Shown: piece after piece, positions 1 through 64,000 of the stretch
Numbering within the stretch: the first letter of the stretch is position 1
Layout of the letters: every line of letters begins with the position of its first letter
Assembly (NCBI GenBank): GCA_965221215.1
Contig: OZ244872.1
Coordinates: forward strand, 907,601 to 971,600
Length of the DNA stretch: 64,000 nt
Source: Candidatus Aldehydirespirator sp.
GTDB taxonomy: Bacteria > Actinomycetota > Acidimicrobiia > Acidimicrobiales > Aldehydirespiratoraceae
Direction of reading: 5' to 3'
Program-made: the position numbers and the translations under genes
The notes under the pieces: generated by a model
Told to the model about the DNA's origin: nothing
The model's database searches: none
What the model saw: only the letters and a program-made list of their open reading frames with translations

Positions 1-899
1 AAGTTTGCGACATCGCGCTGGGTCTCCAGCGGTTCGTAGATCTGATTGAATCGGCAGTGAGTCCTTTCCTTCGCGTACCACAAGAGATACGAAGCGCTCT
101 CGGGCAATGTCCGCGCTGATGATCCACCTGTCGGGCGCCAGGTGATGGTGGCTACTCGGTTCTCGGGGCCGAATACCTCGTCTAGCACCAGTGCCAGGCG
201 GTGGACGTTTAGGTCGCCGATCTGCACGAACAGTGAGCCGCTGTCGGTGAGGAGCTCTCGGGCCAGCACCGCTCGCTCGTGGATGCCGTCGAGGTAGGAG
301 TGGATGCCGTTGCGGTAACTGTCCCGGAAGGCTCGCAGCGGCGCCGTGTCGCCCACCGGCACACCGTCGAGCTTCTCGGGCGTCTCCAGCTTGGTTGTGT
401 CGGTCTGGAAGTTCGACTTGAAGTTCTGGCCATAGGGCGGGTCGAAGTAGATCATCTGCACGCGTCCGCGCAGGCCGTCCTTGGCGATAAGCGACTGCAT
501 CACCGCGGAGGAGTCGCCGTGGATCAGCCGGTTCTGCCAATGCCCCGAATGCTGGTACCACTCGAGTTCGGCGCCGTCGGCGTCCAGCCCGTCGAAATCG
601 AGTTGCAGGCTCTCGGCTCCGCCGTTGCGGCGAAGTTGCTCCACCAGCAGCGAGGGGGCCACCTTCTCGCGGGTGTACAGCGGCGCGCCCGCGAAGTCGT
701 GTCCCGCGTCGGCTTGCGAGTCGCCGTTCAGCCTCGAGGTAGCGCCCTGGCGGTCCCAGGCCAGCACCGGATGAACGCAGAGATCTCGGTCAAGATCCAC
801 TTCGGACCGCTCGGCGGCCAACTCATAGGCACTCGCCACCGTTTCAGGCAGACGCCTCGGTGCCGTGAATCGTTCCGGTGCCCGGTCGTCGTCGCCCAT
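1..899 (-). CDS. mod: Site-specific DNA methyltransferase, type III Mod-like amino-methyltransferase; 3' end cut by window edge
   Basis: Absent from the ORF track because it runs off the left edge. My own minus-strand translation gives ...WQNRLIHGDSSAVMQSLIAKDGLRGRVQMIYFDPPYGQNFKSNFQTDTT...LRAFRDSYRNGIHSYLDGIHERAVLARELLTDSGSLFVQIGDLNVHRLALVLDEVFGPENRVATITW... The DPPY catalytic motif lies at plus 432-446, and the flanking blocks are typical of Mod-type MTases. ATG at 899 is the first plausible start; an in-frame GTG at 989 is an alternative. Confidence 0.8.
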   Translation of the reverse strand, partial: MGDDDRAPERFTAPRRLPETVASAYELAAERSEVDLDRDLCVHPVLAWDRQGATSRLNGDSQADAGHDFAGAPLYTREKVAPSLLVEQLRRNGGAESLQLDFDGLDADGAELEWYQHSGHWQNRLIHGDSSAVMQSLIAKDGLRGRVQMIYFDPPYGQNFKSNFQTDTTKLETPEKLDGVPVGDTAPLRAFRDSYRNGIHSYLDGIHERAVLARELLTDSGSLFVQIGDLNVHRLALVLDEVFGPENRVATITWRPTGGSSARTLPESASYLLWYAKERTHCRFNQIYEPLETQRDVAN

Positions 900-1152
900 C
901 AGCGGCGCCGTCTCAGCGGTGGGCTGGTTGGACCGCGACGCTGAAGCGTGCTCGTATGAGCGAGGCTCAGACGGTGCCGGTGAGTTCACTGCCGCCCTCC
1001 GGTGCGGTGCGCGAAGTGTGCCAGGCCTCGGGCTGAGGGCCTTCCGGCGGCGAGCGGGCGCGGCCATCTCCCGACACCGCGTGAGAAGCGTGTCGGTGGC
1101 GTTGGGGGTGTTGCTGGAGGGACGGATGAACCGCGCCCCCTCGACTGGCGCG

Positions 1153-4100
1153 TCATTGCCGGCTTTCCAGCAGGCCGGGATTGGGCGAGGTCTGGGCCAG
1201 ATCGGCGAGGCGGCCGGGCAGGTGGTCGGCTTCGGTGATCACCTCGTAGGCCCAGCACCGCATCTCATCGGGCAGCTGCGACGTGCCTGACACCGCCGGG
1301 ATCCAGTGGTCTCGGGTCCAGGCTTCCGTGGCGAGTGCCTTGTCGTCGACCACGCCCTTGCACTCGACCACCACGTTCAGCCCGTTCTTCAGCCGGGCCA
1401 CGAAGTCAGGCTCGTAGAGCCTCCATGCGCCGTCGAAGTGGTAGGGGAGTGACCAGCCGAGCCCGAAGTTGCGGGCCCAGGCCGCTACCGCGGGGTGGTT
1501 GTCGAGGATTCGTGCACAGTCAAGTTCGAGACGCGAGTGGCAGGCGGCATGCGAAAGCTCGCTGTTCGCAGCCTCGTGAACATGGCGCAGCGTGGTCTCG
1601 AAGCGCACTGCCGCGGTGTCGCCCAACGGCGGGGAGCCCAGGGTGGCAATCTTGCGGGGGGGGGGTCCGGGCGCGAAACGACAGGCGGCGATCAAGTCAT
1701 TGTAATGGTCGCGCTTGTTGCGGTGCCGCAGCAGCACCGAGGCCCGCTCGCAGTCGACGCCTGGATGGGCGAGCCAGTCGCCCACGGCCCGGTACGCCGA
1801 CGTGAACATGATGGCGCGGCCCACCGCCCCGAGGTCGGGAACGGACTCTTCGGCGCTGGGCTGAACGGTCGAGTCAGCACTGTCGGTTAGGAGGTTGGCG
1901 ATCTCGGCCGCGCATCGCATCCGGGCCGCCTTCTCACGCTGATCCTCGTCGGCCGACATCAGATGAATCTCCCCCGACACTCCGGCCACCTCCACGATCT
2001 CTGCTTCGGCGTCCGCGCTCAACCGGGCGGGCTGCACGCGTTCTGGGTCGAGCCGGAAGCCCGTTGAACCCGCCACCGTCAGATATTCGACGATTTGGGG
2101 CCAGCCGATTCTCAGCGCGGCCCGGTCCGCCACGGTGTGGACCACGGTCCGCGGCGGCGGATCGACACCACCACGCGACTCGCGTGCAGGCATGAACTCG
2201 AACGGGATGCCCAGCACTTCGGCGTACTCGGGCGACAGCAGGTCGGTCTTGCCCGGCTCCTCGCGGAACGACTGATATGACGTGCGCCGCAGCGCCCTTC
2301 CCGTCACCTGCTCGCAGAGCAGCTGCGAGGAGAAGGCACGGTAGCCCAGAATCTGGGTGACGGTTCGGGCGTCCCAGCCTTCGGTGAGCATCGACACCGA
2401 CACCACACAGCGCACCTTCTCGCCGAGACGCCCCTCCTTCCCGACCGTATTGAGGGCCTCGCGCACCGCGTCGGCGGGCATCTCGTCGCCCATCCGTCGC
2501 GCCTGGTCGCGTAGCAGCTTGGCGAAGCGTGCGCTCACGGCATCGTCGTCATCGAGGCGTGAATGCACCAGCAGCGTGCGAGGCTCGGCCCGCCAGGCGG
2601 CCGGTGAGCCCTCGCTGTCGGCCACCACGTTGGAGAACTCCTCGAAGCTGCCCTCGATCAGCCGACCGTCGGGGGTGTCGCAGCCGGCGATGTGCTCGTA
2701 CAGCGCCACTGCGTTGTCCACGGTGTTGGCCACCACGATCATCACCGGCGGCGTGGGCTGGCGCCCCTGTGTGCGCTCGAAGGTGCTGCGCCACTCTTGC
2801 GCCGATGCCTTCAACGCTCCGGCCAGGGGCTCGGGCAGCGCAGCGGCCGGGTGTGTGCTGCGCTTGGGGAGCTTCTTGTGGGCTACCGCGTCGTAGAGCC
2901 GCCGCCACGCCGTGCGCCCCTCGGAGGTGTCGTCGTCGACGGGCACTCGCGGCACCTTCACCAGCCCCGACTCGATGGCGTCCATCAGACCGAAGTCCGA
3001 CGTGACCCATTCGAACATGGGCGACTCGCCCCGGCCGGCCTTCGCAATCCACATGGGCGTCGCCGAGAAGTCATACACCGGCGACGCCTGAGCGCCGCTG
3101 GGATCGGATTCACCGAGGGCACCCAAGTCCCGCAGCGTCCGAACCGCGTTGAACCAAACCGCGGCGATCTTGTCGGACTCCTTCTCCTCAGCGGACTGGC
3201 CCTTGGATGCGTCAGGTGGCAGGTAGCAGTGGTGGGCCTCGTCGTTGATCACCACCAGGTCGCCGTGTGCGCCCCGGGCTTGAAGCAGTCCGCCGACGAT
3301 GCGACGCACCATCGCCGCTGGCGATTCGGTCTGATCGACGCGGCCCGTGCCGAGCAGCGACTTTTGAGCGCCGGTCGCCTCGCTGGGATCGCGCCGGCGG
3401 AACGCCTGGAAGTTGACGACCTCCACCCGGGCCGCGTTCAAGTCGGTCGCCAGGCTCGACGGAACCAAGCTGAGTTCCTTGTAGACGCTGTCAGGATGAG
3501 AGGGCGCAAGCACTGCCAGCCGGTCGCGGACGGTGAGACCCGGCGCCAGCACCAGAAAGCGCGACGAGTGCTGAAGATTGCGCTGCCGCCGGGTGCGCAC
3601 CGCGTTGAGTGTCTGCCACGCGATCAGCATGCCCATCACCGCGGTCTTGCCGGTGCCGGTGGCCATCTTGGCGCAGTAGCGGACGATGCCGTCGTTCAGG
3701 GTTCGGGAGTGTTCCTCGATGCGACGGCGTTCGGGTGTGTCGCGGCGGGCTACCTCGCGCAGCCAGATGAGCGTCTCGATCGCTTCGCGCTGAGCGAAGA
3801 ACGGCCGGAGTTGGCGGTGTGCGTCGTCGTCGGCCCAGTGTCGCAGCAGCGTGCGCGTCACCGAGGTGGTGTTGGGGTATCCGTCTTGGCGCCACTGCCT
3901 CACCCGGCGGCGGATGGCCATGACGTCCTCGTTGCCGACGATGGTCTGCATGTCCATCGAGAGCTGAGCATTCTTGTGGTCATCGGGGACGGGCCGCAGC
4001 AGCGCCGACGGGCGCCTGCCGTTCTTCGGCTCGACCCCGGCCATGGCCCGGCCCGCGCTGTCGAGCTCCCAGTGAAGGTCGGGCTCGGCATAGGGCGAGC

Positions 4101-4173
4101 AAAGGATCGGGTCGACGGCTGGATCGAAGCTCTGTCCCGTCACGACGGTAGAAGGGTAGTTGGCATCGGCCAC
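1153..4173 (-). CDS. res: Type III-like restriction enzyme Res subunit (SF2 helicase plus C-terminal PD-(D/E)xK-like nuclease)
   Basis: C-terminal ~1006 aa of track ORF 1153..5745. Walker A is KMATGTGKTAVMG, the DEAH box is VINDEAHHCY, and helicase motif VI is LTEGWDARTVTQILGYRAFSSQLLCEQVTGRALRR. The C-terminal EPDFVARLKNGLNVVVECKG gives a D...ExK pattern. Start set at GTG 4173 (VADANYPSTVV...), 21 nt after the stop of the upstream hydrolase. The 5' part of the track ORF is an out-of-frame run-through of that gene. Confidence 0.85.
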   Translation of the reverse strand: MADANYPSTVVTGQSFDPAVDPILCSPYAEPDLHWELDSAGRAMAGVEPKNGRRPSALLRPVPDDHKNAQLSMDMQTIVGNEDVMAIRRRVRQWRQDGYPNTTSVTRTLLRHWADDDAHRQLRPFFAQREAIETLIWLREVARRDTPERRRIEEHSRTLNDGIVRYCAKMATGTGKTAVMGMLIAWQTLNAVRTRRQRNLQHSSRFLVLAPGLTVRDRLAVLAPSHPDSVYKELSLVPSSLATDLNAARVEVVNFQAFRRRDPSEATGAQKSLLGTGRVDQTESPAAMVRRIVGGLLQARGAHGDLVVINDEAHHCYLPPDASKGQSAEEKESDKIAAVWFNAVRTLRDLGALGESDPSGAQASPVYDFSATPMWIAKAGRGESPMFEWVTSDFGLMDAIESGLVKVPRVPVDDDTSEGRTAWRRLYDAVAHKKLPKRSTHPAAALPEPLAGALKASAQEWRSTFERTQGRQPTPPVMIVVANTVDNAVALYEHIAGCDTPDGRLIEGSFEEFSNVVADSEGSPAAWRAEPRTLLVHSRLDDDDAVSARFAKLLRDQARRMGDEMPADAVREALNTVGKEGRLGEKVRCVVSVSMLTEGWDARTVTQILGYRAFSSQLLCEQVTGRALRRTSYQSFREEPGKTDLLSPEYAEVLGIPFEFMPARESRGGVDPPPRTVVHTVADRAALRIGWPQIVEYLTVAGSTGFRLDPERVQPARLSADAEAEIVEVAGVSGEIHLMSADEDQREKAARMRCAAEIANLLTDSADSTVQPSAEESVPDLGAVGRAIMFTSAYRAVGDWLAHPGVDCERASVLLRHRNKRDHYNDLIAACRFAPGPPPRKIATLGSPPLGDTAAVRFETTLRHVHEAANSELSHAACHSRLELDCARILDNHPAVAAWARNFGLGWSLPYHFDGAWRLYEPDFVARLKNGLNVVVECKGVVDDKALATEAWTRDHWIPAVSGTSQLPDEMRCWAYEVITEADHLPGRLADLAQTSPNPGLLESRQ

Positions 4174-4193
4174 TGTCGAATGACTGTCTGCGG

Positions 4194-5942
4194 TTAGTTG
4201 GTGATGGGTGGGGGTTGGCGGATGGGGAGGGTGATCTTGGTTGGGTGGTGGGTGTTGTGCAGGATCGTCTGGGTGGCGGGCGCGGCTGCTAGGGCGCTCT
4301 CGGTTAGGGGGGTTCCGCCGGTGTTGAGGTTGCGGTCCCATTGCGGGAAGTCCGAGCTGGAGATGTCGAGTCGCAGCCGGCTTCCGGCTGCGATGTGGGC
4401 GCCCACCGGCCCCAGGTCGATGCGCAGCTCGTACACCTCGCCCGGCGTCAGCGGCTCGGGATCGCTCAGCGAGTGGCGGTAGCGGGCCCTCAGGATGCCC
4501 TCCTGGAGGTTGACGCTGCGGCCGTCGGGATCGACCACGCACAGCCGGGCGGTGAAGTCGGTGTCGGTGGCGGTGCTGGCCGCGTGCAGCGTCACCGACA
4601 CGTCTCCGAGCAGCTCGATATCGGCGCTCAGCGGCTCCGACGTGTACACGAGGATCATGCGCGACACCTCGGCCTGATGCTGGTCGGCGGGACCCATCGG
4701 CGTGATCGTGTCGAAGCAGCACGAATGGCCGCCCAGGCTGGGGATGGGCACGCCCGGGTCGTAGACGAAGACGTCGGGCGGCTCGTCGCCGGCCGGCACC
4801 CGGTCGAGGGTGCCGTCGCCGAACTTGGAGTTGGCCCGCCCCCGCGAATGGACGTGCCAGTCCTCGGCGGCGGTGTCCGACGGCGGCCAGTCGTCGAGGT
4901 CGCGCCAGCCGCCGTCGAGGGTGAACACCGTCACCGGATGGTCGAGCACGCCGGTGTCGACGCCCCGCAGCGTGTGGTCGAACCAGCGAAGCTGCCAGTC
5001 GTCGATCTCGTTGGTGCTCGGCCCGTCGCCGCTGCAGCGGCTCACCGGCGTCCACGGCATGTGCGTCCACGGACCCACCAGCAGCTTCTGGGCCCCGCGG
5101 GCCGCCTCCGTGCCCGCCGAGGCTCGCAGCCCGGTGAAGTTCTTCACCGTCCCGGTCAAGAACACGTCCCACCAGCCCCCGAAGTGCAGCGCCGGCACCT
5201 CGATGCGGCTGTAGTCGGCGTCGATGCTCCACTGCTTCCAGTAGTCGTCGTAGGTGCAGTGCTCCACCCAGTCGTAGAAGTAGGGGGCATAGCCGCCCTG
5301 CAGCGGCGGGAACTCCGACATGGGCAGCGACCAGAACCAGCCCGCGGCTCCGCCCAGCGCCGCCCCGAGAGCATCGACCGCGGCCCGGTCCTCGGCCCGC
5401 ACCGCCGAGCCCTGGGCCAGCAGGGTGGCCCAATAGCACACGAAGGCGGTGGCCAGCGCTCCGCCGTTGTAGGTCCAGCCGTCGTAGTACTGCGAGGAGG
5501 TGAAGCCCGGCGCGATGGAGCGCAGCGACGGCGGCCTCGTCACCGCGGCCAGCAGCTGGGTGGCCCCCACATATGAGAACCCGAACATGCCCACATCGCC
5601 GTTGGAGCCGGGCAGGGCTGCGGCCCACTCGACCGTGTCGTAGCCGTCGTCCATCTCGTGGGCGAACGGGTAGAAGTCCCCCTCGGAGGTGTAGCGGCCC
5701 CTGGTGTCCTGGATCACCACCATGTAGCCGTGCGACGCATACCACCCCGGGTGGGCGTTGCCGAAGGTGGAGACGTTGACCCGCTTGTCGTAGGGGCTGC
5801 GAGACAGCAGCACGGGCACGCCGTCGGGCGACGGGTCCTCGGGGCGATACACGTCGGCTCTCAGCACGGTGCCGTCGCGCATGGTGGCCGCGACGTCGCG
5901 CTCGACGGTCACCGCCATTCCGGGAAGTTTCTCGATGGTCAT
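4194..5942 (-). CDS. CocE/NonD family hydrolase (S15 X-Pro dipeptidyl-peptidase-like alpha/beta hydrolase)
   Basis: 582-aa ORF. The N-terminus DGTVLRADVYRP...VPVLLSRSPYDKR...GYMVVIQDTRGRYTSEG and the nucleophile elbow MFGFSYVGATQ match the CocE/NonD pattern. Confidence 0.85.
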   Translation of the reverse strand: MTIEKLPGMAVTVERDVAATMRDGTVLRADVYRPEDPSPDGVPVLLSRSPYDKRVNVSTFGNAHPGWYASHGYMVVIQDTRGRYTSEGDFYPFAHEMDDGYDTVEWAAALPGSNGDVGMFGFSYVGATQLLAAVTRPPSLRSIAPGFTSSQYYDGWTYNGGALATAFVCYWATLLAQGSAVRAEDRAAVDALGAALGGAAGWFWSLPMSEFPPLQGGYAPYFYDWVEHCTYDDYWKQWSIDADYSRIEVPALHFGGWWDVFLTGTVKNFTGLRASAGTEAARGAQKLLVGPWTHMPWTPVSRCSGDGPSTNEIDDWQLRWFDHTLRGVDTGVLDHPVTVFTLDGGWRDLDDWPPSDTAAEDWHVHSRGRANSKFGDGTLDRVPAGDEPPDVFVYDPGVPIPSLGGHSCCFDTITPMGPADQHQAEVSRMILVYTSEPLSADIELLGDVSVTLHAASTATDTDFTARLCVVDPDGRSVNLQEGILRARYRHSLSDPEPLTPGEVYELRIDLGPVGAHIAAGSRLRLDISSSDFPQWDRNLNTGGTPLTESALAAAPATQTILHNTHHPTKITLPIRQPPPITN

Positions 5943-6087
5943 GTCAGGTCAGGACTCCGGGTTGTGGGCTGGAGGGTGGGGTTCGCCTGTTGGTCGAAGG
6001 GTTCTCGATTGTCGTGTCGCGGCTGCGGTGTGCCAGTATCGGCGGGTTGCGCCGTGAGCGAACGCGGCCGACTAGAGGGATGTGATT

Positions 6088-6645
6088 ATGGGCGAATTCA
6101 AGCAGGAGCGGTACTACGAGGAGGACTCCGGCGCGGGCGGCATCCCCGCGGCCCAGGTTGCCGACTTCCTGGCCAGTGCCGACAGCACCTGGCTGCTGAA
6201 GCTGGCCCACCTCAAGGCCGACGGCTGGCCCATGGTGGTGCCGCTTTGGTACCAGTGGGACGGCGAGGCCTTCCTGGTGGTGGGCCGCAAGCGCTCCGAA
6301 TGGGTGGCCGACCTGGAGCGCGATCCCCGCTGCGCGGTGTGCATCGAGGAGCTGGCCCACCCCCGCATCCGCAAGGTGCTGGCCCAGTGCACGGCCGAGA
6401 TCGTGGAGGGGCCCGCGGTGGGGGAGGGCTCGCAGTGGGTGCCGGTGGCCGAGGAGATGGCCGTCCGCTACACCGGGCCGGACGGACCCGAGCAGCTCAA
6501 GATGTCGTGGGAATGGGAGCGATACCTGGTGCGGCTCGTGCCCCGCGATGGTCGCCTCGTTACCTGGCAGGGCGCCGACTGGGCGCTGCGCTACTTCGAT
6601 CCCGGCCAGCGCCCCGACCTCGAAGTGAAGGCCGCGGCCCAGTGA
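6088..6645 (+). CDS. Pyridoxamine 5'-phosphate oxidase-like (PPOX/F420-class split-barrel) family protein
   Basis: ORF 6082..6645. The segment LAHLKADGWPMVVPLWYQWDGEAFLVVGRKRSEWVADLERDPRCAV resembles the PPOX-class flavin/deazaflavin-binding fold. ATG 6088 is preferred over GTG 6082 because of its spacing from GAGGGA at 6075-6080. Confidence 0.65.
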   Translation: MGEFKQERYYEEDSGAGGIPAAQVADFLASADSTWLLKLAHLKADGWPMVVPLWYQWDGEAFLVVGRKRSEWVADLERDPRCAVCIEELAHPRIRKVLAQCTAEIVEGPAVGEGSQWVPVAEEMAVRYTGPDGPEQLKMSWEWERYLVRLVPRDGRLVTWQGADWALRYFDPGQRPDLEVKAAAQ

Positions 6646-7814
6646 GGACGCCCGCGGCGAGGGCCGCAGCGTTGCGCCGGTCCGAGATCCGGGTCCTGTT
6701 CGACACCGCGGCCCGCATCGGCGGCGACGTGATCCGCCTCGAGGTGGGCGAGCCCAGCTTCACCACCCCCGCCCACGTCATCGACGCCGCGGCCCGGGCC
6801 GCCCACGATGGCCACACCGCCTACGGGCCCAACGGCGGCCTGGCCAGCCTGCGCGGGCTGCTGGCCGACAAGCTGCGCCGGGTCAACGGCATCGAGGCCT
6901 CCATCGACGAGATTGTGGTCACCCCCGGCGGCATGAACGCGCTGTACTCGGTGTACCTGGCGCTGCTGGAGCCCGGAGACGAGGTGCTGCTGCCCACGCC
7001 GGGATTCCCCAACATGGACGAGACGGTCGCCTTGCTGGGGGGCAGGCCGGTGTTCTACCGGCTGGCCGCCGACGAGGGGTTCCTGCCCGACATCGACGCC
7101 TTGGAGGCGCTGGTCACCGAGCGCACCAAGATCCTGTTCGTCAATACGCCCGCCAACCCGACCGGCGCGGTCTACCCGGCGCCGCTCATGCGCGAGCTGG
7201 TGGATTTCGCCGCCCGCCACGACCTGTGGCTGCTGTGCGACGAGGTGTATGACGAGATGATCCTGTCCGATGGCTGCACCCACACCGCCGCCGCGCCCCT
7301 CGACTCCGACGGTCGGGTGATAACGGTGTGCAGCTTCTCGAAGGTCTACGCCATGACCGGCTGGCGAGTCGGCTATGCGGCTGCGCCGGCCTCGCTGGCC
7401 GATCTGCTGCGCAAGCTGCAGGAGCCGCTGGTGTCATGCCCGAGCACCATCTCTCAGAAGGCGGCCGAGGCTGCGCTCACCGGGCCCCGCGCCCCCTACG
7501 AGCAGATGCTGGCCGCCTACCGCAGTCGCCGCGAGACGGCCCTCGACGTGGCGGCCTCGGCGGGGGTGCGGGCGGTGGCGTCCGACGGCACCCTCTACAT
7601 GCTGCTGGACGTGTCCGCCGCGGGCCTCGACGACTTCGACTTCGCCATGAGGCTGCTCGACTCGCATTCGGTGAGCGTGGCGCCGGGCTCGGTGTTCGGG
7701 CCCGCGGGCCGGGGCTGGGCCCGGATCTCGCTGGCGGCCGAAGAAGAGGCGATTGCCGAGGGCCTGCGCCGGCTGGCCAAGGCCCTCCACGAACACGGAG
7801 CTGAGAGATCATGA
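6642..7814 (+). CDS. Class I/II PLP-dependent aminotransferase
   Basis: 3' part of track ORF 5658..7814. GTG 6642 overlaps the upstream stop (GTGA). Motifs: NTPANPTGAVY and the PLP-lysine block [16 protein letters not shown]. Confidence 0.85.
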   Translation: MRTPAARAAALRRSEIRVLFDTAARIGGDVIRLEVGEPSFTTPAHVIDAAARAAHDGHTAYGPNGGLASLRGLLADKLRRVNGIEASIDEIVVTPGGMNALYSVYLALLEPGDEVLLPTPGFPNMDETVALLGGRPVFYRLAADEGFLPDIDALEALVTERTKILFVNTPANPTGAVYPAPLMRELVDFAARHDLWLLCDEVYDEMILSDGCTHTAAAPLDSDGRVITVCSFSKVYAMTGWRVGYAAAPASLADLLRKLQEPLVSCPSTISQKAAEAALTGPRAPYEQMLAAYRSRRETALDVAASAGVRAVASDGTLYMLLDVSAAGLDDFDFAMRLLDSHSVSVAPGSVFGPAGRGWARISLAAEEEAIAEGLRRLAKALHEHGAERS

Positions 7815-9085
7815 GTTCTACGCAGAAATCAGCCATGGCCGAGCGGGTGCGGGCCTACCTCGACGGGCGTGACGGCGAGGTGCTCGAGCTGGCCCGAGAG
7901 CTGATCCGCACCCCGTCTCCCAACCCTCCCGGCGACGAGCGGGCCGTGGCCGACCTGGTGATCGACAGGCTCCGGCAGTTCGGCATCGACGACATCGACC
8001 GGGTTGGCGCCGAAGAGGAGCGCCCCAACGTGCTGGCCCGTGTCAAGGGAGCGGCGCCGGGGCCGACTCTGATCCTGTCGGGCCACCTCGACACCAAGCC
8101 GGCCGGCGACATGGACGCCTGGGAGACCGACCCGTGGGATCCGGTGCTGAGCGACGGCCACCTGATCGGGCTGGGCTCCGGCGACATGAAGGCCGCCGTG
8201 GCTGGAATGATGTACGCCGCTGCCGCCCTGCACCACGCCCAGGAGGCCTGCGGAGCCGGCGGGGGATTCGCGGGCGAGCTGGTGCTGGTGTTCACCGCGG
8301 ACGAGGAGGCCGGCGCCCGGTTCGGATCCAAGTGGCTGGCCGACAACGGCCACCTGAGCGCCGACGCCGCGGTGATCGGCGAGCCCAGCGGCATCACCTC
8401 CGAATGGGAGTCGGTTCACCTGGTGTCGAGGGGCGCGGCACTGTTCAAGGTGGCCATCACCGGAACGCAGATGCACTCGTCCATCTCGGACCGGCTTCCG
8501 TGCGTCAACGCCACCGTGAAGATGGCCCGCCTGATCGACCGCATGGACCGCGAGCTCAAGTCCTACCTCACCTACGACGAACATCCCCTCTGCCCCGTTG
8601 GTCCGACCGTCAACGTGGGGGTAATGGCTGAGGCCGGGGTGTTCTATGGCGTCTATCCGGGCAACGGCGAGTTCGCCTGCGACGTGCGGACCCTGCCGGG
8701 AATGACCGAGGAGTCGCTGCAGGCCGATGTGGGACGCTTCCTTGAAGACGCCATGGCCGACGATCCCGATCTGCGGGCCGAGCTGAACTGGTTCCTGACC
8801 GTCCCCCCGGTGGAGATCGACGCCGACCACCCGGTGGTGGACGCCCTCGTCGAGGCGGGCCGAGAGGTGCTGGGATTCTCTCCCGAGCTCGATGCTTTCC
8901 CCGGCGCCACCGACGCGCCCTACTTCCAGCTCACCGCGGGCATCCCCACCGTGGCCGCCTTCGGGCCGGGCATGTTGCCGCGGGCCCACAGCCCCAACGA
9001 GTACATGGACGCCGACGGAGCGGCCCTGTCGGCCGGCATCTACGCCCTGGCCGCGCTGCGCTATCTCGGCGAGGCCCCGGGTTAG
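7811..9085 (+). CDS. M20 family metallopeptidase (ArgE/DapE/CPG2-like)
   Basis: 424-aa ORF with an ATGA overlap onto the upstream gene. Metal-binding motifs: LILSGHLDTKP, GLGSGDMKAAVA and FTADEEAG. Confidence 0.85.
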   Translation: MSSTQKSAMAERVRAYLDGRDGEVLELARELIRTPSPNPPGDERAVADLVIDRLRQFGIDDIDRVGAEEERPNVLARVKGAAPGPTLILSGHLDTKPAGDMDAWETDPWDPVLSDGHLIGLGSGDMKAAVAGMMYAAAALHHAQEACGAGGGFAGELVLVFTADEEAGARFGSKWLADNGHLSADAAVIGEPSGITSEWESVHLVSRGAALFKVAITGTQMHSSISDRLPCVNATVKMARLIDRMDRELKSYLTYDEHPLCPVGPTVNVGVMAEAGVFYGVYPGNGEFACDVRTLPGMTEESLQADVGRFLEDAMADDPDLRAELNWFLTVPPVEIDADHPVVDALVEAGREVLGFSPELDAFPGATDAPYFQLTAGIPTVAAFGPGMLPRAHSPNEYMDADGAALSAGIYALAALRYLGEAPG

Positions 9086-9094
9086 GGGAGGGCT

Positions 9095-9766
9095 GTGGCC
9101 GTCCCGATTGCTGAGCTCTGCGAGCGCTATCGGCGCCTCAGCGTTTCGGTGGTGTGCGACGCCCTCTACGAGCTGGGCCTGCCCGAGCGGGTACTGCCCA
9201 GCGATCTGCGCCCCCTTCTGCCCGACAACCCGATGGCGGGAATCGCCTACACGCTGCGGGGTCGGGCCATCAGCCCCCCGGTGGGTTGGGACCCGGGCAT
9301 CGAGCGCATCGAGTCGTACCTGCGGATGTTCGACGAGCTGACGGCGCACTCGGTGCTGGTGTCGTCCAACCCCGGCAGCGAGGTGGGCCACTTCGGCGAG
9401 CTGACCGGCAACGCGGCCCAGCAGCGGGGCTGTGCCGGAGTGGTGCTCGACGGCAACCTGCGAGACCTCGACGGCCTGCTCGACATCGGACTTCAGGTGT
9501 TTTACCGCGACCTGTCCCCGCTCAACGCCATCGGCCGCTGGGAGATGGCCGAGTCGCAGGTGCAGGTCACCATCGGGAACGTCACGGTGGTGCCGGGCGA
9601 CCTGATCTTGGCCGGCCGCGACGGCGTGCTGGCCGTCGCTGGCGACGAGAAGGAGCGAGTGTTGGAGCGGGCCGAGTCGATCGACGGCGCCGAGGCGCGG
9701 GTGCGGGCCGACATGCGCGACGGCGCCTCGCCCTGGCAGGGCCTGGAGCGACATGGCCATATCTAG
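9095..9766 (+). CDS. RraA family protein (RraA / HMG-CHA aldolase fold)
   Basis: 223-aa ORF with a GTG start. The segment FGELTGNAAQQRGCAGVVLDGNLRDLDGL...VVPGDLILAGRDGVLAV is typical of the RraA/demethylmenaquinone-methyltransferase-like family. Confidence 0.75.
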   Translation: MAVPIAELCERYRRLSVSVVCDALYELGLPERVLPSDLRPLLPDNPMAGIAYTLRGRAISPPVGWDPGIERIESYLRMFDELTAHSVLVSSNPGSEVGHFGELTGNAAQQRGCAGVVLDGNLRDLDGLLDIGLQVFYRDLSPLNAIGRWEMAESQVQVTIGNVTVVPGDLILAGRDGVLAVAGDEKERVLERAESIDGAEARVRADMRDGASPWQGLERHGHI

Positions 9767-9877
9767 AGGCCGAGCGCATTGGCGAGCGAATCCGGCTCAC
9801 ACGGGCGAGGCCGTTGGCTGTGTTGGCGGGGTGTGGGTAGCCCGTGAACGCGGCGAACAAGAGCGGGAGATGCACCG

Positions 9878-10159
9878 TTGCGACAAAACGCGGTCGCTGG
9901 GATTGGAGGCAGGCTGTTGAGCTGTGAGGTGGTGGTGCCCCAGATGGGGGTGGTGGAACAGGTGCTGGTGGTGGAATGGCTTGTCGATGACGGCTCGGCG
10001 GTGGCGGCCGGCGATCCGGTGGTGGTGATCGACACCGACAAGGCCGAGACCGAGCTGGAGGCCCCGGCATCGGGCCGACTGACCGTCCTAGTGGCCGCCA
10101 GCGACGAGGACGAGGTAGCCGTCGGCACTGTCCTGGCCACCATCGCACCGCCGGGGTGA
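9878..10159 (+). CDS. Stand-alone lipoyl/biotinyl attachment domain protein
   Basis: 93-aa ORF. VVVPQMGV...GDPVVVIDTDKAETELEAPASG contains the (E/D)TDKA lipoyl-lysine motif. An in-frame TTG at 9917 is an alternative start. Confidence 0.7.
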   Translation: MRQNAVAGIGGRLLSCEVVVPQMGVVEQVLVVEWLVDDGSAVAAGDPVVVIDTDKAETELEAPASGRLTVLVAASDEDEVAVGTVLATIAPPG

Positions 10160-10258
10160 AAGGCCTGGCTTCGCCACCGATGTCGGATCTGGGCCTGAGC
10201 AAAGCGAACAAGGGCGTGTCGTCGCGAGGCGGCTGCCACCGGTGACGGGACTGCCTCA

Positions 10259-11020
10259 ATGAGCGACATCTTCTCGTTTCAGGGTCGGGTGGCGGTGGTG
10301 ACCGGCGCGGCCGGCGGGCTCGGCACCGCCATCGTCGAAGCGCTGGCCGGGGCGGGCGCCTTCGTGGTGTGCGCCGACTCGGCGGCCGAGCCCAACCGGG
10401 AGCTGGCCCGCCGCCTCGGCGCCGACCGGGCCGAGGCCGTGACCGTGGACGTGTGCGACGAGCAGTCGGTGCAGGCCCTGAGCGAGCGGGCCGCGGCGAT
10501 CTCGGGCACCGTTGACGTGCTGGTCACCTGCGCAGGGATCGGCGGACGGGGCGCGGCGGCCACCTACGACGCCGATCTCTGGGACCGGGTGATCGACGTC
10601 AACTTGACCGGCCTCTTCCGCACCTGCCGGGCCGTCGGTAGCCGCATGATCGCGCAGCCCAACGGGGGCGCCGTCGTCAACATCGCCTCCGTGGTGGGGG
10701 CGGTGGGGCTGGCAGGCAGCGTCGGCTACCAGGCCTCCAAGGGCGGCGTGATTCAGCTCACCCGCACCCTGGCGGTGGAATGGGCGCCGCACGGCGTGCG
10801 GGTCAACGCGGTCTCGCCCGGCCATGTGGCCACCCCGCTGGTGCGCCGCCAATGGGAGACCGAGCCCGAGCTCAAGGACTACTTCGAGAGCCGCACCCCG
10901 CTGGGCCGGCTGGCCGAGCCCGACGATGTGGCCGGCGCGGTGCTGTTCCTCGCCTCGGGCACCGCCGCCATGGTGACCGGACAGATCATCGCCGTCGACG
11001 GCGGCTACATCGCGCAATAG
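10259..11020 (+). CDS. SDR family oxidoreductase
   Basis: 253 aa. It has the TGAAGGLG Rossmann motif, the YQASK catalytic block and a PGHVATP tail. Confidence 0.9.
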   Translation: MSDIFSFQGRVAVVTGAAGGLGTAIVEALAGAGAFVVCADSAAEPNRELARRLGADRAEAVTVDVCDEQSVQALSERAAAISGTVDVLVTCAGIGGRGAAATYDADLWDRVIDVNLTGLFRTCRAVGSRMIAQPNGGAVVNIASVVGAVGLAGSVGYQASKGGVIQLTRTLAVEWAPHGVRVNAVSPGHVATPLVRRQWETEPELKDYFESRTPLGRLAEPDDVAGAVLFLASGTAAMVTGQIIAVDGGYIAQ

Positions 11021-11035
11021 GGGGTCGGCGACGCA

Positions 11036-13267
11036 ATGGCCACTGAATCTGAGTCCTCACGCCCGGTGGGCGACCTCACCGGCGACTCGGCGAGCCAGGG
11101 CGACGCCATGGCTGCCCGATCTGAGCCCTCACGCCCGGGCGGTCACGCCCAGGTGCCGATCAGCGAGGCCGAGGCTCGAGCCATGCACGCCGACATGGTG
11201 CTGATCCGGGTGTTCGAGAGCCGGGTAGCCGAGCTGTTCGCGGCGGGCAAGCTGCCCGGCTTCGTCCACACCTACCTGGGCGAGGAGGCCATTGCCGTCG
11301 GGGTGTGCTCGCAGCTCTCACCCGACGACTACCTCACGTCCACCCACCGCGGCCACGGCCACGCCCTGGCCAAGGGAATGGACCCGGCGGCGCTGATGGC
11401 CGAGCTGTACGGCCGGGCCGACGGGGTCTGCCGGGGCCGGGGCGGCTCGATGCATGTGGCCGACTTCTCGCTGGGAATGCTGGGCGCCAACGGCATTGTC
11501 GGCGGCGGGTTCGGGATAGCGGCCGGCGCGGCGCTGGCCGCCCGCCACCGGGGCAGCGATCAGGTCGCGGTGTGCTTCTTCGGCGACGGCGGCATCAACA
11601 AGGGCACCTTCCACGAAGCGCTCAACTTCGCGTCGGTGCACCGCCTCGGCGTGGTGTACGTGTGCGAGAACAACCAGTACGCCCAGTTCACGGCCCGGCA
11701 GCGCACCACCTCGGTCGACGACTTGGCCGTGCGGGCCGGCGCCTACGCCATGGCCGGCGAGACGGTGGACGGCAACGACGTGGCCGCGGTGGCCGCCGCC
11801 GCGGCCCGGGCGGTCGAGCGGGCCCGCAACGGCGGTGGGCCGACCCTGCTCAACATGGAGACCTACCGTTTCGGCGGCCACTACGTGGGCGATGCCGAGG
11901 TCTACCGCGACGACGCCGAGGTGGAGGAGCACCGCCGCCGCGATCCGATCCAGCGCTGGGAGGCGGTCCTGGCCTCTAGGGGCTGGTTCGTCGACGATGA
12001 GCCCGCCGCAGTTTGGGAAGCCGCCGCCGCGGTGGTGGACGACGCCGAGGAATTGGCCGAGGCTGCCCCCTTCCCCGACCCGCAGACCGCCCTCGACAAC
12101 GTGTTCACTCCGCCGCCGTCGATACGGGTATCGCCGCCACACCTCGACCCGACGGACGGCGGTCCTCCACGGGAATCTGCTGGCCAGAGCGGCGAAGACT
12201 CAGACGACAGTCCGCCACGAGAATCTGCGGGCGACACCGGCGAAGCTCCGGCTCGGCCCGTGCCGAGCCAGGCGGGCGAGGATGTCGGCGGCGAGACACG
12301 GCGCATGACCTTCGGGCAGGCCACCGTCGATGCCATGGCTGCGGCCATGCGCTCCGACGACCGCGTGGTCGTGCTGGGCGAGGACATCTCCTGGGGCGGC
12401 AACTTCGGCCAGTTCCGGGGCCTGGTCGACGAGTTCGGGTCGGACCGTGTGATCGACATGCCCATCTCGGAGGCGATCATCGTGGCCGCCGCGGTGGGCG
12501 CGGCCACCGCGGGGCTGCGTCCGGTGGCGTCCATGAGCTTCGTGGAGTTCACGCTGGGAGCCATGGACGAGATCGTCAACCAGGCCTCCAAGTTCCGCTA
12601 CATGTTCGGCGGACAGGTTTCGGTGCCGCTGGTGCTGCGGGCCTCCGACGGGGTGCTGCGCTCCTCGGCGTCGCAGCACTCCTCCAGCCTGGAGGGCCTG
12701 TTCACCCATCTGCCCGGCCTGAAGGTGGTGGCGCCGTCCAACCCGGCCGATGCCAAGGGCCTGCTGCGCACCGCCATCGACGACCCCGACCCGGTCATCT
12801 ACCTTGAGCACAAGAAGATCACCGCCCAGCGGGGCACGGTCCCTACCGGCGACCATCGGGTGCCGCTGGGCTCAGCCGCCGTCGCCCGCCCCGGCGCCGA
12901 CGCAACCGTGGTGGCCTATTCGGCCATGGCGGCGAACGCGCTGACCGCGGCGGAGCAGCTAGCCGCCGACGGCATCGACGTAGAGGTGATCGACCTGCGC
13001 TCGCTGGTGCCGCTCGACATCGACACTGTGCTGGAGTCGGTGGCCCGCACCCGCCGGGCAGTAGTGGCCCACGAAGCGTGGCGCTTCGGAGGCTTCGGCG
13101 CCGAGCTGGCGGCCCAACTGCACGCCGAACTGTTCGGCGAGTTGGAGGCGCCAGTGGCCCGCATCGGCGCAGCCTCGGCGCCGATCCCGTTCAGCCCGCC
13201 ACTGGAGTCCGCAGTGGTCCCAGGCCCCGAAGCAGTGTCAGCCGCAGTGCACTCCATCCTGCCCTAG
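11036..13267 (+). CDS. Fused 2-oxoacid dehydrogenase E1 component, alpha (TPP-binding) plus beta (transketolase-like) in one polypeptide
   Basis: 743 aa. The N-terminal half has YLGEEAIAVG...THRGHGHALAKG...GGSMH...FFGDGGINKG (E1 alpha). The C-terminal half has MTFGQATVDAM...VLGEDI...DMPISEA (E1 beta). They are joined by an acidic Ser/Pro linker with a duplicated SPPRESAG unit. Confidence 0.85.
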   Translation: MATESESSRPVGDLTGDSASQGDAMAARSEPSRPGGHAQVPISEAEARAMHADMVLIRVFESRVAELFAAGKLPGFVHTYLGEEAIAVGVCSQLSPDDYLTSTHRGHGHALAKGMDPAALMAELYGRADGVCRGRGGSMHVADFSLGMLGANGIVGGGFGIAAGAALAARHRGSDQVAVCFFGDGGINKGTFHEALNFASVHRLGVVYVCENNQYAQFTARQRTTSVDDLAVRAGAYAMAGETVDGNDVAAVAAAAARAVERARNGGGPTLLNMETYRFGGHYVGDAEVYRDDAEVEEHRRRDPIQRWEAVLASRGWFVDDEPAAVWEAAAAVVDDAEELAEAAPFPDPQTALDNVFTPPPSIRVSPPHLDPTDGGPPRESAGQSGEDSDDSPPRESAGDTGEAPARPVPSQAGEDVGGETRRMTFGQATVDAMAAAMRSDDRVVVLGEDISWGGNFGQFRGLVDEFGSDRVIDMPISEAIIVAAAVGAATAGLRPVASMSFVEFTLGAMDEIVNQASKFRYMFGGQVSVPLVLRASDGVLRSSASQHSSSLEGLFTHLPGLKVVAPSNPADAKGLLRTAIDDPDPVIYLEHKKITAQRGTVPTGDHRVPLGSAAVARPGADATVVAYSAMAANALTAAEQLAADGIDVEVIDLRSLVPLDIDTVLESVARTRRAVVAHEAWRFGGFGAELAAQLHAELFGELEAPVARIGAASAPIPFSPPLESAVVPGPEAVSAAVHSILP
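12154..12249 (+). repeat. 48-bp (16-aa) direct duplication in the E1 alpha-beta linker
   Basis: tcctccacgggaatctgctggccagagcggcgaag at 12154 matches tccgccacgagaatctgcgggcgacaccggcgaag at 12202, an offset of 48 nt. The units encode SPPRESAGQSGEDSDD and SPPRESAGDTGEAPAR. Confidence 0.7.
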
Positions 13268-14035
13268 CTCGTTCCCCTGACCCGGCTCGCTGCTGTCGGC
13301 CCATTGGGTGGTCATGGTTCCGAAGGCTCGGTGGAAGGCGAGCATGGTTTCTTCGCAGTGGGATCCGGGGCCGCAGTGGGGGATGCCTGCTGGGCGGAAG
13401 AAGTAGGTGCCCGGCCCGGCCGTGACCATCTTGTCGGCCTCTTGCATGACGATCTCGCCTTCTATCACGAAGCATTCTTCGTGGTACCGGTGCTGGTGCG
13501 GGCTGTGGTCGCCGTGGTTCCAGCCTCGGGCGCCGCTTAGCCACACGTCGCCGACCGGGCCTCGGCCCAGGGGCTTGATGTGGCGGCCCGGCATCTCTGG
13601 GACGGGGATCCACTCCGTCTCTGCGGCCCGGCCCGGTGCCAGCTCGGCTGGCGGACCGGCAAACGTCGGGTCGTATCGCACCGGCGCCGATGTCATCAGC
13701 AGGGCCGCGCCGTCGGCGGCGACCTGCAGCGGGGGGACGTTCCGGCCCATGGGCAGATGCACGTAGTCGCCGGCCTCCAGGGTGTGCGGTCCGGCCTCGA
13801 CCGAGCCCTGGATCACGAACAGCTCCACCTCGGCGTCGAACGCGCCCCGCGCCCTCGGCCCCCAGCCTGCCCGAAGGCGCACAAGCCGGGTGCTCGAACC
13901 CTTCAGGTCGGTCGACAGGATGCGGGCCTCGAGGGCGCCGTCGATGCCGGGGATGGTCATCGATCGCACCGGCAGGGAGGCGTCGTGGATCCCGGCCAGA
14001 TGGGTGATCGTGCGATCGACTAGCGCCGGATCCAT
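13238..14035 (-). CDS. Cupin domain-containing protein (bicupin-like)
   Basis: 265 aa. It has two cupin-like segments, including HQHRYHEECFVIEGEI...GTYFFRPAGIPHGP-type motifs. It has a 30-nt convergent overlap with the E1 gene end. Confidence 0.7.
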   Translation of the reverse strand: MDPALVDRTITHLAGIHDASLPVRSMTIPGIDGALEARILSTDLKGSSTRLVRLRAGWGPRARGAFDAEVELFVIQGSVEAGPHTLEAGDYVHLPMGRNVPPLQVAADGAALLMTSAPVRYDPTFAGPPAELAPGRAAETEWIPVPEMPGRHIKPLGRGPVGDVWLSGARGWNHGDHSPHQHRYHEECFVIEGEIVMQEADKMVTAGPGTYFFRPAGIPHCGPGSHCEETMLAFHRAFGTMTTQWADSSEPGQGNELGQDGVHCG

Positions 14036-14136
14036 TGCCTCAGCCCGGCTCGCGGCGGCAGGTCGATCCCGGCGAGTCCACGGCCCTCAGTCCGGACCCC
14101 GAGCGTGGTCGGGCGCAGCGGACACTGGACTGGCGC

Positions 14137-14649
14137 TCAGGCGTCGAGCACCTGGAAGCCGGCTTCGGCCAGGTCCACCACCGGCGGCAGGGTGGACCAC
14201 GGGAAGTTGATCCACAGGTCGGTGCGCCTCCACACGTAGTCGCATTTGACCAGCGAGTGCGACTTCTCATACAGCACCGCCGAGCGCACCTCGGCCACCT
14301 CGTCGAGGCAGTAGTCGCGCACCAGCTTGAGGGTGTGGCCGGTGTCGGCCACGTCGTCGGCGATCAGGATGTTGGACTTGCGGTGGTCGACCAGGTCGAG
14401 TTGGGGGGGCAGCACCACCGGCACCTCCAACCGCTCGCCGACGCCGGTGTAGTACTCGCAGTTCATCACGTACACGTTCTTCACCGACAGCGCGTAGCCA
14501 AGCGACCCGGCGCAGAACAGCCCGCCCCGGGCGATGGCCAGGATCATGTCGGGCCGGTATCCGTCGTCGGCCACCATCTGGGCCAGCTCGCGGACACCGG
14601 TCCCGTAGAGCGCCCAGTCCATCTCCTCCCGCGCCGTGCTGTCGCCCAT
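14137..14649 (-). CDS. Phosphoribosyltransferase (purine PRT-like)
   Basis: Homology starts at ATG 14649 (MGDSTAREEMDW...), inside track ORF 14137..14919. The PRPP-binding motif is NILIADDVADTGHTL. Confidence 0.8.
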   Translation of the reverse strand: MGDSTAREEMDWALYGTGVRELAQMVADDGYRPDMILAIARGGLFCAGSLGYALSVKNVYVMNCEYYTGVGERLEVPVVLPPQLDLVDHRKSNILIADDVADTGHTLKLVRDYCLDEVAEVRSAVLYEKSHSLVKCDYVWRRTDLWINFPWSTLPPVVDLAEAGFQVLDA

Positions 14650-14804
14650 GTTTCTGCCGTCCCCTCTGGTCGTGGCCTGCGCCGTAGTTACTACTAGGTC
14701 GCGCCAACCCCCGGTGGGATGTCCTGCGAGTAGGGTGGCGGCTGGCAGATCACTCTGAGTGGCACCGGTGCCGCCCACCTCGCACCCTGGCCATGCTGGG
14801 GTGG

Positions 14805-15824
14805 TCAGAGTTCCCAGCTGGCGAAGGCGTCGATCATCATCTCGGCGTCGGGGCCCAGCGGATACAGGATGGGCGTGGTGCAGCCGTTCTCGATGTAGTG
14901 GCGCACCTTTGCCCGGCACTCATCAGCGGTGCCGGCCGCGCACAGCAACTGCACCACATCGTCGGGCACGAGATTCGACGCCTCCTTCACCTGCTCGAGG
15001 GTGGCGGGCCAGGTCAGCACCGACCCGACCTCGTCGAGCAGCGACTGCGACACCCCCGAGGCCTTCATGATGTGGGGCTGCTGGCCCAGATACTGGGTGA
15101 TCAGCATGCGACCGCCGTCTAGAGCCTCGGTGCGCTCGGCCTCGGAATCGCCAGACGCCATCGAGCACACGATGAGCTGGGGCCGGTCGAGGTCGTCGAC
15201 AGTGCGACCCACCCGGGCCGCGCCCTCGGCCAAGTGCTCCATGGCCTGGGCGTTGTACTGGGGCGACACCAGGTAGTTGAACACCACGCCGTCGGCGATC
15301 TCACCGGTGAGGGCCATCATCTTGGCTCCGGTCGCCCCGATGTAGATGGGCACGTCCTTGGGTCGGCGCTCCTGCTGCACATAGTCGAGCTCCACCCCGT
15401 CGAACTGCACGAACTCGCCGTCGAAGGTGACGCTCTGGTCGCCGAGCAGGCCGCGGCACGCCTCCACGATCTCGCGCATCGCCTTCAGCGGGCGCACCCG
15501 GCGCACTCCCACCTTCGAGGCCAGCGGCTCCCACCAGGCGCCGATGCCGAGCAGGATCCGGCCCGGGGCCAGGTCGTCGAGGGTGGAGAAGGTGGAGGCC
15601 AGCCGGGCCGGGTTGCGGGTCCAGCAGTCCACCACGCCGCTGCCGACCTTGATGGTGTCGGTCACCGCGGCGATGGCGGCCATGGGCACCACCGCGTCGC
15701 GCACCAGCCGGGAGTCGGCTTGCCACACCGCGTCGAATCCCCTGGACTCGGCGTAGCGCGACAACTCCATCGACTCGGCGAGGGTGTGGGCGTCCTGGAT
15801 GTAGAGGGCTACGGGCTGGGCCAT
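14805..15824 (-). CDS. LLM-class (luciferase-like) flavin/F420-dependent oxidoreductase
   Basis: Homology starts at ATG 15824, preceded by GAAGGAGA. The sequence [11 protein letters not shown]...[16 protein letters not shown]...ILLGIGAWW...[22 protein letters not shown] fits the LLM pattern. The upstream 78 aa of the track ORF are Arg/Gly junk. Confidence 0.85.
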
Positions 15825-15892
15825 GGTGTCTCCTTCGTGGGGTGCTTCGGTCGGGTGATTCGGTCTGCGGTCCTTCGGCCTGGTTCCTGGGC

Positions 15893-16987
15893 TCAGGGCA
15901 TTTCTTCTAGCTTGGCGAACAGTCTGGCGGCGGCTTCGGCCGCCTTGGCCCTGATCTCGTCGGCGTCCACCCTCACGGCCCGCCCGTCGCGCAGCACCGT
16001 CTCGCCGTCCACCGTTGCCTCCAGCGCCCGCACTCCGGTGGTGAAGGCCAGCGACCACGGGTCCATGCGGTCATACGACCAGACCACGGTGTCTTCGAGC
16101 GCCTCGGGGAACAGCCGCCAGCCGGCCTCCAGCCAACTCCAGGCCGTCTCGGGGGTGGCGGTCACGTCGTCGGAGCGGTGGCACACGTAGGCCAGCCGGA
16201 ACTCGTCGAGCATGGCCGCGCCGATGCCGTCGGTGCCCAGCGCGACCGGGTTGGGCCGGCCCGCGGGCCGGGCGTAGCCCACCGCGTTGTTCATGTTGGA
16301 GCGGGGGTTGTGCACGATCATGCCCGGCAGGTCGCGGTCGAGGTGCACGGCGTGGATGATGAGCCAGTCGTTCCGGGCCAGCGACTCCAGCCGGGCTCCG
16401 GCGGCGGCATCGGCGGTGCCCTCGGCCACATGGATGTGGACCCCGGCGCCGTGGTCGGCGGCCAGGCCCGCGGCGGCTTCCAGCGTGTCCTCCGAGCAGG
16501 TGAAAGCGGCGTGGACCCCTACGTGGCCCCGGCCCCCGGCCCGCAGGAACCGGTCGTTCTCGACCAGCCCCGCTCGGGCGCCGTCCGGTCCGTGGCGGTC
16601 GGTTACCCCGTAGCAGCAGTCCACCCTCACGCCCACCTCGGCGCAGGCCGCCGCGATCACGTCGAGCGAGCCCTCGATGGCGTTGGGCGACTCGTGGTGG
16701 TCGACGATGGCGGTGGTGCCCGACTCCAGGGCCTCCAGCGCCCCGAGCTTGGCCGACCACTCGATGATGTCGAGGTCGAGGGCCCGGTCGAGGCGCCACC
16801 ACACCAGCTCGAGGATCTCGGTGAACTCGGTCGGGGTTCGCGGCGGCGCCGGCATCCCTCGGGCCAGCGCCGAGTACAGGTGATGGTGCGCGCACACCAT
16901 GCCGGGGGTGGTCCGCTCAGGGTGCGGCCCGTTGACGGCCTGCGGGGGCGCGGCACCGCTCCGGGAATCGGCGGGGCTGCCGGTCAC
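15893..16987 (-). CDS. ssnA: SsnA-like amidohydrolase (aminohydrolase superfamily), short N-terminus
   Basis: [18 protein letters not shown]...[12 protein letters not shown]...[16 protein letters not shown]...HIHVAEG...[14 protein letters not shown]...LGTDGIG aligns block-for-block, from memory, with E. coli SsnA. GTG 16987 overlaps the stop of the upstream Mo-enzyme (GTGA). ATG 16900 is an alternative start. Confidence 0.8.
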
Positions 16988-19647
16988 GGCCGGGGGGTTA
17001 CAGGCTGGTGCGTGTTGATGGGCAGGCGGTTGCGCCACTGGCCGTCCACCTGGCGCATGGCCTCGGCCACCGCGCCCGCGGTGGGCACCAGGCCGATCTC
17101 GCCCACGCCCTTGATGCCGTAGGGCGAGTCGGGCTGGGGCGCCTCCACCAGGATCACGTCCACCGGCGGCATGTCCTTGGGCCGGATGATGTCGAGCCCC
17201 CGGAGGGTGTCGAAGCGGGGCCGACCGTCGGCATCGCACGGGAAGTCCTCGCTCAGCGCATAGCCGAGGCCCATGTGGACGCTGCCCTCGATCTGGCCCT
17301 CGCACAGCAGCGGGTTGACGGCCCGCCCCACGTCGTGGGCGGCCACCACCTTCTCCACCTGGCCGGTCTGCGGATCGGCGATCACCATCTGGGCCGCGTA
17401 GCCGAAGGTGGAGTGGATCACCGGGTTCTCCAGGCCGTCGCTGAGCTTGTTGGTCCAGTCCACCCGGTACTCGCCCTCGTAGTCGACCCCGGTGAGGCAG
17501 CCGCCGGCCATCGCCGCCCGGCAGGCGTCGGCAACCGACCCGGCGCCCATCAGCGTTCCCCGCGAGCCGGTGGTCTGGCCCGCGCCCAGCTCTCGGCTGG
17601 TGTCGACATAGACCCTCACCTGGTCGGGCCGCACCCCGAGCTCCTCCACGGCCACCTGCAGGGCCACGGTGTGGACCCCCTGGCCCATCTCGGTCCAGCA
17701 GTGGCGCACCTCGACGATGGTGTCGGGCCCGGCCGGGGTGCCCGCCGGGTGGGCCGCGTCGGCCACGAAATGCACTGCGGCCCGGCTGATCTCCTTGAAG
17801 CCGTTGCCGAGCCCGGAGTTCTTGAGGCCCAGTCCGAGCCCCACGGCCTTGCCGGCCACCACCGCCTCGTCGTAGGCGCCCTTGATGGCCTGCAGGCACT
17901 CCATGGCGCCGAGGCTGCCGTCGTCCATGATCTGGCCCGGACCCCACACCGCGCCGGGGTGCACCGCGTTGCGGCGGCGGATCTCCCAGCCGCTGATCCC
18001 GGTCGCGTCGGCCAGCCGGTCGAGTGCCCCCTCCATGGCGAACTGGGCCTGGTTGGCGCCGAATCCCCTAAAGGCGCCGCACACGCTGTTGTTGGTGCGG
18101 GCCGCCACCGCCTCCACGTCCACCACCGGCACCACGTAGGGGCCGCAGGCGTGGCCGGCGGCGCGCTCGAGCACCTTCATCCCCACCGAGGCGTAGGGGC
18201 CGGAGTCGCCCAGCATCCGGGCTCGCAGGGCGGTGAGGCGACCCTCGGCGTCGCACCCCGCAGCCAGCTCGATGCGCACCGGATGCCGCTTGGGATGCAC
18301 CAGCAGCGACTCCTCACGGGAGAAGGTCGTCTTCACGGGACGGTCCAGCAGCCACGCCGCCAGCGCGGTCTGGGTCTGGTTGGAGCAGTCCTCCTTGCCT
18401 CCGAAGGCGCCGCCGTTGGCGACCTGCTCCACCCAGACGCGGCTGTGGTCGATCCCCAGCACGGCCGCCACCTGGTCTCGGTCGTCCCACACGCCCTGGC
18501 CGCCGGAGTACACGTTGAGGCCGCGCTCGCCGTCGACCACGGTGGGAACGGCCAGCGTCGACTCGGGCTCCAGGAAGGCCTGCTCCACCCGCTGGGTCTG
18601 GAAGGTCTCGCGCACGGTGTGGGCCGACCCGGCCAGTGCCTCCTCCACATCGCCGCCACGCGTGTACGAAGACACCGACAGCACGTTGCCGTCCAGCCCC
18701 CACACTGCGTCCTCGGCGCCGTCGGCCACGGCCGCGGCCGGGTCGGTGATCGGCGCCAGCGGCTGGTAGGTCACGTCGACCAGTTCCGCGGCCCGGCGGG
18801 CCGTGTCTCGGCTGTCGGCCACCACCAGGGCCATGATGTCGCCCAGGTACGAGGTGCGGCCCCCGACCGGGATGAACACCGGCCAGTCCTTGTGGATCAG
18901 CCCGATGCGCAGGTCGCCGGGCACGTCGGCCCCGGTGAACACGGCCGCCACGCCGGGCACCGCCTCGGCCCGGCTGGTGTCGATCGACACGATGTCGGCT
19001 CGGGCGTGCTCGGCCAGATGGACCGCGCCGTGGAGCATGCCGGGCGCGGTCATGTCGTCGATGTAGAGCTTGTCGCCCAGTGCCAGGTCGGCCGACTGGT
19101 AGCGGGCAGCCCGCGATCCCACGCCCCGGGCGATCTCCACCGCGGTTCCGTCGGCGCCGATCCCGTCGGCCCCAGTGGCCAGCATCTCCACCGCGTCGAG
19201 GATCTTGAGGTAGCCGGTGCAGCGGCACAGGTGGGCGCCGAGATGGCGCGAGGCCTGGTCGCGGGTGAGGTTGGCGCCGTTGCGGTCGATCAGCGCCTTG
19301 ACCCGCATGACGATGCCCGGCGTGCAGAAGCCGCACTGCACCGCGCCGGCTGCGCCGAAGGCGGCCGCGTAGCGGTGGCGCTCCTCGTCGCTGAGGCCCT
19401 CGGGGGTGACGATCTGCGCGCCCCGGGCCTTCTCGAGGGGGATCTGGCACGCCACCCGGGCCTTGCCGTTGAGCAGCACCGTGCAGCAGCCGCACTGTCC
19501 CGACGGCGAGCAGCCGTCCTTGGCCGCCACCAGGCCGAGCTCCTCCCGCAGGGCTGCCAGCAGGTGGGGGTGCTCGCCGACCCGCACCGTGGCGCCGTTG
19601 CAGACGAACTCCGTCGCCTGACCGGTGCGGTCCTGCAGGTCAGTCAT
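16984..19647 (-). CDS. Xanthine dehydrogenase family molybdo-hydroxylase with fused N-terminal 2x[2Fe-2S] domain (MOP/XdhD architecture, no FAD subunit in window)
   Basis: 887 aa. The first ferredoxin-like cluster is CSPSGQCGCCTV and the second is CGFCTPG...CRCTGY. A large MoCo-binding body follows, ending in the active-site block KGVGEIGLVPTAGAVAEA. Confidence 0.9.
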   Translation of the reverse strand: MTDLQDRTGQATEFVCNGATVRVGEHPHLLAALREELGLVAAKDGCSPSGQCGCCTVLLNGKARVACQIPLEKARGAQIVTPEGLSDEERHRYAAAFGAAGAVQCGFCTPGIVMRVKALIDRNGANLTRDQASRHLGAHLCRCTGYLKILDAVEMLATGADGIGADGTAVEIARGVGSRAARYQSADLALGDKLYIDDMTAPGMLHGAVHLAEHARADIVSIDTSRAEAVPGVAAVFTGADVPGDLRIGLIHKDWPVFIPVGGRTSYLGDIMALVVADSRDTARRAAELVDVTYQPLAPITDPAAAVADGAEDAVWGLDGNVLSVSSYTRGGDVEEALAGSAHTVRETFQTQRVEQAFLEPESTLAVPTVVDGERGLNVYSGGQGVWDDRDQVAAVLGIDHSRVWVEQVANGGAFGGKEDCSNQTQTALAAWLLDRPVKTTFSREESLLVHPKRHPVRIELAAGCDAEGRLTALRARMLGDSGPYASVGMKVLERAAGHACGPYVVPVVDVEAVAARTNNSVCGAFRGFGANQAQFAMEGALDRLADATGISGWEIRRRNAVHPGAVWGPGQIMDDGSLGAMECLQAIKGAYDEAVVAGKAVGLGLGLKNSGLGNGFKEISRAAVHFVADAAHPAGTPAGPDTIVEVRHCWTEMGQGVHTVALQVAVEELGVRPDQVRVYVDTSRELGAGQTTGSRGTLMGAGSVADACRAAMAGGCLTGVDYEGEYRVDWTNKLSDGLENPVIHSTFGYAAQMVIADPQTGQVEKVVAAHDVGRAVNPLLCEGQIEGSVHMGLGYALSEDFPCDADGRPRFDTLRGLDIIRPKDMPPVDVILVEAPQPDSPYGIKGVGEIGLVPTAGAVAEAMRQVDGQWRNRLPINTHQPVTPRP

Positions 19648-19781
19648 GGCTGCGCTCCGACATCAAGTCCGCACAATACACACATTCAAGCCCCGATCTC
19701 ACGAAAATTCTGTTGCGCTCGCTCTTGGGCCGCTCCTGGCGGCTTGTGGCGAGAGGGGAGCGCCCGGCCCGGCGCCGCCGG

Positions 19782-21548
19782 TCAGGCGTCCACGTTGACG
19801 GTGATGGTGTGCCAGCCCTCGGCGCCGTTGGGGGCGGGATCGACTGGCGTGGAGCCCTGGGTGACGCCGTCGCCGTCGGTGGCCCGCACCTGGATCTGGT
19901 GCCGGCCACCGGTGGGCGTCCACTCCCGGTGCCACTGCACCCAGGTCTCGTCGCCGAGGGCCTCGCCCAGCTCGCACTGCACCCAGTCCTCGTCGTCGAC
20001 CCTGGCCTCGACCCGCTCGATGCCCCGGGTCGGCGCCCAGGCGATGCCGGCGATGGGTGTGGTCTGGCCGGCGGTGAGCCCGCGGCCCGCGGCGGGCACG
20101 TCGATGCGGCTCTGGGTCTTCATCGGACCCTCTTTGGACCATCCCCGCGGCACCCAGTAGCCGTCGAAGCCGTCCCAGGTGGTGAGGTGGATCTCGTCGA
20201 TCCACTTCACCGCCGACACGTAGCCGTAGAGGCCGGCCACCACCAGCCGGGCCGGGAAGCCGTGGTCGGTGGGCAGAAACTCGTCGTTCATGCCGATGGC
20301 CAGGACGGCATTGCGCCCGTCGTACACCACCGGGGTGGGGAAGCCGGCCGTCCAGTCGTCCACGGAGCGCCCCACCACCTGGTCGGCGCCGGGCTGCACC
20401 CCGGCCCGGTCCAGCAGCACCGACAGCGGCACGCCGGTCCAGACCGCGTTGCCGACGAGGTTGCCGCCCACCCGGTTCGATACACACGACAGGGTAATCA
20501 CATGGTCGGACAGGTCCATGGCCTGGATCTCGTCGAAGCTGATCTCGTAGGGGTTGTCGACCATGCCGGTGAACCGCAGCCGCCAGGTGGCCGGGTCGAT
20601 TTGGGGCACCTGGCCGAAGGCAGTGTCGATCCGGTAGAAGTCGTCGTTGGGCGTGATGTAGGAGGCGATGCCGGCCACATCGTCGTCGAGGGTGTCGAGC
20701 GCGGCCACCTGCTCCTGCACCGACGGGCCGGCCGGCTCGGGCGCGGTGGTGCTGGTTGTTGCCTCGGCCGCCGGGGCGGATCCGGTGGTGGCAGGTTCCG
20801 GCGCCTCGGCGGCAGTGGTGGTCGGCGGGGGAGAGGTGGTGGTGGCGGCTGACCGGAGCGTGTTGGTCTCCAGGAACTGCTCGGCGGCCGACTGCCCCCG
20901 CAGCGCCCGGCCCAGGCCGACCATGGCCAGCGCGGCCGCCCCCGCGCCGGCGGCATAGGCGAAGAAGGCTCTCCGTGTCGCCGGAGCAGAGCCGGCCGGC
21001 TCAGGGTCCTCGGCAGGGCCCGACCGTTCGGAATCCACCGGCGGGGAGGCGGGACGAGGGGCGGCTCGTGCCGCGATGCGGCTGGCCAGCAGCAGGGTGG
21101 TGCCCGCGGCCAGCCCGGCCGCGATCAGGCCCACCACCCAGGATTCCGCGGCCGGGCTCAACGGGTTGCGGGCCGCGGCCCACCCGCCTAGCAGGCCGAA
21201 CAGCGCGAACCCGGCCATCGTTGCCCGCGGCCGCCCCTGCGCCGCGAAGCGCCCGAGCACCCCGCCGAGCACCAGCGACCCGATGACGATGCCCACCGTC
21301 AGCAGCGTCTTCTGGCTGGCCCCGAAGTTGTCGATGCTGAACCGCACCACATCGCCGGGCGTGTAGTCGCTGAGCAGCTCGCTGACCGCCACCACCAGCG
21401 ACGGGATCGACTCCGACGCGCCCTCGACGAACTCGCCGAACCCCAGGCCCACAGCCGCCCCCGCCGCTCCTGCCAGCGCCCCCATCAGCGGCGCTGCCGC
21501 GCCCCGCCGGGAGTCCGGTCGATCCTCGCTGGTCGCTTCGTCTGTCAC
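19782..21548 (-). CDS. Membrane-anchored molybdopterin-dependent oxidoreductase (sulfite oxidase / YedY-MsrP fold), paralog 1
   Basis: The C-terminal half FYRIDTAF...LSCVSNRVGGNLVGNAVWTGVPL...HGFPARLVVAGLYGYVSAVKW is the SUOX-fold Moco domain followed by an Ig-like dimerisation-type domain. The N-terminal ~190 aa are polytopic and hydrophobic. They are followed by an internal TRRAFFAYAAGAGAAAL twin-arginine-like motif and a Thr/Pro linker. Start set at GTG 21548 by alignment with paralog 2; ATG 21485 is an alternative. Confidence 0.8.
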   Translation of the reverse strand: MTDEATSEDRPDSRRGAAAPLMGALAGAAGAAVGLGFGEFVEGASESIPSLVVAVSELLSDYTPGDVVRFSIDNFGASQKTLLTVGIVIGSLVLGGVLGRFAAQGRPRATMAGFALFGLLGGWAAARNPLSPAAESWVVGLIAAGLAAGTTLLLASRIAARAAPRPASPPVDSERSGPAEDPEPAGSAPATRRAFFAYAAGAGAAALAMVGLGRALRGQSAAEQFLETNTLRSAATTTSPPPTTTAAEAPEPATTGSAPAAEATTSTTAPEPAGPSVQEQVAALDTLDDDVAGIASYITPNDDFYRIDTAFGQVPQIDPATWRLRFTGMVDNPYEISFDEIQAMDLSDHVITLSCVSNRVGGNLVGNAVWTGVPLSVLLDRAGVQPGADQVVGRSVDDWTAGFPTPVVYDGRNAVLAIGMNDEFLPTDHGFPARLVVAGLYGYVSAVKWIDEIHLTTWDGFDGYWVPRGWSKEGPMKTQSRIDVPAAGRGLTAGQTTPIAGIAWAPTRGIERVEARVDDEDWVQCELGEALGDETWVQWHREWTPTGGRHQIQVRATDGDGVTQGSTPVDPAPNGAEGWHTITVNVDA

Positions 21549-21877
21549 CGCTGTCGCCTCGCCGTCTCGGTAGGGCCATTTGCTCACCGGGATCGTACGC
21601 CCTTGCTGTGACAGAGGGCGCGAGCCCGTCGGATTCACCGACAGGCAATGAGCGCGGCCAATGGGCCGGGGTGGTCCAGTTCGCAAGCGAACAGGAGCGG
21701 CAGGGCGAGACCCAGCGGCCAGCGAGAGCGGCGAGTGGGAGCGGGCACAGGAGGCCGATAGGTCATAGTGAACGGGTGTGTGTGCGCAACAAGGGGAGCG
21801 TGCTGCGCGGCGCGACGATTGGGCGCTATGGGATAGTGAGCGGATGGAGACGGAGCGGCCCTACCCATGAGGCGCCA

Positions 21878-22876
21878 GTGACCGGCGGCGTCGGCGAGTT
21901 GCGCCGGTGGGGCTACGACGGCCGCGTCGCTGATGCCGTCGAGCCCGGAGCGCGGGTGGCCCGGGTGGTGCAGGTGGACCGGGGTGAGTGCGACGTGGTG
22001 ACCGCGCAGGGCATGGCGAGGGCCGGTTCGGACTCGGTGCGGGCCCAGGCCGAGACCGCTCCGGTCACCGGCGACTGGGTGCAGCTGGCGACCAGCCACG
22101 GATTGCTGCTGATCGACCGGGTGCTGCCCCGGCACACCGCGCTGACCCGCCGGGATCCGGCCGAGCGAGACACAGATCAGGTGCTGGCGGCCAACTTCGA
22201 CGTCGTGGGCATCGTCGCCGGCCTCGACCGGCCCCTGCCCCCCGGCCGTTTCGAGCGCCTGCTGGTGATGGCACGCGACAGCGGCGCCGCCATAGCGATA
22301 CTGCTCACCAAGGCTGATCGCGCCCCCGATGCGGCCTCGGCGTCGGCCACGGTGAGGGCGGTGGCCGGCGATGTCGACGTGTTGACGCTGAGCGCTTGCC
22401 GCGGCGAGGGCCTCGACGATCTCAGGTCGAGGCTCGGCGCAGGCCGCACACTGGCGCTCGTGGGTGCCAGCGGATCGGGCAAGTCAACCCTGGTGAACGC
22501 CCTGGCCGGAGCCGAGATCGCGGCCACGGCGCGGGTCCGTCCGTCCGACCGCAGAGGCCGGCACACCACCGTCGCCCGCCGTCTGCTGCTGCTGCCCGGC
22601 GACGGCGGGATGGTGCTCGACACCCCCGGAGTGCGAGCCCTCGGTCTCACCGATGCCCAGGAGGCGCTCAGCCGGGTGTTCAGCGACATAGAGGACCACA
22701 GCCGCGCCTGCCGGTTCGCGGACTGCGCCCACGGCACCGAGCCCGACTGTGCCGTCACCGCCGCGGTACAGAGCGGCGAGATGGACCCCCGCCGTGTAGA
22801 GCGCTACACCGCCCTACAAGAAGAAGTCAAGAAGCAAAGGCTCAGAGAAGAGCGCCGCCCCAGACCCCGCCGCTGA
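21878..22876 (+). CDS. rsgA: Ribosome small-subunit-dependent GTPase A
   Basis: The circularly permuted GTPase order is present: LTKADR (G4), then GASGSGKSTLVNAL (G1), then DTPG (G3). The C-terminal zinc knuckle is CRFADCAHGTEPDCAV. Start GTG 21878 is approximate; the 5' 90 codons of the track ORF look non-coding. Confidence 0.85.
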   Translation: MTGGVGELRRWGYDGRVADAVEPGARVARVVQVDRGECDVVTAQGMARAGSDSVRAQAETAPVTGDWVQLATSHGLLLIDRVLPRHTALTRRDPAERDTDQVLAANFDVVGIVAGLDRPLPPGRFERLLVMARDSGAAIAILLTKADRAPDAASASATVRAVAGDVDVLTLSACRGEGLDDLRSRLGAGRTLALVGASGSGKSTLVNALAGAEIAATARVRPSDRRGRHTTVARRLLLLPGDGGMVLDTPGVRALGLTDAQEALSRVFSDIEDHSRACRFADCAHGTEPDCAVTAAVQSGEMDPRRVERYTALQEEVKKQRLREERRPRPRR

Positions 22877-22920
22877 CTCACCCGTATGGGCCGGAATCGC
22901 TCGCCTATTCGCTCGGCCTC

Positions 22921-23307
22921 TTACGCGGCAAAGACGGTGACATCCTGAGCGTAGGCGGCAAGGGCGCGCAGATCCTTTACGTCGCCGGTTACAACCGCGC
23001 CGCCCGGCTCGGCCATGGCGACAACCACTGCGTCTACGGCCGAGCCCCGCCCTGCCCGCGCCCTCAGAGCACCGGCTCGCCGCGCCAGGCTCTCGTGGGG
23101 AGCGTCGACGATCCGGCATCTCTTGAGGAAGCGATTGACCAACGCATCATTGTGCTGCCGCCCCGACAGACACTCCACGAGCACGATCGACGGCACGACG
23201 GTGGACCACGAGTCCCGGTCCAGGGCTTTGCGCAGGCTCGCTGCGGCTGTCCTTCCTCGGTGCGCGAGGTTGGTAACCGCGCCAGAGTCGAGGATCAGCA
23301 CCTTCAC
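22921..23307 (-). CDS. vapC: PIN-domain toxin (VapC-like, type II TA)
   Basis: 128 aa. The acidic quartet context is MKVLILDSGA, VLVEC, SAVDAVVVA and TGDVKD. It has a 4-nt ATGA overlap with the upstream small ORF. Confidence 0.8.
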   Translation of the reverse strand: MKVLILDSGAVTNLAHRGRTAAASLRKALDRDSWSTVVPSIVLVECLSGRQHNDALVNRFLKRCRIVDAPHESLARRAGALRARAGRGSAVDAVVVAMAEPGGAVVTGDVKDLRALAAYAQDVTVFAA

Positions 23308-23654
23308 TCGCCGGATTCCTTCATGAGGTGCTGCTCAATTGGTCGCCACCAGGCCTCGGCCCGGGCCATCTCCTCGGCCGTGGGCTCGCCGACCTCCTCG
23401 ATGAGCTCTGCGAGATACCGCTCTTGTTCCCGCCTGAGTTCTTGCCTGCGCTCCTCAGAGATGAAGATGCCCTCAGGCTCGTAGTCGTCAATGTAGTCGA
23501 TATCGGCCAAATCGTAGGGAGCAGGCACCTCGCCGCTGCCGGGTTCCGACACCACCGGCGAGGGACGCTCGTCGTTGGTGCTCATCTCGAGCCCGCCTTC
23601 GCTCGGGCTCAACTCGGCCCGTTCACTCGCGGGTCGCTTCTCATGCTTCAACAC
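23304..23654 (-). CDS. Putative cognate antitoxin of the PIN toxin; acidic, with no recognisable DNA-binding fold
   Basis: Assigned by position: it lies directly upstream and is translationally coupled to vapC. The sequence is very acidic (DLADIDYIDDYEPEG...EERRQELRREQERYLAELIEEVGEPTAEEMARAE). Internal ATG 23585 (MSTNDERP...) is an alternative start. Confidence 0.55.
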   Translation of the reverse strand: MLKHEKRPASERAELSPSEGGLEMSTNDERPSPVVSEPGSGEVPAPYDLADIDYIDDYEPEGIFISEERRQELRREQERYLAELIEEVGEPTAEEMARAEAWWRPIEQHLMKESGE

Positions 23655-23846
23655 ATTGCCATGCTTATCAGATGATCCTGACTATGCCAACCAACTTTTG
23701 CGCCGACCGAGCGGTGTCGCGAGTTCAATAGCCCATGGGGAAATATAGCGGCTGTTGTGGGCCAATTTTGGGACTGGAATAGCCCATGCGCCCACTTGCG
23801 CGTGTGGAGTGTGATGGTCGTGTTGGGCGGCGGAGGGCCTTGACGC

Positions 23847-25996
23847 TCAGGATCGGACGTTGACGCTTATGGTGTGCCAGCCTTCGGCGCCGTTGGGGCG
23901 GGGCCTCACCGTCTTCTCGCTCTGGGTGTAGCCGGAGCCGTCGGTGGCCCGCACCTGGATCCACTGCCGGCCGGTGGCCGAGGGGGTCCACTCGTGATGC
24001 CATTGCACCCAGCTCTCGTTGCCCACAGCCTCGCCCAGGCGGCACGGCGCCCAGTCGCCGTTGCCGATCTTCACCTCCACCCGCTGAATGCCCCTCGTGG
24101 GCGCCCAGGCGATGCCCGCCACCGCCAGCTTCTCGCCGGGCTTGACCCGGTCGCCGTCTTTGGGGACGTCGATGCGGCTCTGGGTCTTGATCGGCCCCAG
24201 CTTCGACCACCCTCTCGGCACCCAGTAGCCGTCGAAGCCGTCCCAGGTGGTGAGGTGGATCTCCTCCAGCCACTTCACCGCCGACACGTAGCCGTACAGC
24301 CCCGCCACCACGATCCGGGCCGGGAACCCGTGGCGCAGCGGCAGCGGCTCGTTGTTCATGCCGATGGCCAGGATGGCGTTGCGCCCGTCGTAGGCCGCGG
24401 TGGTGGGGAACCCGGCGGTGAAGTCGTCCACCGAGCGCCCCACGATCTGCTGGGCGCCGGGCTGGACCCCAGCCTGCTGGAGCAGCACGTTGAGGGGGAT
24501 CCCGGTCCACACCGCGTTGCCGACCAGCCGCCCGCCCACGATGTTGGACACGCACGACAGGGTGATCACGTAGTCGGAGAGGCGCATGGCCCGAATGTCC
24601 TGGTAGGTGAGCTCGTAGGGGTTGTCCACCAGCCCGGTGATGCGCAGGCGCCAGTTGTCTGGATCAACCTGGGGAACGGTCAGAGCGGTGTCGATGCGGT
24701 AGAACTCGTTGGTGGGCGAGATCGGGGTGATGTAGGGCGAGATGCCCGCCACCTCGTCGTCGAGGGTGTCGAGGTGAGCCACCTGCGGATGGGGCGACGA
24801 CTGCCGAGGCTTGGCTGTAGTAGTGGTTGAGGGTTGCGGGGGCTCGGTGGTGGTTGTCGTCGTGGTCGGTTCAGGCTGTGTGGTGGTGGTCGAGGGTTCG
24901 GGAGGCTGGGTGGTCGTGGTGGCGGCCGGTTCCTGAGGCGGCTGGGTGGTGGCAGGGGCCGGCTGTTCGGTAGCGGCGACGGACTCTGGTGGCTCGGTAG
25001 TGGTGGTGGCCGGTTGAGGCTGTGTGGTGGTGGTTGAGGGTTCCTCCGACTGCTGGACTGCGGACTGTTGAGTAGTGGTTGAGGGTTGCTGGGTGGTGGT
25101 AGTGGCGGGCTGAGTGGTGGTGGCGGGCTCCAGAGGCGGCAGTTCTTCGAGGCCCTCGATCTCTATGCCCTCGGGAATGTCGATCTCTAGGCCCTCGATC
25201 TCGATGCCCTTTGGAATGTCGATCTCGATGCCCTCGGGAGCCTCAATGGCGGTGTCGGCGCCCGAGGTCGTGCCGCCCGTCGCGGGCCGCCGGGCGCAGG
25301 GTCGGGATCCCTGGGCGGGAGCGTGTAGAGCTCTCGGGCCTGCTCCGCGGCCGACGGTCCCCGCAGGCCCCGGCCCAGTCCCACCAGGCTGAGAGCGGTC
25401 ACCGCCGCGCCGGCTGCGTAGCCGAAGAAGGATCGGCGGGGGCCGGAACGCTCGCGCCGGCCGTCGGGATCGCCCGCCTCCGCCGGGTCGACGTGTTGCC
25501 CGTCAACCTCCACCCGTCGCGGCGCGCCAGCTGCCCGCACTGCCCGGCTCACCAGGAACATCGTGGTAGCGACGGCCAGCACGGCGGCGGCCACCGCCAC
25601 CAGCCACGACGCCGCGGCCGGGCTCAGCGGGTTGCGGGCCGCGGCCCAGCCGCCCACCAGCCCGAACGCCGCGAACCCTCCCAGGGCCACGCCGCGGTCG
25701 CCCCGAACTGCGGAACGCCCCAGCAGCCCGCCAAGCACAAGTGTCAGCACCACGATCCCGGCGGTGAGCACCGTCTTTTGGCTGGCCCCGAGGTTGGCGA
25801 TGCTGAAAGCCACCACATCGCCGGGCGTGTAGTCGGTGACCACCTCGCCCACCGCGATCACCAGCGATGGAATGGTCTCGCTGACGCCTGCGACCAGCTC
25901 TCCGAAGCCCAGCGCCACCCCAGCGCCCGCAGCCCCCGCGATCAGCCCGGCCAGCCCCCTCGCCTTGCCGGTCGGAACCTCGTCGGAGTGGGCCAC
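23847..25996 (-). pseudogene. Paralog 2 of the membrane-anchored Moco oxidoreductase, reading frame broken between membrane domain and linker
   Basis: Track ORF 25187..25996 holds the membrane domain plus the GPRRSFFGYAAG motif, and track ORF 23847..24782 holds the Moco and Ig-like domains. They lie in different frames. My translation shows the frame of the 3' ORF stays open upstream to 25502 and encodes a TTTTQPEP / EGIEIDIP linker, but has no ATG, GTG or TTG before 24782. A net -1 shift somewhere in about 25190-25335 would restore one protein colinear with paralog 1. Confidence 0.7.
25150..25245 (-). repeat. 39-bp (13-aa) tandem repeat, two full units plus a partial, inside the paralog-2 linker
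   Basis: Plus-strand units aggccctcgatctctatgccctcgggaatgtcgatctct (25150-25188) and aggccctcgatctcgatgccctttggaatgtcgatctcg (25189-25227), then the partial atgccctcggga. On the minus strand they encode EIDIP(E/K)GIEIEGL. Confidence 0.85.
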
Positions 25997-26080
25997 GGCT
26001 GCGATTGTACGCGCATATTGATTCGGGTCTTTCCCGGTTGTTTCTCCTCGTCGAGGCCGCAGCCCGCGCGATTGCTGCGC

Positions 26081-26311
26081 CTACCTTGATCCCAGCCACT
26101 CGTCTCGCGAGATGTCCGCCTGCTTGAGGATCCGGGCGAGTTGCTCGACTCCGATGTCGCCTTCGTGGGGGTTGGGGACGCGCACTTGGTGAGCACCTTT
26201 GACCATTTATGCATGTCTGGTGCCCGCGTGCGGTCCCCCAAAGCCGAGACCCTTGAGCCGCTTGATGAACTTGCGACGCGAGATCGGAAGAAGCCGGTCA
26301 CCCGCAATCAG
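26081..26311 (-). pseudogene. hicA: hicA-like toxin gene with an in-frame TAA and no canonical start codon
   Basis: My translation gives (CTG)IAGDRLLPISRRKFIKRLKGLGFGGPHAGTRHA*MVKGAHQVRVPNPHEGDIGVEQLARILKQADISRDEWLGSR. This fits the HicA pattern (G-S/T-x-H ... vtvP.pH ... ILkqAgis) in one frame, interrupted by TAA at 26207-26209. The only start-like codon overlapping the hicB stop is CTG (CTGA at 26311-26308). Confidence 0.6.
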
Positions 26312-26661
26312 GGTGCGATGGCACCGCTGGCAAGTTCCGGCAGGTCGTAGCCACGGGCGACTCTGAGGTTGGCCCAGTCAGTCAGCGCTGAGCGCATCTC
26401 GTCTCGTGCTTCTTGTTCGCTGCGGCCAACGGTTATGGCGCCCGGGGCCACAACACAGTCAGCGAGAAACCCCGGAGGAGAGTCGATCCTCTCCACAACG
26501 GTGCGCGTGAACGCCTCAGCGACCCACTCGTCGACTCGGGGACGGTCAACCCGAGTCGTCGACTTCTCGGCGAGCACCCCGCGGCTGTCATTCTTCTTTG
26601 AGACAGAACCGCCTGCCGAAAGGCGGTGCGTCTGGTGAATGTCATGGCCGTGTGCAGACAC
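26308..26661 (-). CDS. hicB: HicB-like antitoxin (UPF0150-type N-terminal domain only)
   Basis: The C-terminal ~65 aa, FTRTVVERIDSPPGFLADCVVAPGAITVGRSEQEARDEMRSALTDWANLRVARGYDLPE, fit the HicB antitoxin fold pattern (PG..t.G.t.eEA....eAl..w). The start is uncertain and the N-terminal ~45 aa may not be translated. Confidence 0.6.
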   Translation of the reverse strand: MSAHGHDIHQTHRLSAGGSVSKKNDSRGVLAEKSTTRVDRPRVDEWVAEAFTRTVVERIDSPPGFLADCVVAPGAITVGRSEQEARDEMRSALTDWANLRVARGYDLPELASGAIAP

Positions 26662-26923
26662 TCGCGATCATCCTTGAGCGGACCCGGATCTGTTGCTGTT
26701 GCAACGGTATCACAGCGAGTCCTCGCTGATGTTCGGCTGATCCCGCGCGCACGGGCTTTGGGGCTGTCTCCCGCAGGCGCACCGGCAGCGTTCGGCATGG
26801 CCGTGCCTCATCTAGCCGAGATCGGCACCACCCTCGATGGCCTCCCCGAACGTAACCGTGTAACAACTCACAGCGGGCCGTTACCCTGCCGAGCGGGCTG
26901 GGGGAAGAGCGAAAGGAGCAGCG

Positions 26924-27751
26924 ATGGGACGCATCAGCAACACCTGGCAATTGGCCAAGATCTCGTGGGGGGTGCTGCGCAGAGACCGGGAGTTGCTGTG
27001 GATCCCGGTGCTGTCATTCCTGGTGTCGGCCGCGGTGCTGGCCGTGGTGGTGGCCCTCGTGCTGGTCACGACCTCGGTCGGCGACGGCGGCGAGGAGGCG
27101 CTCGAGCCGGCTCTGGTGGTGTTGTTCGTAGCGACGGCGCTGCTGCTGGGCGTGGTGGCGGTGTTCTTCAACGGCGCGCTGGTGGCCGGGGCCCACGAGC
27201 GCATGAGCGGGGGCGACCCCACCGTGCGCAGCGCAGTGGGCCACGCCTTCGTCCGCATCGGCGGGCTGGTGCCCTGGGCGCTGATCACCACCACGGTGGG
27301 CCTCATCATCAGGTCGCTGCGCGACCGGGCCGGCTGGCTGGGACGGGCCATGCTCAGCGTGGTGGACATGGCCTGGGAGGTGGTCACCTTCCTGGTGGTG
27401 CCCGCCATAGTGATCGACGATCTCGGCCCGATCGAGGGCTTCAAGCGGTCGGCGTCGCTGCTGCGCCGCACCTGGGGCGAGAACCTGGCCGCGAGGGTCG
27501 GGTTCGGGCTGCTGGGGCTGGTTCTGGTGGTTCCGGCCATGGTGGTGGCCGGCGTGCTGGTGGCGTCGGGATCGAGCGTGCTGGCGGTGGTGGGCATAGT
27601 GGCCGGACTTGCCTGGCTGGCGGTGGTGATGGTGGTGCTGACCGCCCTCAACGCGGTGTTTCAGACCGCGCTGTACATGTACGCCACCACCGGCGTGTTG
27701 CCCACCGGCTTCGAGCAGGCCCCACTGGCCCAAACCTTCGCCCACAAGTAG
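26924..27751 (+). CDS. Polytopic membrane protein (DUF6159-like)
   Basis: 275 aa preceded by GAAAGGAGC. It has about 6 hydrophobic helices, and the N-terminus MGRISNTWQLAKISWGVLRRDRELLWIPVLS resembles that family. Confidence 0.7.
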   Translation: MGRISNTWQLAKISWGVLRRDRELLWIPVLSFLVSAAVLAVVVALVLVTTSVGDGGEEALEPALVVLFVATALLLGVVAVFFNGALVAGAHERMSGGDPTVRSAVGHAFVRIGGLVPWALITTTVGLIIRSLRDRAGWLGRAMLSVVDMAWEVVTFLVVPAIVIDDLGPIEGFKRSASLLRRTWGENLAARVGFGLLGLVLVVPAMVVAGVLVASGSSVLAVVGIVAGLAWLAVVMVVLTALNAVFQTALYMYATTGVLPTGFEQAPLAQTFAHK

Positions 27752-27766
27752 CCGGGTTTCCGGTGC

Positions 27767-29269
27767 CTATGGCAGGGCGGGATGGGTGCTGTAGCGCTCC
27801 CGCAGCTTGCGGCGCAGCAGCTTTCCGGTGTCGTTGTAGGGCAGTTCGTCCACGAACTCCACCCGGGCCGGCACCCGGCTTGATCGCAGCCGATCCCGCA
27901 CCAGTTGCCGGAGGTCGTCGGCGGCTGGGGCGGGGGAGCGGGCCACCACGCACACCGCCACCTCCTCGCCCCACTCGCGGCTGGGCACCCCGAAGGCGGC
28001 CGCGTCGGCCACGCCGGGATGGGCCAGCAGCGCGTCCTCGATCTCGCCGGGCGACAGGTTCTCGCCGCCCCGCACAATGATGTCGTCGCTGCGCCCGTGG
28101 ATCCACAGGTAGCCGGCGTCGTCGCGGTGGCCGCGGTCGCGGGTGCAGAACCAGCCGCTGTCGTCTAGCTGCGACCCTTCCCCGGCGTATTCGCCCGACA
28201 CCTGCTCGCCCCGCACCCAGATCTCGCCGGCCGTGCCCGTCGGCGCCTCGGCGCCGTCGTCGCCGCGCACCGCCACCTCCACTGTCGGCAGGGGCCGCCC
28301 CGCGGAGGCGAGCCTGGCTCGCTCGTCGGGATCGTCGGAGGCGGCGCAGCGGCGGTGGTCGTCGCCGCCCAACACGCTCACCGTCGAGCAGGCCTCGGTG
28401 AGGCCGTAGGCGTGAGAGAAGCCCGCCGCCGGCAACAGCTCCAGCGCCCGCTGCACCACGGCCCGGTGCGACCTGCCGCCCCCGTAGGCCACATAGCGCA
28501 CCGATTCGAGGGTCTCGTCCCGGCGGTCGAGGGTGTCGACGATGCGGGTCAGCATGGTGGGCACGAGCATGGCGTGGGTGATGCCCTCGGCTCGGACCAG
28601 GTCGATCCAGGCATCGGGATCGAACCGTGGCAGAGGCACGATCCGCCGCCCCGAGTACACCTGCGACAGTTGCGCCGCCACCGAGGCGATGTGGTAGGGC
28701 GGCACGGCCATGAGGTGAGCTTCATCCTCGCCGGCAGAAGCGAACTCCACCGTGCCCAGCACGTAGGCCACCAGGTGCCGGTGCCGCAGCATCGCAGCCT
28801 TGGGTGCGCCGGTGGTGCCGCTGGTGTAAAGCAGCACGGCTACAGCGTCGGGGTCGGTGGCCCAGTCGCCGGCTTCGGCGGGCTCGGCGCCCCCGGCAGG
28901 GTCGTCGAGCAGCGCGTCCCGCTCGATGATCTCCAGCCCGTCCACCCCGGCCAGCCGCTCGGCGCCGGAGGCGTCGGCCACCGCCAACCCGGGCCCGGCC
29001 CGCTCGGCCAGCCGGCGCAGGCGGTCGTCGGCGAGCCGGTAGTTGATCGGCACATAAGGCACGCCGGCCCAGGCCGCTCCGAACAGGGCGACGGGCAGCA
29101 CCGCTCCAGGCTCGTCGCACAGCACCAGGTGCTCGGCCCCAGAGGCTCGCAGGCGACCCGCCAGCCCGGCGGCGGCATCCATCAGACCGCCGCAGGTGAT
29201 CGCGTCGCCGCGGCTTCCCACCGCCACCCGCTCGGCCATGGCGCTGGCCGCCGCATCAAGCAGCGTCAT
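27767..29269 (-). CDS. AMP-dependent synthetase/ligase (acyl-CoA synthetase family)
   Basis: It has the AMP-binding motif LLYTSGTTGAPKAAML, plus YGLTE, TRDRG and the C-terminal GKLLRRKLRE. Start set at ATG 29269 (MTLLDAA...); GTG 29278 is also possible. Confidence 0.85.
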   Translation of the reverse strand: MTLLDAAASAMAERVAVGSRGDAITCGGLMDAAAGLAGRLRASGAEHLVLCDEPGAVLPVALFGAAWAGVPYVPINYRLADDRLRRLAERAGPGLAVADASGAERLAGVDGLEIIERDALLDDPAGGAEPAEAGDWATDPDAVAVLLYTSGTTGAPKAAMLRHRHLVAYVLGTVEFASAGEDEAHLMAVPPYHIASVAAQLSQVYSGRRIVPLPRFDPDAWIDLVRAEGITHAMLVPTMLTRIVDTLDRRDETLESVRYVAYGGGRSHRAVVQRALELLPAAGFSHAYGLTEACSTVSVLGGDDHRRCAASDDPDERARLASAGRPLPTVEVAVRGDDGAEAPTGTAGEIWVRGEQVSGEYAGEGSQLDDSGWFCTRDRGHRDDAGYLWIHGRSDDIIVRGGENLSPGEIEDALLAHPGVADAAAFGVPSREWGEEVAVCVVARSPAPAADDLRQLVRDRLRSSRVPARVEFVDELPYNDTGKLLRRKLRERYSTHPALP

Positions 29270-29368
29270 GAGGTTCACCGGCGCCGCCCCAGGTGGGTGG
29301 CGAGGGTGGGGGAGTGCTGGTTCACCGGCGCGGATCACCACCATCACCTGCGCCGGAGGGGTCGACGG

Positions 29369-30376
29369 TCAGGCCGCGGCCTGGCGGCGGGGACGGAGAC
29401 CGGCGCCACCCTCGCTTCGCCACCGCCGCCAGCGAGCGCGCAGCTCGGGTCGCCCGATCAGCAGCTCGATCACCACCGCCACGATCAATACCACCCCGGT
29501 GGCCAGGGTCAGGATGTAGAAGGGCGCGCCACCGAGGCTGAGCCCGCTGTTGATGAAGCGCAGGGTCAGGGCGCCGATGGCGATCCCGAACACCGAACCC
29601 CTTCCGCCCAGCAGGCTGACCCCGCCGATCAAAGCCGCGGTGGCCGCCGGGAGCAGCAGCGTCTCGAAGGCGGCCGGCCCCGCGCTGCCCGACTTGATGG
29701 ATGTGAGCGCCCCGGTCAGCGCGGCCATCGCGCCCGACAGCGCGAAGGCCAGCACCAGCGGCCGCACCAGCGGCACACCGGCCGCGGCGGCCTCGTCGCG
29801 CCCGCCGCCGACGGCGTAGACCTCCCGCCCGAAGCGGGTGTGCACCAGCAGAAGGGCCACGGCCACGAAACAGCCTACGGTGACCAGGCTGAACGGCGAG
29901 AAGATCCAGAGCTGGCGGCGCACCGACTGGGCGACGCTCAGGTCGCCCATCACCACGGTGTTCTCGCCCGAGATCATGAAGGCCAGACCGCGCAGCCCGA
30001 TCAACGTGCCCAGCGTGAACACCAGCGACTGGATCCTCAGCCGATAGATCAGGTAGCCCTGCACGCCTCCGTAGGCGGTGCCGATCAGCATGGCGACGAT
30101 CACGGTGGGAACCAGCCCCAGCTCGTCCACCAGCGACACCGAGATGATTCCGGCCACGGCCGCGGCCGATCCCACCGACAGGTCGAGTTCGCCGGCGATG
30201 ATGGTCACGCCGACGGCGAGAGCGGCCAGGCCCAGGAATGCGAAGCCCTCGAAGATGGTGAAGACGTTGTTGGTGGTGAAGAACCGGTCGTCGCGCCAGG
30301 AGAACACCACGAACACCGCCACGAACAGCACGAGCCGGGCCCAGGCCGTCGGCTCCACTCGCTGGATCGCCCTCAT
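29369..30376 (-). CDS. ABC transporter permease (ribose/monosaccharide-type)
   Basis: This is the MRAIQRVEPTAWARLVLFVAV... portion of track ORF 29369..31375. It has about 9 hydrophobic segments. The start at 30376 has an ATGA overlap with the upstream permease. Confidence 0.8.
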   Translation of the reverse strand: MRAIQRVEPTAWARLVLFVAVFVVFSWRDDRFFTTNNVFTIFEGFAFLGLAALAVGVTIIAGELDLSVGSAAAVAGIISVSLVDELGLVPTVIVAMLIGTAYGGVQGYLIYRLRIQSLVFTLGTLIGLRGLAFMISGENTVVMGDLSVAQSVRRQLWIFSPFSLVTVGCFVAVALLLVHTRFGREVYAVGGGRDEAAAAGVPLVRPLVLAFALSGAMAALTGALTSIKSGSAGPAAFETLLLPAATAALIGGVSLLGGRGSVFGIAIGALTLRFINSGLSLGGAPFYILTLATGVVLIVAVVIELLIGRPELRARWRRWRSEGGAGLRPRRQAAA

Positions 30377-31362
30377 GTCAGCCGTCTCCGGGCCCGAAGC
30401 AGGGTGAAGGCGCTGACGCTGACCAGGATGGCGGCGCCGACGAGCAGGATTCGAACCCCGTAGCTGAACCCGCGCAGCACCATCAGGTTCTGCAGGCCGG
30501 CGATGAACACCGCACCCACCGCGGTTCTCGACGCCGAGCCCTCTCCTCCCTGGATGGCGGCACCGCCCACCAGGATGGCGGCGATGGAGTCGATGTCGGC
30601 GCCGTCGAACTGGTCGAGCCTTCCCTGGCCGAACTGCGATGCAGTGAAGACTCCGGCCAGGGCCGCGCCCAGCGAAGACACCGTGAACACGTAGACGGTG
30701 ATCTTGCCGGGTCGAAGCCCCGAAGCCGCCGCCGCCAGCCGGTTGGCGCCCACCAGGGTCAGCTCCCGGCCGAAGCGGGTGCGGGCCAGGATCGTGGCGG
30801 CGACAACGGTGATGGCCACAAACGCCCACGTCTGGGTGGGGATTCCCAGCGGACGGGATGTGCCGATCCAGTCGGACGCGTCGGTGCCCGTCCGCACCGT
30901 CTTGTTGTCGGTCAGCCAGGCGCCGGTGCCGAACAGCACTGCGCCCACGGCCAGCGTCACCACGATCGGGTTGCCGCCGAGGGCCACCGCGCCGCCCTGA
31001 GCGGCGCCGGACGCGGCCGCGATGGCGAAGGTGACGAGCAGCGCGGCCCACACCGGCCATCCCCAGCTCATGAAGGCGGCGAAACCGATGGCCGCCATCG
31101 CCGCGGTCTGCGACACCGACAGCGAGAAGAAGCTGCCGGCGATGGTGATGCCGGTCATGGTCACTGCGATTATTCCGATGAGGGCGGCCGAGCGCACGAT
31201 GCTCTGCATGTTGCGGTAGGTGACGAACTCGGGTGTGGTGAGCCATCCCACCACCGCCAGGCCCACCACCGCGCCAACCACCGCCAGCGGCACCGACGCT
31301 CGCCGCCATGACCAGTCCGGCCGCACGGCTCGGGTCTCGGTGCGGACCTCGGCGCTGGTCAC
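30373..31362 (-). CDS. ABC transporter permease (ribose/monosaccharide-type)
   Basis: 329-aa hydrophobic ORF that overlaps the ATPase stop by 4 nt. Confidence 0.8.
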   Translation of the reverse strand: MTSAEVRTETRAVRPDWSWRRASVPLAVVGAVVGLAVVGWLTTPEFVTYRNMQSIVRSAALIGIIAVTMTGITIAGSFFSLSVSQTAAMAAIGFAAFMSWGWPVWAALLVTFAIAAASGAAQGGAVALGGNPIVVTLAVGAVLFGTGAWLTDNKTVRTGTDASDWIGTSRPLGIPTQTWAFVAITVVAATILARTRFGRELTLVGANRLAAAASGLRPGKITVYVFTVSSLGAALAGVFTASQFGQGRLDQFDGADIDSIAAILVGGAAIQGGEGSASRTAVGAVFIAGLQNLMVLRGFSYGVRILLVGAAILVSVSAFTLLRARRRLT

Positions 31363-32864
31363 CGAACGGCCTCATGGGGATGGGTGATCTCCCGGGTGAG
31401 CAGCCGCGAGTCGGTGTCGTCGCGGCGGCGGACGCTGACCTGCGCCCCCTTGAAGTAGGCGGCCACGGTGTCGGCGAGGCCCAGGATCTCCTGGCTGTCG
31501 GAGCTGGCGATGACGATGGCGGTGCCCTGATCGGCGATGGTGCGCAGGTGGCGGTAGATCTCGGCCCTGGCCCCCACGTCCACGCCGCGGGTCGGCTCGT
31601 CGATCAGCAGAACCTGCAGCGGATGCCCGGTCCATTTCCCCACCGCGATCTTCTGCTGGTTGCCGCCGCTCAGCGCGCCGGCCGCTGATCCCAGGCGTTG
31701 CCGGTCGATGGTGAAGGTCTCGGCGATCCGCTTGCTGAGCGACCGCTCGGCCCGCGGTCTCAGCCACCCGGCAGTCGTCACATGTCCGAGGCTGGGGGAG
31801 GTGAGGTTCTCGACCACGCTGCGCTGCAGGAACAAGCCGTCGCGCTTGCGGTCCGACGAGCTATAGCCGATGCCGCAGCGAATCGCGCCAGCCGGCGAGT
31901 TGGCCGCAACGGAGCGGCCGGCCACGGCCACCGTGCCCGAGACTGTGGGCTGGTGACCGGCCACTGCTCTCAGGATGTCGCTGGCGCCGCTGCCGAGTTG
32001 GCCGGCCAGCCCGACGATCTCGCCCCCGCGGACCGTGAGGCTGACCGGTTCGGTCACGTTGTCGGTCAGGAGGTTCTCGATCTCGAGCACCGGCGGCCCA
32101 GCGTCGGCGGCCCGAGGCGGGAACAGGCCCTCCAGCGAACCGCCGAGCATCATGGAGATGAGTTGGTCGAGGGTGAGGTCGCCGGTGGGGATCGGAGCGC
32201 TCGAGCGGCCATCGCGAAAAACCGTCACCCGATCGGCCAAGTCGAACACCTCATCGAGGCGATGGGTGACGTAGATGATGGAGCGGCGCTGCTCCCGCAG
32301 CGAGCGGACCACCGTCTTGACTCGCTGGATCTCTCGGTCTGCGAGCGCCGCGGTCGGCTCGTCGAAGATCACCACCCTGGCGTCGCGGGCCAGCAGGCGG
32401 GCCACTTCGATCAACTGCCGCTCCGCCACCGAGAGATGCTCGACCGGGGCGCGGGGATCCAGGCCTGCGAGACCCACCTGCTCCAGATAGGGCCCGGCCG
32501 CCCGGGCCAGAGCCCGCGGCGAAGTTCGCCACCCCCGTCTGGTGTCGCCCAGGAACACGTTGTCGGCCACCGACAGGCTCAGAACCAGCGACAGTTCCTG
32601 CTGGACCACGGCGATGCCGGCATGCTCGGACCCGGTGGCGCCCCCGAAATAGACCTCCTTGCCGTCTAGGCGGATCCGGCCCTCGTCGGGCGGATGCATC
32701 CCGGCCAGGACCTTGACCAGGGTGCTCTTGCCCGCGCCGTTCTCGCCGACGAGGGCCATCACCTCGCCCCGGCCGACCTCGAAGTCGGCCTTGTGCAGCG
32801 CCCGAATCGAACCGAACGTCTTCGAGAGAGCGTCGACTCGCAGGTACGGCTCAGACGAGTCCAC
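31359..32864 (-). CDS. Sugar-type ABC transporter ATP-binding protein (duplicated ATPase domains)
   Basis: 501 aa with a GTG start. The first domain has GENGAGKSTL ... LSVAERQ ... VIFDEPT. The second has LSGGNQQK ... LLIDEPTRGVD. Confidence 0.9.
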   Translation of the reverse strand: MDSSEPYLRVDALSKTFGSIRALHKADFEVGRGEVMALVGENGAGKSTLVKVLAGMHPPDEGRIRLDGKEVYFGGATGSEHAGIAVVQQELSLVLSLSVADNVFLGDTRRGWRTSPRALARAAGPYLEQVGLAGLDPRAPVEHLSVAERQLIEVARLLARDARVVIFDEPTAALADREIQRVKTVVRSLREQRRSIIYVTHRLDEVFDLADRVTVFRDGRSSAPIPTGDLTLDQLISMMLGGSLEGLFPPRAADAGPPVLEIENLLTDNVTEPVSLTVRGGEIVGLAGQLGSGASDILRAVAGHQPTVSGTVAVAGRSVAANSPAGAIRCGIGYSSSDRKRDGLFLQRSVVENLTSPSLGHVTTAGWLRPRAERSLSKRIAETFTIDRQRLGSAAGALSGGNQQKIAVGKWTGHPLQVLLIDEPTRGVDVGARAEIYRHLRTIADQGTAIVIASSDSQEILGLADTVAAYFKGAQVSVRRRDDTDSRLLTREITHPHEAVR

Positions 32865-32882
32865 GGCTACCCGCGCCCGCTC

Positions 32883-33353
32883 TCAGTCTTGCCACGCCTT
32901 TCCGGCGATCCAAGCCTCCATCCCCTCCTTGCGGGACGACTCGATGAACTCCAGGCGGGCCCCGTGCATGTCGTCGGGCGCAGTGTAGGTGGCCAATATC
33001 CGGTCCTCGGGCGTGTACTGGGTGGCCTCCTTGCCGATGCCCATTGCCCGCAAACGCTCAACTAGAGCTTCAGGGTCGTCCTCCCACAGGCCGATGTGGT
33101 GCAGCCCCTCCTGTGCCCGGCCGTAGATGCCCTCGTTGTCCTGCGACTCGAGCAGCTCGAGGTACGGGGGACCCTCGACCGACCAGGTGATCCGCAGATC
33201 GAGCGCCTCAACGATCTCGCCCTGCTCGAAGCGGTCCACATGGGCGATCTCGGGATCCTTGAATGTCAGTCCGAGCACCTGCGAGAAGCGGACCATGGCC
33301 TCTTCGATGTTCTCGACGAGGATGCCCACATGGCACAGGTCGCTGGCGGTCAT
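32883..33353 (-). CDS. VOC family protein (glyoxalase/bleomycin-resistance/dioxygenase fold)
   Basis: 156 aa. CHVGILVENIEEA...GLHHIGLWEDD fits the VOC pattern. Confidence 0.75.
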   Translation of the reverse strand: MTASDLCHVGILVENIEEAMVRFSQVLGLTFKDPEIAHVDRFEQGEIVEALDLRITWSVEGPPYLELLESQDNEGIYGRAQEGLHHIGLWEDDPEALVERLRAMGIGKEATQYTPEDRILATYTAPDDMHGARLEFIESSRKEGMEAWIAGKAWQD

Positions 33354-33476
33354 GGATGCGGTCCTTTCGTGGCTGTCGCGTCAGCCCGGCGGTCCGTGGA
33401 CCGGAGCGGCGGGCCGGCTCGGAACCGGCCCGCCGCCCGATCGTCGAATCAGCTGGTGACTATCGTCGCCGACCGG

Positions 33477-34589
33477 TCAGTACACGCAGAGTTCGGCCAC
33501 GCCGAGTCCCTGCACGGTTACCGACTCGATCTCGTTGTCGTCGGTGAAGGCGGGACTGCGCACCGGCGGATTGGGAATGAAGTTGTTGAAGCTGGCCAGA
33601 GAGCCGCTGGTGAGGTACTCGTCCAGCGTGTTGATGCTGAAGACGCCCTCGAGCCGGGCCGCCTGCAAGCCGGTGGCGAACTCCTTGCCGTTCTCGAGGA
33701 ACTCGAGGTTGCCGTGGCAGGTGCCCCCGACCACCATGATGTCGGCGCCGGGCGTGTAGCCCTCTTCCTCGAGAGCGTGGACCACGCCCTCGGCCAGCGC
33801 CGAGTTGTGGGCATAGACAAGGTCGATCCCGTCGCTGCGGTGAGCGGCCACGAGCTGCTTGGTGGCGTCGTAGCCCTCCGCCGGTCCGAAGCCGGCCTCG
33901 ACCTCGCCCAGCACGCTGATGCCGGCCGCCTCGAGGATTGGCCGGGCCGCGCCCGTGCGGTCGATTCCGGCCTGGTATCCGGCCACGAATCCGATGATGA
34001 TGGCGTTGCCGCCGTCGCTGTGGAGCTCGGCGCCGCCGGCCGACATCACATCGCGGGCCTCGACCACCAGCTCGGCCGCCACCTCGCCGTTCAGCTTGTC
34101 GTCGACGCCGGCGTAGCCGACCACGTACGACTCCGACCCCTGGAAGGGAAGCTGGTTGGTCTGGATCACCGGAACCCCGGTGTCGGCCAGGGCCTGCAAC
34201 GAGGCCACGCCCGCCTCGTTGTCGGAGGGCCACCAGGCGTAGGCCACCACGCCGGAGTCGGCGGCCCCGATCTGCTGCTGCACCTGGGTGTCCTGCTCGG
34301 CCTGGTCGAAGTTGTTCTCGATGATGATCAGCTCATATCCCAGCGAGGCCGCGGTCTCCTCGGCGCCCCGACCCCATTCCGCGATGTAGGTGTTGGTGGT
34401 GGTCGGAATGAAGGCGACGATGGTGTTGCCCATCTCCTCCACCGCCTCGGTCGTGGTCGGCGCGGCGGTGGTGGCCGGCGCCGCGGTGGTGGCCGGCGCG
34501 GCCTCCGGCTCGTCGTCGTCTCCGCAGGCGACGGCCACCAGGGCCAGCGCCAAGAATGTGCCCAATATGGGCACGAGACGTCGTCTCAT
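33477..34589 (-). CDS. Sugar ABC transporter substrate-binding lipoprotein (PBP type I)
   Basis: Start ATG 34589 is preceded by AAGGGGGAA. The signal and lipobox are MRRRLVPILGTFLALALVAVAC, followed by a Thr/Ala/Pro tether. The body resembles the periplasmic-binding/LacI-like fold. Confidence 0.8.
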   Translation of the reverse strand: MRRRLVPILGTFLALALVAVACGDDDEPEAAPATTAAPATTAAPTTTEAVEEMGNTIVAFIPTTTNTYIAEWGRGAEETAASLGYELIIIENNFDQAEQDTQVQQQIGAADSGVVAYAWWPSDNEAGVASLQALADTGVPVIQTNQLPFQGSESYVVGYAGVDDKLNGEVAAELVVEARDVMSAGGAELHSDGGNAIIIGFVAGYQAGIDRTGAARPILEAAGISVLGEVEAGFGPAEGYDATKQLVAAHRSDGIDLVYAHNSALAEGVVHALEEEGYTPGADIMVVGGTCHGNLEFLENGKEFATGLQAARLEGVFSINTLDEYLTSGSLASFNNFIPNPPVRSPAFTDDNEIESVTVQGLGVAELCVY

Positions 34590-34678
34590 GATTGTTCCCC
34601 CTTGATTGAACGCCACCGGAGAGTTGGACCCCGGTGGGTGCCAGCGACGCTACTTCGGAGCGTCCGAGGCGTACAAGC

Positions 34679-35644
34679 TCAAGACGGCGACCCCGAAGGA
34701 CTGCTGCGCAGGTGCTGGGCCACGGCCGACATGTCGTGCTCCCCGAAGCCCGCCTCGATGGCCGCGGCGATCACGCTGCGGTTCAGCTCGCCCTGCGGCA
34801 GGCTCGCGCCGACGGTGGCGGCCAGCTCCAGGGCCAGGTCCAGATCCTTGCGGGCCAACACCATCCGGAAGGCGACCGGCACCTCGCCCGGCTTGAGGAA
34901 GGCCTCCTGGCGGTAGTGCACGAACGGGGCCGCGATGGCGCTGTTGGCGAAGACCTCGTAGGCGCGGTCGCGCCCGATCCCGGCCGCCTCGGCCAGCACC
35001 AACGCCTCCGATACCGCTTGGCCCAGCCCGTACACGATCGAGTTGACGGCCAGTTTGATGGTGGCGCCCGAGCCCACCGGCCCCATGTGGTAGATCCGGG
35101 CGCTCATGGCCTCCAACACCGGCCGCACCGCTTCGACGTCGCGGGCCTCCCCGCCGGCCATGACAGTGAGGGTTCCGGCCTCGGCGAGGGCCACGCTCCC
35201 CGACACCGGGGCATCGATGAAGCTGCACCCCGCGGCGCCCACCGCAGCCGACACTGCCGCGGCCTGGCCCGGGCTGATCGTGCTCATGTCCACGCAAACG
35301 GTTCCGGCCCGAAGCGACCGGGCCATCGCGCCAGAGCCCGAATACAGGTCGAGCAGCACGTCGCCGTCGGCCACCATGGTGATCACGACGTCGGCCGCGG
35401 CGGCGAGGGCCGAGGGCGTATCCGCCACCCGGGCTCCGGTGCGAGCGGCCAGCGCCTCGGACTTGGATGCGGTGCGGTTCCACACCACCAGCGGGAACCC
35501 CGCCGCCGCCACGTTGGCCGCCATGGGCAGTCCCATGCTGCCCAGCCCGACGAAACCGACAGTGGCGCCCCGCGAAGGCCTGGTGCCGCTCGGCTGGCTG
35601 GCGCCGCTCGGCCGCCCGGCGCCCCCCTCAGTACTCGTTGGCAA
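34679..35644 (-). CDS. NAD(P)-dependent beta-hydroxyacid dehydrogenase (3-hydroxyisobutyrate/6PGDH-like)
   Basis: VGFVGLGSMGLPMA Rossmann motif plus GSGATIKLAVN. The only start upstream of the Rossmann motif is TTG 35644, which overlaps the upstream gene by 17 nt. Confidence 0.8.
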   Translation of the reverse strand: MPTSTEGGAGRPSGASQPSGTRPSRGATVGFVGLGSMGLPMAANVAAAGFPLVVWNRTASKSEALAARTGARVADTPSALAAAADVVITMVADGDVLLDLYSGSGAMARSLRAGTVCVDMSTISPGQAAAVSAAVGAAGCSFIDAPVSGSVALAEAGTLTVMAGGEARDVEAVRPVLEAMSARIYHMGPVGSGATIKLAVNSIVYGLGQAVSEALVLAEAAGIGRDRAYEVFANSAIAAPFVHYRQEAFLKPGEVPVAFRMVLARKDLDLALELAATVGASLPQGELNRSVIAAAIEAGFGEHDMSAVAQHLRSSPSGSPS

Positions 35645-36896
35645 CTTGGAGCTCCTCGGCGGGGAACAGGGTCACAACCTTGGGCCCCTCGGCGGAGCAG
35701 ACAACCATCTCCTCGATGCGGGCCGCCGAGCGGCCGTCGGAGGCCGGACAGAAGGTCTCCAGCGCGAAGTACATCCCCTCCTTGAGCTCAAACGGGTTCT
35801 TGATCGAGTTGAGCCTGCTGATCACGGGGCGCTCATGCACCGACAGCCCCACGCCGTGGCCGAACTGGAGACCGAACGCCTCCATCTCGTCGGGGAACCC
35901 GAACTCCTGGCACTCGGGCCATGACTGCGCGATCGCGTCGGTGGTGGTTCCGGGCTTCACCAGGGCGATGGCGGCGTCGATCCACTCGCGGGCCCGCTTG
36001 TAGGCGTCGCGCTGGGCCGGGGTGGCCCTCCCCACCACGAAGGTCCGGTAGTAGCAGGTGCGGTAGCCGTTGTGGGCCTGGATGATGTCGAAGTAGGCGG
36101 TGTCGCCGGGCCGGATCAGACGGTCGGAGAAGACGTGGGGATGGGGGCTGCAGCGCTCTCCCGCGATGGAGTTGATCGCCTCGACGTGCTCCGAGCCCAT
36201 CTCGTAGAGCCGCTTGTTGGCCAAAGCCACGATGTCGGACTCGCGCACGCCGGGCTTGAGCGCCTCGAAGATGTCGTGGTACACGCCGTCCACCATCGCT
36301 GAGGCCTGGGTGAGCAGCATGATCTCGTCGGGGCTCTTGATCTCGCGGGCCTCGAGCATGACCTGCTGCCCGTTGCGCACGTCGACGCCGGCCTTGACCA
36401 GCTCCAGGTACATCTCCGCCTCGGCCATGTCGATGCCGAGCGGCATGTCGGCCACACCCTCGTCGCGCAGCACGTCGCAGATCTCGCCCACGGCCCGGGT
36501 GAACAGCCCCGCCTCGGGGCCGATGGATCCGGCCAAGCCCGTGTTGCCGCCCACCGAATGGCCCGGCTCCAGCCACGGCGAGTGCAGGGTGTGAACCCGG
36601 GCCGCGGAGCCGAAGTCCCAGATCCAAGGCTCGCCGGTTCGGGTGAGCAGCGCCCAGCGCTCCATCTTGTTGAAGGCCCAGTAGCCGATGTGGGTGGCGG
36701 TCAGGTAGCGGATGTTGGCGGTGTCGAACACCAGAAGCGCCCCCAGGTCCGAGCCCTCGAGCGCGGCCTTCGCCCTGTCGAGCCGGTAGCGCCGCAGCCG
36801 GTCGTAGTCCACGCGCTCTTCCCAGTCGACCGACATCACGCCCGGCGAGGGCGTGGTCGCCACCGGGAAGTCGGCGGGTTGGTTCTCAGTGCCCAC
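35628..36896 (-). CDS. M24 family metallopeptidase-fold protein (creatinase/prolidase-like)
   Basis: 422 aa; the GTG start is preceded by AAGGGGGA. It has a creatinase-type N-domain, then the pita-bread motifs DIIQAHNGY, FGHGVGLSVHE and ALE...IEE. Confidence 0.8.
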   Translation of the reverse strand: MGTENQPADFPVATTPSPGVMSVDWEERVDYDRLRRYRLDRAKAALEGSDLGALLVFDTANIRYLTATHIGYWAFNKMERWALLTRTGEPWIWDFGSAARVHTLHSPWLEPGHSVGGNTGLAGSIGPEAGLFTRAVGEICDVLRDEGVADMPLGIDMAEAEMYLELVKAGVDVRNGQQVMLEAREIKSPDEIMLLTQASAMVDGVYHDIFEALKPGVRESDIVALANKRLYEMGSEHVEAINSIAGERCSPHPHVFSDRLIRPGDTAYFDIIQAHNGYRTCYYRTFVVGRATPAQRDAYKRAREWIDAAIALVKPGTTTDAIAQSWPECQEFGFPDEMEAFGLQFGHGVGLSVHERPVISRLNSIKNPFELKEGMYFALETFCPASDGRSAARIEEMVVCSAEGPKVVTLFPAEELQVANEY

Positions 36897-36926
36897 TGTT
36901 GGTCCCCCTTGTGAGCCCGTCGCTCG

Positions 36927-38036
36927 CTATGGCGTCGAGTCGGCCGCCCATCCGCCGGTGCGACGCAATTCTGTTGCCCACGGATCGATAAGCGTCTTGA
37001 TGCGTTGGGCCCTGCCATCGACCATTGGCCGCAGCCCGCCCTGCACCAGCTCGCCGAGCGGCAGGGCCACCGGCGCCACATCGCCCCATCCGCCCGGTCG
37101 GCGTCCGACCAGACGGGCCGCCTCCGCGAAGTCGGCGCCGAACACGTGGGCGTTGGTTCCCACCAGCGACACTTCTCGCAGCGTCAGCGTGCGGACGTCG
37201 ACTGTGACGGGCTTCGCGCCCAGCCCGACGGCCACCACCGTGCCCCGCGGCTCCACCACGGCCAGTGCGGCCCCGAGCGCGGCAGCCACACCGGTCACCT
37301 CGTAGGCCACCGAGGCGGGCGCGTCGAGCGCCGACCGGAGCTGCGGGGCGAGTTCCTGGTCCCGGTCCACTTCCACGGTGCCCGCCGCCCCCAGTTCCTC
37401 GGCGATCGCGAGCCTCTCGGCTGCGAGGTCGGCGGCCAGCACTCGCAGCCCCATCTCCGCGGCGGCGTACACCAGGAAGGCGCCCACGCCCCCGACTCCG
37501 ATGACCACGACGGGGTCGCCCGGGCGCGGCGACCCTTGGCGCAGGGCGTGCACGGCCACCGACATGGGCTGGACGAGGGCGGCGGCGTCGTCTCCGAGCC
37601 CGTGCTGGTCGACCTGCAGGCAGATCGACGCCGGCACGGTCACATACTGCGCGAGGGCGCCGTTTCGCTGGAGGCCGACGGTGTGGTACCGCTCGCAGAA
37701 GTTGGTTAGACCTCTAGTGCAGGTTGAGCATGCGCCGCACGAGATGCCGGCGCCGCTGGCCACGACTGCGCCGTCGGGGAAGCCCACGACCCCGCGTCCG
37801 CGTGCCGCCACCCGGCCGCCGAACTCGTGGCCGGGGACCATGGGCCCGAGATGGCCCGACCGCTTGTTGCGGGAGGAGATGGGGATCATGGTCGGCCCGT
37901 GGCTCCACTCCGAGGCGTCGGTTCCGCAGATGCCGGCGGAGTGGACCTCGATGAGCAGCTCGCCCGGTGCAGGGTCGGGCACTTCGAGCTTCTCGACTCG
38001 GATGTCGCGGGAGCCGTGGTACACGGCCGCCCGCAT
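36927..38036 (-). CDS. Zinc-dependent alcohol/polyol dehydrogenase (MDR family)
   Basis: Start ATG 38036 (MRAAVYHG...). Motifs: GICGTDASEW, GHEFGG, the structural-zinc CGACSTCTRGLTNFC, and GVGGVG. Confidence 0.85.
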   Translation of the reverse strand: MRAAVYHGSRDIRVEKLEVPDPAPGELLIEVHSAGICGTDASEWSHGPTMIPISSRNKRSGHLGPMVPGHEFGGRVAARGRGVVGFPDGAVVASGAGISCGACSTCTRGLTNFCERYHTVGLQRNGALAQYVTVPASICLQVDQHGLGDDAAALVQPMSVAVHALRQGSPRPGDPVVVIGVGGVGAFLVYAAAEMGLRVLAADLAAERLAIAEELGAAGTVEVDRDQELAPQLRSALDAPASVAYEVTGVAAALGAALAVVEPRGTVVAVGLGAKPVTVDVRTLTLREVSLVGTNAHVFGADFAEAARLVGRRPGGWGDVAPVALPLGELVQGGLRPMVDGRAQRIKTLIDPWATELRRTGGWAADSTP

Positions 38037-38106
38037 GCTCACGACGCTCCCCGCGGTCCGCCGCCCGGCGGTGGGCTGTCCGGCCCTGCCACTGCGTGGA
38101 CTCCGA

Positions 38107-38892
38107 TCAGAAGAAGACCTGCTCGCCGCCGGTGAGGTTGAGGCTGGCACCGGTCGTGTAGCAGGCGTCGTCGGAGGCGAGGAACGCAGCCATGGCGCCG
38201 ATGTCGGTGGCCGTCCCGAGCCGCTTCAGGGGGATGGTCTCGATGTGCTCGGCCAGCAACTCGTCACGGTCGCGGTCCGCCGAGGCCGCGGCGGCGCCGA
38301 ATCCGGTCTTGGTCATGTTGGTGAACATGGTGCCGGGGCAGATGGCGTTGACGGTGATGTTGTGCTCAGCCAGTTCCTTGGCCAGCACCTGGGTGAGCCC
38401 GACCACCGCGAACTTGGAGGCCGAGTAGATCCCCCATCCCTGCCAGGCCACCTTGCCCGTCTGCGACGCTGTGTTGATGATCCGCCCCCAGCTGTGCCGC
38501 TTCATGATGTGGGCGGCGGCACGCGAGCAGGCCAGCACGCCCCGGACGTTCACCGTGAAGACCTTCTCGTACACCTCGTCGGGGGTGTCGATGACTGCGC
38601 CTATGGGCTGGGCGACGCCGGCGTTGTTGGCCAGGATGTCAAGCCGGCCGTAGGCGTCGGCCACCGCGCGCATCTGCTCTTCGACCTGGGCCGTGTCGGT
38701 CACGTCGAGGTGTATGGCCATGGGCTGGGCCCCCGACGGCGCGGCGGGCAGCGACGCGGCCACTTCGGAGGAGTCGAGCACGTCGGCGCACACCACCGCG
38801 GCCCCCTCGTCGGCGAACCGCCGAGCGATGCCCTCGCCCAGTCCTCGGGACGCGCCGGTCACCAGTGCGATCTTGTCGTCTAGCCGACCCAT
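38107..38892 (-). CDS. SDR family oxidoreductase
   Basis: Start ATG 38892 is preceded by AAGGGGGA. Motifs: TGASRGLG, NNAG and YSASK. The track ORF's extra 48 N-terminal codons cross the intergenic repeats and are rejected. Confidence 0.9.
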   Translation of the reverse strand: MGRLDDKIALVTGASRGLGEGIARRFADEGAAVVCADVLDSSEVAASLPAAPSGAQPMAIHLDVTDTAQVEEQMRAVADAYGRLDILANNAGVAQPIGAVIDTPDEVYEKVFTVNVRGVLACSRAAAHIMKRHSWGRIINTASQTGKVAWQGWGIYSASKFAVVGLTQVLAKELAEHNITVNAICPGTMFTNMTKTGFGAAAASADRDRDELLAEHIETIPLKRLGTATDIGAMAAFLASDDACYTTGASLNLTGGEQVFF

Positions 38893-38968
38893 TCCCGGTC
38901 CCCCTTGCTTGCAGCGAAGCGGACCGCACACTACATCACGGTGCCGATCCGGCAAATTGCCGAGCTTC

Positions 38969-39057
38969 GATGTGCAAATGAGGCAGCCACAAGGGTGTGA
39001 ACGAGATAGTCGAGCATGTGGAAATGAGATGGTCACAGATGTGAAAACGAGATGGGG
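38969..39057 (+). repeat. Four imperfect direct repeats, about 16 bp each at 21-25 bp spacing (iteron/operator-like)
   Basis: TGTGCAAATGAGGCAG (38971), TGTGAACGAGATAG (38996), TGTGGAAATGAGATGG (39017) and TGTGAAAACGAGATGG (39040). All four are in the same orientation in the intergenic region. Confidence 0.75.
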
Positions 39058-39078
39058 ACGCCCGATTTGCGGCCTGAC

Positions 39079-39103
39079 GGGGGGGGGGGGGGGGGGGGGG
39101 GGG
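39079..39103 (+). repeat. Uninterrupted homopolymer G25 (C25 on the minus strand)
   Basis: Counted directly: g at 39079-39103, flanked by ...cctgac and caaaact... Confidence 0.95.
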
Positions 39104-39173
39104 CAAAACTGCGAAGAAACTAAAAATAACGAAAAAGCACTCTAAGGTATTGAGATGAACTAGAATCGGAGGA
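39104..39173 (+). promoter_or_regulatory. AT-rich island with a candidate -10 (TAGAAT 39161-39166) immediately upstream of the ATPase start
   Basis: Hand count gives 25 G+C in 70 nt. TAGAAT ends 7 nt before the A of ATG 39174, geometry compatible with a leaderless or near-leaderless transcript. GGAGG at 39168-39172 is only 1 nt from the ATG. Confidence 0.4.
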
Positions 39174-40277
39174 ATGCCGAAACACCCCTCGGTGAATCCG
39201 TTCTCCCCCACGTTCGGTGCCACGCCCCCTCTGCTGGCGGGGCGTGACCGGATTCTCGACCGCTTCTCCGAGGCGTTGGACACCGGCCCCAACCACCCGG
39301 ACTACACGCTGCTGCTCATCGGCGACGGCGGCACCGGCAAGACGGCTCTGCTCAACGTGCTCGAGGAGCAGGCCGCCGACCGCGGCTGGGCAGTGATCAC
39401 CGCGGCGGCGTCGGCAGAGCCCGTGGCCAAGCGGATCACCGCCGAAGCCCTCAGGCATCTCGATCAGGCCGACGGCGACCGCGCCGAGCGCATCGGTGAG
39501 ACCGAGGACCTCGCATCGTCGGAGTCGTGCTCGCCGTGCAGCCTGCTGACTGCTCTGGGCGAGCTCGGTGCGGTCATGGCCGACAGCGGCAAGGGGCTGC
39601 TGGTGACCGTCGACGAACTCCACGCCACCGATCGCGACGACGTCCGCAACATCGAGGCTGCGATCCAGATCGTCACCCGCCGCCGGCAGATGCCGGTGGC
39701 GTTCGTGGCGGCGGCGCTTCCGGTGGTGGAGGACACCCACCTCGATGACTCCCACGCGACGTTCCTCGAGCGCTGCTCCCGCTTTCGCCTGGGCCCGCTC
39801 GACCCCGATGAGACTCGGCGGGCCCTGCGAGAGCCGATCATCAAGTGCGGCAGCGCCATCGACGACGACGCGCTCGACGCGGCCGCCGACGTCACCCGCG
39901 GGCATCCGTACATGGTGCAACTCGTCGGCTTCCACTCCTGGCAGATGCGCGAAGACCCCGGCACGCCGATCAGCGTCACCCACGCCAGCGCCGGGGCCCT
40001 CGAAGCCGAGGCGGCCATGGTGGACCAGATAGCCAGGCCGATCTGGAAGCGGCTCTCTCCGATGGACCGGCGCTTCCTGGTGGCGATGCTGCCCGGCAAC
40101 CCCGACTCGTCGCTGGCCGACGTGGCCACGAGGTTGGGGCGCTCGGTGCAGTACGCCCGCGTCTACCGGCGCCGGCTGGTGGCCGCGGGCGCGATCAGCC
40201 CGTCGGAGAACGGCCGGGTTCGTTTCTTGCACCAGGCGGTGCGGGTGCGGGCCGAGGCGGCCCAGAGGCAGCAGTGA
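39174..40277 (+). CDS. Orphan AAA+ ATPase with C-terminal winged-helix (ORC/Cdc6- or Arch_ATPase-like, STAND-type)
   Basis: 367 aa. The N-terminus is NPFSPTFGATPPLLAGRDRILDRF, Walker A is LLLIGDGGTGKTALL, and Walker B is GLLVTVDELH. The C-terminal LSPMDRRFLVAMLPGNPDSSLADVATRLGRSVQYARVYRRRLVAAGAI is a wHTH-like pattern. Confidence 0.8.
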   Translation: MPKHPSVNPFSPTFGATPPLLAGRDRILDRFSEALDTGPNHPDYTLLLIGDGGTGKTALLNVLEEQAADRGWAVITAAASAEPVAKRITAEALRHLDQADGDRAERIGETEDLASSESCSPCSLLTALGELGAVMADSGKGLLVTVDELHATDRDDVRNIEAAIQIVTRRRQMPVAFVAAALPVVEDTHLDDSHATFLERCSRFRLGPLDPDETRRALREPIIKCGSAIDDDALDAAADVTRGHPYMVQLVGFHSWQMREDPGTPISVTHASAGALEAEAAMVDQIARPIWKRLSPMDRRFLVAMLPGNPDSSLADVATRLGRSVQYARVYRRRLVAAGAISPSENGRVRFLHQAVRVRAEAAQRQQ

Positions 40278-40332
40278 TGGCAGAGACAGCAGTGCTGAAT
40301 GGTCGGAAGTGCTTGATGCATGCAAAGGAGGA

Positions 40333-43300
40333 ATGGTCTTGCAGTTCTTGAGACGGCGTACAAGTGGGTGGCTCTGCGCCCTGCGGCGCGACGGCGGGCC
40401 CGACTGTTTGCAGAGCCCCCCAAACGTTCGCAGGCTGGTGGCGGTGCTGACCGTGGCGCTGGTCGCGTCGCTGCTGGCGGCGGCGCCGGTGCCGTTGTTG
40501 TCGGATGCGGGAGCGCCGCTAGCGCCGGCTGAGGCTGAGGCGCAGCAGGTCACCTCGCCGGCGGTTCTCAACAGGGTCTCGATCATCGAGGGCCAGACAC
40601 GCATCTTTCGGATCTCCAACGTGACGTCGCGCCCCAGCTATTACGTGCATGCCAGCGTCGCGGGCTCCTTCAGCGCCGAGGCGAGCGACGTCACGATCAC
40701 CACGGACAACCTGCGCGGCCAGGCACAGACGATCACCCCCGACACCGACGCGCCGCGCGCCTACCGAGACTCCATCCACAGCACCATCGGCTTCGAGGTC
40801 ACCGCGAACGAGGACAGCGACGGCACCGGCGAAGAGACGTTCGGGGTGCGGCTGTGCACCACCGCTGACTGTCAGAGCGGCACGGTCCTCGGCGAGTGGG
40901 AGGTGGCCATCACCGAGCCCGGTTCGGACACCGTGCTCACCGGCACGGGCGCGACCGTCACCATCCCTGGCGGCAGCGCGCTCAGCGTCATGGAGGACTC
41001 CCGCAACGGCGACGGCCGCGACCGGCGCGCCACGTTCACCATCGCTCTTGACTCGGCGCCGACCGAGGACATCGTGATCGTCGGCCAGGTGGACACCACG
41101 GCTGCCAACGGAGACGGCGTTGCCACATCGATTGCGCGCATCAACGCGGCGCGCTCTCCCGACGAGGAACCGTCGACCACGGCGCGCTATGTGGCTGCCA
41201 GGTTCTCCAACATGGTCACGGTCACCGACCCCGGGAACCCGAATGCCGATCCGCCCGTGCCCCCGTCCCAGACGACTCGGGCACCGACGGCTGACGAGCT
41301 CGCCACACAGGTCAGCGTTGTCGCGTTCGACAACGCGGTCGACACCGCAGGCGGGACGCTGAGCGGCGATCTCACGTTCACCGTCTACAAGGACAACGAT
41401 CGCTTCCGCGGCACCGGCGCCGACGTCGACGGGAACGGCGATCCCATTCTTGGCAACGCCGAGACGTACCCCGGCATTGTCATCCCCAGCGTGCCGATCA
41501 GGGTCACCGATGACGACGAGCCGACGAGGATCCGGCTGCTGCCCACCAGTCCCGCGGACAACACCGCGACGGAGGGCAACACCGACAAGGCCACGGTCCT
41601 GGTGAAGCTCGACCGTGCGCTGGCCGCGGGCGAGGAGGTCACCGCGACGCTGTTCTTCAGCGGCGCCACGTTGGGCACGCACTTCTCGATGGCGGCGGCG
41701 AGCGGGCAGACCGGCGTGACCTACGCCGACTCCGACGACGGAACAAAGGGGCTCGTCACCCTCACCGGTGCGGGCGTTCAGCAGGGTGTGATCGAGGTCA
41801 CCGCGCTCACCGACAGCGACTCTGACAACCAGGCGCTGCAGATCGGGATGCCGCCGACTGACCAACCCTGGCAGAGGAACTATCACCGCTCGAGCCTCGC
41901 CGGCGGGGTCTGCGCCGCGCACGGCTGCCCGAACCGTCCACAGGGCGACCCCGGCCAGCGCTTCCAGTCGGTCACCCTCGCCGAGTCGGCGGCGGGCCTC
42001 ACAATCATCGAGTCCGATGACCCCGACGCCCGCTGGGTGGTCGAGGGCAACGACTACAGCTACAGCGTCCGGTTGAAGGCGCAGCCGTCGATCGATGTGA
42101 CCGTGGCCACATCGATCGCGTCGGGCGGATCGGTGCAGGCCGGGGCGACGCTCACGTTCACCAACAGCGACTGGGCGATGCCGCAGACGGTGACGGTGCG
42201 TCCCACCGACAACGATCTGGACGAGACGCGGCGGACGCTGACGGTGACCCACGCCTTCAGCGGCGACGCCACGTATGCCGCCCTCGCGGATGTCGCGCAC
42301 GAAATCGGCGTGCTCGATGACGACCCGACCACCATCAACATGGCTGGCGCGGGCGTGAACACCGACGGAACCTCTACCAACATGTCGAAGATCATGGTGG
42401 AGGGCGACGCCAGCCGCGTTGACCGCAGCCTCACTATCGAATTGGGCCGCGCTCTGGTTGAGGACGAGTATGTGCGCGTCCCGCTGCGGGTTGAGGCCGT
42501 CGCCAACGGCAACAATCCGGAGCTCCCGGACGATCCGCCCGACCAAGACGAAGATGACGACCCGCTGCCGAGCGACCTCGACCCGCGGCGCACGGTGGTG
42601 GACAGCTTCCGCGGGCCGCGCGCCAGCGCCAATGTGGCCTGGCCGCCGTATCACAACGATGTCGTGATGACTGCCACCGGCACCGGTGTGACCTATGAGC
42701 ACTCCAACCGCCACACCCCCAATCACATCGGTTTCCGCTATATCGAGTTCCGCGGCGCGGGCGCGCAGACCGCGACGATCGTGGTGCACGCCCGCGGCGG
42801 CTTCGACGACGGCGAGAGCTACGACGAGGCGTTCGCGGTCACCTTCCCCAACGACTTCTACGTCTTCGATGAGGACACCGGCCAGCCGGTCAGCAGCACG
42901 CCGGTGCAGGGCAACCTCGGCGGCGGCCTCGAAGCGCAACCGACCGGCTTGGAGGCCTGGTACGGCATCGCCGACGACGACAAGATCGCAGCGGCGCAGA
43001 CCACCGAGGTGGCCAACAGCTGGTCGGCGAAGCCTCCCAGCTTGAGCGACGGCGCCGAGTTCCGGCTGCTGTATGTCACCAGCGGAACCAGAAACGCCAG
43101 CGAGGACGGCTACGCCACCTACAACAATTTTGTGCGTGCCGAGATCACCGGCAACCAGCTCACACAGGGCGGAGTGCCGGACCTGGTGCCGTACGCCACC
43201 AAATTCGCCGCGGTGATCAGCACCAACTCCTCTCAGGGCGTCCGTGGAGGCAACGCCTCCCTCAACGCCAACCTGGAAGACCCGAGCAACGACGCTGCCA

Positions 43301-46300
43301 TCTACTGGGTGGGCGGAACCAAAGTCGCCGACAACACCGCCGACTTCCTCGACGGCACCTGGGACGACGAGGCCAACCCCACCCGCGCCGACGGCACCGC
43401 GGCCACGATCAGCACGGCCGGCTACTGGACCGGCTCGGAGGCCGACGGCCAGCGCGCCGACAGCTGCAGCGGCCTGACGGGATCTGATCGGCATCTGCGA
43501 GCGGGCGCGACCAATGTCGGCTACGGGCTGCTCAACGACAACGGACGCGGGCCGCTGGGCCAAGCCGTGGACGAGACGAGCTGCCAACCCGCGCCCAACA
43601 GCGAGCGGCGGCCGCTGTATGCGCTGTCCACCGAAGCGTTCACCATCTCCGGCGGCGCCGCCATCGAGCCCGCCGCCACCGCCGCGGAGGGCAGCGCCGT
43701 CACCTTCGCCGTCACCATCACCACAGCCGCGCCCTCCGGCGGGATCACCATCCCCTACACCCTCGCCGACGGACGCGGCTACGACAACGACCCCGCCAAC
43801 ATCATCGCCACCAGCACCGACTACACCGACGCCGCCAGTGGCAGCATCGTGATCGCCCAGGGCGACACGACCGGCACCATCACCGTCAACACCACACAAG
43901 ACAGCACATACGAGAGCGACCACTACTTCACCGTCACCCTCGGTACGCCCACAGGCACCGACGCGCCCCAGGTGCAAGCCCTCAAGGGCACCGCCATCGG
44001 CACGATCACCGACGCCGACGACGCGCCCACCATCGAGTTCGCCCCCGCAACAGCTACAGCCGCCGAAGGCGACGGCACCGTGGATGTCACCGTCACCAAG
44101 ACCGGTGCCACGCTGCTGCCCGCGTCGGTGTACTGGACCACCGCCGACGACACCGCGTCACACCCCGACGACTACACCGCCAACGCCGGCTACCTCCAAT
44201 TCGCCCCCGGCGAAACATCCAAGACCATCACCATCGGCATCGTGGCGGACGGCGCCTCCGAGAGCGCCGAGACATTCAAGGTGCAACTCGACGCGCAGCA
44301 GATCGTCGACGCCCAGATCGGCAGTGCATCTGAGGCGACGGTCACGGTGAACGACGACGGGACCAGCGTCTCGGTGCCGAATGTGCAGTTCACCTCGGCG
44401 ACGCAGGCGGTGACCGAGGCCGCTACCACGCTCACCGTCACGGTCGAGGCGGACGCTGCGGCGCCGGCCAACACGGATGTGGCCTTCACGGTGGGCGGCG
44501 ACGCCACAGCCAGCTCGGACTACACCGCTCCCAGCAGCCCGGTCACCATCCTCGCTGGTCAACGCCGCACCACCATCAGCGTCCCGATCCTGCAGGACAG
44601 CGCAAGCGAGAGCCCCGAGACCATCGTGCTGACGCTGATCGACGGCACGGACTACAACCTCGGCTCGCAGACCACCCACACCATCACCATCAACGACGAC
44701 GATTCGTCGCCGATTGTGGAGTTCGCCTCCGCCGCCTCCAAGGGCAGCGAGGGCAACTCCGCCGTGGTCACCGTCGAGGCTTCCCGCCCGGTGGCACAGA
44801 ACACGGCCGTGACCTACACCAGCACCGGGGGGACGGCGACATCCGGCGACGACTACACCGCGCCCGGCGGCACCGTCACCATCCCGAGCGGCCAGAGCAC
44901 CGCTGCCATCACCATTCCCCTGACCGCGGACAGCATGGACGACTCCGGCGAGACCATCGTGCTGACTCTGACCGACGGCACGGACTACGACCTCGGCTCG
45001 CAGACCACCCACACCGTCACCATCTCGGAGGTGGGGTTCATCTTCACGCAGGAGCGCGTCTTCGTGACCGAGGGCGGTTCGGCGGTGCGCTACGGCATCT
45101 CTCTCACCGACGACCCCTCCGGCCTCAATACGGCGCTGCCCGCGTGCGACTACATTCTCGGCACCGACGAGGACAATCCGGTCGACCTGCCGCGCTGCAC
45201 CCCCGACCAGGATCCCGTCTTCGCCCGGGTCATCGTCACCTCGCCGGTCGCGCCCGCTCCGCCGGCGGCCAACCCCAACCCGTTCGAGGTGCTGACCAGC
45301 GGCAACGACCTGCTCCCCACGCTGCGATTCACCCGCCGCAACTTCCACATCCCGCAGTACTTCACCGTCTACCCGCTACAGGACGACGACCCCGACAGCG
45401 AGCAGAACGTGCGCATCACCCACGAGGTCCGCGGCGCTACGGACGATTCCGCCGACTTCCGCGACGACTCGCCCTATGCCACCGGCGGCAGCGTCAATGG
45501 CGTCGACACCGGCCTCGCAGTGCCCGACATGCCCGCCTACGTCTCCGACGACGACGCCGGTCACAAGGAGGGGCTGACGCTGCGACTTCTTGACAAAGAC
45601 CCCGACCTCCCGATCGTCATCCAGGAGGGCAACAAGACCGGCAGGTTCAATCTGGAGTGGCGCGGCCCCACCCTGGGCGGGGATGACGAAGTGGCGGCGC
45701 GTCTGCGTATCACCGGCGGCACGTACGGCAAGGACTACATCGTCGATGCGGAGAGCACCTCTAGTCCAAGGGTCACCTTCGAGCTGCCTATCGACGACGA
45801 ATCCACAATGGATGTGGACGAGTCACACGTCGAGAACGCGGAGATCATCATTCGATGGTTGGCCCCGTTCGGGCGTGTTCCTAGTGCCCAATTCAGAGTC
45901 GTGTCTCTCAGTGACGGCAAGGCGAAGAGCGGTGAACGCCACCTGGGTGTCCATCTTCTGAATGCATGGTCGCCAGACGATTCCGCCAACAAAGACAACG
46001 ACACCCCCGACGGTGTCCGCTTGGAGAACGGTCCCCAGACCAAGCGCATCCATGTCCTCTCCCGTGACCGGATAGTCGTTCGACAGACCGGTACGGAGGA
46101 TGGCTTGAAGTTCGAAGGTTTGGAGACCTCCGGCAGCGATGCCGAGCTCACGACCAACGGCGCGTGGGCGGCCGTTGATGAGGACGGGAGCACGGAACAC
46201 AAGCTCGCATTTGAGATGAGCAGTTGTGTCTTGCCCCGTACTAGCGCCGTGGTGACCGTCAGCACGAGCGACAGCTCCAAGCTGCGCGTCCATGCCAGCG

Positions 46301-49300
46301 ACGACATTGATGGCGTCGTCGACACGCTTACGTGGGGGCCGAACAACAACCCAGAAGGCCGCTGCGGTGAGGTTCACACCGTCAGCTTCATCGCGGATGA
46401 GGACGACGACTCCGACGACGAGGTGGTGGAGGTCTACGTCACCCTAACGAGCGGATATGGGAACGCTTACGTTGACGGCACTGTTGTGCGGACGTTCGAG
46501 GTGCGCATCACCGACGACGACGTGCCCGCAGGCGTGACGGTCTTCCCCACGGCCATTACGGTGCGCGAGGGCGCGAAGAAGGGCGCGAAAGTGGGCGAAG
46601 GCGACCCGCGTGAACGCACCAACCAGGTCGCCTTCAAACTGAACACCGACCCGGGCAGCGGCAACACGGTGCTGATCAACACCCGCGGCGGCGGAATGGC
46701 TGTCCAGAGGGACAAGAGCCAGCACCCCATGGAGTTCACCGGCGGCGAGTCCGGCACCTGGGACACATGGCAGTTTGTTGACATCACCGCGATGGACGAC
46801 AATGACAACGCCGACGACGCAGAAACCGTCAAATGGAGCGTGACAGGCACAGGCGATTACGGGAGCGTGCGCGACCTCAGTGTGGAGGTCACCATCATCG
46901 ACGATGATCCCGCCGTGCGCATCTCCAGGGAAACCATCACGATGGCTGAGCCCCATGTCGAGTCCAGCAGGGCGACAGGGTGGACTTATGAGGTTGTGCT
47001 CAACGTGAAGCCCCACAATGGGATCGTCCATGTTGTGCCCGCCACCGGCGATACCACGGCCGTGAGCTTCGGCAAAAATGACGATGGTCCGATCCTCACC
47101 CACAGGGGCCTGGACTTCACCCCCGAGAACTGGGACGCGCCGCAGACCGTAACCATCTTCCCGTTGGCTGACGGCGACTCCGACGACGAGACCGTCACCA
47201 TCACGCACTCCATCTCCAGCCAGGTCACCCGCACCATCACGAACGAGGATGGAACACCAGCGCAAGTTGGAGCGGCGCGCAACTACCGGCGTGTGTCTGT
47301 GCCGTCTATCGAGGTGAGCGTGCTGGACTCCGACCGCGCCGAGGGGATCGTGGTCGAGCCGGATGCGTTCGTGTCAGAGGGGGGCAGCGGCGGGTTCCCT
47401 GTGCGGCTGGCCGCGCCCGATGCCGTCAGTTTGGTTGTGACGGGCACCCACAGCGGTGTCGTCGTCGACACCGATCCCAGCCTCGACGGAGAGCAGCGGA
47501 CGCTGGTGTTCACTGAGGAGAACTGGTATGAGCCCCAGGCTGTCTTTTTGACGGCCGAGCAGGAGAGCGATAGCAGCGACACCGACGACGGCGTGTTCGA
47601 TTTGACTTTGACCGCCTGGACCGCTGGCGCGCCCGCCGAGGTGGGTCAACCGCCGAATCCTCCGGTGCTTGCCTCGGCCTATGGGACGGCGCCGGTGCGG
47701 GTGCATGTGTACGACGACGAGTTCGCGGGCGGGTCGACGTTCACCGTGACTGGGTCGAGCACGGTTACTGAGGGTGCCGCTCCCGCCATCTTCACCGTGC
47801 AAGCAGACACCGCGTCGTCCGTCGCGGTCGATGTGACGCTGCACATCTCAGAGACCGGCGATTTCGTCGCCGGCGGCGATGAGGGAGACCAGACCGTCGC
47901 CTTCAGCGGCGGCTCCGCCGTCCAGAACCACCAGGTCCCCATCGTCGACGACAATCTGCAGGAGTCTGACGGGACGATCATTGCGGAGCTCAAGCCGGGC
48001 AGCGGCTACCGGATCGGATCGCCGTCGCGGGCGTCTGTCGGCGTCACCGACGACGGCGACACCGGCACCGCGGCGCCGGTACGCATCACGATGGCGGTGG
48101 CCGACGGCGACACGTCCACGGGCGATGTAGTTGAGGGCGCGGGCGACTCCACGGGCTACAAGACGGTCACGTTGACGCTGGATCGGGCCCTGACCAGCGG
48201 CGAGACGGTCACCGTGCCCCTGACGGTCTCGGGCGCAGCGGTGACAACGGATTACACCTTCGGCCTGCACGGCTCCGGGAACACTGGCGTCACGCTGGCC
48301 ACGAGCGGGTCGTATAGCGCACAGAACCCGGCGGTGCAGTTCGCCAGCGGTGCGAGGGTCGCGACGCTGCGGTTCACGCCTGTAAACAACGACGACCGCA
48401 CGCAGCCCGCGATCGATATCCGCATCGGGACGGTCGAGGCGTCGGCCGGCATCACCCACACGACGGCCGGTTCGCCCGTCGGCTTCTTGATCCGCGACGA
48501 CGAGATGGGCGTGATCGAGGTGCCCCGCACCTGGGCGCTCAAGCCCTCGGGGGTGGGCGCCGGCGGGGAGTTCCGGCTGCTGTTCATCACGTCGGAGACG
48601 AGGACGGCCGAGTCGACCGACATCGAGGCATACAACGATTGGGCGCAGGGCGTGGCGGCGCGCAACGGGCATGTCTCCCTGAAGCCCTACGGCGGTTTGC
48701 TCAAGGTGGTCGGCAGCACCGAGTCGGTGAACGCCCGCGTGAACACGGGCATGTGGGATCCGAACACGAGCGGGTTCGTGGACGGCTCCACGGGCAGGTC
48801 CTCTTCTGGCGTTCGGGTCTATTGGCTGGCTCCGGCGTCAGCGGCGAAGGTGGCCGACAGCTACTTCGAGTTCTTCAGCCATCCCTGGGACGGCGGCACC
48901 CATCAGGACACTCGCGACACGCTTGAGTCCGGCATCGCGCGGGACAGCGGCAGCGCGATCTGGACCGGTTCGAACACGAACGGCACGGCTCACTCGGCGC
49001 CGCTCGGAGGCAACGCGCAGAACTGGGTGCGCACGGGCCATGCAATGACCGCGGGCGGTGCTACTACCAACTTGTCTCGAGACAGGGCCACCAAGACCGG
49101 CACCCTGCCCCTCTATGTGATGTCGCCGGTGTTCCGGGTGGAGGGCGCCGAGGCCGAGTTGAGCATCTCTGGCGGGACGGTGGCAGAGGGCGGCACGCTG
49201 ACGGTGACTGTTGATCTCAGCGCGGCGGCGCCGTCGGTGCTGAACATCCCAGTGCAGATGCGCACGAGCGGCAACCCGACTGCGTCGTCAGCCGATTTCT

Positions 49301-52300
49301 CGCTGTCGAACAGCGGCAATGTGGCTATCGCTATGGGCGCCACATCGGGCACCCTGACGTTCACCGCTGAAGACGACATGATCGATGAGGACTCCGAGAC
49401 GCTGACTCTGGAGTTCGGGACGCTGCCCGACGGCGTGATCGCGGGCACGACCTCCAGCGTCGGTGTGACGATCACCGACAACGACACTGCGGGTGTGACC
49501 GTTGCTGAGACGTCGGGCGGTACGACAGTGTCGGAGGACGGCTCGACTACGACTGACACGTACACGGTGGTGTTGGATACTGAGCCGTTGAACAATGTGG
49601 TGGTGACGGTTACTGCGCCGGCGGGGACGCAGGTCAGCACCGACAGCGGCTCGACATGGCACTCGTCGCGAAACCTCACGTTCAACCCGTCGGGGTCGGG
49701 GATCTGGTCGTCGCCGCAGACGGTGACGGTGCGCGGCCAGAACGACGACATCGACAATGCCGGCGATGAGCGCACGATCAGTGTCACGCATGCGATCACC
49801 GATGGTGACGGCAGCAAGTACACCACGTCGACGCCGAGCATCGCGGCGGTGTCGGTGACGGTGACCGACAATGACACGGCCGGAGTGACGGTGGTGCAGT
49901 CGGGAGGGAACACGGTTGTCGCTGAGAACGGCGGCACGGACACGTACACGGTGGCGTTGGACACGCAGCCGCTCTCGAACGTGGTGGTCACGCTCACGAG
50001 CGGCGCGTCGACGGCGGCGTTGTTGAGCGGGGGAGGGCAGACGAATCAGGGCACGGTGACGCTGACCTTCACGCCGACCAGTTGGGGCGCGCAGACGGTG
50101 ACCGTGCGGGGCGTGAACGACGCCATCGACAACGCCAACGACCGCCGAACGGTGACGATCACCCAGTCGGTCACGACGGGCGACACGAACGGCAAGTACA
50201 CCACCAGCACCAACGTGGCGAACGTGAGCGTGAGGGTCAACGACGACGGCGACACGGCGGCGGTGACTGTCACTCCGAGCGGCGGCACAACGACCGTGAC
50301 CGAGGACGGCAGCGACACCGACGATTACACGGTAGTGCTGGACACGCAGCCGCTGAGCAGTGTGACGATCACGGCCACGGCGCCGGCGGGGGCGCAGGTC
50401 AGCGACGACGGCGGCACGTCGTGGGGGTCGTCGGTGGATCTGACGTTCACGTCGGGCACGTCGGGCAACTGGGGCACGGCCCAGACGGTGACCGTGCGGG
50501 GCACGCAGGACATCATTGACAATCCGGGCGACCAGCGCAGCATCACCATCACCCACGCGATCACTTCTGGCAACGGCGACGGGAGCCGCTACACGCCGTC
50601 GACGCCGTCGAAGCCGAGCGTGGCGGTGAGGGTGAACGACGACGACCCGAAGCCGACACAGATCACCTTGACCACGAACCGCAACACTGCGGTGTCGGAG
50701 GGCACGGCGTCGACCATGGTGACGGTTACCGCGACAGTGCAGGGCCCGACGCGCTTCGGCGCCGACAAGACGGTGGCGGTGAGCGTCGACGCCAGCGCCG
50801 ACGTTAATGGCGGCGCCAACTATGTGGACATGACCGCGGTGGCTGATTTCAACATCACGATCCCGGCGGGCGATCGGACTGCGACAGGGATGTTCACCAT
50901 CACGCCGGACAACGACATGGTGGACGAGTCCGACAACAGCATTGCGGTGACCGGCAGCGTGTCGGGGGACTCGGCGGTGACGGTGAACCCGGCGACGCCG
51001 ATCATGCTGAGGGACAACGACAATGCGCCGACAGTGGTGAATCTGAGTGTGACGCCGAACTCGATCAGCGAGAACGGCGGCGCTCGGAGCATCTCGGTGA
51101 CCGCGACAGTGCAGGGCTCGACCCGGTTCGGGACAGACAAGACGGTGGCGGTGTCGGTGGCGGGCCACAACGCGGCGGGCGCGGTGGGGTTCACCCAGGT
51201 GTCGACGTTCAGTGTGGTGATCTCCGCGGAGCAGCAGACGTCGTCGGGCAGCGACAGTTTCACGCTGACTCCCGACAACAACATCTGGAACGAACAGGAC
51301 GGCTCGGCGGTGCTCAGCGGCACGTTGTCGGGGGTGACGGTCAACGGTGCGAGCGTGACGTTGACCAACGACGATGCCGAGCCGCCGGGGGTGACCCTGT
51401 CGGTGAGCGACGAGATGATCGGCGAGGCCGACGGGGCTCAGACGATAACGGTGACCGCGACGGTGCAGGGCGCGACGCGCTATGGCACGGCGCGCACGGT
51501 GAACGTGAGCGTGGCAGCTTCAGGCAACGCGGATGCGGTGGACTTCACCGCTTCGACGCCGATGGCGATCATGCTGGCGCCGGGTGACCGCACCGCAACG
51601 ACGACGTTCACGCTGACGCCGACCGCCGACAGTGTGGACGAGTTCGACGAGACGATCACGGTGTCGGGCACGGGAGCGGACATCGCGGCGTTCACCGATG
51701 CGTCGATCACGCTGGCCGACGACGACGCGACCACCCTCACGATGACTGCGCCCGCGGGTGCGGTGGCTGAGAGCGGCGGCACCACCGACGTGACGCTGAC
51801 GCTGAGCCGGGCGCTGGTGGACGGCGAGTCGGTGACGGTGCCGCTGGATGTGGTGGGAGCGGCGGCAAGATCCGATTACACGCTGGGGTTGCAGCCGTCG
51901 TCGCAGACTGGTGTGGCGCTGTCTGTATCGGGCTCTGACAGCGTCCAGGCGCCCAAGGTGACTCTGACCACCGGCGCTGAGACCGCGGTGATGCGGTTCA
52001 CCGCGGTTGATGACAGCACCCGCACCCAGCCGTATGTGCTGGTGCGCTACGGCACCGGGGCCCGGGCGCCGTCGGGCGCGGGCGTGGATTTCGCGGCGCC
52101 GGCGGATGGGCCGGTGGGCTGGGTGATCACCGACAACGAGACCGGCGACATTGTGGTGCCGCAGTCTTGGGCGCTGTCGCCCAGCGGTGTGCAGAATCAG
52201 GGCGAGCCGAGGTTCCGGCTGGTGTTCGTGTCGTCGGCGAAGCGCGACGCCTCCTCCACAGACATCGCCGAATATGACGCGTTCATCCGCGGCCTGCTCG

Positions 52301-55300
52301 CGCAGGGGCACACTGCGGTTGTTCCCTATGCGGGGTTCTTCACCGTTGTGGGGTCCACCTCGGGCGTGCATCTGAGGGACCACGCGAACGTGGCGGGATC
52401 TGCGACGATGCCGTTCTATTGGCTGGGCGAGACCGGAGACACCACCAAGCGGGTCGCGGTGGACAACAGCCAGTTCCGCGGCGAGTGGATCGACACCGAG
52501 ACGCCGTCTTCGCAGAGCGTGCCCCGCAACGAGTCCGGCGCCGTGGTGTCGGTCGACAGCAACGGCTATTTCACCGGATCCACCGCCGCGGGGGCGCGGT
52601 CGGCCAATCCGCTGGGCTCGACGAACGTCACGGTCGGCTATCTCAACGACAGCGGCAGCGGCCGGGCGCCGCTGGGCAGCGGCCAGACGGTCGCCAACAC
52701 CGCCACGCGCAGCTTCTACGGGCTGTCGCCGGTGTTCGTGAGGGCCAGCGACCCTGTCGTCTCGGTGACCACATCGCAGACGTCGGTGGCTGAGGGCACC
52801 GCTTTGAGCTTCACCGTGAGCGCCGACCCCGCGCCGCCCAACGCGATAACAGTGCGGTTGTGGGTCTCGCAGAACTCCGGGCGCGACATGGTGCCCGTCG
52901 TCGGGGAGCAGATGGTGGCGTTCGCGGCGGGCGACACCTCCAAGACGCTCACGGTGGCCACTGCCGGCGACAACAGCGACGAGGCCGACGCCGAGGTGTC
53001 GGCGAGAGTGTTGAACAACGCCGGCTACACGGTGAGCGCCACCGCCGCCGAGGCGTCGGTGACAGTCACCGACAACGACGCCATGACCGTGTCGGTGTCT
53101 GGCGGCGGCGGAAGCGTGAGCGAGGGATCGAGCCGCGACTACACCGTCGATCCGGGCCGCAGCCTGTTGTCGGGTGAGACGGTGACGGTGAACTTCGCTC
53201 CGGCGGGCAGCGCCACCCGGGGCTCGGACTACACGATCACCTGCCACGGCACAGGCGTGACCTGCGCGGGCCTGGGCGGCACCACACCGAGCTTGACCAT
53301 CACTGGCGGCAGCGGCGTGCGCAACGCCACCATCCGCATCAACGCCCAGAACGACATGGTGCATCCCGAGTCCGGCGAGACCGCCGGGATCAGCCTGCGC
53401 TCAGGGCATGCCAGCACAGGCTCGGGCGGCACGTTCTCGGTGAGCGGCTCACCGTCGACGTTCACCATTGCGAGCACCGCCCCCGCCGCGATCACCGCGT
53501 CGTTCGATTTGGCCGCCTACGGGGTGGGGGAGGCGGCGGGTGCCCGCTCGGTGCCGGTGACGCTCTCGCGGGTTGCGCCCTCGGGTGGGCTGGTTGTGTC
53601 CTACACCACCGGCGGAGATGCGGTCTCGGGCGACGACTACAGCGGCGCGGGCGGCACGGTGACCGTCGCGGCGGGCCAGACCTCAGCGAGCATCTCTTTC
53701 ACGGTCATCGACGATGTATTGGCTGAGGGCGCTGAGACCTTGACGTTCACCCTCACCGACGGCGCGAACTACGACCTGGGGTCGCCGAGCCAGACCACGA
53801 TCACGATCAACGACAACGACATCGCCCCCTCCAGCATCACTTTGGGCGTTGACGACAACAGTGTGAACGAGGCCGACGGCGCGACGACGGTCACCGTGAC
53901 TGCCACCGTCAGCGGTTCGACACGCTTCGCGGAGTCCAAGACGGTGGCGGTGACGGTGGCGGGGTCGGGTGCCGCCAACACGGTGGGGTTCACTGCGAAC
54001 CCGTCGATGTTCAACATCACCATCGCCGCTGGCGCGCAGACCGGGACCGGCATGTTCACGCTGACCCCCACCGACAACAGCGTCGACGAGAACAACGAGA
54101 CGGTCACAGTGTCGGGAGCGCTGTCGGGGGTCACGGTGAACTCTGCGACGATCACCCTCATAGACGACGACACGACCGTGGCGACGCCGGTCACGGTCAC
54201 CTTGTCGGCGCCGGCGGGCGACGTCACCGAGGGCGCTAGCGGCGCCGCCGGACGCAAGGACGTCACGATCACCCTGGGTCGAGCGCTGGCCGGCACTGAG
54301 ACAATCACGGTGCCGCTGGAGGTGTTCGGCGCCACCGTCGCCACCGACTACAGCTTCGGGCTGCAGCCCGCCACCCAGGCCGGGGTGGCGCTTCTCACTT
54401 CGAACCCGTACAGCGCTCAGCATCCGGCGGTGCGCCTGTCGGCGGGAGCGTCGAGCGCGGTGCTGCGGTTCATGCCGGTGAACAACAGCGTGCGCACCCA
54501 GCCTCTTGTGACGATCAACAGGAACTCCAGTCATCAGACCACCGGTGGGGGCGGCGCGACGTTGGGGGCGGTGTCGGGCGGCCCGTTCAAGTTCTTGGTC
54601 ATCGACGACGAGACCGGCGATATCACCGTGCCGAGCAGTTGGGCGCTGGCCCCGTCGGGGCTGTCGGCGGGCGACGACTTCCGGCTGCTGTTCCGCTCCT
54701 CGACGACCCGCGACGCCACATCGTCGAACATCGCGGACTACGACTTCTTTGTGCGCGACGTGGTGGCGTTGGGCGGCCATAGCGCGGCGCTGCCCTATGC
54801 GGGGTTCTTCAAGGCGTTCGCGTCGACCCGCAGCGCCTCGGGCTCGACGGGCACCACCGCCCGGGTGCACAACAACATGGCCTCGGGCCACACCGGTCAC
54901 TTCAGCGGCGCGAACGACGTGTGGGCCGACGGATCCACCGTCCCCAACGCAGGCAACACGACGGGGACGCCGATCTATTGGCTAAACGGCGCCAAGCTCG
55001 CCAACAACTACGCCGACCTGTGCGACCAAGCCTTGAAGTCGGGCAGCGGGGTCACCACCGGCTGGGATCTCGACGACCCCCGCAGCGAGGACGGAAACCG
55101 CAACATTGCGGCGGGAACGAACCCCGGTCAGACCCATCAGGCATGGACCGGCACCGGCAACGCCTGCGAGGCCTACAACCACCCCCTCGGCGGCGACAAC
55201 AACGGCGACGTCTCGCGTGCCGCCAGCCACGACACGACCTGGGCGTTCATGCACCAGGCCCAAAACGCTCGATCACAGCAGCGGCCCCTCTATGGCATGT

Positions 55301-56748
55301 CGCCAGTGTTCAAGATCGCCGGCGCATCCCCGCCGCCACCGCCTCCGCCGCCGACGCCGGTCGCGTCGTTCGCGGCGGCCTCGTCCACCGTGGGGGAGGC
55401 GTCGGGCAGTCGCAACCTCCGGTTGGATCTCAACCCGGCGCCCGCCGCGGCCATCACCGTCAACTACACGCTGTCGGGCTCGGCGGTCCGCGGCAGCGAT
55501 TACACCATCGCAGGAGTCTCGTCCAACAACGGCACCGTCTCTGTCAATGCCAACCAGAGCATCGTGAACATCCCCATAGTGATCACAGACGACAACGCCG
55601 TAGAGAGTTCTGAGGCGATTGTTGTGACCCTCAACACCGGCTCGGGATACACGCTCACCGGCGCTGCCCATCGTGTGCACACCCGCACCATCACCGACAA
55701 CGACACCACCCCGACCACCCCGGTCGCGTCGTTCGCGGCGGGCGCATCGACCGTCAGTGAGGCGTCGGGCACCACGAACATCCGGCTGAACCTCACCCCG
55801 GCACCCACAGTCGGTATCACCGTGAGATACACCCTGTCTGGCTCGGCGGTTCGCGGCAGCGACTACACCATCTCAGGCGTCTCCTCCAACAACGCCACTG
55901 TTGCGGTCTCGGCCAATCAGGGGTTCGTGAACATCGGTGTGCGCATCGTCGATGACAGCACCCGGGAATCCGCCGAGACCATCCGCCTGACGCTCAACAC
56001 CGGCTCGGGCTACACGCTCACGGGTGCCACGAACCGGGTCCATACCCGCACGATCACCGACAACGACACCACCAGCCCACCGCCGCCTCCTCCACCGCCG
56101 CCTCCTCCACCGCCTCCGCCGCCGCCGCCTCCACCACCACCGCCTCCTCCCGCGCAGGATGAGTCGGAGACGGTTTTGGAGCCCGAGACCTTCGACGACA
56201 TCGACGAGGTCCACGAGGTGCACGCCTCCGATGTGGCCCAGGCCAACGAGATGGGCTGGCTCACCGGCGTCGGCTGCGACACCGGGGCGTTCTGCGGCCG
56301 CGAGGCCATGAACCGCTGGCAGCTCGCGGTCATGATCGTGCGAGCCCTGGACGGCGCCAATCCCGACGCCGATCCCGCCGCGCCCCGCTTCCGCGACGTG
56401 TCGCCTGCGGCCTGGTGGTCGGTCCATGTGCGGCGCCTCGCCCAGCTCGGCATCACACTGGGCTGCGACGCCAGACGGTTCTGCCCCGACCGGCCGGTGA
56501 CGCGCGCCGAGGCCGCGTCGCTGCTGGCACGCGCCTACGGGCTCACCACCGACGCGGAGACGAGCTTCACCGACCTCGACGAAGGCGACGTCCACGCCGA
56601 TGCGGTCGCCGCGCTCTACCGCTCCGGCATCACCAACGGCTGCGACGACGGACGGTTCTGCCCCTATCAGCCCCTTACCCGCCAGCAAGCCGCCAGCCTG
56701 CTGATACGGGCCCAGAACGCCGCCCAAGAAACCGACAACGACTCCTGA
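40333..56748 (+). CDS. Giant (about 5470 aa) secreted, SLH-anchored, Calx-beta-rich surface protein
   Basis: A single uninterrupted ORF (track 40309..56748). The signal-like N-terminus is NVRRLVAVLTVALVASLLAAAPVPLL...APAEAEA. It has dozens of beta-sandwich repeats, many with the Calx-beta signature (GTA..gDDY...GT.tF..G...k.i.i....D...E..E.F.v.L). It also has 4 lectin-like modules, a Pro25 spacer and 3 SLH repeats. The start is ambiguous among ATG 40309, ATG 40333 and TTG 40339. Confidence 0.9.
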   Translation: MVLQFLRRRTSGWLCALRRDGGPDCLQSPPNVRRLVAVLTVALVASLLAAAPVPLLSDAGAPLAPAEAEAQQVTSPAVLNRVSIIEGQTRIFRISNVTSRPSYYVHASVAGSFSAEASDVTITTDNLRGQAQTITPDTDAPRAYRDSIHSTIGFEVTANEDSDGTGEETFGVRLCTTADCQSGTVLGEWEVAITEPGSDTVLTGTGATVTIPGGSALSVMEDSRNGDGRDRRATFTIALDSAPTEDIVIVGQVDTTAANGDGVATSIARINAARSPDEEPSTTARYVAARFSNMVTVTDPGNPNADPPVPPSQTTRAPTADELATQVSVVAFDNAVDTAGGTLSGDLTFTVYKDNDRFRGTGADVDGNGDPILGNAETYPGIVIPSVPIRVTDDDEPTRIRLLPTSPADNTATEGNTDKATVLVKLDRALAAGEEVTATLFFSGATLGTHFSMAAASGQTGVTYADSDDGTKGLVTLTGAGVQQGVIEVTALTDSDSDNQALQIGMPPTDQPWQRNYHRSSLAGGVCAAHGCPNRPQGDPGQRFQSVTLAESAAGLTIIESDDPDARWVVEGNDYSYSVRLKAQPSIDVTVATSIASGGSVQAGATLTFTNSDWAMPQTVTVRPTDNDLDETRRTLTVTHAFSGDATYAALADVAHEIGVLDDDPTTINMAGAGVNTDGTSTNMSKIMVEGDASRVDRSLTIELGRALVEDEYVRVPLRVEAVANGNNPELPDDPPDQDEDDDPLPSDLDPRRTVVDSFRGPRASANVAWPPYHNDVVMTATGTGVTYEHSNRHTPNHIGFRYIEFRGAGAQTATIVVHARGGFDDGESYDEAFAVTFPNDFYVFDEDTGQPVSSTPVQGNLGGGLEAQPTGLEAWYGIADDDKIAAAQTTEVANSWSAKPPSLSDGAEFRLLYVTSGTRNASEDGYATYNNFVRAEITGNQLTQGGVPDLVPYATKFAAVISTNSSQGVRGGNASLNANLEDPSNDAAIYWVGGTKVADNTADFLDGTWDDEANPTRADGTAATISTAGYWTGSEADGQRADSCSGLTGSDRHLRAGATNVGYGLLNDNGRGPLGQAVDETSCQPAPNSERRPLYALSTEAFTISGGAAIEPAATAAEGSAVTFAVTITTAAPSGGITIPYTLADGRGYDNDPANIIATSTDYTDAASGSIVIAQGDTTGTITVNTTQDSTYESDHYFTVTLGTPTGTDAPQVQALKGTAIGTITDADDAPTIEFAPATATAAEGDGTVDVTVTKTGATLLPASVYWTTADDTASHPDDYTANAGYLQFAPGETSKTITIGIVADGASESAETFKVQLDAQQIVDAQIGSASEATVTVNDDGTSVSVPNVQFTSATQAVTEAATTLTVTVEADAAAPANTDVAFTVGGDATASSDYTAPSSPVTILAGQRRTTISVPILQDSASESPETIVLTLIDGTDYNLGSQTTHTITINDDDSSPIVEFASAASKGSEGNSAVVTVEASRPVAQNTAVTYTSTGGTATSGDDYTAPGGTVTIPSGQSTAAITIPLTADSMDDSGETIVLTLTDGTDYDLGSQTTHTVTISEVGFIFTQERVFVTEGGSAVRYGISLTDDPSGLNTALPACDYILGTDEDNPVDLPRCTPDQDPVFARVIVTSPVAPAPPAANPNPFEVLTSGNDLLPTLRFTRRNFHIPQYFTVYPLQDDDPDSEQNVRITHEVRGATDDSADFRDDSPYATGGSVNGVDTGLAVPDMPAYVSDDDAGHKEGLTLRLLDKDPDLPIVIQEGNKTGRFNLEWRGPTLGGDDEVAARLRITGGTYGKDYIVDAESTSSPRVTFELPIDDESTMDVDESHVENAEIIIRWLAPFGRVPSAQFRVVSLSDGKAKSGERHLGVHLLNAWSPDDSANKDNDTPDGVRLENGPQTKRIHVLSRDRIVVRQTGTEDGLKFEGLETSGSDAELTTNGAWAAVDEDGSTEHKLAFEMSSCVLPRTSAVVTVSTSDSSKLRVHASDDIDGVVDTLTWGPNNNPEGRCGEVHTVSFIADEDDDSDDEVVEVYVTLTSGYGNAYVDGTVVRTFEVRITDDDVPAGVTVFPTAITVREGAKKGAKVGEGDPRERTNQVAFKLNTDPGSGNTVLINTRGGGMAVQRDKSQHPMEFTGGESGTWDTWQFVDITAMDDNDNADDAETVKWSVTGTGDYGSVRDLSVEVTIIDDDPAVRISRETITMAEPHVESSRATGWTYEVVLNVKPHNGIVHVVPATGDTTAVSFGKNDDGPILTHRGLDFTPENWDAPQTVTIFPLADGDSDDETVTITHSISSQVTRTITNEDGTPAQVGAARNYRRVSVPSIEVSVLDSDRAEGIVVEPDAFVSEGGSGGFPVRLAAPDAVSLVVTGTHSGVVVDTDPSLDGEQRTLVFTEENWYEPQAVFLTAEQESDSSDTDDGVFDLTLTAWTAGAPAEVGQPPNPPVLASAYGTAPVRVHVYDDEFAGGSTFTVTGSSTVTEGAAPAIFTVQADTASSVAVDVTLHISETGDFVAGGDEGDQTVAFSGGSAVQNHQVPIVDDNLQESDGTIIAELKPGSGYRIGSPSRASVGVTDDGDTGTAAPVRITMAVADGDTSTGDVVEGAGDSTGYKTVTLTLDRALTSGETVTVPLTVSGAAVTTDYTFGLHGSGNTGVTLATSGSYSAQNPAVQFASGARVATLRFTPVNNDDRTQPAIDIRIGTVEASAGITHTTAGSPVGFLIRDDEMGVIEVPRTWALKPSGVGAGGEFRLLFITSETRTAESTDIEAYNDWAQGVAARNGHVSLKPYGGLLKVVGSTESVNARVNTGMWDPNTSGFVDGSTGRSSSGVRVYWLAPASAAKVADSYFEFFSHPWDGGTHQDTRDTLESGIARDSGSAIWTGSNTNGTAHSAPLGGNAQNWVRTGHAMTAGGATTNLSRDRATKTGTLPLYVMSPVFRVEGAEAELSISGGTVAEGGTLTVTVDLSAAAPSVLNIPVQMRTSGNPTASSADFSLSNSGNVAIAMGATSGTLTFTAEDDMIDEDSETLTLEFGTLPDGVIAGTTSSVGVTITDNDTAGVTVAETSGGTTVSEDGSTTTDTYTVVLDTEPLNNVVVTVTAPAGTQVSTDSGSTWHSSRNLTFNPSGSGIWSSPQTVTVRGQNDDIDNAGDERTISVTHAITDGDGSKYTTSTPSIAAVSVTVTDNDTAGVTVVQSGGNTVVAENGGTDTYTVALDTQPLSNVVVTLTSGASTAALLSGGGQTNQGTVTLTFTPTSWGAQTVTVRGVNDAIDNANDRRTVTITQSVTTGDTNGKYTTSTNVANVSVRVNDDGDTAAVTVTPSGGTTTVTEDGSDTDDYTVVLDTQPLSSVTITATAPAGAQVSDDGGTSWGSSVDLTFTSGTSGNWGTAQTVTVRGTQDIIDNPGDQRSITITHAITSGNGDGSRYTPSTPSKPSVAVRVNDDDPKPTQITLTTNRNTAVSEGTASTMVTVTATVQGPTRFGADKTVAVSVDASADVNGGANYVDMTAVADFNITIPAGDRTATGMFTITPDNDMVDESDNSIAVTGSVSGDSAVTVNPATPIMLRDNDNAPTVVNLSVTPNSISENGGARSISVTATVQGSTRFGTDKTVAVSVAGHNAAGAVGFTQVSTFSVVISAEQQTSSGSDSFTLTPDNNIWNEQDGSAVLSGTLSGVTVNGASVTLTNDDAEPPGVTLSVSDEMIGEADGAQTITVTATVQGATRYGTARTVNVSVAASGNADAVDFTASTPMAIMLAPGDRTATTTFTLTPTADSVDEFDETITVSGTGADIAAFTDASITLADDDATTLTMTAPAGAVAESGGTTDVTLTLSRALVDGESVTVPLDVVGAAARSDYTLGLQPSSQTGVALSVSGSDSVQAPKVTLTTGAETAVMRFTAVDDSTRTQPYVLVRYGTGARAPSGAGVDFAAPADGPVGWVITDNETGDIVVPQSWALSPSGVQNQGEPRFRLVFVSSAKRDASSTDIAEYDAFIRGLLAQGHTAVVPYAGFFTVVGSTSGVHLRDHANVAGSATMPFYWLGETGDTTKRVAVDNSQFRGEWIDTETPSSQSVPRNESGAVVSVDSNGYFTGSTAAGARSANPLGSTNVTVGYLNDSGSGRAPLGSGQTVANTATRSFYGLSPVFVRASDPVVSVTTSQTSVAEGTALSFTVSADPAPPNAITVRLWVSQNSGRDMVPVVGEQMVAFAAGDTSKTLTVATAGDNSDEADAEVSARVLNNAGYTVSATAAEASVTVTDNDAMTVSVSGGGGSVSEGSSRDYTVDPGRSLLSGETVTVNFAPAGSATRGSDYTITCHGTGVTCAGLGGTTPSLTITGGSGVRNATIRINAQNDMVHPESGETAGISLRSGHASTGSGGTFSVSGSPSTFTIASTAPAAITASFDLAAYGVGEAAGARSVPVTLSRVAPSGGLVVSYTTGGDAVSGDDYSGAGGTVTVAAGQTSASISFTVIDDVLAEGAETLTFTLTDGANYDLGSPSQTTITINDNDIAPSSITLGVDDNSVNEADGATTVTVTATVSGSTRFAESKTVAVTVAGSGAANTVGFTANPSMFNITIAAGAQTGTGMFTLTPTDNSVDENNETVTVSGALSGVTVNSATITLIDDDTTVATPVTVTLSAPAGDVTEGASGAAGRKDVTITLGRALAGTETITVPLEVFGATVATDYSFGLQPATQAGVALLTSNPYSAQHPAVRLSAGASSAVLRFMPVNNSVRTQPLVTINRNSSHQTTGGGGATLGAVSGGPFKFLVIDDETGDITVPSSWALAPSGLSAGDDFRLLFRSSTTRDATSSNIADYDFFVRDVVALGGHSAALPYAGFFKAFASTRSASGSTGTTARVHNNMASGHTGHFSGANDVWADGSTVPNAGNTTGTPIYWLNGAKLANNYADLCDQALKSGSGVTTGWDLDDPRSEDGNRNIAAGTNPGQTHQAWTGTGNACEAYNHPLGGDNNGDVSRAASHDTTWAFMHQAQNARSQQRPLYGMSPVFKIAGASPPPPPPPPTPVASFAAASSTVGEASGSRNLRLDLNPAPAAAITVNYTLSGSAVRGSDYTIAGVSSNNGTVSVNANQSIVNIPIVITDDNAVESSEAIVVTLNTGSGYTLTGAAHRVHTRTITDNDTTPTTPVASFAAGASTVSEASGTTNIRLNLTPAPTVGITVRYTLSGSAVRGSDYTISGVSSNNATVAVSANQGFVNIGVRIVDDSTRESAETIRLTLNTGSGYTLTGATNRVHTRTITDNDTTSPPPPPPPPPPPPPPPPPPPPPPPPPAQDESETVLEPETFDDIDEVHEVHASDVAQANEMGWLTGVGCDTGAFCGREAMNRWQLAVMIVRALDGANPDADPAAPRFRDVSPAAWWSVHVRRLAQLGITLGCDARRFCPDRPVTRAEAASLLARAYGLTTDAETSFTDLDEGDVHADAVAALYRSGITNGCDDGRFCPYQPLTRQQAASLLIRAQNAAQETDNDS
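43009..43653 (+). other. Lectin-like module copy 1 (about 200 aa, unassigned family)
   Basis: VANSWSAKPPSLSDGAEFRLLYVTSGTRNASEDGYATYNNFV...AIYWVGGTKVADNTADFLDGTWD...YWTGSEADG...RRPLYALSTEAF. Confidence 0.6.
44020..45030 (+). other. Block of three canonical Calx-beta domains (example region)
   Basis: Examples: EGDGTVDVTVTKTG...WTTADDTASHPDDYTANAGYLQFAPGETSKTITIGIVADGASESAETFKVQL and EGNSAVVTVEASR...TSTGGTATSGDDYTAPGGTVTIPSGQSTAAITIPLTADSMDDSGETIVLTL. Confidence 0.75.
48520..49146 (+). other. Lectin-like module copy 2
   Basis: VPRTWALKPSGVGAGGEFRLLFITSETRTAESTDIEAYNDWA...RVYWLAPASAAKVADSYFEFF...IWTGSNTNG...LPLYVMSPVFRV. Confidence 0.6.
49478..50645 (+). repeat. Three tandem ~125-130-aa domain repeats inside the giant gene
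   Basis: The units start DNDTAGVTVAETSGG..., DNDTAGVTVVQSGGN... and DDGDTAAVTVTPSGG... Each contains DTYTV.LDT.PL..V...., W...QTVTVRG..D.IDN and a (V/R)V.D(N/D)D boundary. Confidence 0.8.
52156..52746 (+). other. Lectin-like module copy 3
   Basis: VPQSWALSPSGVQNQGEPRFRLVFVSSAKRDASSTDIAEYDAFI...PFYWLGETGD...YFTGSTAAG...RSFYGLSPVFVR. Confidence 0.6.
54628..55323 (+). other. Lectin-like module copy 4
   Basis: VPSSWALAPSGLSAGDDFRLLFRSSTTRDATSSNIADYDFFV...PIYWLNGAKLANNYADLCD...AWTGTGNAC...RPLYGMSPVFKI. Confidence 0.6.
55351..56073 (+). repeat. Two tandem ~120-aa domain repeats (360 + 363 bp) just upstream of the Pro25 spacer
   Basis: One unit is PVASFAAASSTVGEASGSRNLRLDLNPAPAAAITVNYTLSGSAVRGSDYTIAGVSSNNGTVSV...HTRTITDNDTT. 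The other is PVASFAAGASTVSEASGTTNIRLNLTPAPTVGITVRYTLSGSAVRGSDYTISGVSSNNATVAV...HTRTITDNDTT. The DNA copies are clearly alignable by eye with many substitutions. Confidence 0.85.
56077..56151 (+). repeat. 25 consecutive proline codons (CCN) forming a Pro25 spacer
   Basis: Counted from cca at 56077 to ccc at 56149-56151. Mixed cca/ccg/cct/ccc codons are used. A shorter Pro run (SPPPPPPPPTP) lies at about 55327-55356. Confidence 0.9.
56191..56718 (+). other. Three S-layer homology (SLH) repeats, a cell-wall anchoring module
   Basis: FDDIDEVHEVHASDVAQANEMGWLTGVGCDTGAFCGREAMNRWQLAVMIVRAL; FRDVSPAAWWSVHVRRLAQLGITLGCDARRFCPDRPVTRAEAASLLARA; FTDLDEGDVHADAVAALYRSGITNGCDDGRFCPYQPLTRQQAASLLIRA. All three fit the SLH pattern F.DV...W....V..L...GI..G....F.P...vTRaeaA.ll.R. 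Confidence 0.8.
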
Positions 56749-56791
56749 GGCCGGGTGGCGCGGGGCTGCGGCGCTGCCAGACTTCCCGGCG

Positions 56792-57922
56792 ATGCCCGAA
56801 CCCCACACCATCACCATCCCCGCCGACCTGCTGCCCTCCGACGGGCGCTTCGGATCGGGTCCGTCGAAGTTCCGCCCCGAAGCGGCCCGGGCGCTGGCCG
56901 AGCGGGCGGTGGACTATCTGGGCACCAGCCACCGCCGGGCGGGCGTGCGCCGGGTGGTAGCCGAGCTGCGCACCGGGATCGCCGAGCTGCTGGGCGCGCC
57001 CGAGGGCTACGAGGTGGTGCTCGGCAACGGCGGCGCCACCGCCTTCTGGGACGCGGCCAGCTTCGGACTGATCGAGCGGCGCAGCCACCACCTGTCGCTG
57101 GGCGAGTTCAGCTCCAAGTTCGTGGCCGTGACCGCTGCCGCCCCCCACCTCGACGATCCGTCGGTTCGCACCGGCGACTTCGGGACGTGCCCGCCGCTGG
57201 AGGCGGTGGACGGCACCGACGCCTACTGCTATCCCCACAACGAGACCTCCACCGGCGTGCAGGTTCCGGTGCGCCGCCCGGAAGGCGACGACGACGCGGT
57301 GGTGCTGGTGGACGCCACCTCGGCCGCCGGGGGCCTGCGGTTCGATCCGGCTGAGTGCGACGCCTACTACTTCGCCCCCCAGAAGGCGCTGTCGAGCGAC
57401 GGCGGGCTGTGGATCGCCCTGATGTCGCCCGCAGCCATCGAGCGGATCGAGCGCCTGGGGGCCTCCGGGCGCTGGACGCCCGCCTTCCTCGACTTGAGGC
57501 TGGCGGTGGACAACTCCCGCAAGGACCAGACCTACAACACCCCCGCGCTGGCCACCGTGTTCCTCACCGCCCAGCAGGTCGGCTGGATCAACGGCAACGG
57601 CGGCCTGGAATGGGCCGCGTCCCGCAGCGACCGCTCCGCGGCCATCCTCTACGGCTGGGCCGAGGCCTCCGACATCGCCTCGCCCTTCGTGGCCGACCCC
57701 GCGGTGCGCAGCCCGGTGGTGGGCACCATCGACTTCGACGACCGGGTGGACGCCGACGCCATCAGCGCGGTGCTGAGAGCCAACGGCATCGTCGACACCG
57801 AGGGCTACCGCAAGCTGGGACGCAACCAGCTCCGCATCGGCATCTTCCCCGCAGTGGACCCCGCCGACGTGGAGGCCCTAACCGCCTGCCTCGACCACAT
57901 CTGCGAGCGCCTCATCGGCTAA
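56792..57922 (+). CDS. serC: Phosphoserine aminotransferase (actinobacterial-type)
   Basis: 376 aa. [22 protein letters not shown]...[11 protein letters not shown]...[23 protein letters not shown]...YFAPQKAL matches the short actinobacterial SerC pattern. Confidence 0.85.
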
Positions 57923-57956
57923 CAGCGAACTGCGTGCGCGGGGTACGCTCCCGGCC

Positions 57957-59156
57957 ATGAGCAGAGAGCGGATATCACGGCGCGTCGGGGCCATCGCGCC
58001 TTCGGCCACCCTGGCGGTGACGGCCAAGGCCCGAGCCTTGCGGGCCGCGGGGGAGCGGGTCATCAGCTTCGGGGCGGGCGAGCCCGACTTCCCCACCCCC
58101 GACCACATCGTGGAGGCGGCCGCGGCGGCCTGCCGCGACCCCCAGCACCACAAGTACACGCCGGTGGGCGGCCTCGAGGACCTGCGCGAGGCAGTGGCGG
58201 CCAAGACCCGGCGCGACTCGGGCCTGGAGGTCGACCCGGCCGACGTGCTCATCACCAACGGCGGCAAGCACGCCGTGTACAACGCAGTGGCCGCGGTGGT
58301 GGACGCGGGCGACGAGGTGCTGCTGCCCGCCCCGTACTGGACCACCTACCCCGAGCCCATCGCCCTGTGCGGCGGGGTGACCGTGCCGGTGGAGGCCACT
58401 GCGGCCAGCGGCTTCCGGGTGAGCGTCGAGCAGCTCGAGGCGGCCCGAACCCCCCGCACCAAGGCGCTGATATTCGTGTCGCCGTCCAACCCGACTGGCG
58501 CCGTCTACCCCCGGGCCGAGATCGTCGAGATCGGCCGCTGGGCCGCCGAGCACGGCGTCTGGGTGCTCACCGACGAGATCTACGAGCATCTCACCTACGG
58601 CGGCGCCGAGCACCACTCCATGCCGGTGGCCGTGCCCGAGCTGCGCGACCGCTGCATCGTGCTCAACGGCGTGGCCAAGACCTACGCCATGACCGGCTGG
58701 CGGGTGGGCTGGATGATCGGGCCGTCCGACGCCATGGCCGCGGCCCGCAACCTGCAGAGCCACTGCACCTCCAACGTGTGCAACGTGGCCCAGGCCGCGG
58801 CGCTGGCCGCGGTGTCGGGCCCGCTCGACGCAGTGGTGGAGATGCGCGGCCACTTCGACCGCCGCCGCCGGAGGATGCACCGCCTGCTCAGCGGGATCGA
58901 CGGGCTGGTGTGCCCCGAGCCCGAGGGCGCCTTCTACGCCTATCCCGACGCCGGCGGCCTGCTGGGCCGCGACTTCGGCGGCGTCCGGCCCGCCACCACC
59001 CTGGAGCTGGCCGACCTGCTGCTGGAGCGGGCCAAGGTGGCCGTCGTGCCCGGCGAGGCCTTCGGCGCGGGCGGCGGGCTGCGGCTGTCGTTCGCCCTGG
59101 GTGACGACGACCTGGCCGAGGGCGTAGGTCGGATGGTCGAACTGTTCGGTGCCTGA
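57957..59156 (+). CDS. Class I PLP aminotransferase (aspartate aminotransferase-like)
   Basis: 399 aa. Motifs: [30 protein letters not shown] and [16 protein letters not shown]. Confidence 0.85.
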
Positions 59157-59292
59157 GGCCCGGGCACGCCGTTGAAGCCGACGGTGACCCTCGACGGGCT
59201 GTCGCCCCATCGATTGATGCTGACGTTATGACTCGGCGGGCTGTCTCGCCATCGAGTCCGAAAGATTCCGAGCGGGTAGGGATCTGTAAGCC

Positions 59293-61422
59293 GTGAACGG
59301 TCCGGCAGTGCTGCGGTACGGGGAGTGGCCGTCGCCTGTGGCCGCCGATTGCCTGGCGCAGGGGGCGGCCGGCATCTCCGAGGTGATCGCCGATCCGGTG
59401 CAGCCCTGGCTGCTGTGGTGGGCCGAGAGCCGCCCAGACGAGGGTGGGCGCACCGTGGTGGTGTGCCGCGACCGGCGCGGTGGCGGGCCCCAGGAGGTAA
59501 CCCCGCCCGACGCCAACGTGCGCACTCTGGTCCACGAGTACGGCGGCGGCGCCTGGTGGCCCTGCGACGGGTCGCTCACCTACGCAGAGTTCACCGACCA
59601 GCGGCTCCGCCGGATCGACCGTCCCGGCGCCGAGCCGCAACTGCTCACCGCCGAGCCGCCCGAGCCCAGGGGGTGGCGCTACGCCGACGGGCGGGTCACA
59701 CCAGACGGCTGCTGGAGCGTGTGCGTGCGTGAGCGCCACGACACCGGCGGCGAGCCGGCCAATGAGTTGGTGGCCGTGGCCTGCGACGGCTCGCAGCAAG
59801 TGGTTCCGCTGTGGTCGGGAGCGGACTTCGTGATGGCGCCCCGGGTGTCGCCCGACGGCTCGATGCTGGCCTGGATCTCCTGGGACCACCCCAACATGGG
59901 TTGGGACGCCACCCGGCTGCATGTCCACGAGTTCGCCGACGCCCGGCTGGGAGCGGAGCTGCTGGTGCTGGGCCGCGACGGCGACCGCAGCCTGTGCGAG
60001 CCCGGCTGGGTGGCCGGATCGCGGCCGAGGCTGCTGGTGTGCAGCGACCACGAAAACTGGTGGGGCCTCTACGAGGCAGACCTCGACGGCGGGCCGCTGC
60101 GGCCGGTGGTGACCGGCGAATTCGATGTGGCCACCCCGCCCTGGGTATTCGGAATGCAGCGCTGGGCCGCAACTGGCGCCAACGTCGCCGCGGCTCCGAC
60201 CTCATCCGAGGGTCAAGTCGCGGTGGGCGAAGCTCAGACCAGATCATGCGGTGAAGTCGCGGTGGGCGAGGCTCAGACCAGATCATGCGGTGAAGTCGCG
60301 GTGGGCGAGGCTCAGGCCGGATCTGACGACCAAGTCACGGTGGCTGTGGCGGCTCAGATGGGATCGGGCGATCGGATCCTGGTCGACGGCCGGCCGGTGG
60401 CGGTGGCCGACTCGTCGGTGTCGTCGCTGACCATCGGCCGCGACGCAGACGGCGCGGCGGTGCTGGCCTACGCGGGCGCCGGCTACCGCCATGAGCCTGT
60501 GGTCGCCGCAGTGCGCATCGGCCGCGACGGCCGAGCCGACCGGCGCGCCGTGCGGCCCGCTCGGGAGCTGGGCTTCGGCGAGGGCCTGCTGATGGAGCCC
60601 GAGGCCATCACCTTCCCGACCGGCGACGGCACCGCGGTGGCCCACGCCCTGTACTACCCGCCCGCCAATCCGGCCTGCACCGGCCCGGCCGGTGAGCGGC
60701 CCCCGCTGCTGGTCACTGCCCACGGAGGACCCACCGCCGCGGCCCGCCGCCAGCTCCAACTGGGCCTGGTGTACTGGACCTCCAGAGGCATCGCGGTAGT
60801 GGACGTCGACTACCGGGGCTCCACCGGCTACGGCCGCAGCTACCGCCGGGCCCTCGATGGCGCCTGGGGGGTGGCCGATGTGGAGGACTGCGTGGCCGCG
60901 GCCCGATACCTGGCCGACCGGGGCGACGTCGACGCTGAGCGGCTGATCATCCGGGGCGGCAGCGCCGGCGGCTTCACCGTGCTGGCCGCCCTGGCCGGCC
61001 ACGACACATTCGCGGCCGGGGCCAGCCGCTACGGCATCGCCGATTTGGAGGCCCTGGCCGCTGACACCCACAAGTTCGAGTCGCGCTACCTCGACCGTCT
61101 CGTCGGCCCCTACCCCGAAGCCGCAGACATCTATCGATCCCGCTCGCCCATCCATCACATCGACGGCTTCGACGCGCCCATGATCGTGTTGCAGGGCAGC
61201 GAGGACGAGATCGTGCCCCCCGCCCAGTCCGAGATGATCGTGGACGCGCTCAAGGCCAAGGGCGTGCCGGTGGCCTATCTGCTGTTCGAGGGAGAGCAGC
61301 ACGGCTTCCGCCGCGCCGACAACATCGTGGCCGCCCTGGAGGCCGAGTTGGCCTTCTTCGGCCGGATCCTCGGATTCACCCCCGCCGACCCGCTCCCCGA
61401 CCTGGAGATCTTCGGCCTATAG
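59293..61422 (+). CDS. S9 family serine peptidase (prolyl oligopeptidase/dipeptidyl aminopeptidase-like)
   Basis: 709 aa with a GTG start. The N-terminal part is propeller-like. The C-terminal alpha/beta hydrolase has the nucleophile GGSAGGF, then D in QGSEDEIVP and H in GEQHGF. Confidence 0.85.
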   Translation: MNGPAVLRYGEWPSPVAADCLAQGAAGISEVIADPVQPWLLWWAESRPDEGGRTVVVCRDRRGGGPQEVTPPDANVRTLVHEYGGGAWWPCDGSLTYAEFTDQRLRRIDRPGAEPQLLTAEPPEPRGWRYADGRVTPDGCWSVCVRERHDTGGEPANELVAVACDGSQQVVPLWSGADFVMAPRVSPDGSMLAWISWDHPNMGWDATRLHVHEFADARLGAELLVLGRDGDRSLCEPGWVAGSRPRLLVCSDHENWWGLYEADLDGGPLRPVVTGEFDVATPPWVFGMQRWAATGANVAAAPTSSEGQVAVGEAQTRSCGEVAVGEAQTRSCGEVAVGEAQAGSDDQVTVAVAAQMGSGDRILVDGRPVAVADSSVSSLTIGRDADGAAVLAYAGAGYRHEPVVAAVRIGRDGRADRRAVRPARELGFGEGLLMEPEAITFPTGDGTAVAHALYYPPANPACTGPAGERPPLLVTAHGGPTAAARRQLQLGLVYWTSRGIAVVDVDYRGSTGYGRSYRRALDGAWGVADVEDCVAAARYLADRGDVDAERLIIRGGSAGGFTVLAALAGHDTFAAGASRYGIADLEALAADTHKFESRYLDRLVGPYPEAADIYRSRSPIHHIDGFDAPMIVLQGSEDEIVPPAQSEMIVDALKAKGVPVAYLLFEGEQHGFRRADNIVAALEAELAFFGRILGFTPADPLPDLEIFGL
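60214..60330 (+). repeat. 39-bp (13-aa) in-frame tandem repeat, about 3 units plus a degenerate 4th, inside the S9 peptidase propeller region
   Basis: caagtcgcggtgggcgaagctcagaccagatcatgcggt (60214-60252); gaagtcgcggtgggcgaggctcagaccagatcatgcggt (60253-60291); gaagtcgcggtgggcgaggctcaggccggatctgacgac (60292-60330). Together they encode (Q/E)VAVGEAQTRSCG. Confidence 0.9.
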
Positions 61423-61425
61423 GGG

Positions 61426-61689
61426 TTAGGACTCGTCCTCGGTGTCGCCGTCGTCGCTGGCATCGTCGCCGTCGGCATCGCCGCTGCTGGCATCGGCTCC
61501 ATCGGTGTCGGCGTCTTCGTCGACCGGCTGGCCGTTCTGGGCGGCGGTGTGAGCGATGGTGGGCCATGACGACTCGTCCATCTCGGCCTGGCGCCGACGC
61601 TTCATCACCAGTCGGCCCACACCGACCAGAGCACCGGCAACGGCGCCGAACTTGAGCAGACGGACGGCACGGGTCACTAGACGAGGCAT
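61426..61689 (-). CDS. Small hypothetical protein: one hydrophobic helix plus a poly-acidic tail
   Basis: 87 aa: MPRLVTRAVRLLKFGAVAGALVGVGRLVMKRRRQ... then DEDADTDGADASSGDADGDDASDDGDTEDES. It is convergent with the S9 gene, 3 nt apart. I recognise no family. Confidence 0.5.
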   Translation of the reverse strand: MPRLVTRAVRLLKFGAVAGALVGVGRLVMKRRRQAEMDESSWPTIAHTAAQNGQPVDEDADTDGADASSGDADGDDASDDGDTEDES

Positions 61690-61722
61690 GGGCCGAACTC
61701 TACGCCCCCGTTGTGGCGGTTG

Positions 61723-64000
61723 CTACAGATCCACAACCGCCAGCCGCACGAGGCTCCGCAGGTCGTGGACGTGCAGATTGGCCTTGCTGGCACCATCGAA
61801 ATGGCCCCATCCCTTGAAGCCGAGAGTCCACAGGTCGTCGCCGATCACGATGCTGCGCACGATCACGTTCGGTGCGTCGGCGGGCCAGCAGATCGAGATC
61901 GACTCGTTGCTGCGAAGCAGACCCAGGCCCTGGCCCTCATCGGTGAACATGTCCATCCACGGGTCGATCGGGCATTCAAAGCCGGTCATGCCCGCCTCGT
62001 CGGGATCACAGGCCAGCACCGCGTTGTAGTCGTCGGAGATCATGTACTCCAACTCGGTCGAGAAGTTGTCCCAATCGGCGGACGGGAGATCGGCCGGGGT
62101 GAGCCGGCGGCAGTCGGTCTGTCCCGGCGCCTCGCCCTCGACGTCGTGGTCGACCCGGCCCACCTCGGTGATGGTTCCGTCGGCCACCCGCAGCACCACC
62201 GCACCGGACCACTCGTCCCACACCGTGACCGGGATGATCGCCAGCTCCTCGGGCGCCCACCACAGGAAGGCCCGATGGTCCCAGCCGATGTCGTTCCAGC
62301 CGTCGGGGGCGGTCCACACCGCCACCTCCCGGGGCGAGGACAGGTCGCTCACATCGAACAGCGACACCTTGGCCCCGGTCACCCGGCCGCTGGAATCGGT
62401 GTCTGAGCCCACCCCCAGCACCAGCGTGTCGCTGATGGGGTGCAGGTAGCTGGAGAAGCCGGGGATCTTGAGCTCGCCCAGGATCTGGGGGCTGGTCGGG
62501 TCGGAGAGGTCGATGGTGTAGAAGGGATCGATCTGGCGGAACGTCACCACGTAGCCGATGTCGCCCACGAAGCGCACCGACTGCACCTGCTCGCCCCGGC
62601 CGATGTCGCCCACGCTGCCCACCTCGGTGAGCACGTCGCCGTCGGTGCTCAGCACCCGCACCCAGCTCTCGGACTCCTCGCCCCACGGATCGCCCACCGT
62701 GGTGACGATCCGCAGGTGGCCGTTGTGCTCCGACAGCGAGAACTGGTTGCGGATCACGCCCAGAACCTCGCCCGAGGACGCATAGGCGGCCGCCTCGCCG
62801 GTGATGTCGAAGCGGTGGATGCTGGTGCGGCGCTCGCTCCAGGCTCGCCGCCAGACGTCCTCCTCGCCGTCGAACTCGTCGGAGTCGATCCAGCGGGTGG
62901 TGGCGGCGTACAGCGACTCGGTGGACGCGTAGACGGTGTCGCCGGGCGCCATCACCGCAGTGGACTGCGACGGCTCGAAGCCGCCGCCGATGGGCACGCT
63001 CAGCACGGCGGTGACCCCGAAGCCCGAGAACACCGACGGGGCGTGAACGGCCGAGCACGGCACCAACAGCGACTCCGTCAACCGGTCGGCGGACCCGAAC
63101 GCGTAGTGGGGCAGCCAGTCGTCGAGGGTCGAGTTGAGCACCGCGGTCCGGTTGGCCGCCTCGGCCACGTCGTGCGCATCCTCGTTCTGGGGGAACACGA
63201 ACGGGAAGTTCCGGTGGGGGTCGTAGCGCAGGATCACCCGGGCGGTGCCGCCCACGCTGCGGGCGCTGATGTAGTCGCCATCGACGCTGACGGTCTCGAC
63301 GATCTCGGGGGTGTCGCCGCTCACATCGATGCGCTGGAGCACCGTCTGGCTGCCCCGGCTGCCCTCGGGCGAATATCCGTGGGAGCGGGTGATCAGCAGC
63401 AGGCTGTCGCCGTCGATGAACAGCTCCCGGCCCCAGCCCTCGGCCACCGCCACCGAGCCCAGCGCGCTGCGACCGGCTGCGTCGACCACCGTCAGCCGAC
63501 CCTGCGACAGCGTGAAGATCCGGCTGCCGTCGGTCTTGACGATGTCGGCCTCGTCCACCCCGGCCTCCTGCACGTTGGTGCCCGAGAAGTCGACGCCCTC
63601 CACCAGGCTGCTGGCAGCCGTCGTCGTCGCGGTTGGTGCCGCCGCGGAGTCGTCGGCCATCGCCGCCTCTTCCATTACTTCCATATCGGCCAGCCCCTCG
63701 CGCAGGGGCATGGGGCCGAACCAGCCGCCCTCGTTGAAGCCCCACGGCCCGACCCGGGCCCCGTACTCGGTCCGCAGGTGGTCGAGCAGCGTGTCGCAGT
63801 CGTCGAAGCGCACCAGCCCGGCAGTCAGCACCACGTCGCCGGGACCGAGAGCGATGACCTCGCCGCCGGGGTCTGCGCCGTTGCCGCCGCTGCCGGTAGC
63901 GGCGCCGCTGTCGTTGCCGTTGCCGTCGGCTGACTCAGCCGGCTGGTCGGACCCGTTGGGATCAGCGGTGCCGGAGATTCCCGGATCGCCGCTCGGGCTG
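61723..64000 (-). CDS. Secreted beta-propeller domain protein (COG4880-like); 5' end beyond the window
   Basis: Track ORF 61723..63834. My translation shows the frame stays open upstream to position 64000 (…GNGNDSGAATGSGGNGADPGGEVIALGPGDV-VLTAG…). The family-typical blocks are NVQEAGVDEADIVKTDG, VRFVGDIGYVVTFRQIDPFYTIDLSDPTSP...GELKIPGFSSYLHP and KVSLFDVSD. Confidence 0.75.
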   Translation of the reverse strand, partial: SPSGDPGISGTADPNGSDQPAESADGNGNDSGAATGSGGNGADPGGEVIALGPGDVVLTAGLVRFDDCDTLLDHLRTEYGARVGPWGFNEGGWFGPMPLREGLADMEVMEEAAMADDSAAAPTATTTAASSLVEGVDFSGTNVQEAGVDEADIVKTDGSRIFTLSQGRLTVVDAAGRSALGSVAVAEGWGRELFIDGDSLLLITRSHGYSPEGSRGSQTVLQRIDVSGDTPEIVETVSVDGDYISARSVGGTARVILRYDPHRNFPFVFPQNEDAHDVAEAANRTAVLNSTLDDWLPHYAFGSADRLTESLLVPCSAVHAPSVFSGFGVTAVLSVPIGGGFEPSQSTAVMAPGDTVYASTESLYAATTRWIDSDEFDGEEDVWRRAWSERRTSIHRFDITGEAAAYASSGEVLGVIRNQFSLSEHNGHLRIVTTVGDPWGEESESWVRVLSTDGDVLTEVGSVGDIGRGEQVQSVRFVGDIGYVVTFRQIDPFYTIDLSDPTSPQILGELKIPGFSSYLHPISDTLVLGVGSDTDSSGRVTGAKVSLFDVSDLSSPREVAVWTAPDGWNDIGWDHRAFLWWAPEELAIIPVTVWDEWSGAVVLRVADGTITEVGRVDHDVEGEAPGQTDCRRLTPADLPSADWDNFSTELEYMISDDYNAVLACDPDEAGMTGFECPIDPWMDMFTDEGQGLGLLRSNESISICWPADAPNVIVRSIVIGDDLWTLGFKGWGHFDGASKANLHVHDLRSLVRLAVVDL

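What the first reader, a model, noticed from the sequence alone, without database searches (positions are those of the whole stretch)
38969..56748. Candidate functional unit: repeat/G25/AT-island control region, orphan AAA+-wHTH ATPase and a 16.4-kb SLH-anchored surface-protein gene
Seen: three co-oriented elements sit back to back with no other gene between them. First is an intergenic region with four iteron-like direct repeats, a G25 tract and a ~36% G+C island. Second is a 367-aa Walker A/B ATPase with a winged-helix tail. Third, 55 nt later, is a ~5470-aa ORF. The ATPase and the giant ORF share the identical, atypically tight start context GGAGGAATG. Flanking genes on both sides (SDR/ABC cluster, serC) are ordinary housekeeping or metabolic genes. 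Inference: the ATPase-wHTH protein may bind the repeats and control, possibly switchably via the G tract, expression of a very costly surface protein. I know of no described system with this architecture, so this is the best candidate for something new in the window.
Basis: partly seen in the sequence, partly recalled or inferred. Interest (0 to 1): 0.75.

Follow-up and report, generated by a model that had tools for sequence, protein, structure and literature searches.

The report
ATPase cassette beside phase-variable giant adhesin
The repeats, the G25 run, the ATPase gene and the 16-kb surface-protein gene are all real, but they are a lineage-specific neighbourhood rather than a conserved new system: a common stand-alone ATPase cassette sits next to a giant cell-surface gene whose relatives almost always carry a slippery G/C run at their start.

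Summary
All the described elements exist at the stated coordinates. The proposed three-part unit fails its own refutation test.

- **Pairing:** the ATPase is not an orphan (1,253 clusters at E<=1e-30). Only the ~95%-identical strain (L001/L003) has the giant gene beside it. None of 80 other family loci does, and no giant-gene homologue (6 lineages) has this ATPase.
- **Repeats and G25:** window 38969-39104 is exactly the one block that does not align with L001, which keeps the same gene pair without it.
- **AT island:** this is the ATPase's own control region. It is a degenerate copy of a family-specific A-rich 18-nt (8+10) tandem array, followed by TAGAAT 7 nt before the ATG, which indicates a leaderless mRNA. 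So "GGAGGAATG" is not a ribosome-binding site.
- **Giant gene:** all seven homologous loci carry a 12-30-nt G/C run at the 5' end, and the length differs between identical-flank contigs (G14 vs G17). This is a contingency-locus signature.

Best reading: an ATPase cassette that probably regulates itself lies upstream of, and is probably co-transcribed with, a fast-evolving S-layer-anchored adhesin-like gene. G25 is a probably hypermutable tract in the spacer between two divergent promoters.

The parts
38107..38892 (-). SDR (short-chain dehydrogenase) gene, divergent from the ATPase. It is context only, not part of the unit.
   Evidence: Pfam adh_short_C2 2e-60. Same gene and orientation in L001.
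38894..38968 (.). Conserved SDR-proximal part of the intergenic region. It probably holds the SDR promoter and 5' UTR, with a TAGTGT -10-like hexamer on the minus strand.
   Evidence: Collinear with L001 up to 38968, within a 9.9-kb block of 94.4% identity. The promoter reading is inference from the sequence.
38970..39057 (+). Four direct repeats ATGTG-N-AAA-N-GAGAT, spaced ~23 nt. Strain-specific, function unknown.
   Evidence: Absent from L001/L003 and from all 82 loci held at the time of the search. Not enriched upstream of other giant genes.
39079..39103 (+). G25 homopolymer, 71-95 nt upstream of the ATPase ATG. It abuts the distal end of the A-tract array. Probably a hypermutable simple-sequence tract.
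   Evidence: Absent from L001. Comparable tracts occur at the 5' end of all 7 giant-gene homologue loci, with length polymorphism.
39104..39147 (+). A-rich array: CAAAACTG | CGAAGAAA | CTAAAAATAA | CGAAAAAG | CACTCTAAGG. It is a short, degenerate copy (~2 units) of the family-specific 18-nt (8+10) tandem repeat and is the presumed operator of the ATPase.
   Evidence: Conserved in L001. Period 18 is the best lag in 38 of 79 family upstream regions against 2.3% of shuffles. 39 of 43 genome-wide hits lie directly upstream of this gene family. The pattern occurs nowhere else in an A-rich context in the window.
39161..39166 (+). TAGAAT, a -10-like hexamer 7 nt before the ATG, implying a leaderless ATPase mRNA. 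The 'GGAGGA' at 39168-39173 lies in the stretch between the -10 hexamer and the transcription start (the discriminator).
   Evidence: 27 of 27 clade-A relatives (>=51% identity) have TANNNT 6-8 nt before the start codon. L001 has TAGATT-CGGGCGA-ATG.
39174..40277 (+). 367-aa stand-alone AAA+/STAND-like ATPase with a C-terminal winged helix (AAA_16 family).
   Evidence: Foldseek top matches are archaeal Orc1/Cdc6 (1w5t, 2qby, 1fnn) and P. abyssi PABY2304 2qen, TM 0.66-0.69.
40278..40332 (+). 55-nt spacer with GGAGG at 40327-40331. It has no terminator and no -10-like hexamer. It contains an 18-nt tandem duplication spanning the ATPase stop codon that L001 lacks.
40333..56748 (+). Giant gene, 5,471 aa from the ATG at 40333. 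The conserved alternative start is TTG at 40339. Domains in order: signal-peptide-like N-terminus, at least 7 Calx-beta stretches, four copies of an unassigned ~220-aa domain, a poly-proline linker, C-terminal SLH anchor.
   Evidence: Mosaic 68-89% DNA identity to L001 against 94% in the flank.
56077..56150 (+). (CCN)n tract encoding the poly-proline linker ahead of the SLH domains.
56230..56745 (+). S-layer-homology (SLH) cell-wall anchor region.
   Evidence: Pfam SLH 1.8e-15, 2 stretches. Coordinates are approximate, derived from the translation.

Best explanation
The locus is a lineage-specific juxtaposition of two independent kinds of element, not a dedicated three-part system.

**(1) The ATPase cassette.** The ATPase belongs to a large family of solo AAA+/STAND-like ATPase-wHTH genes. 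The family has several paralogues per genome in sponge-associated Acidimicrobiia and also occurs on actinobacterial plasmids. Each member carries its own compact control region: a tandem array of short purine/A-rich repeats (typically 18 nt = 8+10), then a TANNNT -10 element. In this clade the start codon follows 6-8 nt later, giving a leaderless mRNA. The window's 'AT island' is that region. Inferred mechanism: the protein binds its own array cooperatively through the winged helix, with the AAA+ module driving ATP-dependent oligomerisation, and so regulates its own promoter.

**(2) The giant gene.** It encodes a rapidly diverging, S-layer-anchored, Calx-beta-rich adhesin-like protein. In every other genome sampled, members of this gene family have a 12-30-nt G or C homopolymer in the promoter-proximal region or the N-terminal coding region. 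That is the signature of slipped-strand phase variation (a contingency locus).

**(3) This lineage only.** The ATPase cassette lies immediately upstream of the giant gene. With no terminator or promoter-like element in the 55-nt spacer, the giant gene is most likely transcribed by read-through from the ATPase promoter.

**(4) The repeat + G25 block.** The four 23-nt repeats plus G25 form a strain-specific, fast-evolving spacer between the divergent SDR and ATPase promoters. G25 is probably length-unstable. It could modulate the ATPase/giant-gene promoter by changing the spacing or phasing of upstream sites, or by non-B DNA.

Shown: anatomy, distribution, conservation patterns, tract polymorphism in homologues. 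Inferred: DNA binding, self-regulation, co-transcription, switching.
For: **Family size and paralogy:**

**Pairing only in L001/L003:** tblastn of the giant protein against 82 loci, neighbour tables and neighbour clustering show no conserved partner. Giant-gene homologues lack the ATPase.

**The array is family-specific:**
- TRF finds period 18 in most loci.
- Lag 18 is the best lag in 38 of 79 upstream regions against 2.3% of shuffles.
- 39 of 43 hits across 1.66 Mb lie directly upstream of the family gene.
- Short tandem repeats also precede plasmid-borne and distant members.
- The array unit type tracks the recognition-helix subfamily.

**Leaderless architecture:** 27 of 27 clade-A members. 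GGAGGA is not conserved.

**Fold:** pLDDT 86. Top matches are Orc1/Cdc6, 2qen and RuvB. Weak HTH_24 hits occur in 22 of 40 members.

**Homopolymer tracts:**
- 7 of 7 giant-gene homologue loci have a tract, against a background of 19 tracts in 1.54 Mb.
- Lengths differ: G14 vs G17 with identical flanks, and G14 vs G7 in orthologous loci.
- Frame analysis places the tract inside the coding region in L083 and L089, and 31-42 nt upstream of the start in the others.
- Other tracts lie upstream of an SLH/FN3 protein, a ResIII helicase, a DUF499 protein and a sialidase.

**The homology break with L001 is exactly 38969-39104**.

**No terminator or sigma-70 consensus in the spacer**.

**Literature:** Calx-beta proteins are enriched in sponge-symbiotic Acidimicrobiia (PMC11706023).
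Against: - No experiment or transcript data. DNA binding, self-regulation, co-transcription and switching are all inferred.
- The window's own array is short (~2 units) and did not pass my periodicity threshold.
- Array type tracking the wHTH subfamily is also what plain co-inheritance would give.
- Upstream conservation against 4-fold degenerate sites was inconclusive.
- G25 has no second copy to compare. L001 has no tract, and both metagenome scans found nothing.
- The G14/G17 difference might be assembler or sequencing noise, and the two contigs might come from the same sample.
- Three of 7 giant-gene lineages with some ATPase-wHTH gene directly upstream hints at a link that this explanation treats as hot-spot co-location.
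- Plasmid homologues lie next to ParA-like genes in 2 of 5 inspected records. This keeps a replication or maintenance role open.
Confidence: 0.6

Rival explanations
1. One reading: a dedicated regulator-target unit. The ATPase-wHTH binds the four upstream repeats and controls the giant surface-protein gene, and G25 acts as an on/off switch.
For: - The two genes are adjacent and co-oriented with a 55-nt gap and no terminator.
- The gene pair is kept in L001/L003.
- Homopolymer tracts are typical of the giant-gene family.
- Three of 7 giant-gene lineages have some solo ATPase-wHTH gene directly upstream.
- L014 has a C12 tract ~40 nt upstream of its ATPase array.
Against: - 0 of 80 other ATPase loci and 0 of 7 giant-gene loci show the pairing.
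- The four repeats and G25 are missing in the nearest relative, which has the same gene pair.
- The repeat motif is not found in any other locus.
- The family-conserved repeats are the A-tract array instead.
Confidence: 0.12
2. The ATPase plus its array is an initiator/iteron-type module: an Orc1/Cdc6-like Rep protein with its origin, or a plasmid-maintenance protein. The chromosomal copies would be integrated or domesticated minimal replicons, and adjacency to the giant gene would be incidental.
For: - The fold resembles Orc1/Cdc6, with weak DnaA/Hda and DnaA-PDB hits.
- AT-rich tandem direct repeats of iteron-like length (18 nt) sit immediately upstream of the gene.
- 71 plasmid records carry homologues. 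Two of 5 inspected sit next to ParA-like ATPases, and one homologue lies at the start of a plasmid record.
Against: - There are 2-3 or more copies per chromosome, among ordinary metabolic genes, with no integrase or other plasmid genes consistently nearby.
- The arrays overlap the gene's own promoter region and lack the inverted ORB-type repeats that flank an unwinding element.
- Plasmid homologues are only 27-35% identical and are annotated only as 'ATP-binding protein'.
- I found no literature support.
Confidence: 0.1
3. G25 is a sequencing or assembly artefact (for example poly-G from two-colour Illumina chemistry) and has no biological meaning.
For: - The closest relative lacks it.
- No second copy of this strain could be found.
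- Homopolymer lengths are error-prone in all platforms (general knowledge).
Against: - The tract is internal, and both flanks are collinear with L001.
- Similar 11-30-nt tracts occur in assemblies whose contig names suggest long reads (my inference), at the 5' ends of the homologous gene family and of other surface or defence genes.
- Chance expectation is ~4e-7.
Confidence: 0.06
4. The ATPase is a minimal STAND-type sensor of a conflict or defence system located in a variable island. It has no role in transcription of its neighbours.
For: - nSTAND1 and nSTAND3/5/6 Pfam hits.
- Neighbours include PIN/antitoxin pairs, a ResIII helicase, DUF499 and AAA_14/DUF4143 genes, transposases and resolvases.
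Against: - There is no effector or sensor domain in the 367 aa.
- No PADLOC family matches (best E 0.005).
- Many copies sit among housekeeping genes.
- The model does not explain the family-specific upstream arrays.
Confidence: 0.08

Closest known systems
Simple-sequence contingency loci. Examples: poly-G/C tracts controlling Neisseria porA/opc, Bordetella fim genes, Campylobacter surface genes, Mycobacterium tuberculosis homopolymer tracts (PMC1891110, PMC8355987, PMC10334774 listed; details from general knowledge).
   Same: - A long G/C homopolymer lies in the promoter-proximal or 5' coding region of a surface-protein gene family.
- Tract length differs between near-identical sequences.
- Other tracts in these genomes sit in front of surface and restriction/defence-type genes.
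   Different: - The tracts are unusually long (12-30 nt).
- The organism is a high-G+C sponge-associated Acidimicrobiia, for which I found no report of phase variation.
- In the window the tract is not at the giant gene but 1.25 kb upstream, in front of the ATPase promoter. The nearest relative has no tract.
- Switching itself is untested.
Archaeal Orc1/Cdc6 initiators, and the PF01637 'archaeal ATPase' / PABY2304 (PDB 2qen) group.
   Same: - AAA+ base, lid and C-terminal winged helix in a ~370-aa protein.
- Best structural matches, TM 0.5-0.69.
- Repeats lie next to the gene.
   Different: - 12-16% sequence identity.
- Pfam ORC-CDC6-like is hit weakly by only 5 of 40 members and ATPase_2 by 22 of 40, all sub-threshold for the window protein.
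- The host is bacterial, the gene is multi-copy, and the repeats are direct tandem repeats overlapping the gene's own promoter rather than inverted ORB elements flanking an origin.
Iteron-regulated plasmid Rep proteins (pPS10 RepA, R6K pi, RK2 TrfA type).
   Same: Tandem direct repeats of 17-22-bp class in an AT-rich stretch directly upstream of the gene for a winged-helix DNA-binding protein. Self-regulation is expected. Relatives occur on plasmids.
   Different: The protein has an AAA+ fold, not the WH1-WH2 Rep fold. The context is chromosomal, with several copies per genome. The units are contiguous at an 18-nt period, not spaced at ~22 bp.
STAND NTPases (nSTAND1; MalT, AfsR/SARP, LAL regulators with AAA_16 domains).
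   Same: The NTPase / helical / winged-helix core. nSTAND1 scores 28.6 bits against a cut-off of 27.1. AfsR/SARP-type regulators bind direct repeats overlapping the -35 region (general knowledge).
   Different: No sensor repeats and no separate effector or DNA-binding domain. The protein is only 367 aa.
Giant repetitive bacterial adhesins and SLH-anchored surface proteins. 'Eukaryotic-like' Calx-beta proteins of sponge symbionts (PMC11706023).
   Same: Multi-kb gene, tandem Calx-beta domains, SLH anchor, fast mosaic divergence. Calx-beta proteins are enriched in sponge-symbiotic Acidimicrobiia.
   Different: It contains four copies of an unassigned ~220-aa domain that could not be modelled. 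Its binding partner is unknown.

Membership tests
SSR-mediated contingency (phase-variable) locus | A long simple-sequence tract in the promoter region or 5' coding region of the controlled gene. | tested here: met
   G25 lies 71-95 nt upstream of the ATPase start. 7 of 7 giant-gene homologue loci have G/C tracts of 12-30 nt within ~20-46 nt of the likely start, or inside the N-terminal coding region.
SSR-mediated contingency (phase-variable) locus | Tract length varies among closely related cells or strains. | tested here: inconclusive
   Met for homologues: L086 G14 vs L087 G17 with 100% identical flanks, and L004 G14 vs L002 G7. Not testable for the window's G25: L001 has no tract, and no other copy was found. 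Assembler noise cannot be excluded.
SSR-mediated contingency (phase-variable) locus | A length change switches expression on or off. | not testable with these tools
   In silico only. In L083 and L089 the upstream start joins the signal peptide only at tract lengths 13/16 and 11/14, and the assembled lengths (15, 12) are out of frame.
Orc1/Cdc6-type AAA+ initiators | AAA+ module with Walker A/B motifs, a lid and a C-terminal winged helix. | tested here: met
   Invariant G53/G55/T57 and D147/E148 (K56 in >=90%). Model pLDDT 86. Foldseek matches 1w5t, 2qby and 1fnn at E ~1e-11.
Orc1/Cdc6-type AAA+ initiators | The gene sits beside a replication origin, with ORB-type inverted repeats flanking an AT-rich unwinding element. 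One or few copies per replicon. | tested here: not met
   The repeats are direct 18-nt tandem arrays overlapping the gene's own promoter. There are 2-3 or more paralogues per chromosome in varied contexts.
STAND NTPases (nSTAND1) | An NTPase / helical / winged-helix core recognised by the family model. | tested here: met
   nSTAND1 scores 28.6 bits against a cut-off of 27.1. 29 of 40 family members hit it.
STAND NTPases (nSTAND1) | A fused sensor (repeat) domain and an effector domain. | tested here: not met
   The 367-aa protein is fully accounted for by the ATPase, lid and winged helix.
Iteron-regulated Rep/ori modules | Tandem direct repeats of ~17-22 bp adjacent to the gene. | tested here: met
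   An 18-nt period holds family-wide. The window itself has only ~2 degenerate units.
Iteron-regulated Rep/ori modules | A Rep-type (WH1-WH2) initiator on an autonomous replicon. | tested here: not met
   The fold is AAA+. The context is chromosomal between SDR and adhesin genes. Plasmid relatives exist, but at 27-35% identity.
Known anti-phage defence systems (PADLOC) | A match to a defence-system protein model. | tested here: not met
   Best E-value is 0.005 (SspC, partial).
SLH-anchored cell-surface proteins | SLH domains together with an N-terminal secretion signal. | tested here: met
   SLH scores 1.8e-15 with 2 stretches at the C-terminus. The N-terminus has a charged region followed by a hydrophobic stretch, aa ~33-56. 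No dedicated signal-peptide predictor was available.

The most novel reading that the evidence does not exclude
The solo ATPase-wHTH genes with their private tandem arrays would be an uncharacterised class of self-contained, ATP-driven DNA-binding switches. They are present in several paralogues per genome and on plasmids. In this strain one of them would have become the promoter donor and regulator of a giant adhesin. G25 would then make the regulator itself phase-variable, giving a two-tier, 'phasevarion'-like stochastic control of a very costly host-interaction protein in a sponge symbiont. The recurrent presence of a solo ATPase-wHTH gene of either family (AAA_16 or AAA_14/DUF4143) directly upstream of the giant gene in 3 of 7 lineages would then reflect function rather than an insertion hot spot.
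Probability: 0.12. Interest if true: 0.8.

Novelty: new member of a known kind. Interest (0 to 1): 0.45.

Why it matters
**Hypermutable tracts.** If the tracts really switch these giant Calx-beta/SLH proteins, sponge-associated Acidimicrobiia would use the same stochastic surface-variation strategy as mucosal pathogens. That bears on how symbionts evade or tune recognition by the host and by phages. I found no report of phase variation in sponge symbionts.

**ATPase family.** Separately, this ATPase family now comes with a concrete, testable hypothesis. It comprises over a thousand 50%-identity clusters, and every source-given name I saw was generic. Each gene has a private 18-nt A-tract array and, in this clade, a leaderless promoter. 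A specific DNA target can therefore be named for binding assays for each paralogue.

Tried and rejected
1. I searched for other copies of the window's G-tract locus, to read length variation directly. The exact ATPase protein is not on record. A pattern spanning the tract found nothing in the metagenome contigs.
2. The second metagenome scan, for giant-gene relatives, gave no confirmed hit.
3. I tested whether the four window repeats are a conserved part of the giant gene's control region. Their motif is no better matched upstream of the tracts in six other loci than in random 250-nt segments. It is absent from all 82 loci held at the time of the search. Rejected.
4. I compared identity of the upstream 130 nt with identity at 4-fold degenerate sites in orthologous pairs, to test for purifying selection on the array. 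The result was inconclusive, because global alignment of A-rich sequence has a high baseline.
5. I tried to name the four-copy ~220-aa domain of the giant protein. Pfam and PDB sequence searches gave nothing, though the segment I submitted was offset and only partly covered the domain. The AF2 model had pLDDT 42.6, so I ran no fold search.
6. PADLOC gave no match for the ATPase. Rfam gave none for the intergenic region.
7. No sigma-70 consensus promoter or intrinsic terminator was found in 38700-40700 or after the giant gene.
8. A search for a regulon using the clade-A array pattern found only the ATPase's own promoter in the window.
9. The literature gave nothing on this ATPase family, on its arrays, or on Clavibacter plasmid replication genes that would identify the plasmid homologue.
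10. I considered that the ATPase cassette was inserted between an ancestral tract and the giant gene. This is plausible, but no outgroup has SDR and the giant gene adjacent, so it stays speculation.
Full report
**1. What is in the sequence**

The intergenic region 38894-39173 (280 nt) lies between a minus-strand SDR gene (38107-38892; adh_short_C2 2e-60) and a plus-strand 367-aa ORF (39174-40277). It contains three features:
- Four direct repeats ATGTG-N-AAA-N-GAGAT at 38970-39057. These form two ~46-nt units (74% identical), TRF period 23.
- A perfect G25 at 39079-39103. Chance expectation is ~4e-7.
- A 35.7% G+C stretch at 39104-39173, in a 69.3% G+C window.

The ORF is an AAA_16/nSTAND1 P-loop ATPase. 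Fifty-five nt after its stop codon comes an uninterrupted ORF running to 56748. It is 5,471 aa from the ATG at 40333, with at least 7 Calx-beta stretches and C-terminal SLH domains. Downstream are two aminotransferase genes.

The physical observation is therefore correct. The control region, however, is a divergent promoter region shared with the SDR gene, not a unit co-oriented with it.

**2. The closest relative dissects the region**

Two assemblies of a ~95%-identical strain (L001 from ENA; L003 = JAJEDD010000044.1, 'Acidimicrobiia bacterium jk18xAbins.52') have the same order: SDR on the minus strand, then ATPase and giant gene on the plus strand.

blastn shows 94.4% identity over 29111-38968. 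The homology breaks at exactly 38969-39104, and alignment resumes from 39105. The four repeats and G25 (136 nt) are replaced in L001 by 79 nt of poorly alignable sequence with no repeat and no tract. The AT island, by contrast, is conserved.

The 'identical tight start context' is also not conserved:
- L001 has GGGCGAATG before the ATPase.
- L001 has ATT instead of ATG at the giant gene.
- The conserved start candidate is TTG at 40339, 7 nt after GGAGG, which is a normal Shine-Dalgarno spacing.

**3. The ATPase is a member of a big family with its own conserved control region**

The family is large. A word-indexed search found more than 200 homologues. A full HMM search found 8,456 clusters at E<=1e-3 and 1,253 at E<=1e-30.

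Eighty further genomic loci, almost all from Acidimicrobiia MAGs and many by their names sponge-associated (Poriferisodalis, Poriferisocius, Aldehydirespirator, Spongiisociaceae), show 2-3 or more paralogues per chromosome.

The AF2 model (pLDDT 86) best matches archaeal Orc1/Cdc6 and the P. abyssi PABY2304 ATPase (2qen), followed by RuvB and RFC. The architecture is AAA+ base, lid and winged helix. Weak HTH_24 hits occur in 22 of 40 members.

The unexpected regularity is upstream of the gene. Nearly every member is preceded by a low-G+C, purine/A-rich island built of short tandem repeats. Four results support this:
- TRF reports period 18 in most loci.
- Lag 18 is the best autocorrelation lag in 38 of 79 loci, against 2.3% of shuffles. 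Side peaks at 8, 10, 28 and 36 indicate an 8+10 substructure.
- I scanned all 1.66 Mb of fetched DNA for A/T-rich windows with lag-18 identity of 0.72 or more. Of 43 hits, 39 lie directly upstream of this gene family.
- Unit sequences differ between subfamilies: CGAAAAGA/CGAATAAA, GTGATAAA, GTGAGAAA, CTAAAG..CAAAA, TTGCAAA, GCGAAAAGCTCAGAAAAA. They track the sequence just N-terminal to the invariant Y-x-x-Y-R-x-R-L recognition helix.

Distant members also have short tandem repeats just before the start. Examples are a soil-type metagenome contig and the Clavibacter and Brevibacterium plasmids.

In the window's clade (>=51% identity), 27 of 27 genes have a TANNNT hexamer 6-8 nt before the start codon. 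This is the arrangement of leaderless actinobacterial mRNAs (general knowledge).

In the window this reads CGAAGAAA-CTAAAAATAA-CGAAAAAG-CACTCTAAGG ... TAGAAT-CGGAGGA-ATG. The 'AT island' is the ATPase's own array plus promoter. 'GGAGGA' lies between the -10 hexamer and the transcription start (the discriminator), so it is not a ribosome-binding site.

I infer that the protein binds its own array and regulates itself. I did not show this, and co-inheritance could produce the same array/helix correlation.

**4. The pairing is not conserved**

From the ATPase side:
- tblastn of the giant protein against all ATPase-centred loci finds it downstream only in L001/L003.
- Four other loci have unrelated Calx-beta, SLH or lectin-like fragments elsewhere within 10 kb.
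- Neighbour tables and clustering show no conserved partner. Recurrent neighbours are AAA_14/DUF4143 ATPases, PIN/antitoxin pairs and transporters.

From the giant-gene side:
- Homologues of its N-terminal 1,000 aa (42-47% identity) were located in seven loci representing six lineages.
- None has the AAA_16 ATPase.
- Their upstream neighbours are a DDE transposase, a resolvase, an acyltransferase, an unknown gene, an intact co-oriented AAA_14/DUF4143 gene in L084, and a DUF4143 fragment in L088.

Counting the window lineage, 3 of 7 giant-gene lineages have some solo ATPase-wHTH gene directly upstream. AAA_14 genes number 19 in 1.65 Mb and cluster near the AAA_16 genes. I cannot decide between a functional link and a shared insertion hot spot.

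**5. Homopolymer tracts are a hallmark of the giant-gene family**

All seven homologue loci carry G or C runs of 12-30 nt at the 5' end. The background is 19 tracts of 10 nt or more in 1.54 Mb of ATPase-centred loci, about 1 per 80 kb.

Frame analysis gives two arrangements:
- In L084, L085, L086/87 and L088 the tract lies 31-42 nt upstream of a start codon that is followed by a charged n-region and a hydrophobic core.
- In L083 and L089 the tract lies inside an N-terminal extension. It is in frame only at lengths 13/16 and 11/14, and the assembled lengths are out of frame.

Tract length also varies. L086 and L087 encode the identical protein with 100% identical flanks but have G14 and G17. 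L004 has G14 where orthologous L002 has G7.

Other tracts in these genomes lie upstream of the following genes:
- an SLH/FN3 surface protein (L016, 62 nt)
- a ResIII restriction-type helicase (L002, 32 nt)
- a DUF499 protein (L047)
- a sialidase/LamG protein (L079, 291 nt)

This is the classic target spectrum of contingency loci (general knowledge; reviews listed). It also argues that G25 is real rather than a poly-G artefact.

In the window the tract is not at the giant gene. It lies in front of the ATPase array, abutting its distal unit. L014 shows a similar C12 about 40 nt upstream of its array.

**6. How the locus probably works**

The spacer 40278-40332 has no terminator and no TANNNT hexamer (sequence). 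It does have a good Shine-Dalgarno sequence for the giant gene. Read-through from the leaderless ATPase promoter is therefore the parsimonious source of giant-gene transcription in this lineage. If the ATPase regulates its own promoter, it would de facto co-regulate the adhesin. That would be a lineage-specific capture, not a conserved system.

G25 lies upstream of the array, so a change in its length would not alter the array-to-promoter spacing. It could change the phasing of anything bound at 38970-39057, or form non-B DNA.

The giant gene itself evolves as a mosaic: 68-89% DNA identity to L001 against 94% in the flank. This is typical of exposed surface proteins. Calx-beta proteins are reported as enriched in sponge-symbiotic Acidimicrobiia (PMC11706023).

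**7. Rivals**

- **Dedicated-regulator model:** it fails on distribution.
- **Initiator/iteron reading:** it is kept alive by the Orc1/Cdc6-like fold, the iteron-like arrays and 71 plasmid records with 27-35% identical homologues, two of five inspected lying next to ParA-like genes. Against it are the multi-copy chromosomal distribution among housekeeping genes and the overlap of each array with the gene's own promoter.
- **Defence-type STAND reading:** it lacks an effector domain and any PADLOC match.
- **Artefact reading of G25:** it is unlikely (section 5).

**8. Verdict**

The interpretation as a novel three-part system is not supported.

What remains is an ordinary kind of thing in a new setting: a probable SSR-associated, fast-evolving giant adhesin gene in a sponge symbiont. 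It sits beside a member of an uncharacterised but very common ATPase-wHTH family.

The family-wide 18-nt arrays and the tract/adhesin association are the useful by-products. Both are directly testable.

Noticed in passing
L002-L082, about 110 to 25 nt upstream of each ATPase start; window 39104-39147: A family-specific tandem array of A-rich 18-nt (8+10) units precedes the solo AAA_16 ATPase-wHTH genes. Of 43 such arrays in 1.66 Mb, 39 lie directly upstream of this family. The unit sequence tracks the recognition-helix subfamily.
   Followed up: yes
L083 7816-7826 and 7923-7937; L084 7956-7969; L085 7937-7966; L086 5905-5918; L087 1297-1313; L088 5810-5822 and 5940-5958; L089 1358-1369: Every homologue of the giant gene has a 12-30-nt G or C run at its 5' end. 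L086 and L087 have identical flanks but G14 and G17. In L083 and L089 the tract is inside the coding region and out of frame as assembled.
   Followed up: yes
L016 15302-15316 and 15575-15591; L002 8104-8120; L047 19741-19751; L079 11342-11359; L055 2118-2132: Other long G/C tracts in these Acidimicrobiia genomes sit upstream of an SLH/FN3 surface protein, a ResIII restriction-type helicase, a DUF499 protein, a sialidase/LamG protein and a secreted-looking 522-aa protein. This suggests genome-wide use of contingency loci.
   Followed up: partly
L084 6496-7761; L088 4983-5438; L004, L005, L025, L056, L067, L075 and others: AAA_14/DUF4143 ATPase-wHTH genes cluster near the AAA_16-family genes and lie directly upstream of the giant gene in 2 of 6 other lineages. 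Several have their own ~22-nt direct repeats upstream (L067, L073, L063). That is the same period class as the window's four repeats.
   Followed up: partly
window 40333-56748 compared with L001 11142-21104: The giant gene is a mosaic of 68-89% DNA identity to the sister strain, while the 9.9-kb upstream flank is 94.4% identical. In other genomes its homologues are split by frameshifts or by a DDE transposase (L084). One continues as a called 16,600-aa product (L088).
   Followed up: partly
window giant protein, aa ~885-1105, 2725-2935, 3940-4150, 4760-4995 (nt ~42970-43662, 48490-49152, 52135-52782, 54595-55332): Four copies of an unassigned ~220-aa domain (W..P.G...FRLLF.TS ... YW ... WTGS ... 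PLY.MSPVF). It has no Pfam or PDB sequence match, though the one copy submitted was only partly covered by the query. The AF2 model has pLDDT 42.6. A related domain occurs in a convergent gene in L014, which has a C12 tract at its 5' end.
   Followed up: partly
window 55357-56073 and 56077-56150: A 363-nt tandem duplication (2 copies, 75% identical) encodes two Calx-beta-like modules. It is followed by a (CCN)n tract encoding ~27 consecutive prolines before the SLH anchor.
   Followed up: no
window 40263-40298: An 18-nt tandem duplication (CAGAGGCAGCAGTGATGG / CAGAGACAGCAGTGCTGA) spans the ATPase stop codon. L001 lacks it.
   Followed up: no
window 1656-1665: A second, shorter homopolymer (G10) in the window. 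I did not examine its context.
   Followed up: no
L037 and L041 (match starts at ATPase residue 147); L041 9945-10006: N-terminally truncated ATPase copies (70% identical to residues 147-367). In L041 a CGAATAAGAGCGAAAAGA array directly abuts the truncated gene.
   Followed up: no
L092 (Clavibacter pCI3 1413-2582), L095 (Arthrobacter pDCT5), L093, L094, L096: Homologues at 27-35% identity occur on 71 plasmid records, mostly actinobacterial, annotated only as 'ATP-binding protein'. In two of five inspected records they lie next to ParA-like ATPase genes. Short tandem repeats precede the gene (AGACAAGG x3; TCTATAAAC x3).
   Followed up: partly

Follow-up and report, generated by a model that had tools for sequence, protein, structure and literature searches.

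A species-specific array of direct repeats in 23-bp register, a putative protein-docking array, beside an ORC/Cdc6-like ATPase gene of Candidatus Aldehydirespirator

Phased direct repeats are already known as docking sites for proteins. They include the iterons of plasmids with their Rep initiators (RK2 TrfA, P1 RepA, pPS10 RepA and F RepE), and Rep proteins also autoregulate through repeats at their own promoter. Clusters of DnaA boxes are found outside oriC, namely at datA, DARS and the dnaA promoter. Archaeal Orc1/Cdc6 proteins with their ORB repeats (PDB 2qby, 2v1u and 1w5t) are a further point of comparison, as are two ATPase families of the lineage studied here whose promoters carry direct repeats, the ORC-like AAA_16 family and the DUF4143/COG1373 (AAA_14) family. 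In PMC3424549, DUF4143 is entered as a family with the PD-(D/E)XK nuclease fold whose function is unknown, and our literature search on DUF4143 and COG1373 returned no functional study and no paper on DNA sites or 23-bp promoter arrays. The array described here is one more case of phased direct repeats, private to its species and of uncertain function.

The window, i.e., the whole stretch of DNA analysed, comprises 64,000 nucleotides of a Candidatus Aldehydirespirator sp. genome (contig OZ244872.1, positions 907,601 to 971,600). By the names of its homologues, the organism belongs with sponge-associated Acidimicrobiia. A sequence-only reading had described four same-orientation repeats in an intergenic region of this window, with the divergent start of a short-chain dehydrogenase (SDR) operon to their left and a G25 tract, an A-rich island and the start of an ATPase gene to their right. 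Both the repeats and this layout were borne out, the array extending over 38969-39060. The features of the region are the following.

38107..38892, minus strand: short-chain dehydrogenase (SDR), first gene of the divergent operon, with its start at 38892
38928..38955, minus strand: candidate promoter of the SDR operon, TTGCCG / 16 nt / TAGTGT, as judged from the sequence; the segment is about 80% identical in the sister species
38969..38991, plus strand: array unit 1, GATGTGCAAATGAGGCAGCCACA; GAG at 38980; two mismatches to TGTGNAAAYGAGATRG
38992..39014, plus strand: array unit 2, AGGGTGTGAACGAGATAGTCGAG; GAG at 39003; TGTG half displaced by 2 nt, unit length kept at 23 nt
39015..39037, plus strand: array unit 3, CATGTGGAAATGAGATGGTCACA; GAG at 39026; exact consensus
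39038..39060, plus strand: array unit 4, GATGTGAAAACGAGATGGGGACG; GAG at 39049; exact consensus
39061..39103, plus strand: 18-nt spacer and G25 tract (39079-39103), the remainder of the species-specific segment
39105..39140, plus strand: two A-rich units of ATPase-family type, ACTGCGAAGAAACTA at 39108 and, 18 bp further on, ATAACGAAAAAGCAC at 39126; conserved in the sister species
39148..39158, plus strand: partial fifth copy, TATTGAGATGA, with the TGAGATG common to units 3 and 4; directly before the -10 box; kept in the sister species as well
39161..39166, plus strand: TAGAAT, putative -10-like box at 7 nt from the ATG (start of the leaderless type); TAnnnT stands at the same place in paralogues
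39174..40277, plus strand: 367-aa AAA+ ATPase with a C-terminal winged helix (Pfam AAA_16 / nSTAND1), ATG at 39174
40309..56748, plus strand: ORF of a 5479-aa Calx-beta surface protein directly after the ATPase gene; the pairing with the ATPase is repeated in the sister species

The locus resembles plasmid iterons in its four to five same-orientation repeats of 17-22 bp, their phasing of ~22-23 bp, the A/T-rich stretch and the adjoining gene for a winged-helix protein. However, the neighbour is an AAA+ ATPase and not a Rep_3/RepA protein (WH1-WH2), and the array is chromosomal, syntenic, without a skew signal and absent from the sister species. With the archaeal Orc1/Cdc6 systems it shares the predicted fold of the ATPase over its full length, and repeats together with an A/T-rich stretch lie by the gene; the bipartite unit of the array (GTG and GAGATGG, ~10 bp apart) would suit contacts by a winged helix and an AAA+ domain. 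Unlike those systems, the host is a bacterium, the gene family is multi-copy, the units lie in one orientation on one side, and the repeats of the family are A-rich with an 18-bp register. Neither GC skew, the position of dnaA nor synteny indicates a replication function at the array locus.

The TGTG motifs of the four units start at 38971, 38996, 39017 and 39040, giving the spacings of 25, 21 and 23 bp that had been reported. When the units are anchored on their GAG, the register becomes exactly 23, 23 and 23 bp, a little over two helical turns, and the 2-nt shift of TGTG in unit 2 is compensated inside that unit. The units share the core GTGnnAAyGAGAtrG. A pattern search of the window with the consensus TGTGNAAAYGAGATGG returned two exact and two three-mismatch matches, all within the array and none elsewhere in the window. 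Tandem Repeats Finder reports the array with a period of 23, 2.4 copies and a score of 68, and a repeat search of the window detects a 46-bp super-unit in it, as a duplication of 38 nt at 74% identity. Pairwise, the units share just 11-17 of their 23 bases (26-52% divergence), and the array is therefore not a fresh duplication. The conserved columns of the four units are not clustered beyond column permutations (P ~0.5), so the units give no sign of selection on a core, and a pattern of conserved core and free spacer is statistically unsupported. Several other identities of the array were considered and rejected. Because its period is not a multiple of three, it is no coding repeat, and the ORFs that overlap it are spurious. 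A structured RNA was rejected on the basis of the Rfam search (no match at E <=1 on either strand) and of folding energies like those of shuffled sequences (z of 0.18 and 0.59). On inspection of the sequence, units 1 and 3 contain TGTGn-N11-nCACA, but the spacing is wrong for CRP/FNR, and a CRP-type site was rejected as well.

Array unit 1 begins 13 nt upstream of the candidate -35 of the SDR operon, and on the other side ~100 bp separate the end of the array from the -10 box in the predicted leaderless promoter of the ATPase gene. The -10 and -35 boxes named here are TAnnnT-type assignments that do not appear in a strict sigma-70 scan, which returned no promoters and no terminators for 38700-39400. 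No dedicated regulator gene for the SDR operon is present among the ORFs scanned at the far end of the operon.

A sister species (G006) carries a syntenic locus in which the ATPase is 95% identical and its gene is again flanked by the SDR gene and the giant gene. The alignment is ~80% identical over 38893-38968 and over 39104-39173, whereas the segment between them (38969-39103, containing array, spacer and G25 tract) faces ~80 unrelated bases, and the local and global alignment scores of the two segments lie within those of shuffles. Conservation in orthologous intergenic regions was one yardstick by which the sequence-only reading wished its proposal to be judged, and by that yardstick the outcome is negative, the array being absent from the sister species. 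Wider searches gave a similar picture. BLAST against 38 genomes of the genus found no match to the array below E 0.05, and a two-core pattern produced coding-type chance matches alone in 400 genomes of the order. A two-unit pattern gave a single chance match, in a Bacteroidota genome, among 185,579 GTDB species representatives, and the JGI metagenomes yielded neither a match to the array nor a relative. An exact-protein search found no record of a closer strain, the nearest relative after the 95% one being 65% identical. Among the genomes compared, the array is private to one species.

In the genome-wide motif search that the sequence-only reading had called for, the exact 16-mer pattern is confined to the array in the 3.37-Mb genome. 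With <=2 mismatches to TGTGNAAAYGAGATRG, 7 sites are found in 6.7 million positions, four of them being the array units. The 8-mer TGTGNAWA occurs 61 times genome-wide, and its sole cluster is the array. Since the motif has no second genomic site, it defines no regulon.

The AlphaFold model of the adjacent ATPase (with 11 relatives) has a mean pLDDT of 85.5. In a Foldseek comparison with known structures (E ~4e-11) it is matched from end to end, with the C-terminal winged helix included, by the Pyrococcus Walker ATPase PAB2304 (2qen), archaeal ORC2 (1w5t) and Cdc6/Orc1 (2qby). The likeness to ORC2/Cdc6 predicted by the model is one of fold alone and not of orthology. The family is multi-copy, with 2-17 copies per genome in the genus. 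Our survey comprised 25 members with upstream DNA, and in nearly all of them A-rich direct repeats run up to a TAnnnT box located a short way ahead of the start codon; there are 2-6 copies of a unit that is of either the AAAGCTCGCAAAAGA or the AAAGCGAAAAGACGAAT type. By Tandem Repeats Finder, the period is 18 in 14 of the 18 family arrays detected, 36 in one and 19 in another, and a period of 23 is seen for the window's array alone (Fisher P ~5e-4 vs the DUF4143 set). One family member (L019) has distal repeats as well.

Like these family repeats, of which the window holds two (39105-39140), the TGTG array consists of direct repeats upstream of a gene of the same family. It differs from them in register (23 vs 18 bp), in core (GTG..AAyGAGATGG vs GCGAAAAG/CGCAAAG, the latter missing from the array units) and in position (~100 bp upstream vs at the -10 box). 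A family motif model, built exclusively from orthologues in other genomes, assigns 12.5 bits to the second A-rich unit (rank 25 of 6.7 million positions), whereas the units of the TGTG array reach <=6.6 bits, a score that ~1500 genome positions equal. The recognition helix (Y-R-x-R-L) is invariant across the family and identical in both sister species. Given the conserved family-type pair, these model scores and the identical recognition helix, the cognate site of the ATPase is most simply the 18-bp pair and not the array. The suggestion that the repeats are an operator for the adjacent winged-helix ATPase is plausible in kind, in view of the ORC/Cdc6-like AAA+ winged-helix fold, but it is not the best fit to the family's 18-bp register, to the motif scores and to a sister species that lacks the array. 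Compared with the sister species, 8 of the 17 substitutions in the ATPase fall in residues 78-126, a helical insertion between beta2 and beta3 that is poorly conserved generally, and 2 further ones are in the wing of the winged helix.

A different set of arrays in this genome shares the register of the TGTG array. Tandem Repeats Finder detected 14 period-23 arrays genome-wide, 13 of them low-GC, vs 5, 6, 3, 0 and 2 arrays for the periods 22, 20, 19, 25 and 26 (all non-multiples of three). Ten of the 15 low-GC arrays with a period of 22 or 23 lie 9-152 nt upstream of an orphan winged-helix P-loop ATPase gene. Nine of these ten precede DUF4143+AAA_14 (COG1373) genes, and the remaining one is the window's array. 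The association of arrays with ATPase genes is highly significant (binomial P ~4e-15, ~26 of ~3200 genes being of such kinds). The genome encodes 20 DUF4143 genes, and most of those without a 23-bp array have short direct or inverted low-GC repeats in their promoters. Beyond this genome, 23-bp arrays likewise stand ahead of DUF4143 genes within the genus and the order.

The DUF4143 arrays consist of 3-5 head-to-tail low-GC units, with a sequence private to each locus. All seven that were tested align with the sister species (~71-96% identity, cores intact), and in three of the seven array pairs one species has exactly one 23-bp unit more than the other. With conserved cores and whole-unit changes in copy number, these arrays behave as functional and dynamic elements. 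The core CAATCTGTA, whose home array is at genome position 674259, is also found next to two other arrays and close to a third DUF4143 gene, and its presence away from the home promoter makes binding in trans plausible. Five of the period-22/23 arrays lack a neighbouring ATPase gene ("solo" arrays). Of these, the array at 682896 is shared with the sister species (90% conservation); at 13721, the array is a species-specific ~210-nt insert, which carries a promoter-like box (CTGTAGCAT) but no gene. The TGTG array belongs to the solo group. It shares with the DUF4143 arrays the exact 23-bp register, the head-to-tail low-GC units and the locus-private sequence, but those arrays lie 9-152 nt from a DUF4143 start and are conserved, and neither is true of the TGTG array: its neighbours are the SDR gene and the AAA_16 ATPase gene instead, and even the closest DUF4143 genes lie in other parts of the genome.

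The best single reading of the TGTG array, to which we assign a probability of roughly 0.45, is that of a lineage-specific, operator-like and still putative docking array for an oligomerising winged-helix ATPase, because the array shares the architecture of the docking arrays of winged-helix AAA+ ATPases in this lineage. Protein binding, the possible binders and a regulatory effect are our inference. An oligomerising winged-helix AAA+ ATPase would sit head to tail on the array, with one protomer or dimer per unit, and the candidate binders are the adjacent ORC/Cdc6-like ATPase, which we rate as rather improbable, and one of the 20 DUF4143 ATPase-nucleases or some other protein, to which the remaining probability falls. 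Occupancy of the array would then modulate one or both of the divergent promoters, i.e., those of the SDR operon and of the ATPase/giant-adhesin pair. As the array abuts the candidate -35 of the SDR operon, its occupancy is predicted to affect the SDR promoter, and it may also act on the ATPase/adhesin promoter, at a distance of ~100 bp across the G25 tract.

Several observations point towards such a docking array. The array is statistically isolated; its register of exactly 23/23/23 bp is kept despite a unit divergence of 26-52%, and this is the register of the conserved DUF4143 promoter arrays. Arrays of this period are in excess in the genome, they are strongly associated with genes for orphan winged-helix ATPases and stand before DUF4143 genes in related genomes, and extra core copies away from a home array make binding in trans plausible; among the solo arrays, one is shared with the sister species. 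On the side of the adjacent protein, the ATPase has an ORC2/Cdc6- and PAB2304-like fold, a conserved partial unit with TGAGATG lies by its -10 box, and its substitutions relative to the sister species fall in residues 78-126 and in the wing. The same reading has to contend with the fact that the array is not conserved, has no second genomic site and displays no protected core (P ~0.5). The array is also away from the -10 box of the ATPase gene, where cognate arrays sit, its register is 23 bp and not the 18 bp of the neighbouring family, and its units misfit the family motif model.

The absence of conservation, of a second site and of a statistical core makes it almost as likely that the array is functionless, having arisen by tandem duplication (slippage of 23 and then 46 bp in a hypervariable spacer), or that it is the relic promoter of a lost ATPase gene; taken by itself, this explanation is still somewhat unlikely. 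It agrees with an array private to one species that occupies the sole non-alignable part of an otherwise conserved intergenic region, with the 46-bp super-unit, with the unclustered conserved columns (P ~0.5) and with the lack of a cognate gene and of a second site. It also has precedent, in that the arrays of the lineage gain and lose whole units and that the solo array at 13721 is a species-specific insert of ~210 nt with a promoter-like box but no gene. Against it stand a register of exactly 23 bp, compensated 2-nt shift of unit 2 included, in units that have diverged by 26-52%, and a period that is that of functional arrays in the genome and not a random length; another solo array, moreover, is conserved in the sister species. 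We consider it rather improbable that the array is a distal extension of the operator of the adjacent ATPase, which would occupy the four units in addition to its promoter-proximal sites, bridge the G25 tract by looping or polymerisation and control its own ATPase/adhesin operon. The adjacency and orientation of the array to the ATPase gene, the AAA+ winged-helix fold, the conserved TGAGATG partial unit upstream of the -10 box, the clustering of substitutions in the beta2-beta3 insertion and the wing, and the family member with distal repeats are all in keeping with this. Against it speak the family register, which is 18 bp in 14 of 18 arrays with the window's as the sole period-23 case (Fisher P ~5e-4), the lack of the GCGAAAAG/CGCAAAG core in the units (<=6.6 bits vs 12.5 bits for the proximal unit), and a sister-species ATPase that has the identical recognition helix but no array. 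More speculative still, and in our assessment improbable, is a scheme in which solo 23-bp arrays would be portable docking strips that wire host promoters into a multi-copy ATPase network (DUF4143 and ORC-like), with the hypermutable G25 tract setting the helical phase between the array and the 18-bp operator, so that changes in its length would switch cooperation. The host promoters here would be those of a catabolic operon and of a 16-kb surface-adhesin gene.

Two further explanations come from DNA replication. An iteron- or ORB-type origin served by the ORC-like ATPase, active or as a relic, had been proposed from the layout, which is superficially classic: at least three (>=3) direct repeats of ~17-22 bp at ~22-bp phasing, an A/T-rich island, and an adjoining gene for an initiator-like AAA+ protein with a C-terminal winged helix, the last agreeing in fold only. 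Yet dnaA is at 2.933 Mb, the rpmH-dnaA spacer contains five DnaA boxes with a TGTGGA/TCCACA core (2932796-2933115) and an AT-rich stretch, and the cumulative GC skew has its minimum at ~2.99 Mb and its maximum at ~1.26 Mb. The array is ~1.4 Mb from dnaA and the skew minimum, and the skew check that had been recommended for this locus showed no local switch, the cumulative skew rising steadily through 0.947 Mb without an inflection. Pfam, NCBIfam, PHROGs and PADLOC reveal no Rep-type initiator (RepA/Rep_3, WH1-WH2) near the array. ORB repeats flank an unwinding element and are usually inverted, whereas the four units here are in one orientation and on one side, and the "AT island" is the conserved promoter, in which the 18-bp units of the family type lie. 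In the sister species this part of the chromosome is syntenic but lacks the repeats. With 2-17 copies per genome and promoter repeats for each of them, the ATPase family is a poor fit to a dedicated initiator. That the array is a replication origin is effectively excluded. Very unlikely, too, is a degenerate cluster of DnaA boxes that would titrate DnaA or bring both promoters under its control. As at datA, DARS and the dnaA promoter, several same-orientation 9-mers close to TTWTNCACA lie within ~90 bp, units 1, 3 and 4 agreeing at 8 of 9 positions with the relaxed E. coli box TGTGNAWAA (reverse complement TTWTNCACA), and the rare TGTGNAWA (61 in the genome) is clustered at the array alone. 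But the boxes of the host's own rpmH-dnaA spacer all have the TGTGGA/TCCACA core, which among the array units only unit 3 possesses, the conserved part of the units extends well past the 9-mer into GAGATGG, and the cluster is absent from relatives.

Taken alone, the TGTG array is a small feature of one species, its function putative, and carries little weight. The collateral result is more interesting than the array, namely that registers are family-specific, that sister species differ by whole units, and that solo arrays exist. The sponge-associated Acidimicrobiia studied here possess two families of orphan winged-helix AAA+ ATPases with private promoter repeats, each in a family-specific register (18 bp for AAA_16 and 23 bp for DUF4143). 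If the ATPases read these repeats, the register would report the geometry of their oligomers on DNA, and the pairs of protein and array would be a ready system for the study of ORC-like DNA recognition in bacteria. At the array locus itself, such reading would help to explain the control of a giant surface-protein gene.

At the loci listed below, genes for DUF4143/AAA_14 ATPase-nucleases start 9-152 nt downstream of 23-bp tandem arrays, which carry 2.3-4.3 units each and differ in sequence at every locus. These arrays are kept in the sister species, the copy number being exactly one 23-bp unit apart in three pairs. Outside the window, they lie at the following positions of G000:C1, the genome contig of the same organism.

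DUF4143-associated 23-bp arrays (G000:C1)
162352, 23-bp array
189293, 23-bp array
508436, 23-bp array; 4 units here, 5 in the sister-species counterpart
569894, 23-bp array
674259, 23-bp array; sister species with one unit more
981387, 23-bp array
3037527, 23-bp array
3065801, 23-bp array; sister species with one unit fewer

The single array at 981387-981468 is located between a divergent pair of DUF4143 genes, with starts at ~981363 (-) and ~981620 (+), and is thus common to both.

Another type of repeat is found in these Acidimicrobiia upstream of the genes coding for ORC/Cdc6-like AAA_16 ATPases, where 2-6 copies of A-rich direct repeats follow an 18-bp register up to a TAnnnT box that closely precedes the start codon. 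Their cores are GCGAAAAG, CGCAAAG and GCTCGCAAA. The 18-bp pattern was present in 14 of the 18 arrays detected for this family, which come from many genomes and two metagenome contigs, and our literature search found no paper on these promoter repeats.

A-rich repeat loci of the AAA_16 family
L015-L035, upstream regions of family members
Window 39105-39140, upstream of the window ATPase gene
G000:C1:2041686-2041746
G000:C1:1205752-1205806

At a family member of another genome (G009, 60% identical), a C12 tract (L017:1312-1323) lies ~120 nt upstream of the start, at the distal edge of that gene's A-rich repeats; its position is like that of the G25 tract in the window, but on the opposite strand.

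The window ATPase (39174-40277) and its sister-species orthologue differ at 17 residues. Eight of these fall within residues 78-126, a helical insertion between beta2 and beta3 that is partly of low confidence, and two (R348G and Q354H) lie in the winged-helix wing. The beta2-beta3 insertion is the site of the DNA-contacting insert in ORC-type proteins. GGCAAATTGCC (window 38950-38962) is a perfect 11-bp palindrome that overlaps the SDR promoter's candidate -35 and lacks conservation in the sister species.

A solo 23-bp array of 3.1 units (G000:C1:13721-13792), followed by CTGTAGCAT, lies within a ~210-nt insert separating two convergent genes. The insert is missing in the sister species (compared with L089:1560-1600), and resembles either what is left of an ATPase gene's 5' end after loss of the gene or a small piece of mobile DNA.

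Outside both the window and the rpmH-dnaA region, TGTGGA hexamers of one orientation form two more clusters, which may represent either groups of DnaA boxes or coding repeats.

TGTGGA clusters
G000:C1:1437006-1437076, 4 copies within 120 bp
G000:C1:3298965-3299081, 3 copies within 120 bp

The core of the array at 674259, CAATCTGTA, has four further genome copies, and CAATCTGTA occurs 8 times genome-wide versus ~4 expected by chance.

Extra copies of the core, outside the window
G000:C1 508400
G000:C1 682969
G000:C1 191582
G000:C1 191606

All four adjoin other ATPase-associated arrays or genes, a distribution that hints at cross-talk among paralogues.

Follow-up and report, generated by a model that had tools for sequence, protein, structure and literature searches.

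The window, the whole 64,000-nt stretch of Candidatus Aldehydirespirator sp. analysed here, contains 25 consecutive G residues without interruption at positions 39079–39103 of the (+) strand (C25 on the (−) strand), and this tract, G25, is most likely an unusually long case of an ordinary phase-variation repeat rather than an assembly error. We are confident that G25 is a real tract and consider it probable, a step less firmly, that its length varies within the population. For the lineage there is good support for slipped-strand hypermutability, which is likely at G25 too; a simple repeat of this length is expected to mispair often by strand slippage. Both flanks are unique sequence (GGCCTGAC on the left, CAAAACTG on the right), and the start codon of an ATPase gene (ATG at 39174) lies 71 nt downstream of the end of the tract, which puts G25 at −71 to −95 relative to that codon. 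A sequence-only reading of this DNA had reported the run, its unique flanks, its distance from the ATPase and its position between a repeat array and an AT-rich island, all of which the letters of the window confirm.

The first gene downstream (39174–40277, (+) strand) encodes a 367-aa AAA+ ATPase with a Pfam AAA_16 domain, a weak nSTAND1 match and a C-terminal winged helix. Its predicted structure (pLDDT 84.7) was most similar in the PDB to the Pyrococcus Walker ATPase 2qen, followed by Orc1/Cdc6 and RuvB, while a sequence search against the PDB returned no relative. The protein is thus modelled as an AAA+ module with a C-terminal winged helix in an Orc1/Cdc6-like architecture, and it is a reasonable candidate for a reader of the spacer repeats described below. 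PADLOC gave no match, and we rejected its assignment as a known defence protein. Beyond it lies the gene for a giant secreted surface protein of 5479 aa with many Calx-beta domains and C-terminal SLH domains (40309–56748, (+) strand), so that the ATPase and 16-kb surface-protein gene named by the earlier reading are both borne out. The likely start of the giant gene is ATG 40333 or TTG 40339, downstream of AGGAGG; it begins approximately 60 nt past the ATPase stop, with its own Shine-Dalgarno site and approximately 1.2 kb from G25. A terminator scan between the two genes found none, and their co-transcription is plausible. On the far side of the spacer a divergent short-chain dehydrogenase (SDR) gene occupies 38107–38892 on the (−) strand, in synteny with the related locus L001. 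Further along the window, positions 60211–60343 hold 3.4 copies of a 39-nt unit at 89–94% identity (GGTGAAGTCGCGGTGGGCGAGGCTCAGACCAGATCATGC).

The SDR and ATPase genes are separated by a 281-nt intergenic region that holds G25 and two sets of repeats. The distal array (38970–39064, (+) strand) consists of four degenerate units of approximately 23 nt (GTGnAAAyGAGATgG...), three of which contain the motif AWYGAGATR (at 39000, 39023 and 39046). Abutting G25 on its other side is a proximal A-rich region (39104–39160, (+) strand) of approximately two degenerate 18–19-nt units (AAAAnTnnCGAAnAnnC), which is typical of the ATPase family; the 70 nt downstream of G25 are 36% GC and 49% A, against 69% GC for the window. 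A fourth AWYGAGATR (39149–39157) closes the A-rich region just before the predicted −10 hexamer. This motif occurs six times in the window, counting both strands, and four of these occurrences are in the spacer, on either side of G25. The predicted −10 hexamer, TAGAAT (39161–39166, (+) strand), ends 7 nt before the ATPase ATG. A strict sigma-70 scan near G25 found no canonical promoter and no terminator, and the promoter call therefore rests on comparison with homolog loci, in which a TAnnnT hexamer ends 6–8 nt before the start codon in 25 of the 25 closest. A hexamer this close to the start codon is the arrangement expected of leaderless actinobacterial mRNAs, and the placement of TAGAAT would imply that the ATPase mRNA is leaderless. 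G25 is separated from TAGAAT by 57 nt, including the A-rich array, and so lies outside any −35/−10 spacer. On the SDR side, we read by eye a putative promoter, TTGCCG-16 nt-TAGTGT (38928–38955, (−) strand), in a part of the spacer that is conserved with the nearest relative. An Rfam search of the spacer found no known RNA element, the only hit being a sub-threshold rdlD match inside the ATPase gene.

The length of G25 falls far outside what chance would give. Elsewhere in the 64 kb there are only two runs of at least 7 of any base, G10 (1656–1665) and G7 (14403). We pooled the window with 79 related loci (1,036,446 nt) and found that G/C run counts drop by a factor of 0.19 per extra base, reaching 28 runs at length 7 and 0 at length 8. 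Past this point there is a separate tail of long G/C runs, at lengths 9 (one), 10 (two), 12 (three), 14, 15, 17 (two) and 25 (one). Geometric extrapolation over the 1.04 Mb predicts 0.011 runs of at least 12, of which 8 were observed, and 3.6e-12 runs of at least 25, of which there is one. No A/T run in the pool is longer than 8. Because counts decay geometrically to length 7 and are then followed by a separate tail with far too few runs expected, long G:C tracts are a distinct feature class in this lineage, and chance is ruled out for G25. At 25 nt it exceeds the 12–17 nt range known for the tracts of relatives, going approximately 50% past the longest of them.

The G10 run is itself a second long G:C tract of the window. 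Read as C10 on the coding strand (1656–1665, (−) strand), it lies in frame (..APGPPPRK..) within a ResIII / Type III-restriction-like ORF of 1530 aa (1153–5745, (−) strand), and it is a candidate frameshift switch of this restriction enzyme. Long tracts in the window are therefore associated with both a surface-exposed protein, the giant gene, and a restriction-type gene, the ResIII ORF, and the same association is found in the related loci L002, L004, L014 and L016.

To place the spacer in context we considered the family of the ATPase and its upstream regions. Approximately 200 homologs were found, nearly all in Acidimicrobiia MAGs named Poriferisodalis, Poriferisocius and Aldehydirespirator; matching families have been placed among the sponge-symbiont clades studied in PMC11706023, which also describes an enrichment of defence systems in sponge-symbiotic Actinobacteriota. 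GC content averages 44% over the 70 nt preceding the start codon in the 25 closest homolog loci, against 65% for the whole loci. A tandem array is present in the 200 nt upstream of the ATPase homolog (loci L002–L080) in 61 of 75 segments, compared with 11 of 70 controls, and its period is mostly 18 nt (36 loci), otherwise 19 or 9 nt. The repeat sequence differs from clade to clade (CGAAAAGACGAATAAAAG, GTGAGAGGAAGTGAGAAA, AAATATTCCGCAGAAAGC and others), and in the 25 closest loci the array appears to extend to the leaderless-type promoter. They resemble sets of operators or iterons, particular to each clade, for an Orc1/Cdc6-like protein. The AT-rich island of the window, which we had considered as possible foreign DNA, is a normal upstream region of the ATPase family and is kept in the nearest relative. 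We likewise discarded the idea that a G/C run is a conserved upstream part of the family, as such runs occur at 5 loci against 5.9 expected. Two to three paralogs of the family are present per genome. At L014/L081 the ATPase homolog adjoins a McrB-like AAA_5 gene (904–3630; L081: 922–3648; PADLOC PDC-M26A, 2e-36), and a hicA/hicB-like pair, read by eye, lies beside it (5281–5757). Considering these neighbours and the restriction genes of L002 and the window, ATPase-family genes seem to sit in variable, defence-rich neighbourhoods.

The nearest relative is a single population represented by two assemblies, L001 and L003, whose ATPase is 95% identical at the amino acid level. A genome scan for other assemblies of the window's own population returned only this relative, the best protein match being 95% identical; exact-protein look-ups with the ATPase and SDR of the window found no record in the public collection, and a metagenome scan for both G25 flanks with a 5–35-nt gap gave 0 matches. 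In L001/L003 the SDR, ATPase and giant gene (5424 aa) are in identical order and orientation, and the DNA is collinear with the window at 93.8% identity up to 38968 and 86% from 39105. Between these points, the 136 nt that comprise the 23-nt repeats and G25 (38969–39104) align weakly to 79 nt, and AAGGTCGA occupies the position of G25; neither a G tract nor the 23-nt repeats are found there. The proximal A-rich region is kept in both assemblies, and the fourth AWYGAGATR is kept in L003. Since the tract and repeats are absent from L001/L003 and the block is barely alignable, we infer that both are young and not conserved, and that they occupy the one fast-evolving part of the spacer, between conserved core promoter regions. 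A mobile element or MITE ending in poly-G was rejected as the source: the 110-nt block upstream of G25 has no second copy in the window or in 80 related loci, and the 136-nt block is therefore not a repeated mobile element. Alignment to L003 resumes exactly past G25, and tracts coincide with breakpoints of strain-specific DNA.

The giant protein has diverged from its L001/L003 ortholog far more than the ATPase has. Comparing window 40309–56748 with L001:6118–11103 and L003:7118–13099, we found approximately 50% amino acid identity over the first 1574 residues, against 95% for the ATPase. Some later segments of the gene reach 90% DNA identity at shifted offsets. The comparison suggests that the giant protein evolves in a mosaic or domain-shuffled manner, and its fast divergence would fit an exposed surface protein under diversifying pressure.

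Tracts of 12–17 nt recur in sponge-symbiont Acidimicrobiia, circular MAG contigs included, and are placed as is typical of contingency loci. The genes around them were called from ORF lists and Pfam, as GC3-based calling was too crude in the lower-GC loci. At L004 a G14 lies between a perfect TTGACA and the sole −10-like hexamers, AAATAT (18-nt spacer) and TATACA (21-nt spacer), a few nt upstream of the ATG of a signal-peptide protein (TTGACA-aga-G14-aaaaTATACA, L004:12300–12343). The related contig L005 (12248 onward) is 97% identical to the upstream part of L004, and the homology ends exactly at the L004 G14. At L016/L083 two tracts 270 nt apart, C15 (11302–11316, 15 nt) and C17 (11575–11591, 17 nt), lie approximately 60–75 nt and approximately 335 nt upstream of a gene for a 1124-aa SLH/fn3 surface protein; this gene is convergent with an ATPase homolog (P0015), which a second contig also carries. 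At L014 the part of a Calx-beta gene (1221 aa) that encodes the N terminus contains a G12, and the A-rich array of the adjacent ATPase homolog has a C12 44 nt upstream of it. This ATPase-upstream tract of L014/L081 is C on the ATPase-sense strand, a geometry unlike that of G25 in the window. An Illumina-type Aldehydirespirator MAG contig (L011:1–108) begins approximately 30 nt short of the site expected for the L014/L081 tract, and the homopolymer may have broken the assembly there. At L002 a G17 (3104–3120, (−) strand) stands at the junction of two ORFs in different frames, one PD-(D/E)xK nuclease-like and the other a ResIII / Type IIG-like helicase (PADLOC 1e-84), and either G16 or G19 would merge them into one protein. 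The G17 represents an 'off' allele, or else an error in the consensus of the homopolymer. Shorter runs (9–12 nt) in L013, L049 and L079 lie upstream of ordinary genes, such as LigD-like and CoxM-like genes, and these may be meaningless.

Length polymorphism between strains was directly visible at two of these tracts. Two conspecific circular MAG contigs, each from a separate sample, encode the ATPase of L014 (P0029): L081 (2.818 Mb, approximately 150x) and L082 (2.834 Mb, 196x), which share 96.2% identity over 11 kb. The 311-nt region upstream of this ATPase is 100% identical between them but for a C12 (L081:5870–5881) in place of a C15 (L082:5867–5881), and this site is the positional counterpart of G25. 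In the Calx-beta gene, the G12 of L081 (11148–11159) keeps signal peptide and protein body in the reading frame of the start codon, whereas with the G14 of L082 (11787–11800) the start codon is out of frame and a stop follows after 30 codons; the gene caller had shifted the L082 start accordingly. Differences of 2–3 nt are unlikely to be consensus error at such coverage. The pattern carries the signature of slipped-strand phase variation, and the G12 and G14 alleles are naturally occurring on and off states. Scanning metagenomes for the L081/L082 tract gave 0 matches. The sequence-only reading had proposed that tract length be compared across strains: equivalent tracts do differ in length between L081 and L082, while at the G25 site itself only a presence/absence difference was found, L001/L003 being without the tract. 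Its description of G25 as a plausible slipped-strand hotspot beside a surface-protein gene gains from these kindred polymorphic tracts (C12/C15 and G12/G14) and from those in restriction genes (the window C10 and the L002 G17).

We weighed several other accounts of G25. That it marks a chimeric join, with two unrelated contigs fused through a poly-G k-mer, had been raised by the earlier reading on account of the change in composition, and the abrupt GC drop right after G25 is the sole point in its favour. Such an AT-rich stretch is normal for the family, as the base composition of the 25 closest loci and the arrays in 61 of 75 segments show. We consider the join refuted and leave it next to no probability, because the genes on both sides, their order and their orientation agree with those in an independently assembled genome of the nearest relative, and both flanks align to a single contig of it (94% DNA identity on the left and 86% on the right). 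The same conserved synteny, showing that the flanks belong together, weighs against the proposal that the tract is in truth far shorter or does not exist, whether through two-colour poly-G, a consensus error or a gap encoded as G. The two-colour poly-G artefact appends G at the 3′ ends of reads only; G25 is internal to at least 64 kb and gives way to unique sequence on either side, which, by our reasoning, reads with poly-G at their 3′ ends cannot yield. Similar tracts are moreover found in circular, high-coverage MAG contigs with names suggesting long-read assemblers, at meaningful positions and with the frame kept in several genes, and the second G:C tract of the window is in frame within its gene. 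An artefact of this kind would be favoured by the lack of a second assembly supporting G25 (the look-ups and the metagenome scan being empty), by a length well past that of any tract in relatives, and by the ordinary sequence at its position in the closest relative; on balance we judge it improbable.

The main rival accepts that G25 is real and unstable and takes it to be a neutral product: slippage would have lengthened it unchecked in a spacer, free of constraint, between two divergent promoters, and the tract would be tolerated because selection acts on nothing there. The tract is missing in the closest relative, where the 136-nt block of repeats and tract barely aligns between flanks that are 86–94% identical, and G25 is outside the −35/−10 spacer of a family-typical regulatory region that is complete without it. 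G/C runs are also not enriched upstream of the ATPase family (5 against 5.9 expected), and some shorter tracts in relatives adjoin housekeeping-type genes (LigD-like, CoxM-like). However, pure long homopolymers decay fast without selection, and G25 is still G at 25 of 25 positions. The run spectrum is bimodal, with lengths 8–11 nearly absent and 12–25 present, and so lacks a neutral tail. Most tracts of at least 12 nt in relatives are at sites where length matters, and the ATPase-upstream counterpart has been retained at the same site in two strains, differing in length alone. With these points on both sides, neutral expansion seems unlikely but deserves real weight. A further reading gives G25 a length-independent role as non-B DNA, a quadruplex or an intramolecular triplex formed under negative supercoiling, which would act as a structural insulator or supercoil sensor between the divergent promoters. 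The 25 G would formally allow a quadruplex (at least four runs of at least three G in a short stretch), the tract does lie between divergently transcribed genes, and the L014/L081 tract is likewise midway between divergent genes, the hicA-like gene and the ATPase. Elsewhere in the lineage, tracts are in coding regions or promoter spacers and are better explained by slippage, and the strand orientation of tracts relative to genes is inconsistent, so we give the structural reading little credence.

We prefer to read G25 as a real tract that has expanded recently and is prone to slippage, belonging to the long G:C tracts by which contingency loci of sponge-associated Acidimicrobiia are marked, and as grading transcription of the ATPase and giant genes through spacing; we put this reading as a whole at just under an even chance. 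Replication slippage would frequently change the length of G25, and each change would alter the distance and helical phase between the distal 23-nt array and the proximal array, the fourth AWYGAGATR and TAGAAT. The spacer repeats would serve as protein-binding sites, probably for the ATPase itself, and altered spacing would produce graded rather than strict on/off transcription of the leaderless ATPase gene. Read-through from the ATPase could then grade expression of the 16-kb Calx-beta/SLH gene. Several observations count against a regulatory role: the nearest relative has neither tract nor repeats, G25 is outside the core promoter, G/C runs show no family-wide enrichment, the L014/L081 geometry differs, and the giant gene is approximately 1.2 kb from G25 with its own Shine-Dalgarno site. 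That G25 length has a measurable effect on expression is accordingly a tentative proposal, which we would not yet favour. More speculative still, and in our view doubtful, is a lineage-wide phasome of 12–25-nt G:C tracts tuning giant S-layer-anchored Calx-beta adhesins and restriction enzymes. Here an Orc1/Cdc6-like AAA+/winged-helix autoregulator would have two operator arrays, and G25, variable in length, would set the distance between them, giving graded, heritable and reversible display of the 5479-aa protein to sponge host and phages.

Simple repeats have long been known to drive phase variation of surface and restriction genes, GC-rich Bordetella and other Actinomycetota being among the examples; a tract of 25 nt is towards the upper limit for bacteria. 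To our knowledge, Actinomycetota are without MutS/MutL mismatch repair. Treponema pallidum, a spirochaete with a small genome, has poly-G tracts of variable length in its tpr promoters, where they precede the transcription start of genes for outer-surface proteins and modulate transcription rather than frame; those tracts are shorter than G25 and near the core promoter. There is a likeness in principle to the fim2, fim3 and fimX genes of Bordetella. There, too, a long G:C homopolymer in a GC-rich genome precedes a gene for a surface structure and falls within its promoter region, outside the ORF. The Bordetella tract varies in length between strains and sets the transcript level by spacing within the promoter; C-stretch length has been reported to set fim transcription, and the fim3 C-stretch is listed at 13–22 nt (PMC1891110). 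The layout differs. In Bordetella the homopolymer lies between the BvgA activator site and the −10, whereas G25 is 57 nt upstream of the predicted −10, beyond the A-rich array, with candidate motifs on both sides of it, and the first downstream gene is here a regulator-like ATPase instead of the surface gene.

The lineage also resembles the phasome species Campylobacter, Neisseria, Haemophilus and Helicobacter, with their poly-G/C contingency loci (e.g. PMC6321876, PMC5084427). Each of their genomes has many G:C tracts, mainly in surface-protein and restriction-modification genes, at 5′ coding or promoter positions. Those bacteria show frameshift on/off alleles, as this lineage does, and are cultured, host-associated Proteobacteria or Campylobacterota, mostly AT-rich or of moderate GC, with tracts of 8–13 nt. 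Here, in contrast, the bacteria are uncultured sponge-associated Acidimicrobiia with 69% GC and a 25-nt tract. Homopolymer switches within the phylum include the pilus poly-G switch of Bifidobacterium breve (PMC9187656) and the homopolymeric-tract variants of Mycobacterium tuberculosis (PMC11898584). Here, too, G/C slippage yields reversible variants that affect surface structures; the tracts are short (approximately 7–11 nt) and in coding regions, whereas G25 is longer and intergenic. Our literature search found no report of such tracts in Acidimicrobiia or sponge symbionts.

G25 is most likely not a misassembly, and its stated length is best taken as a population mode. The lineage-wide pattern of tracts and the natural on/off alleles are more useful results than G25 alone. 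Simple-repeat phase variation has been worked out almost wholly in cultured pathogens, and it is met here in uncultured, GC-rich sponge symbionts, where the tracts are attached to gene classes expected to matter in a sponge, i.e. giant surface proteins (host recognition, phage receptors) and restriction systems. If this reading is true, tract-length profiling of existing long-read data would be a cheap route of study, 'frameshifted' surface and restriction genes in MAG annotations of these lineages would reflect biology rather than error, and the symbiont populations within one sponge would be mosaics of surface and defence states.
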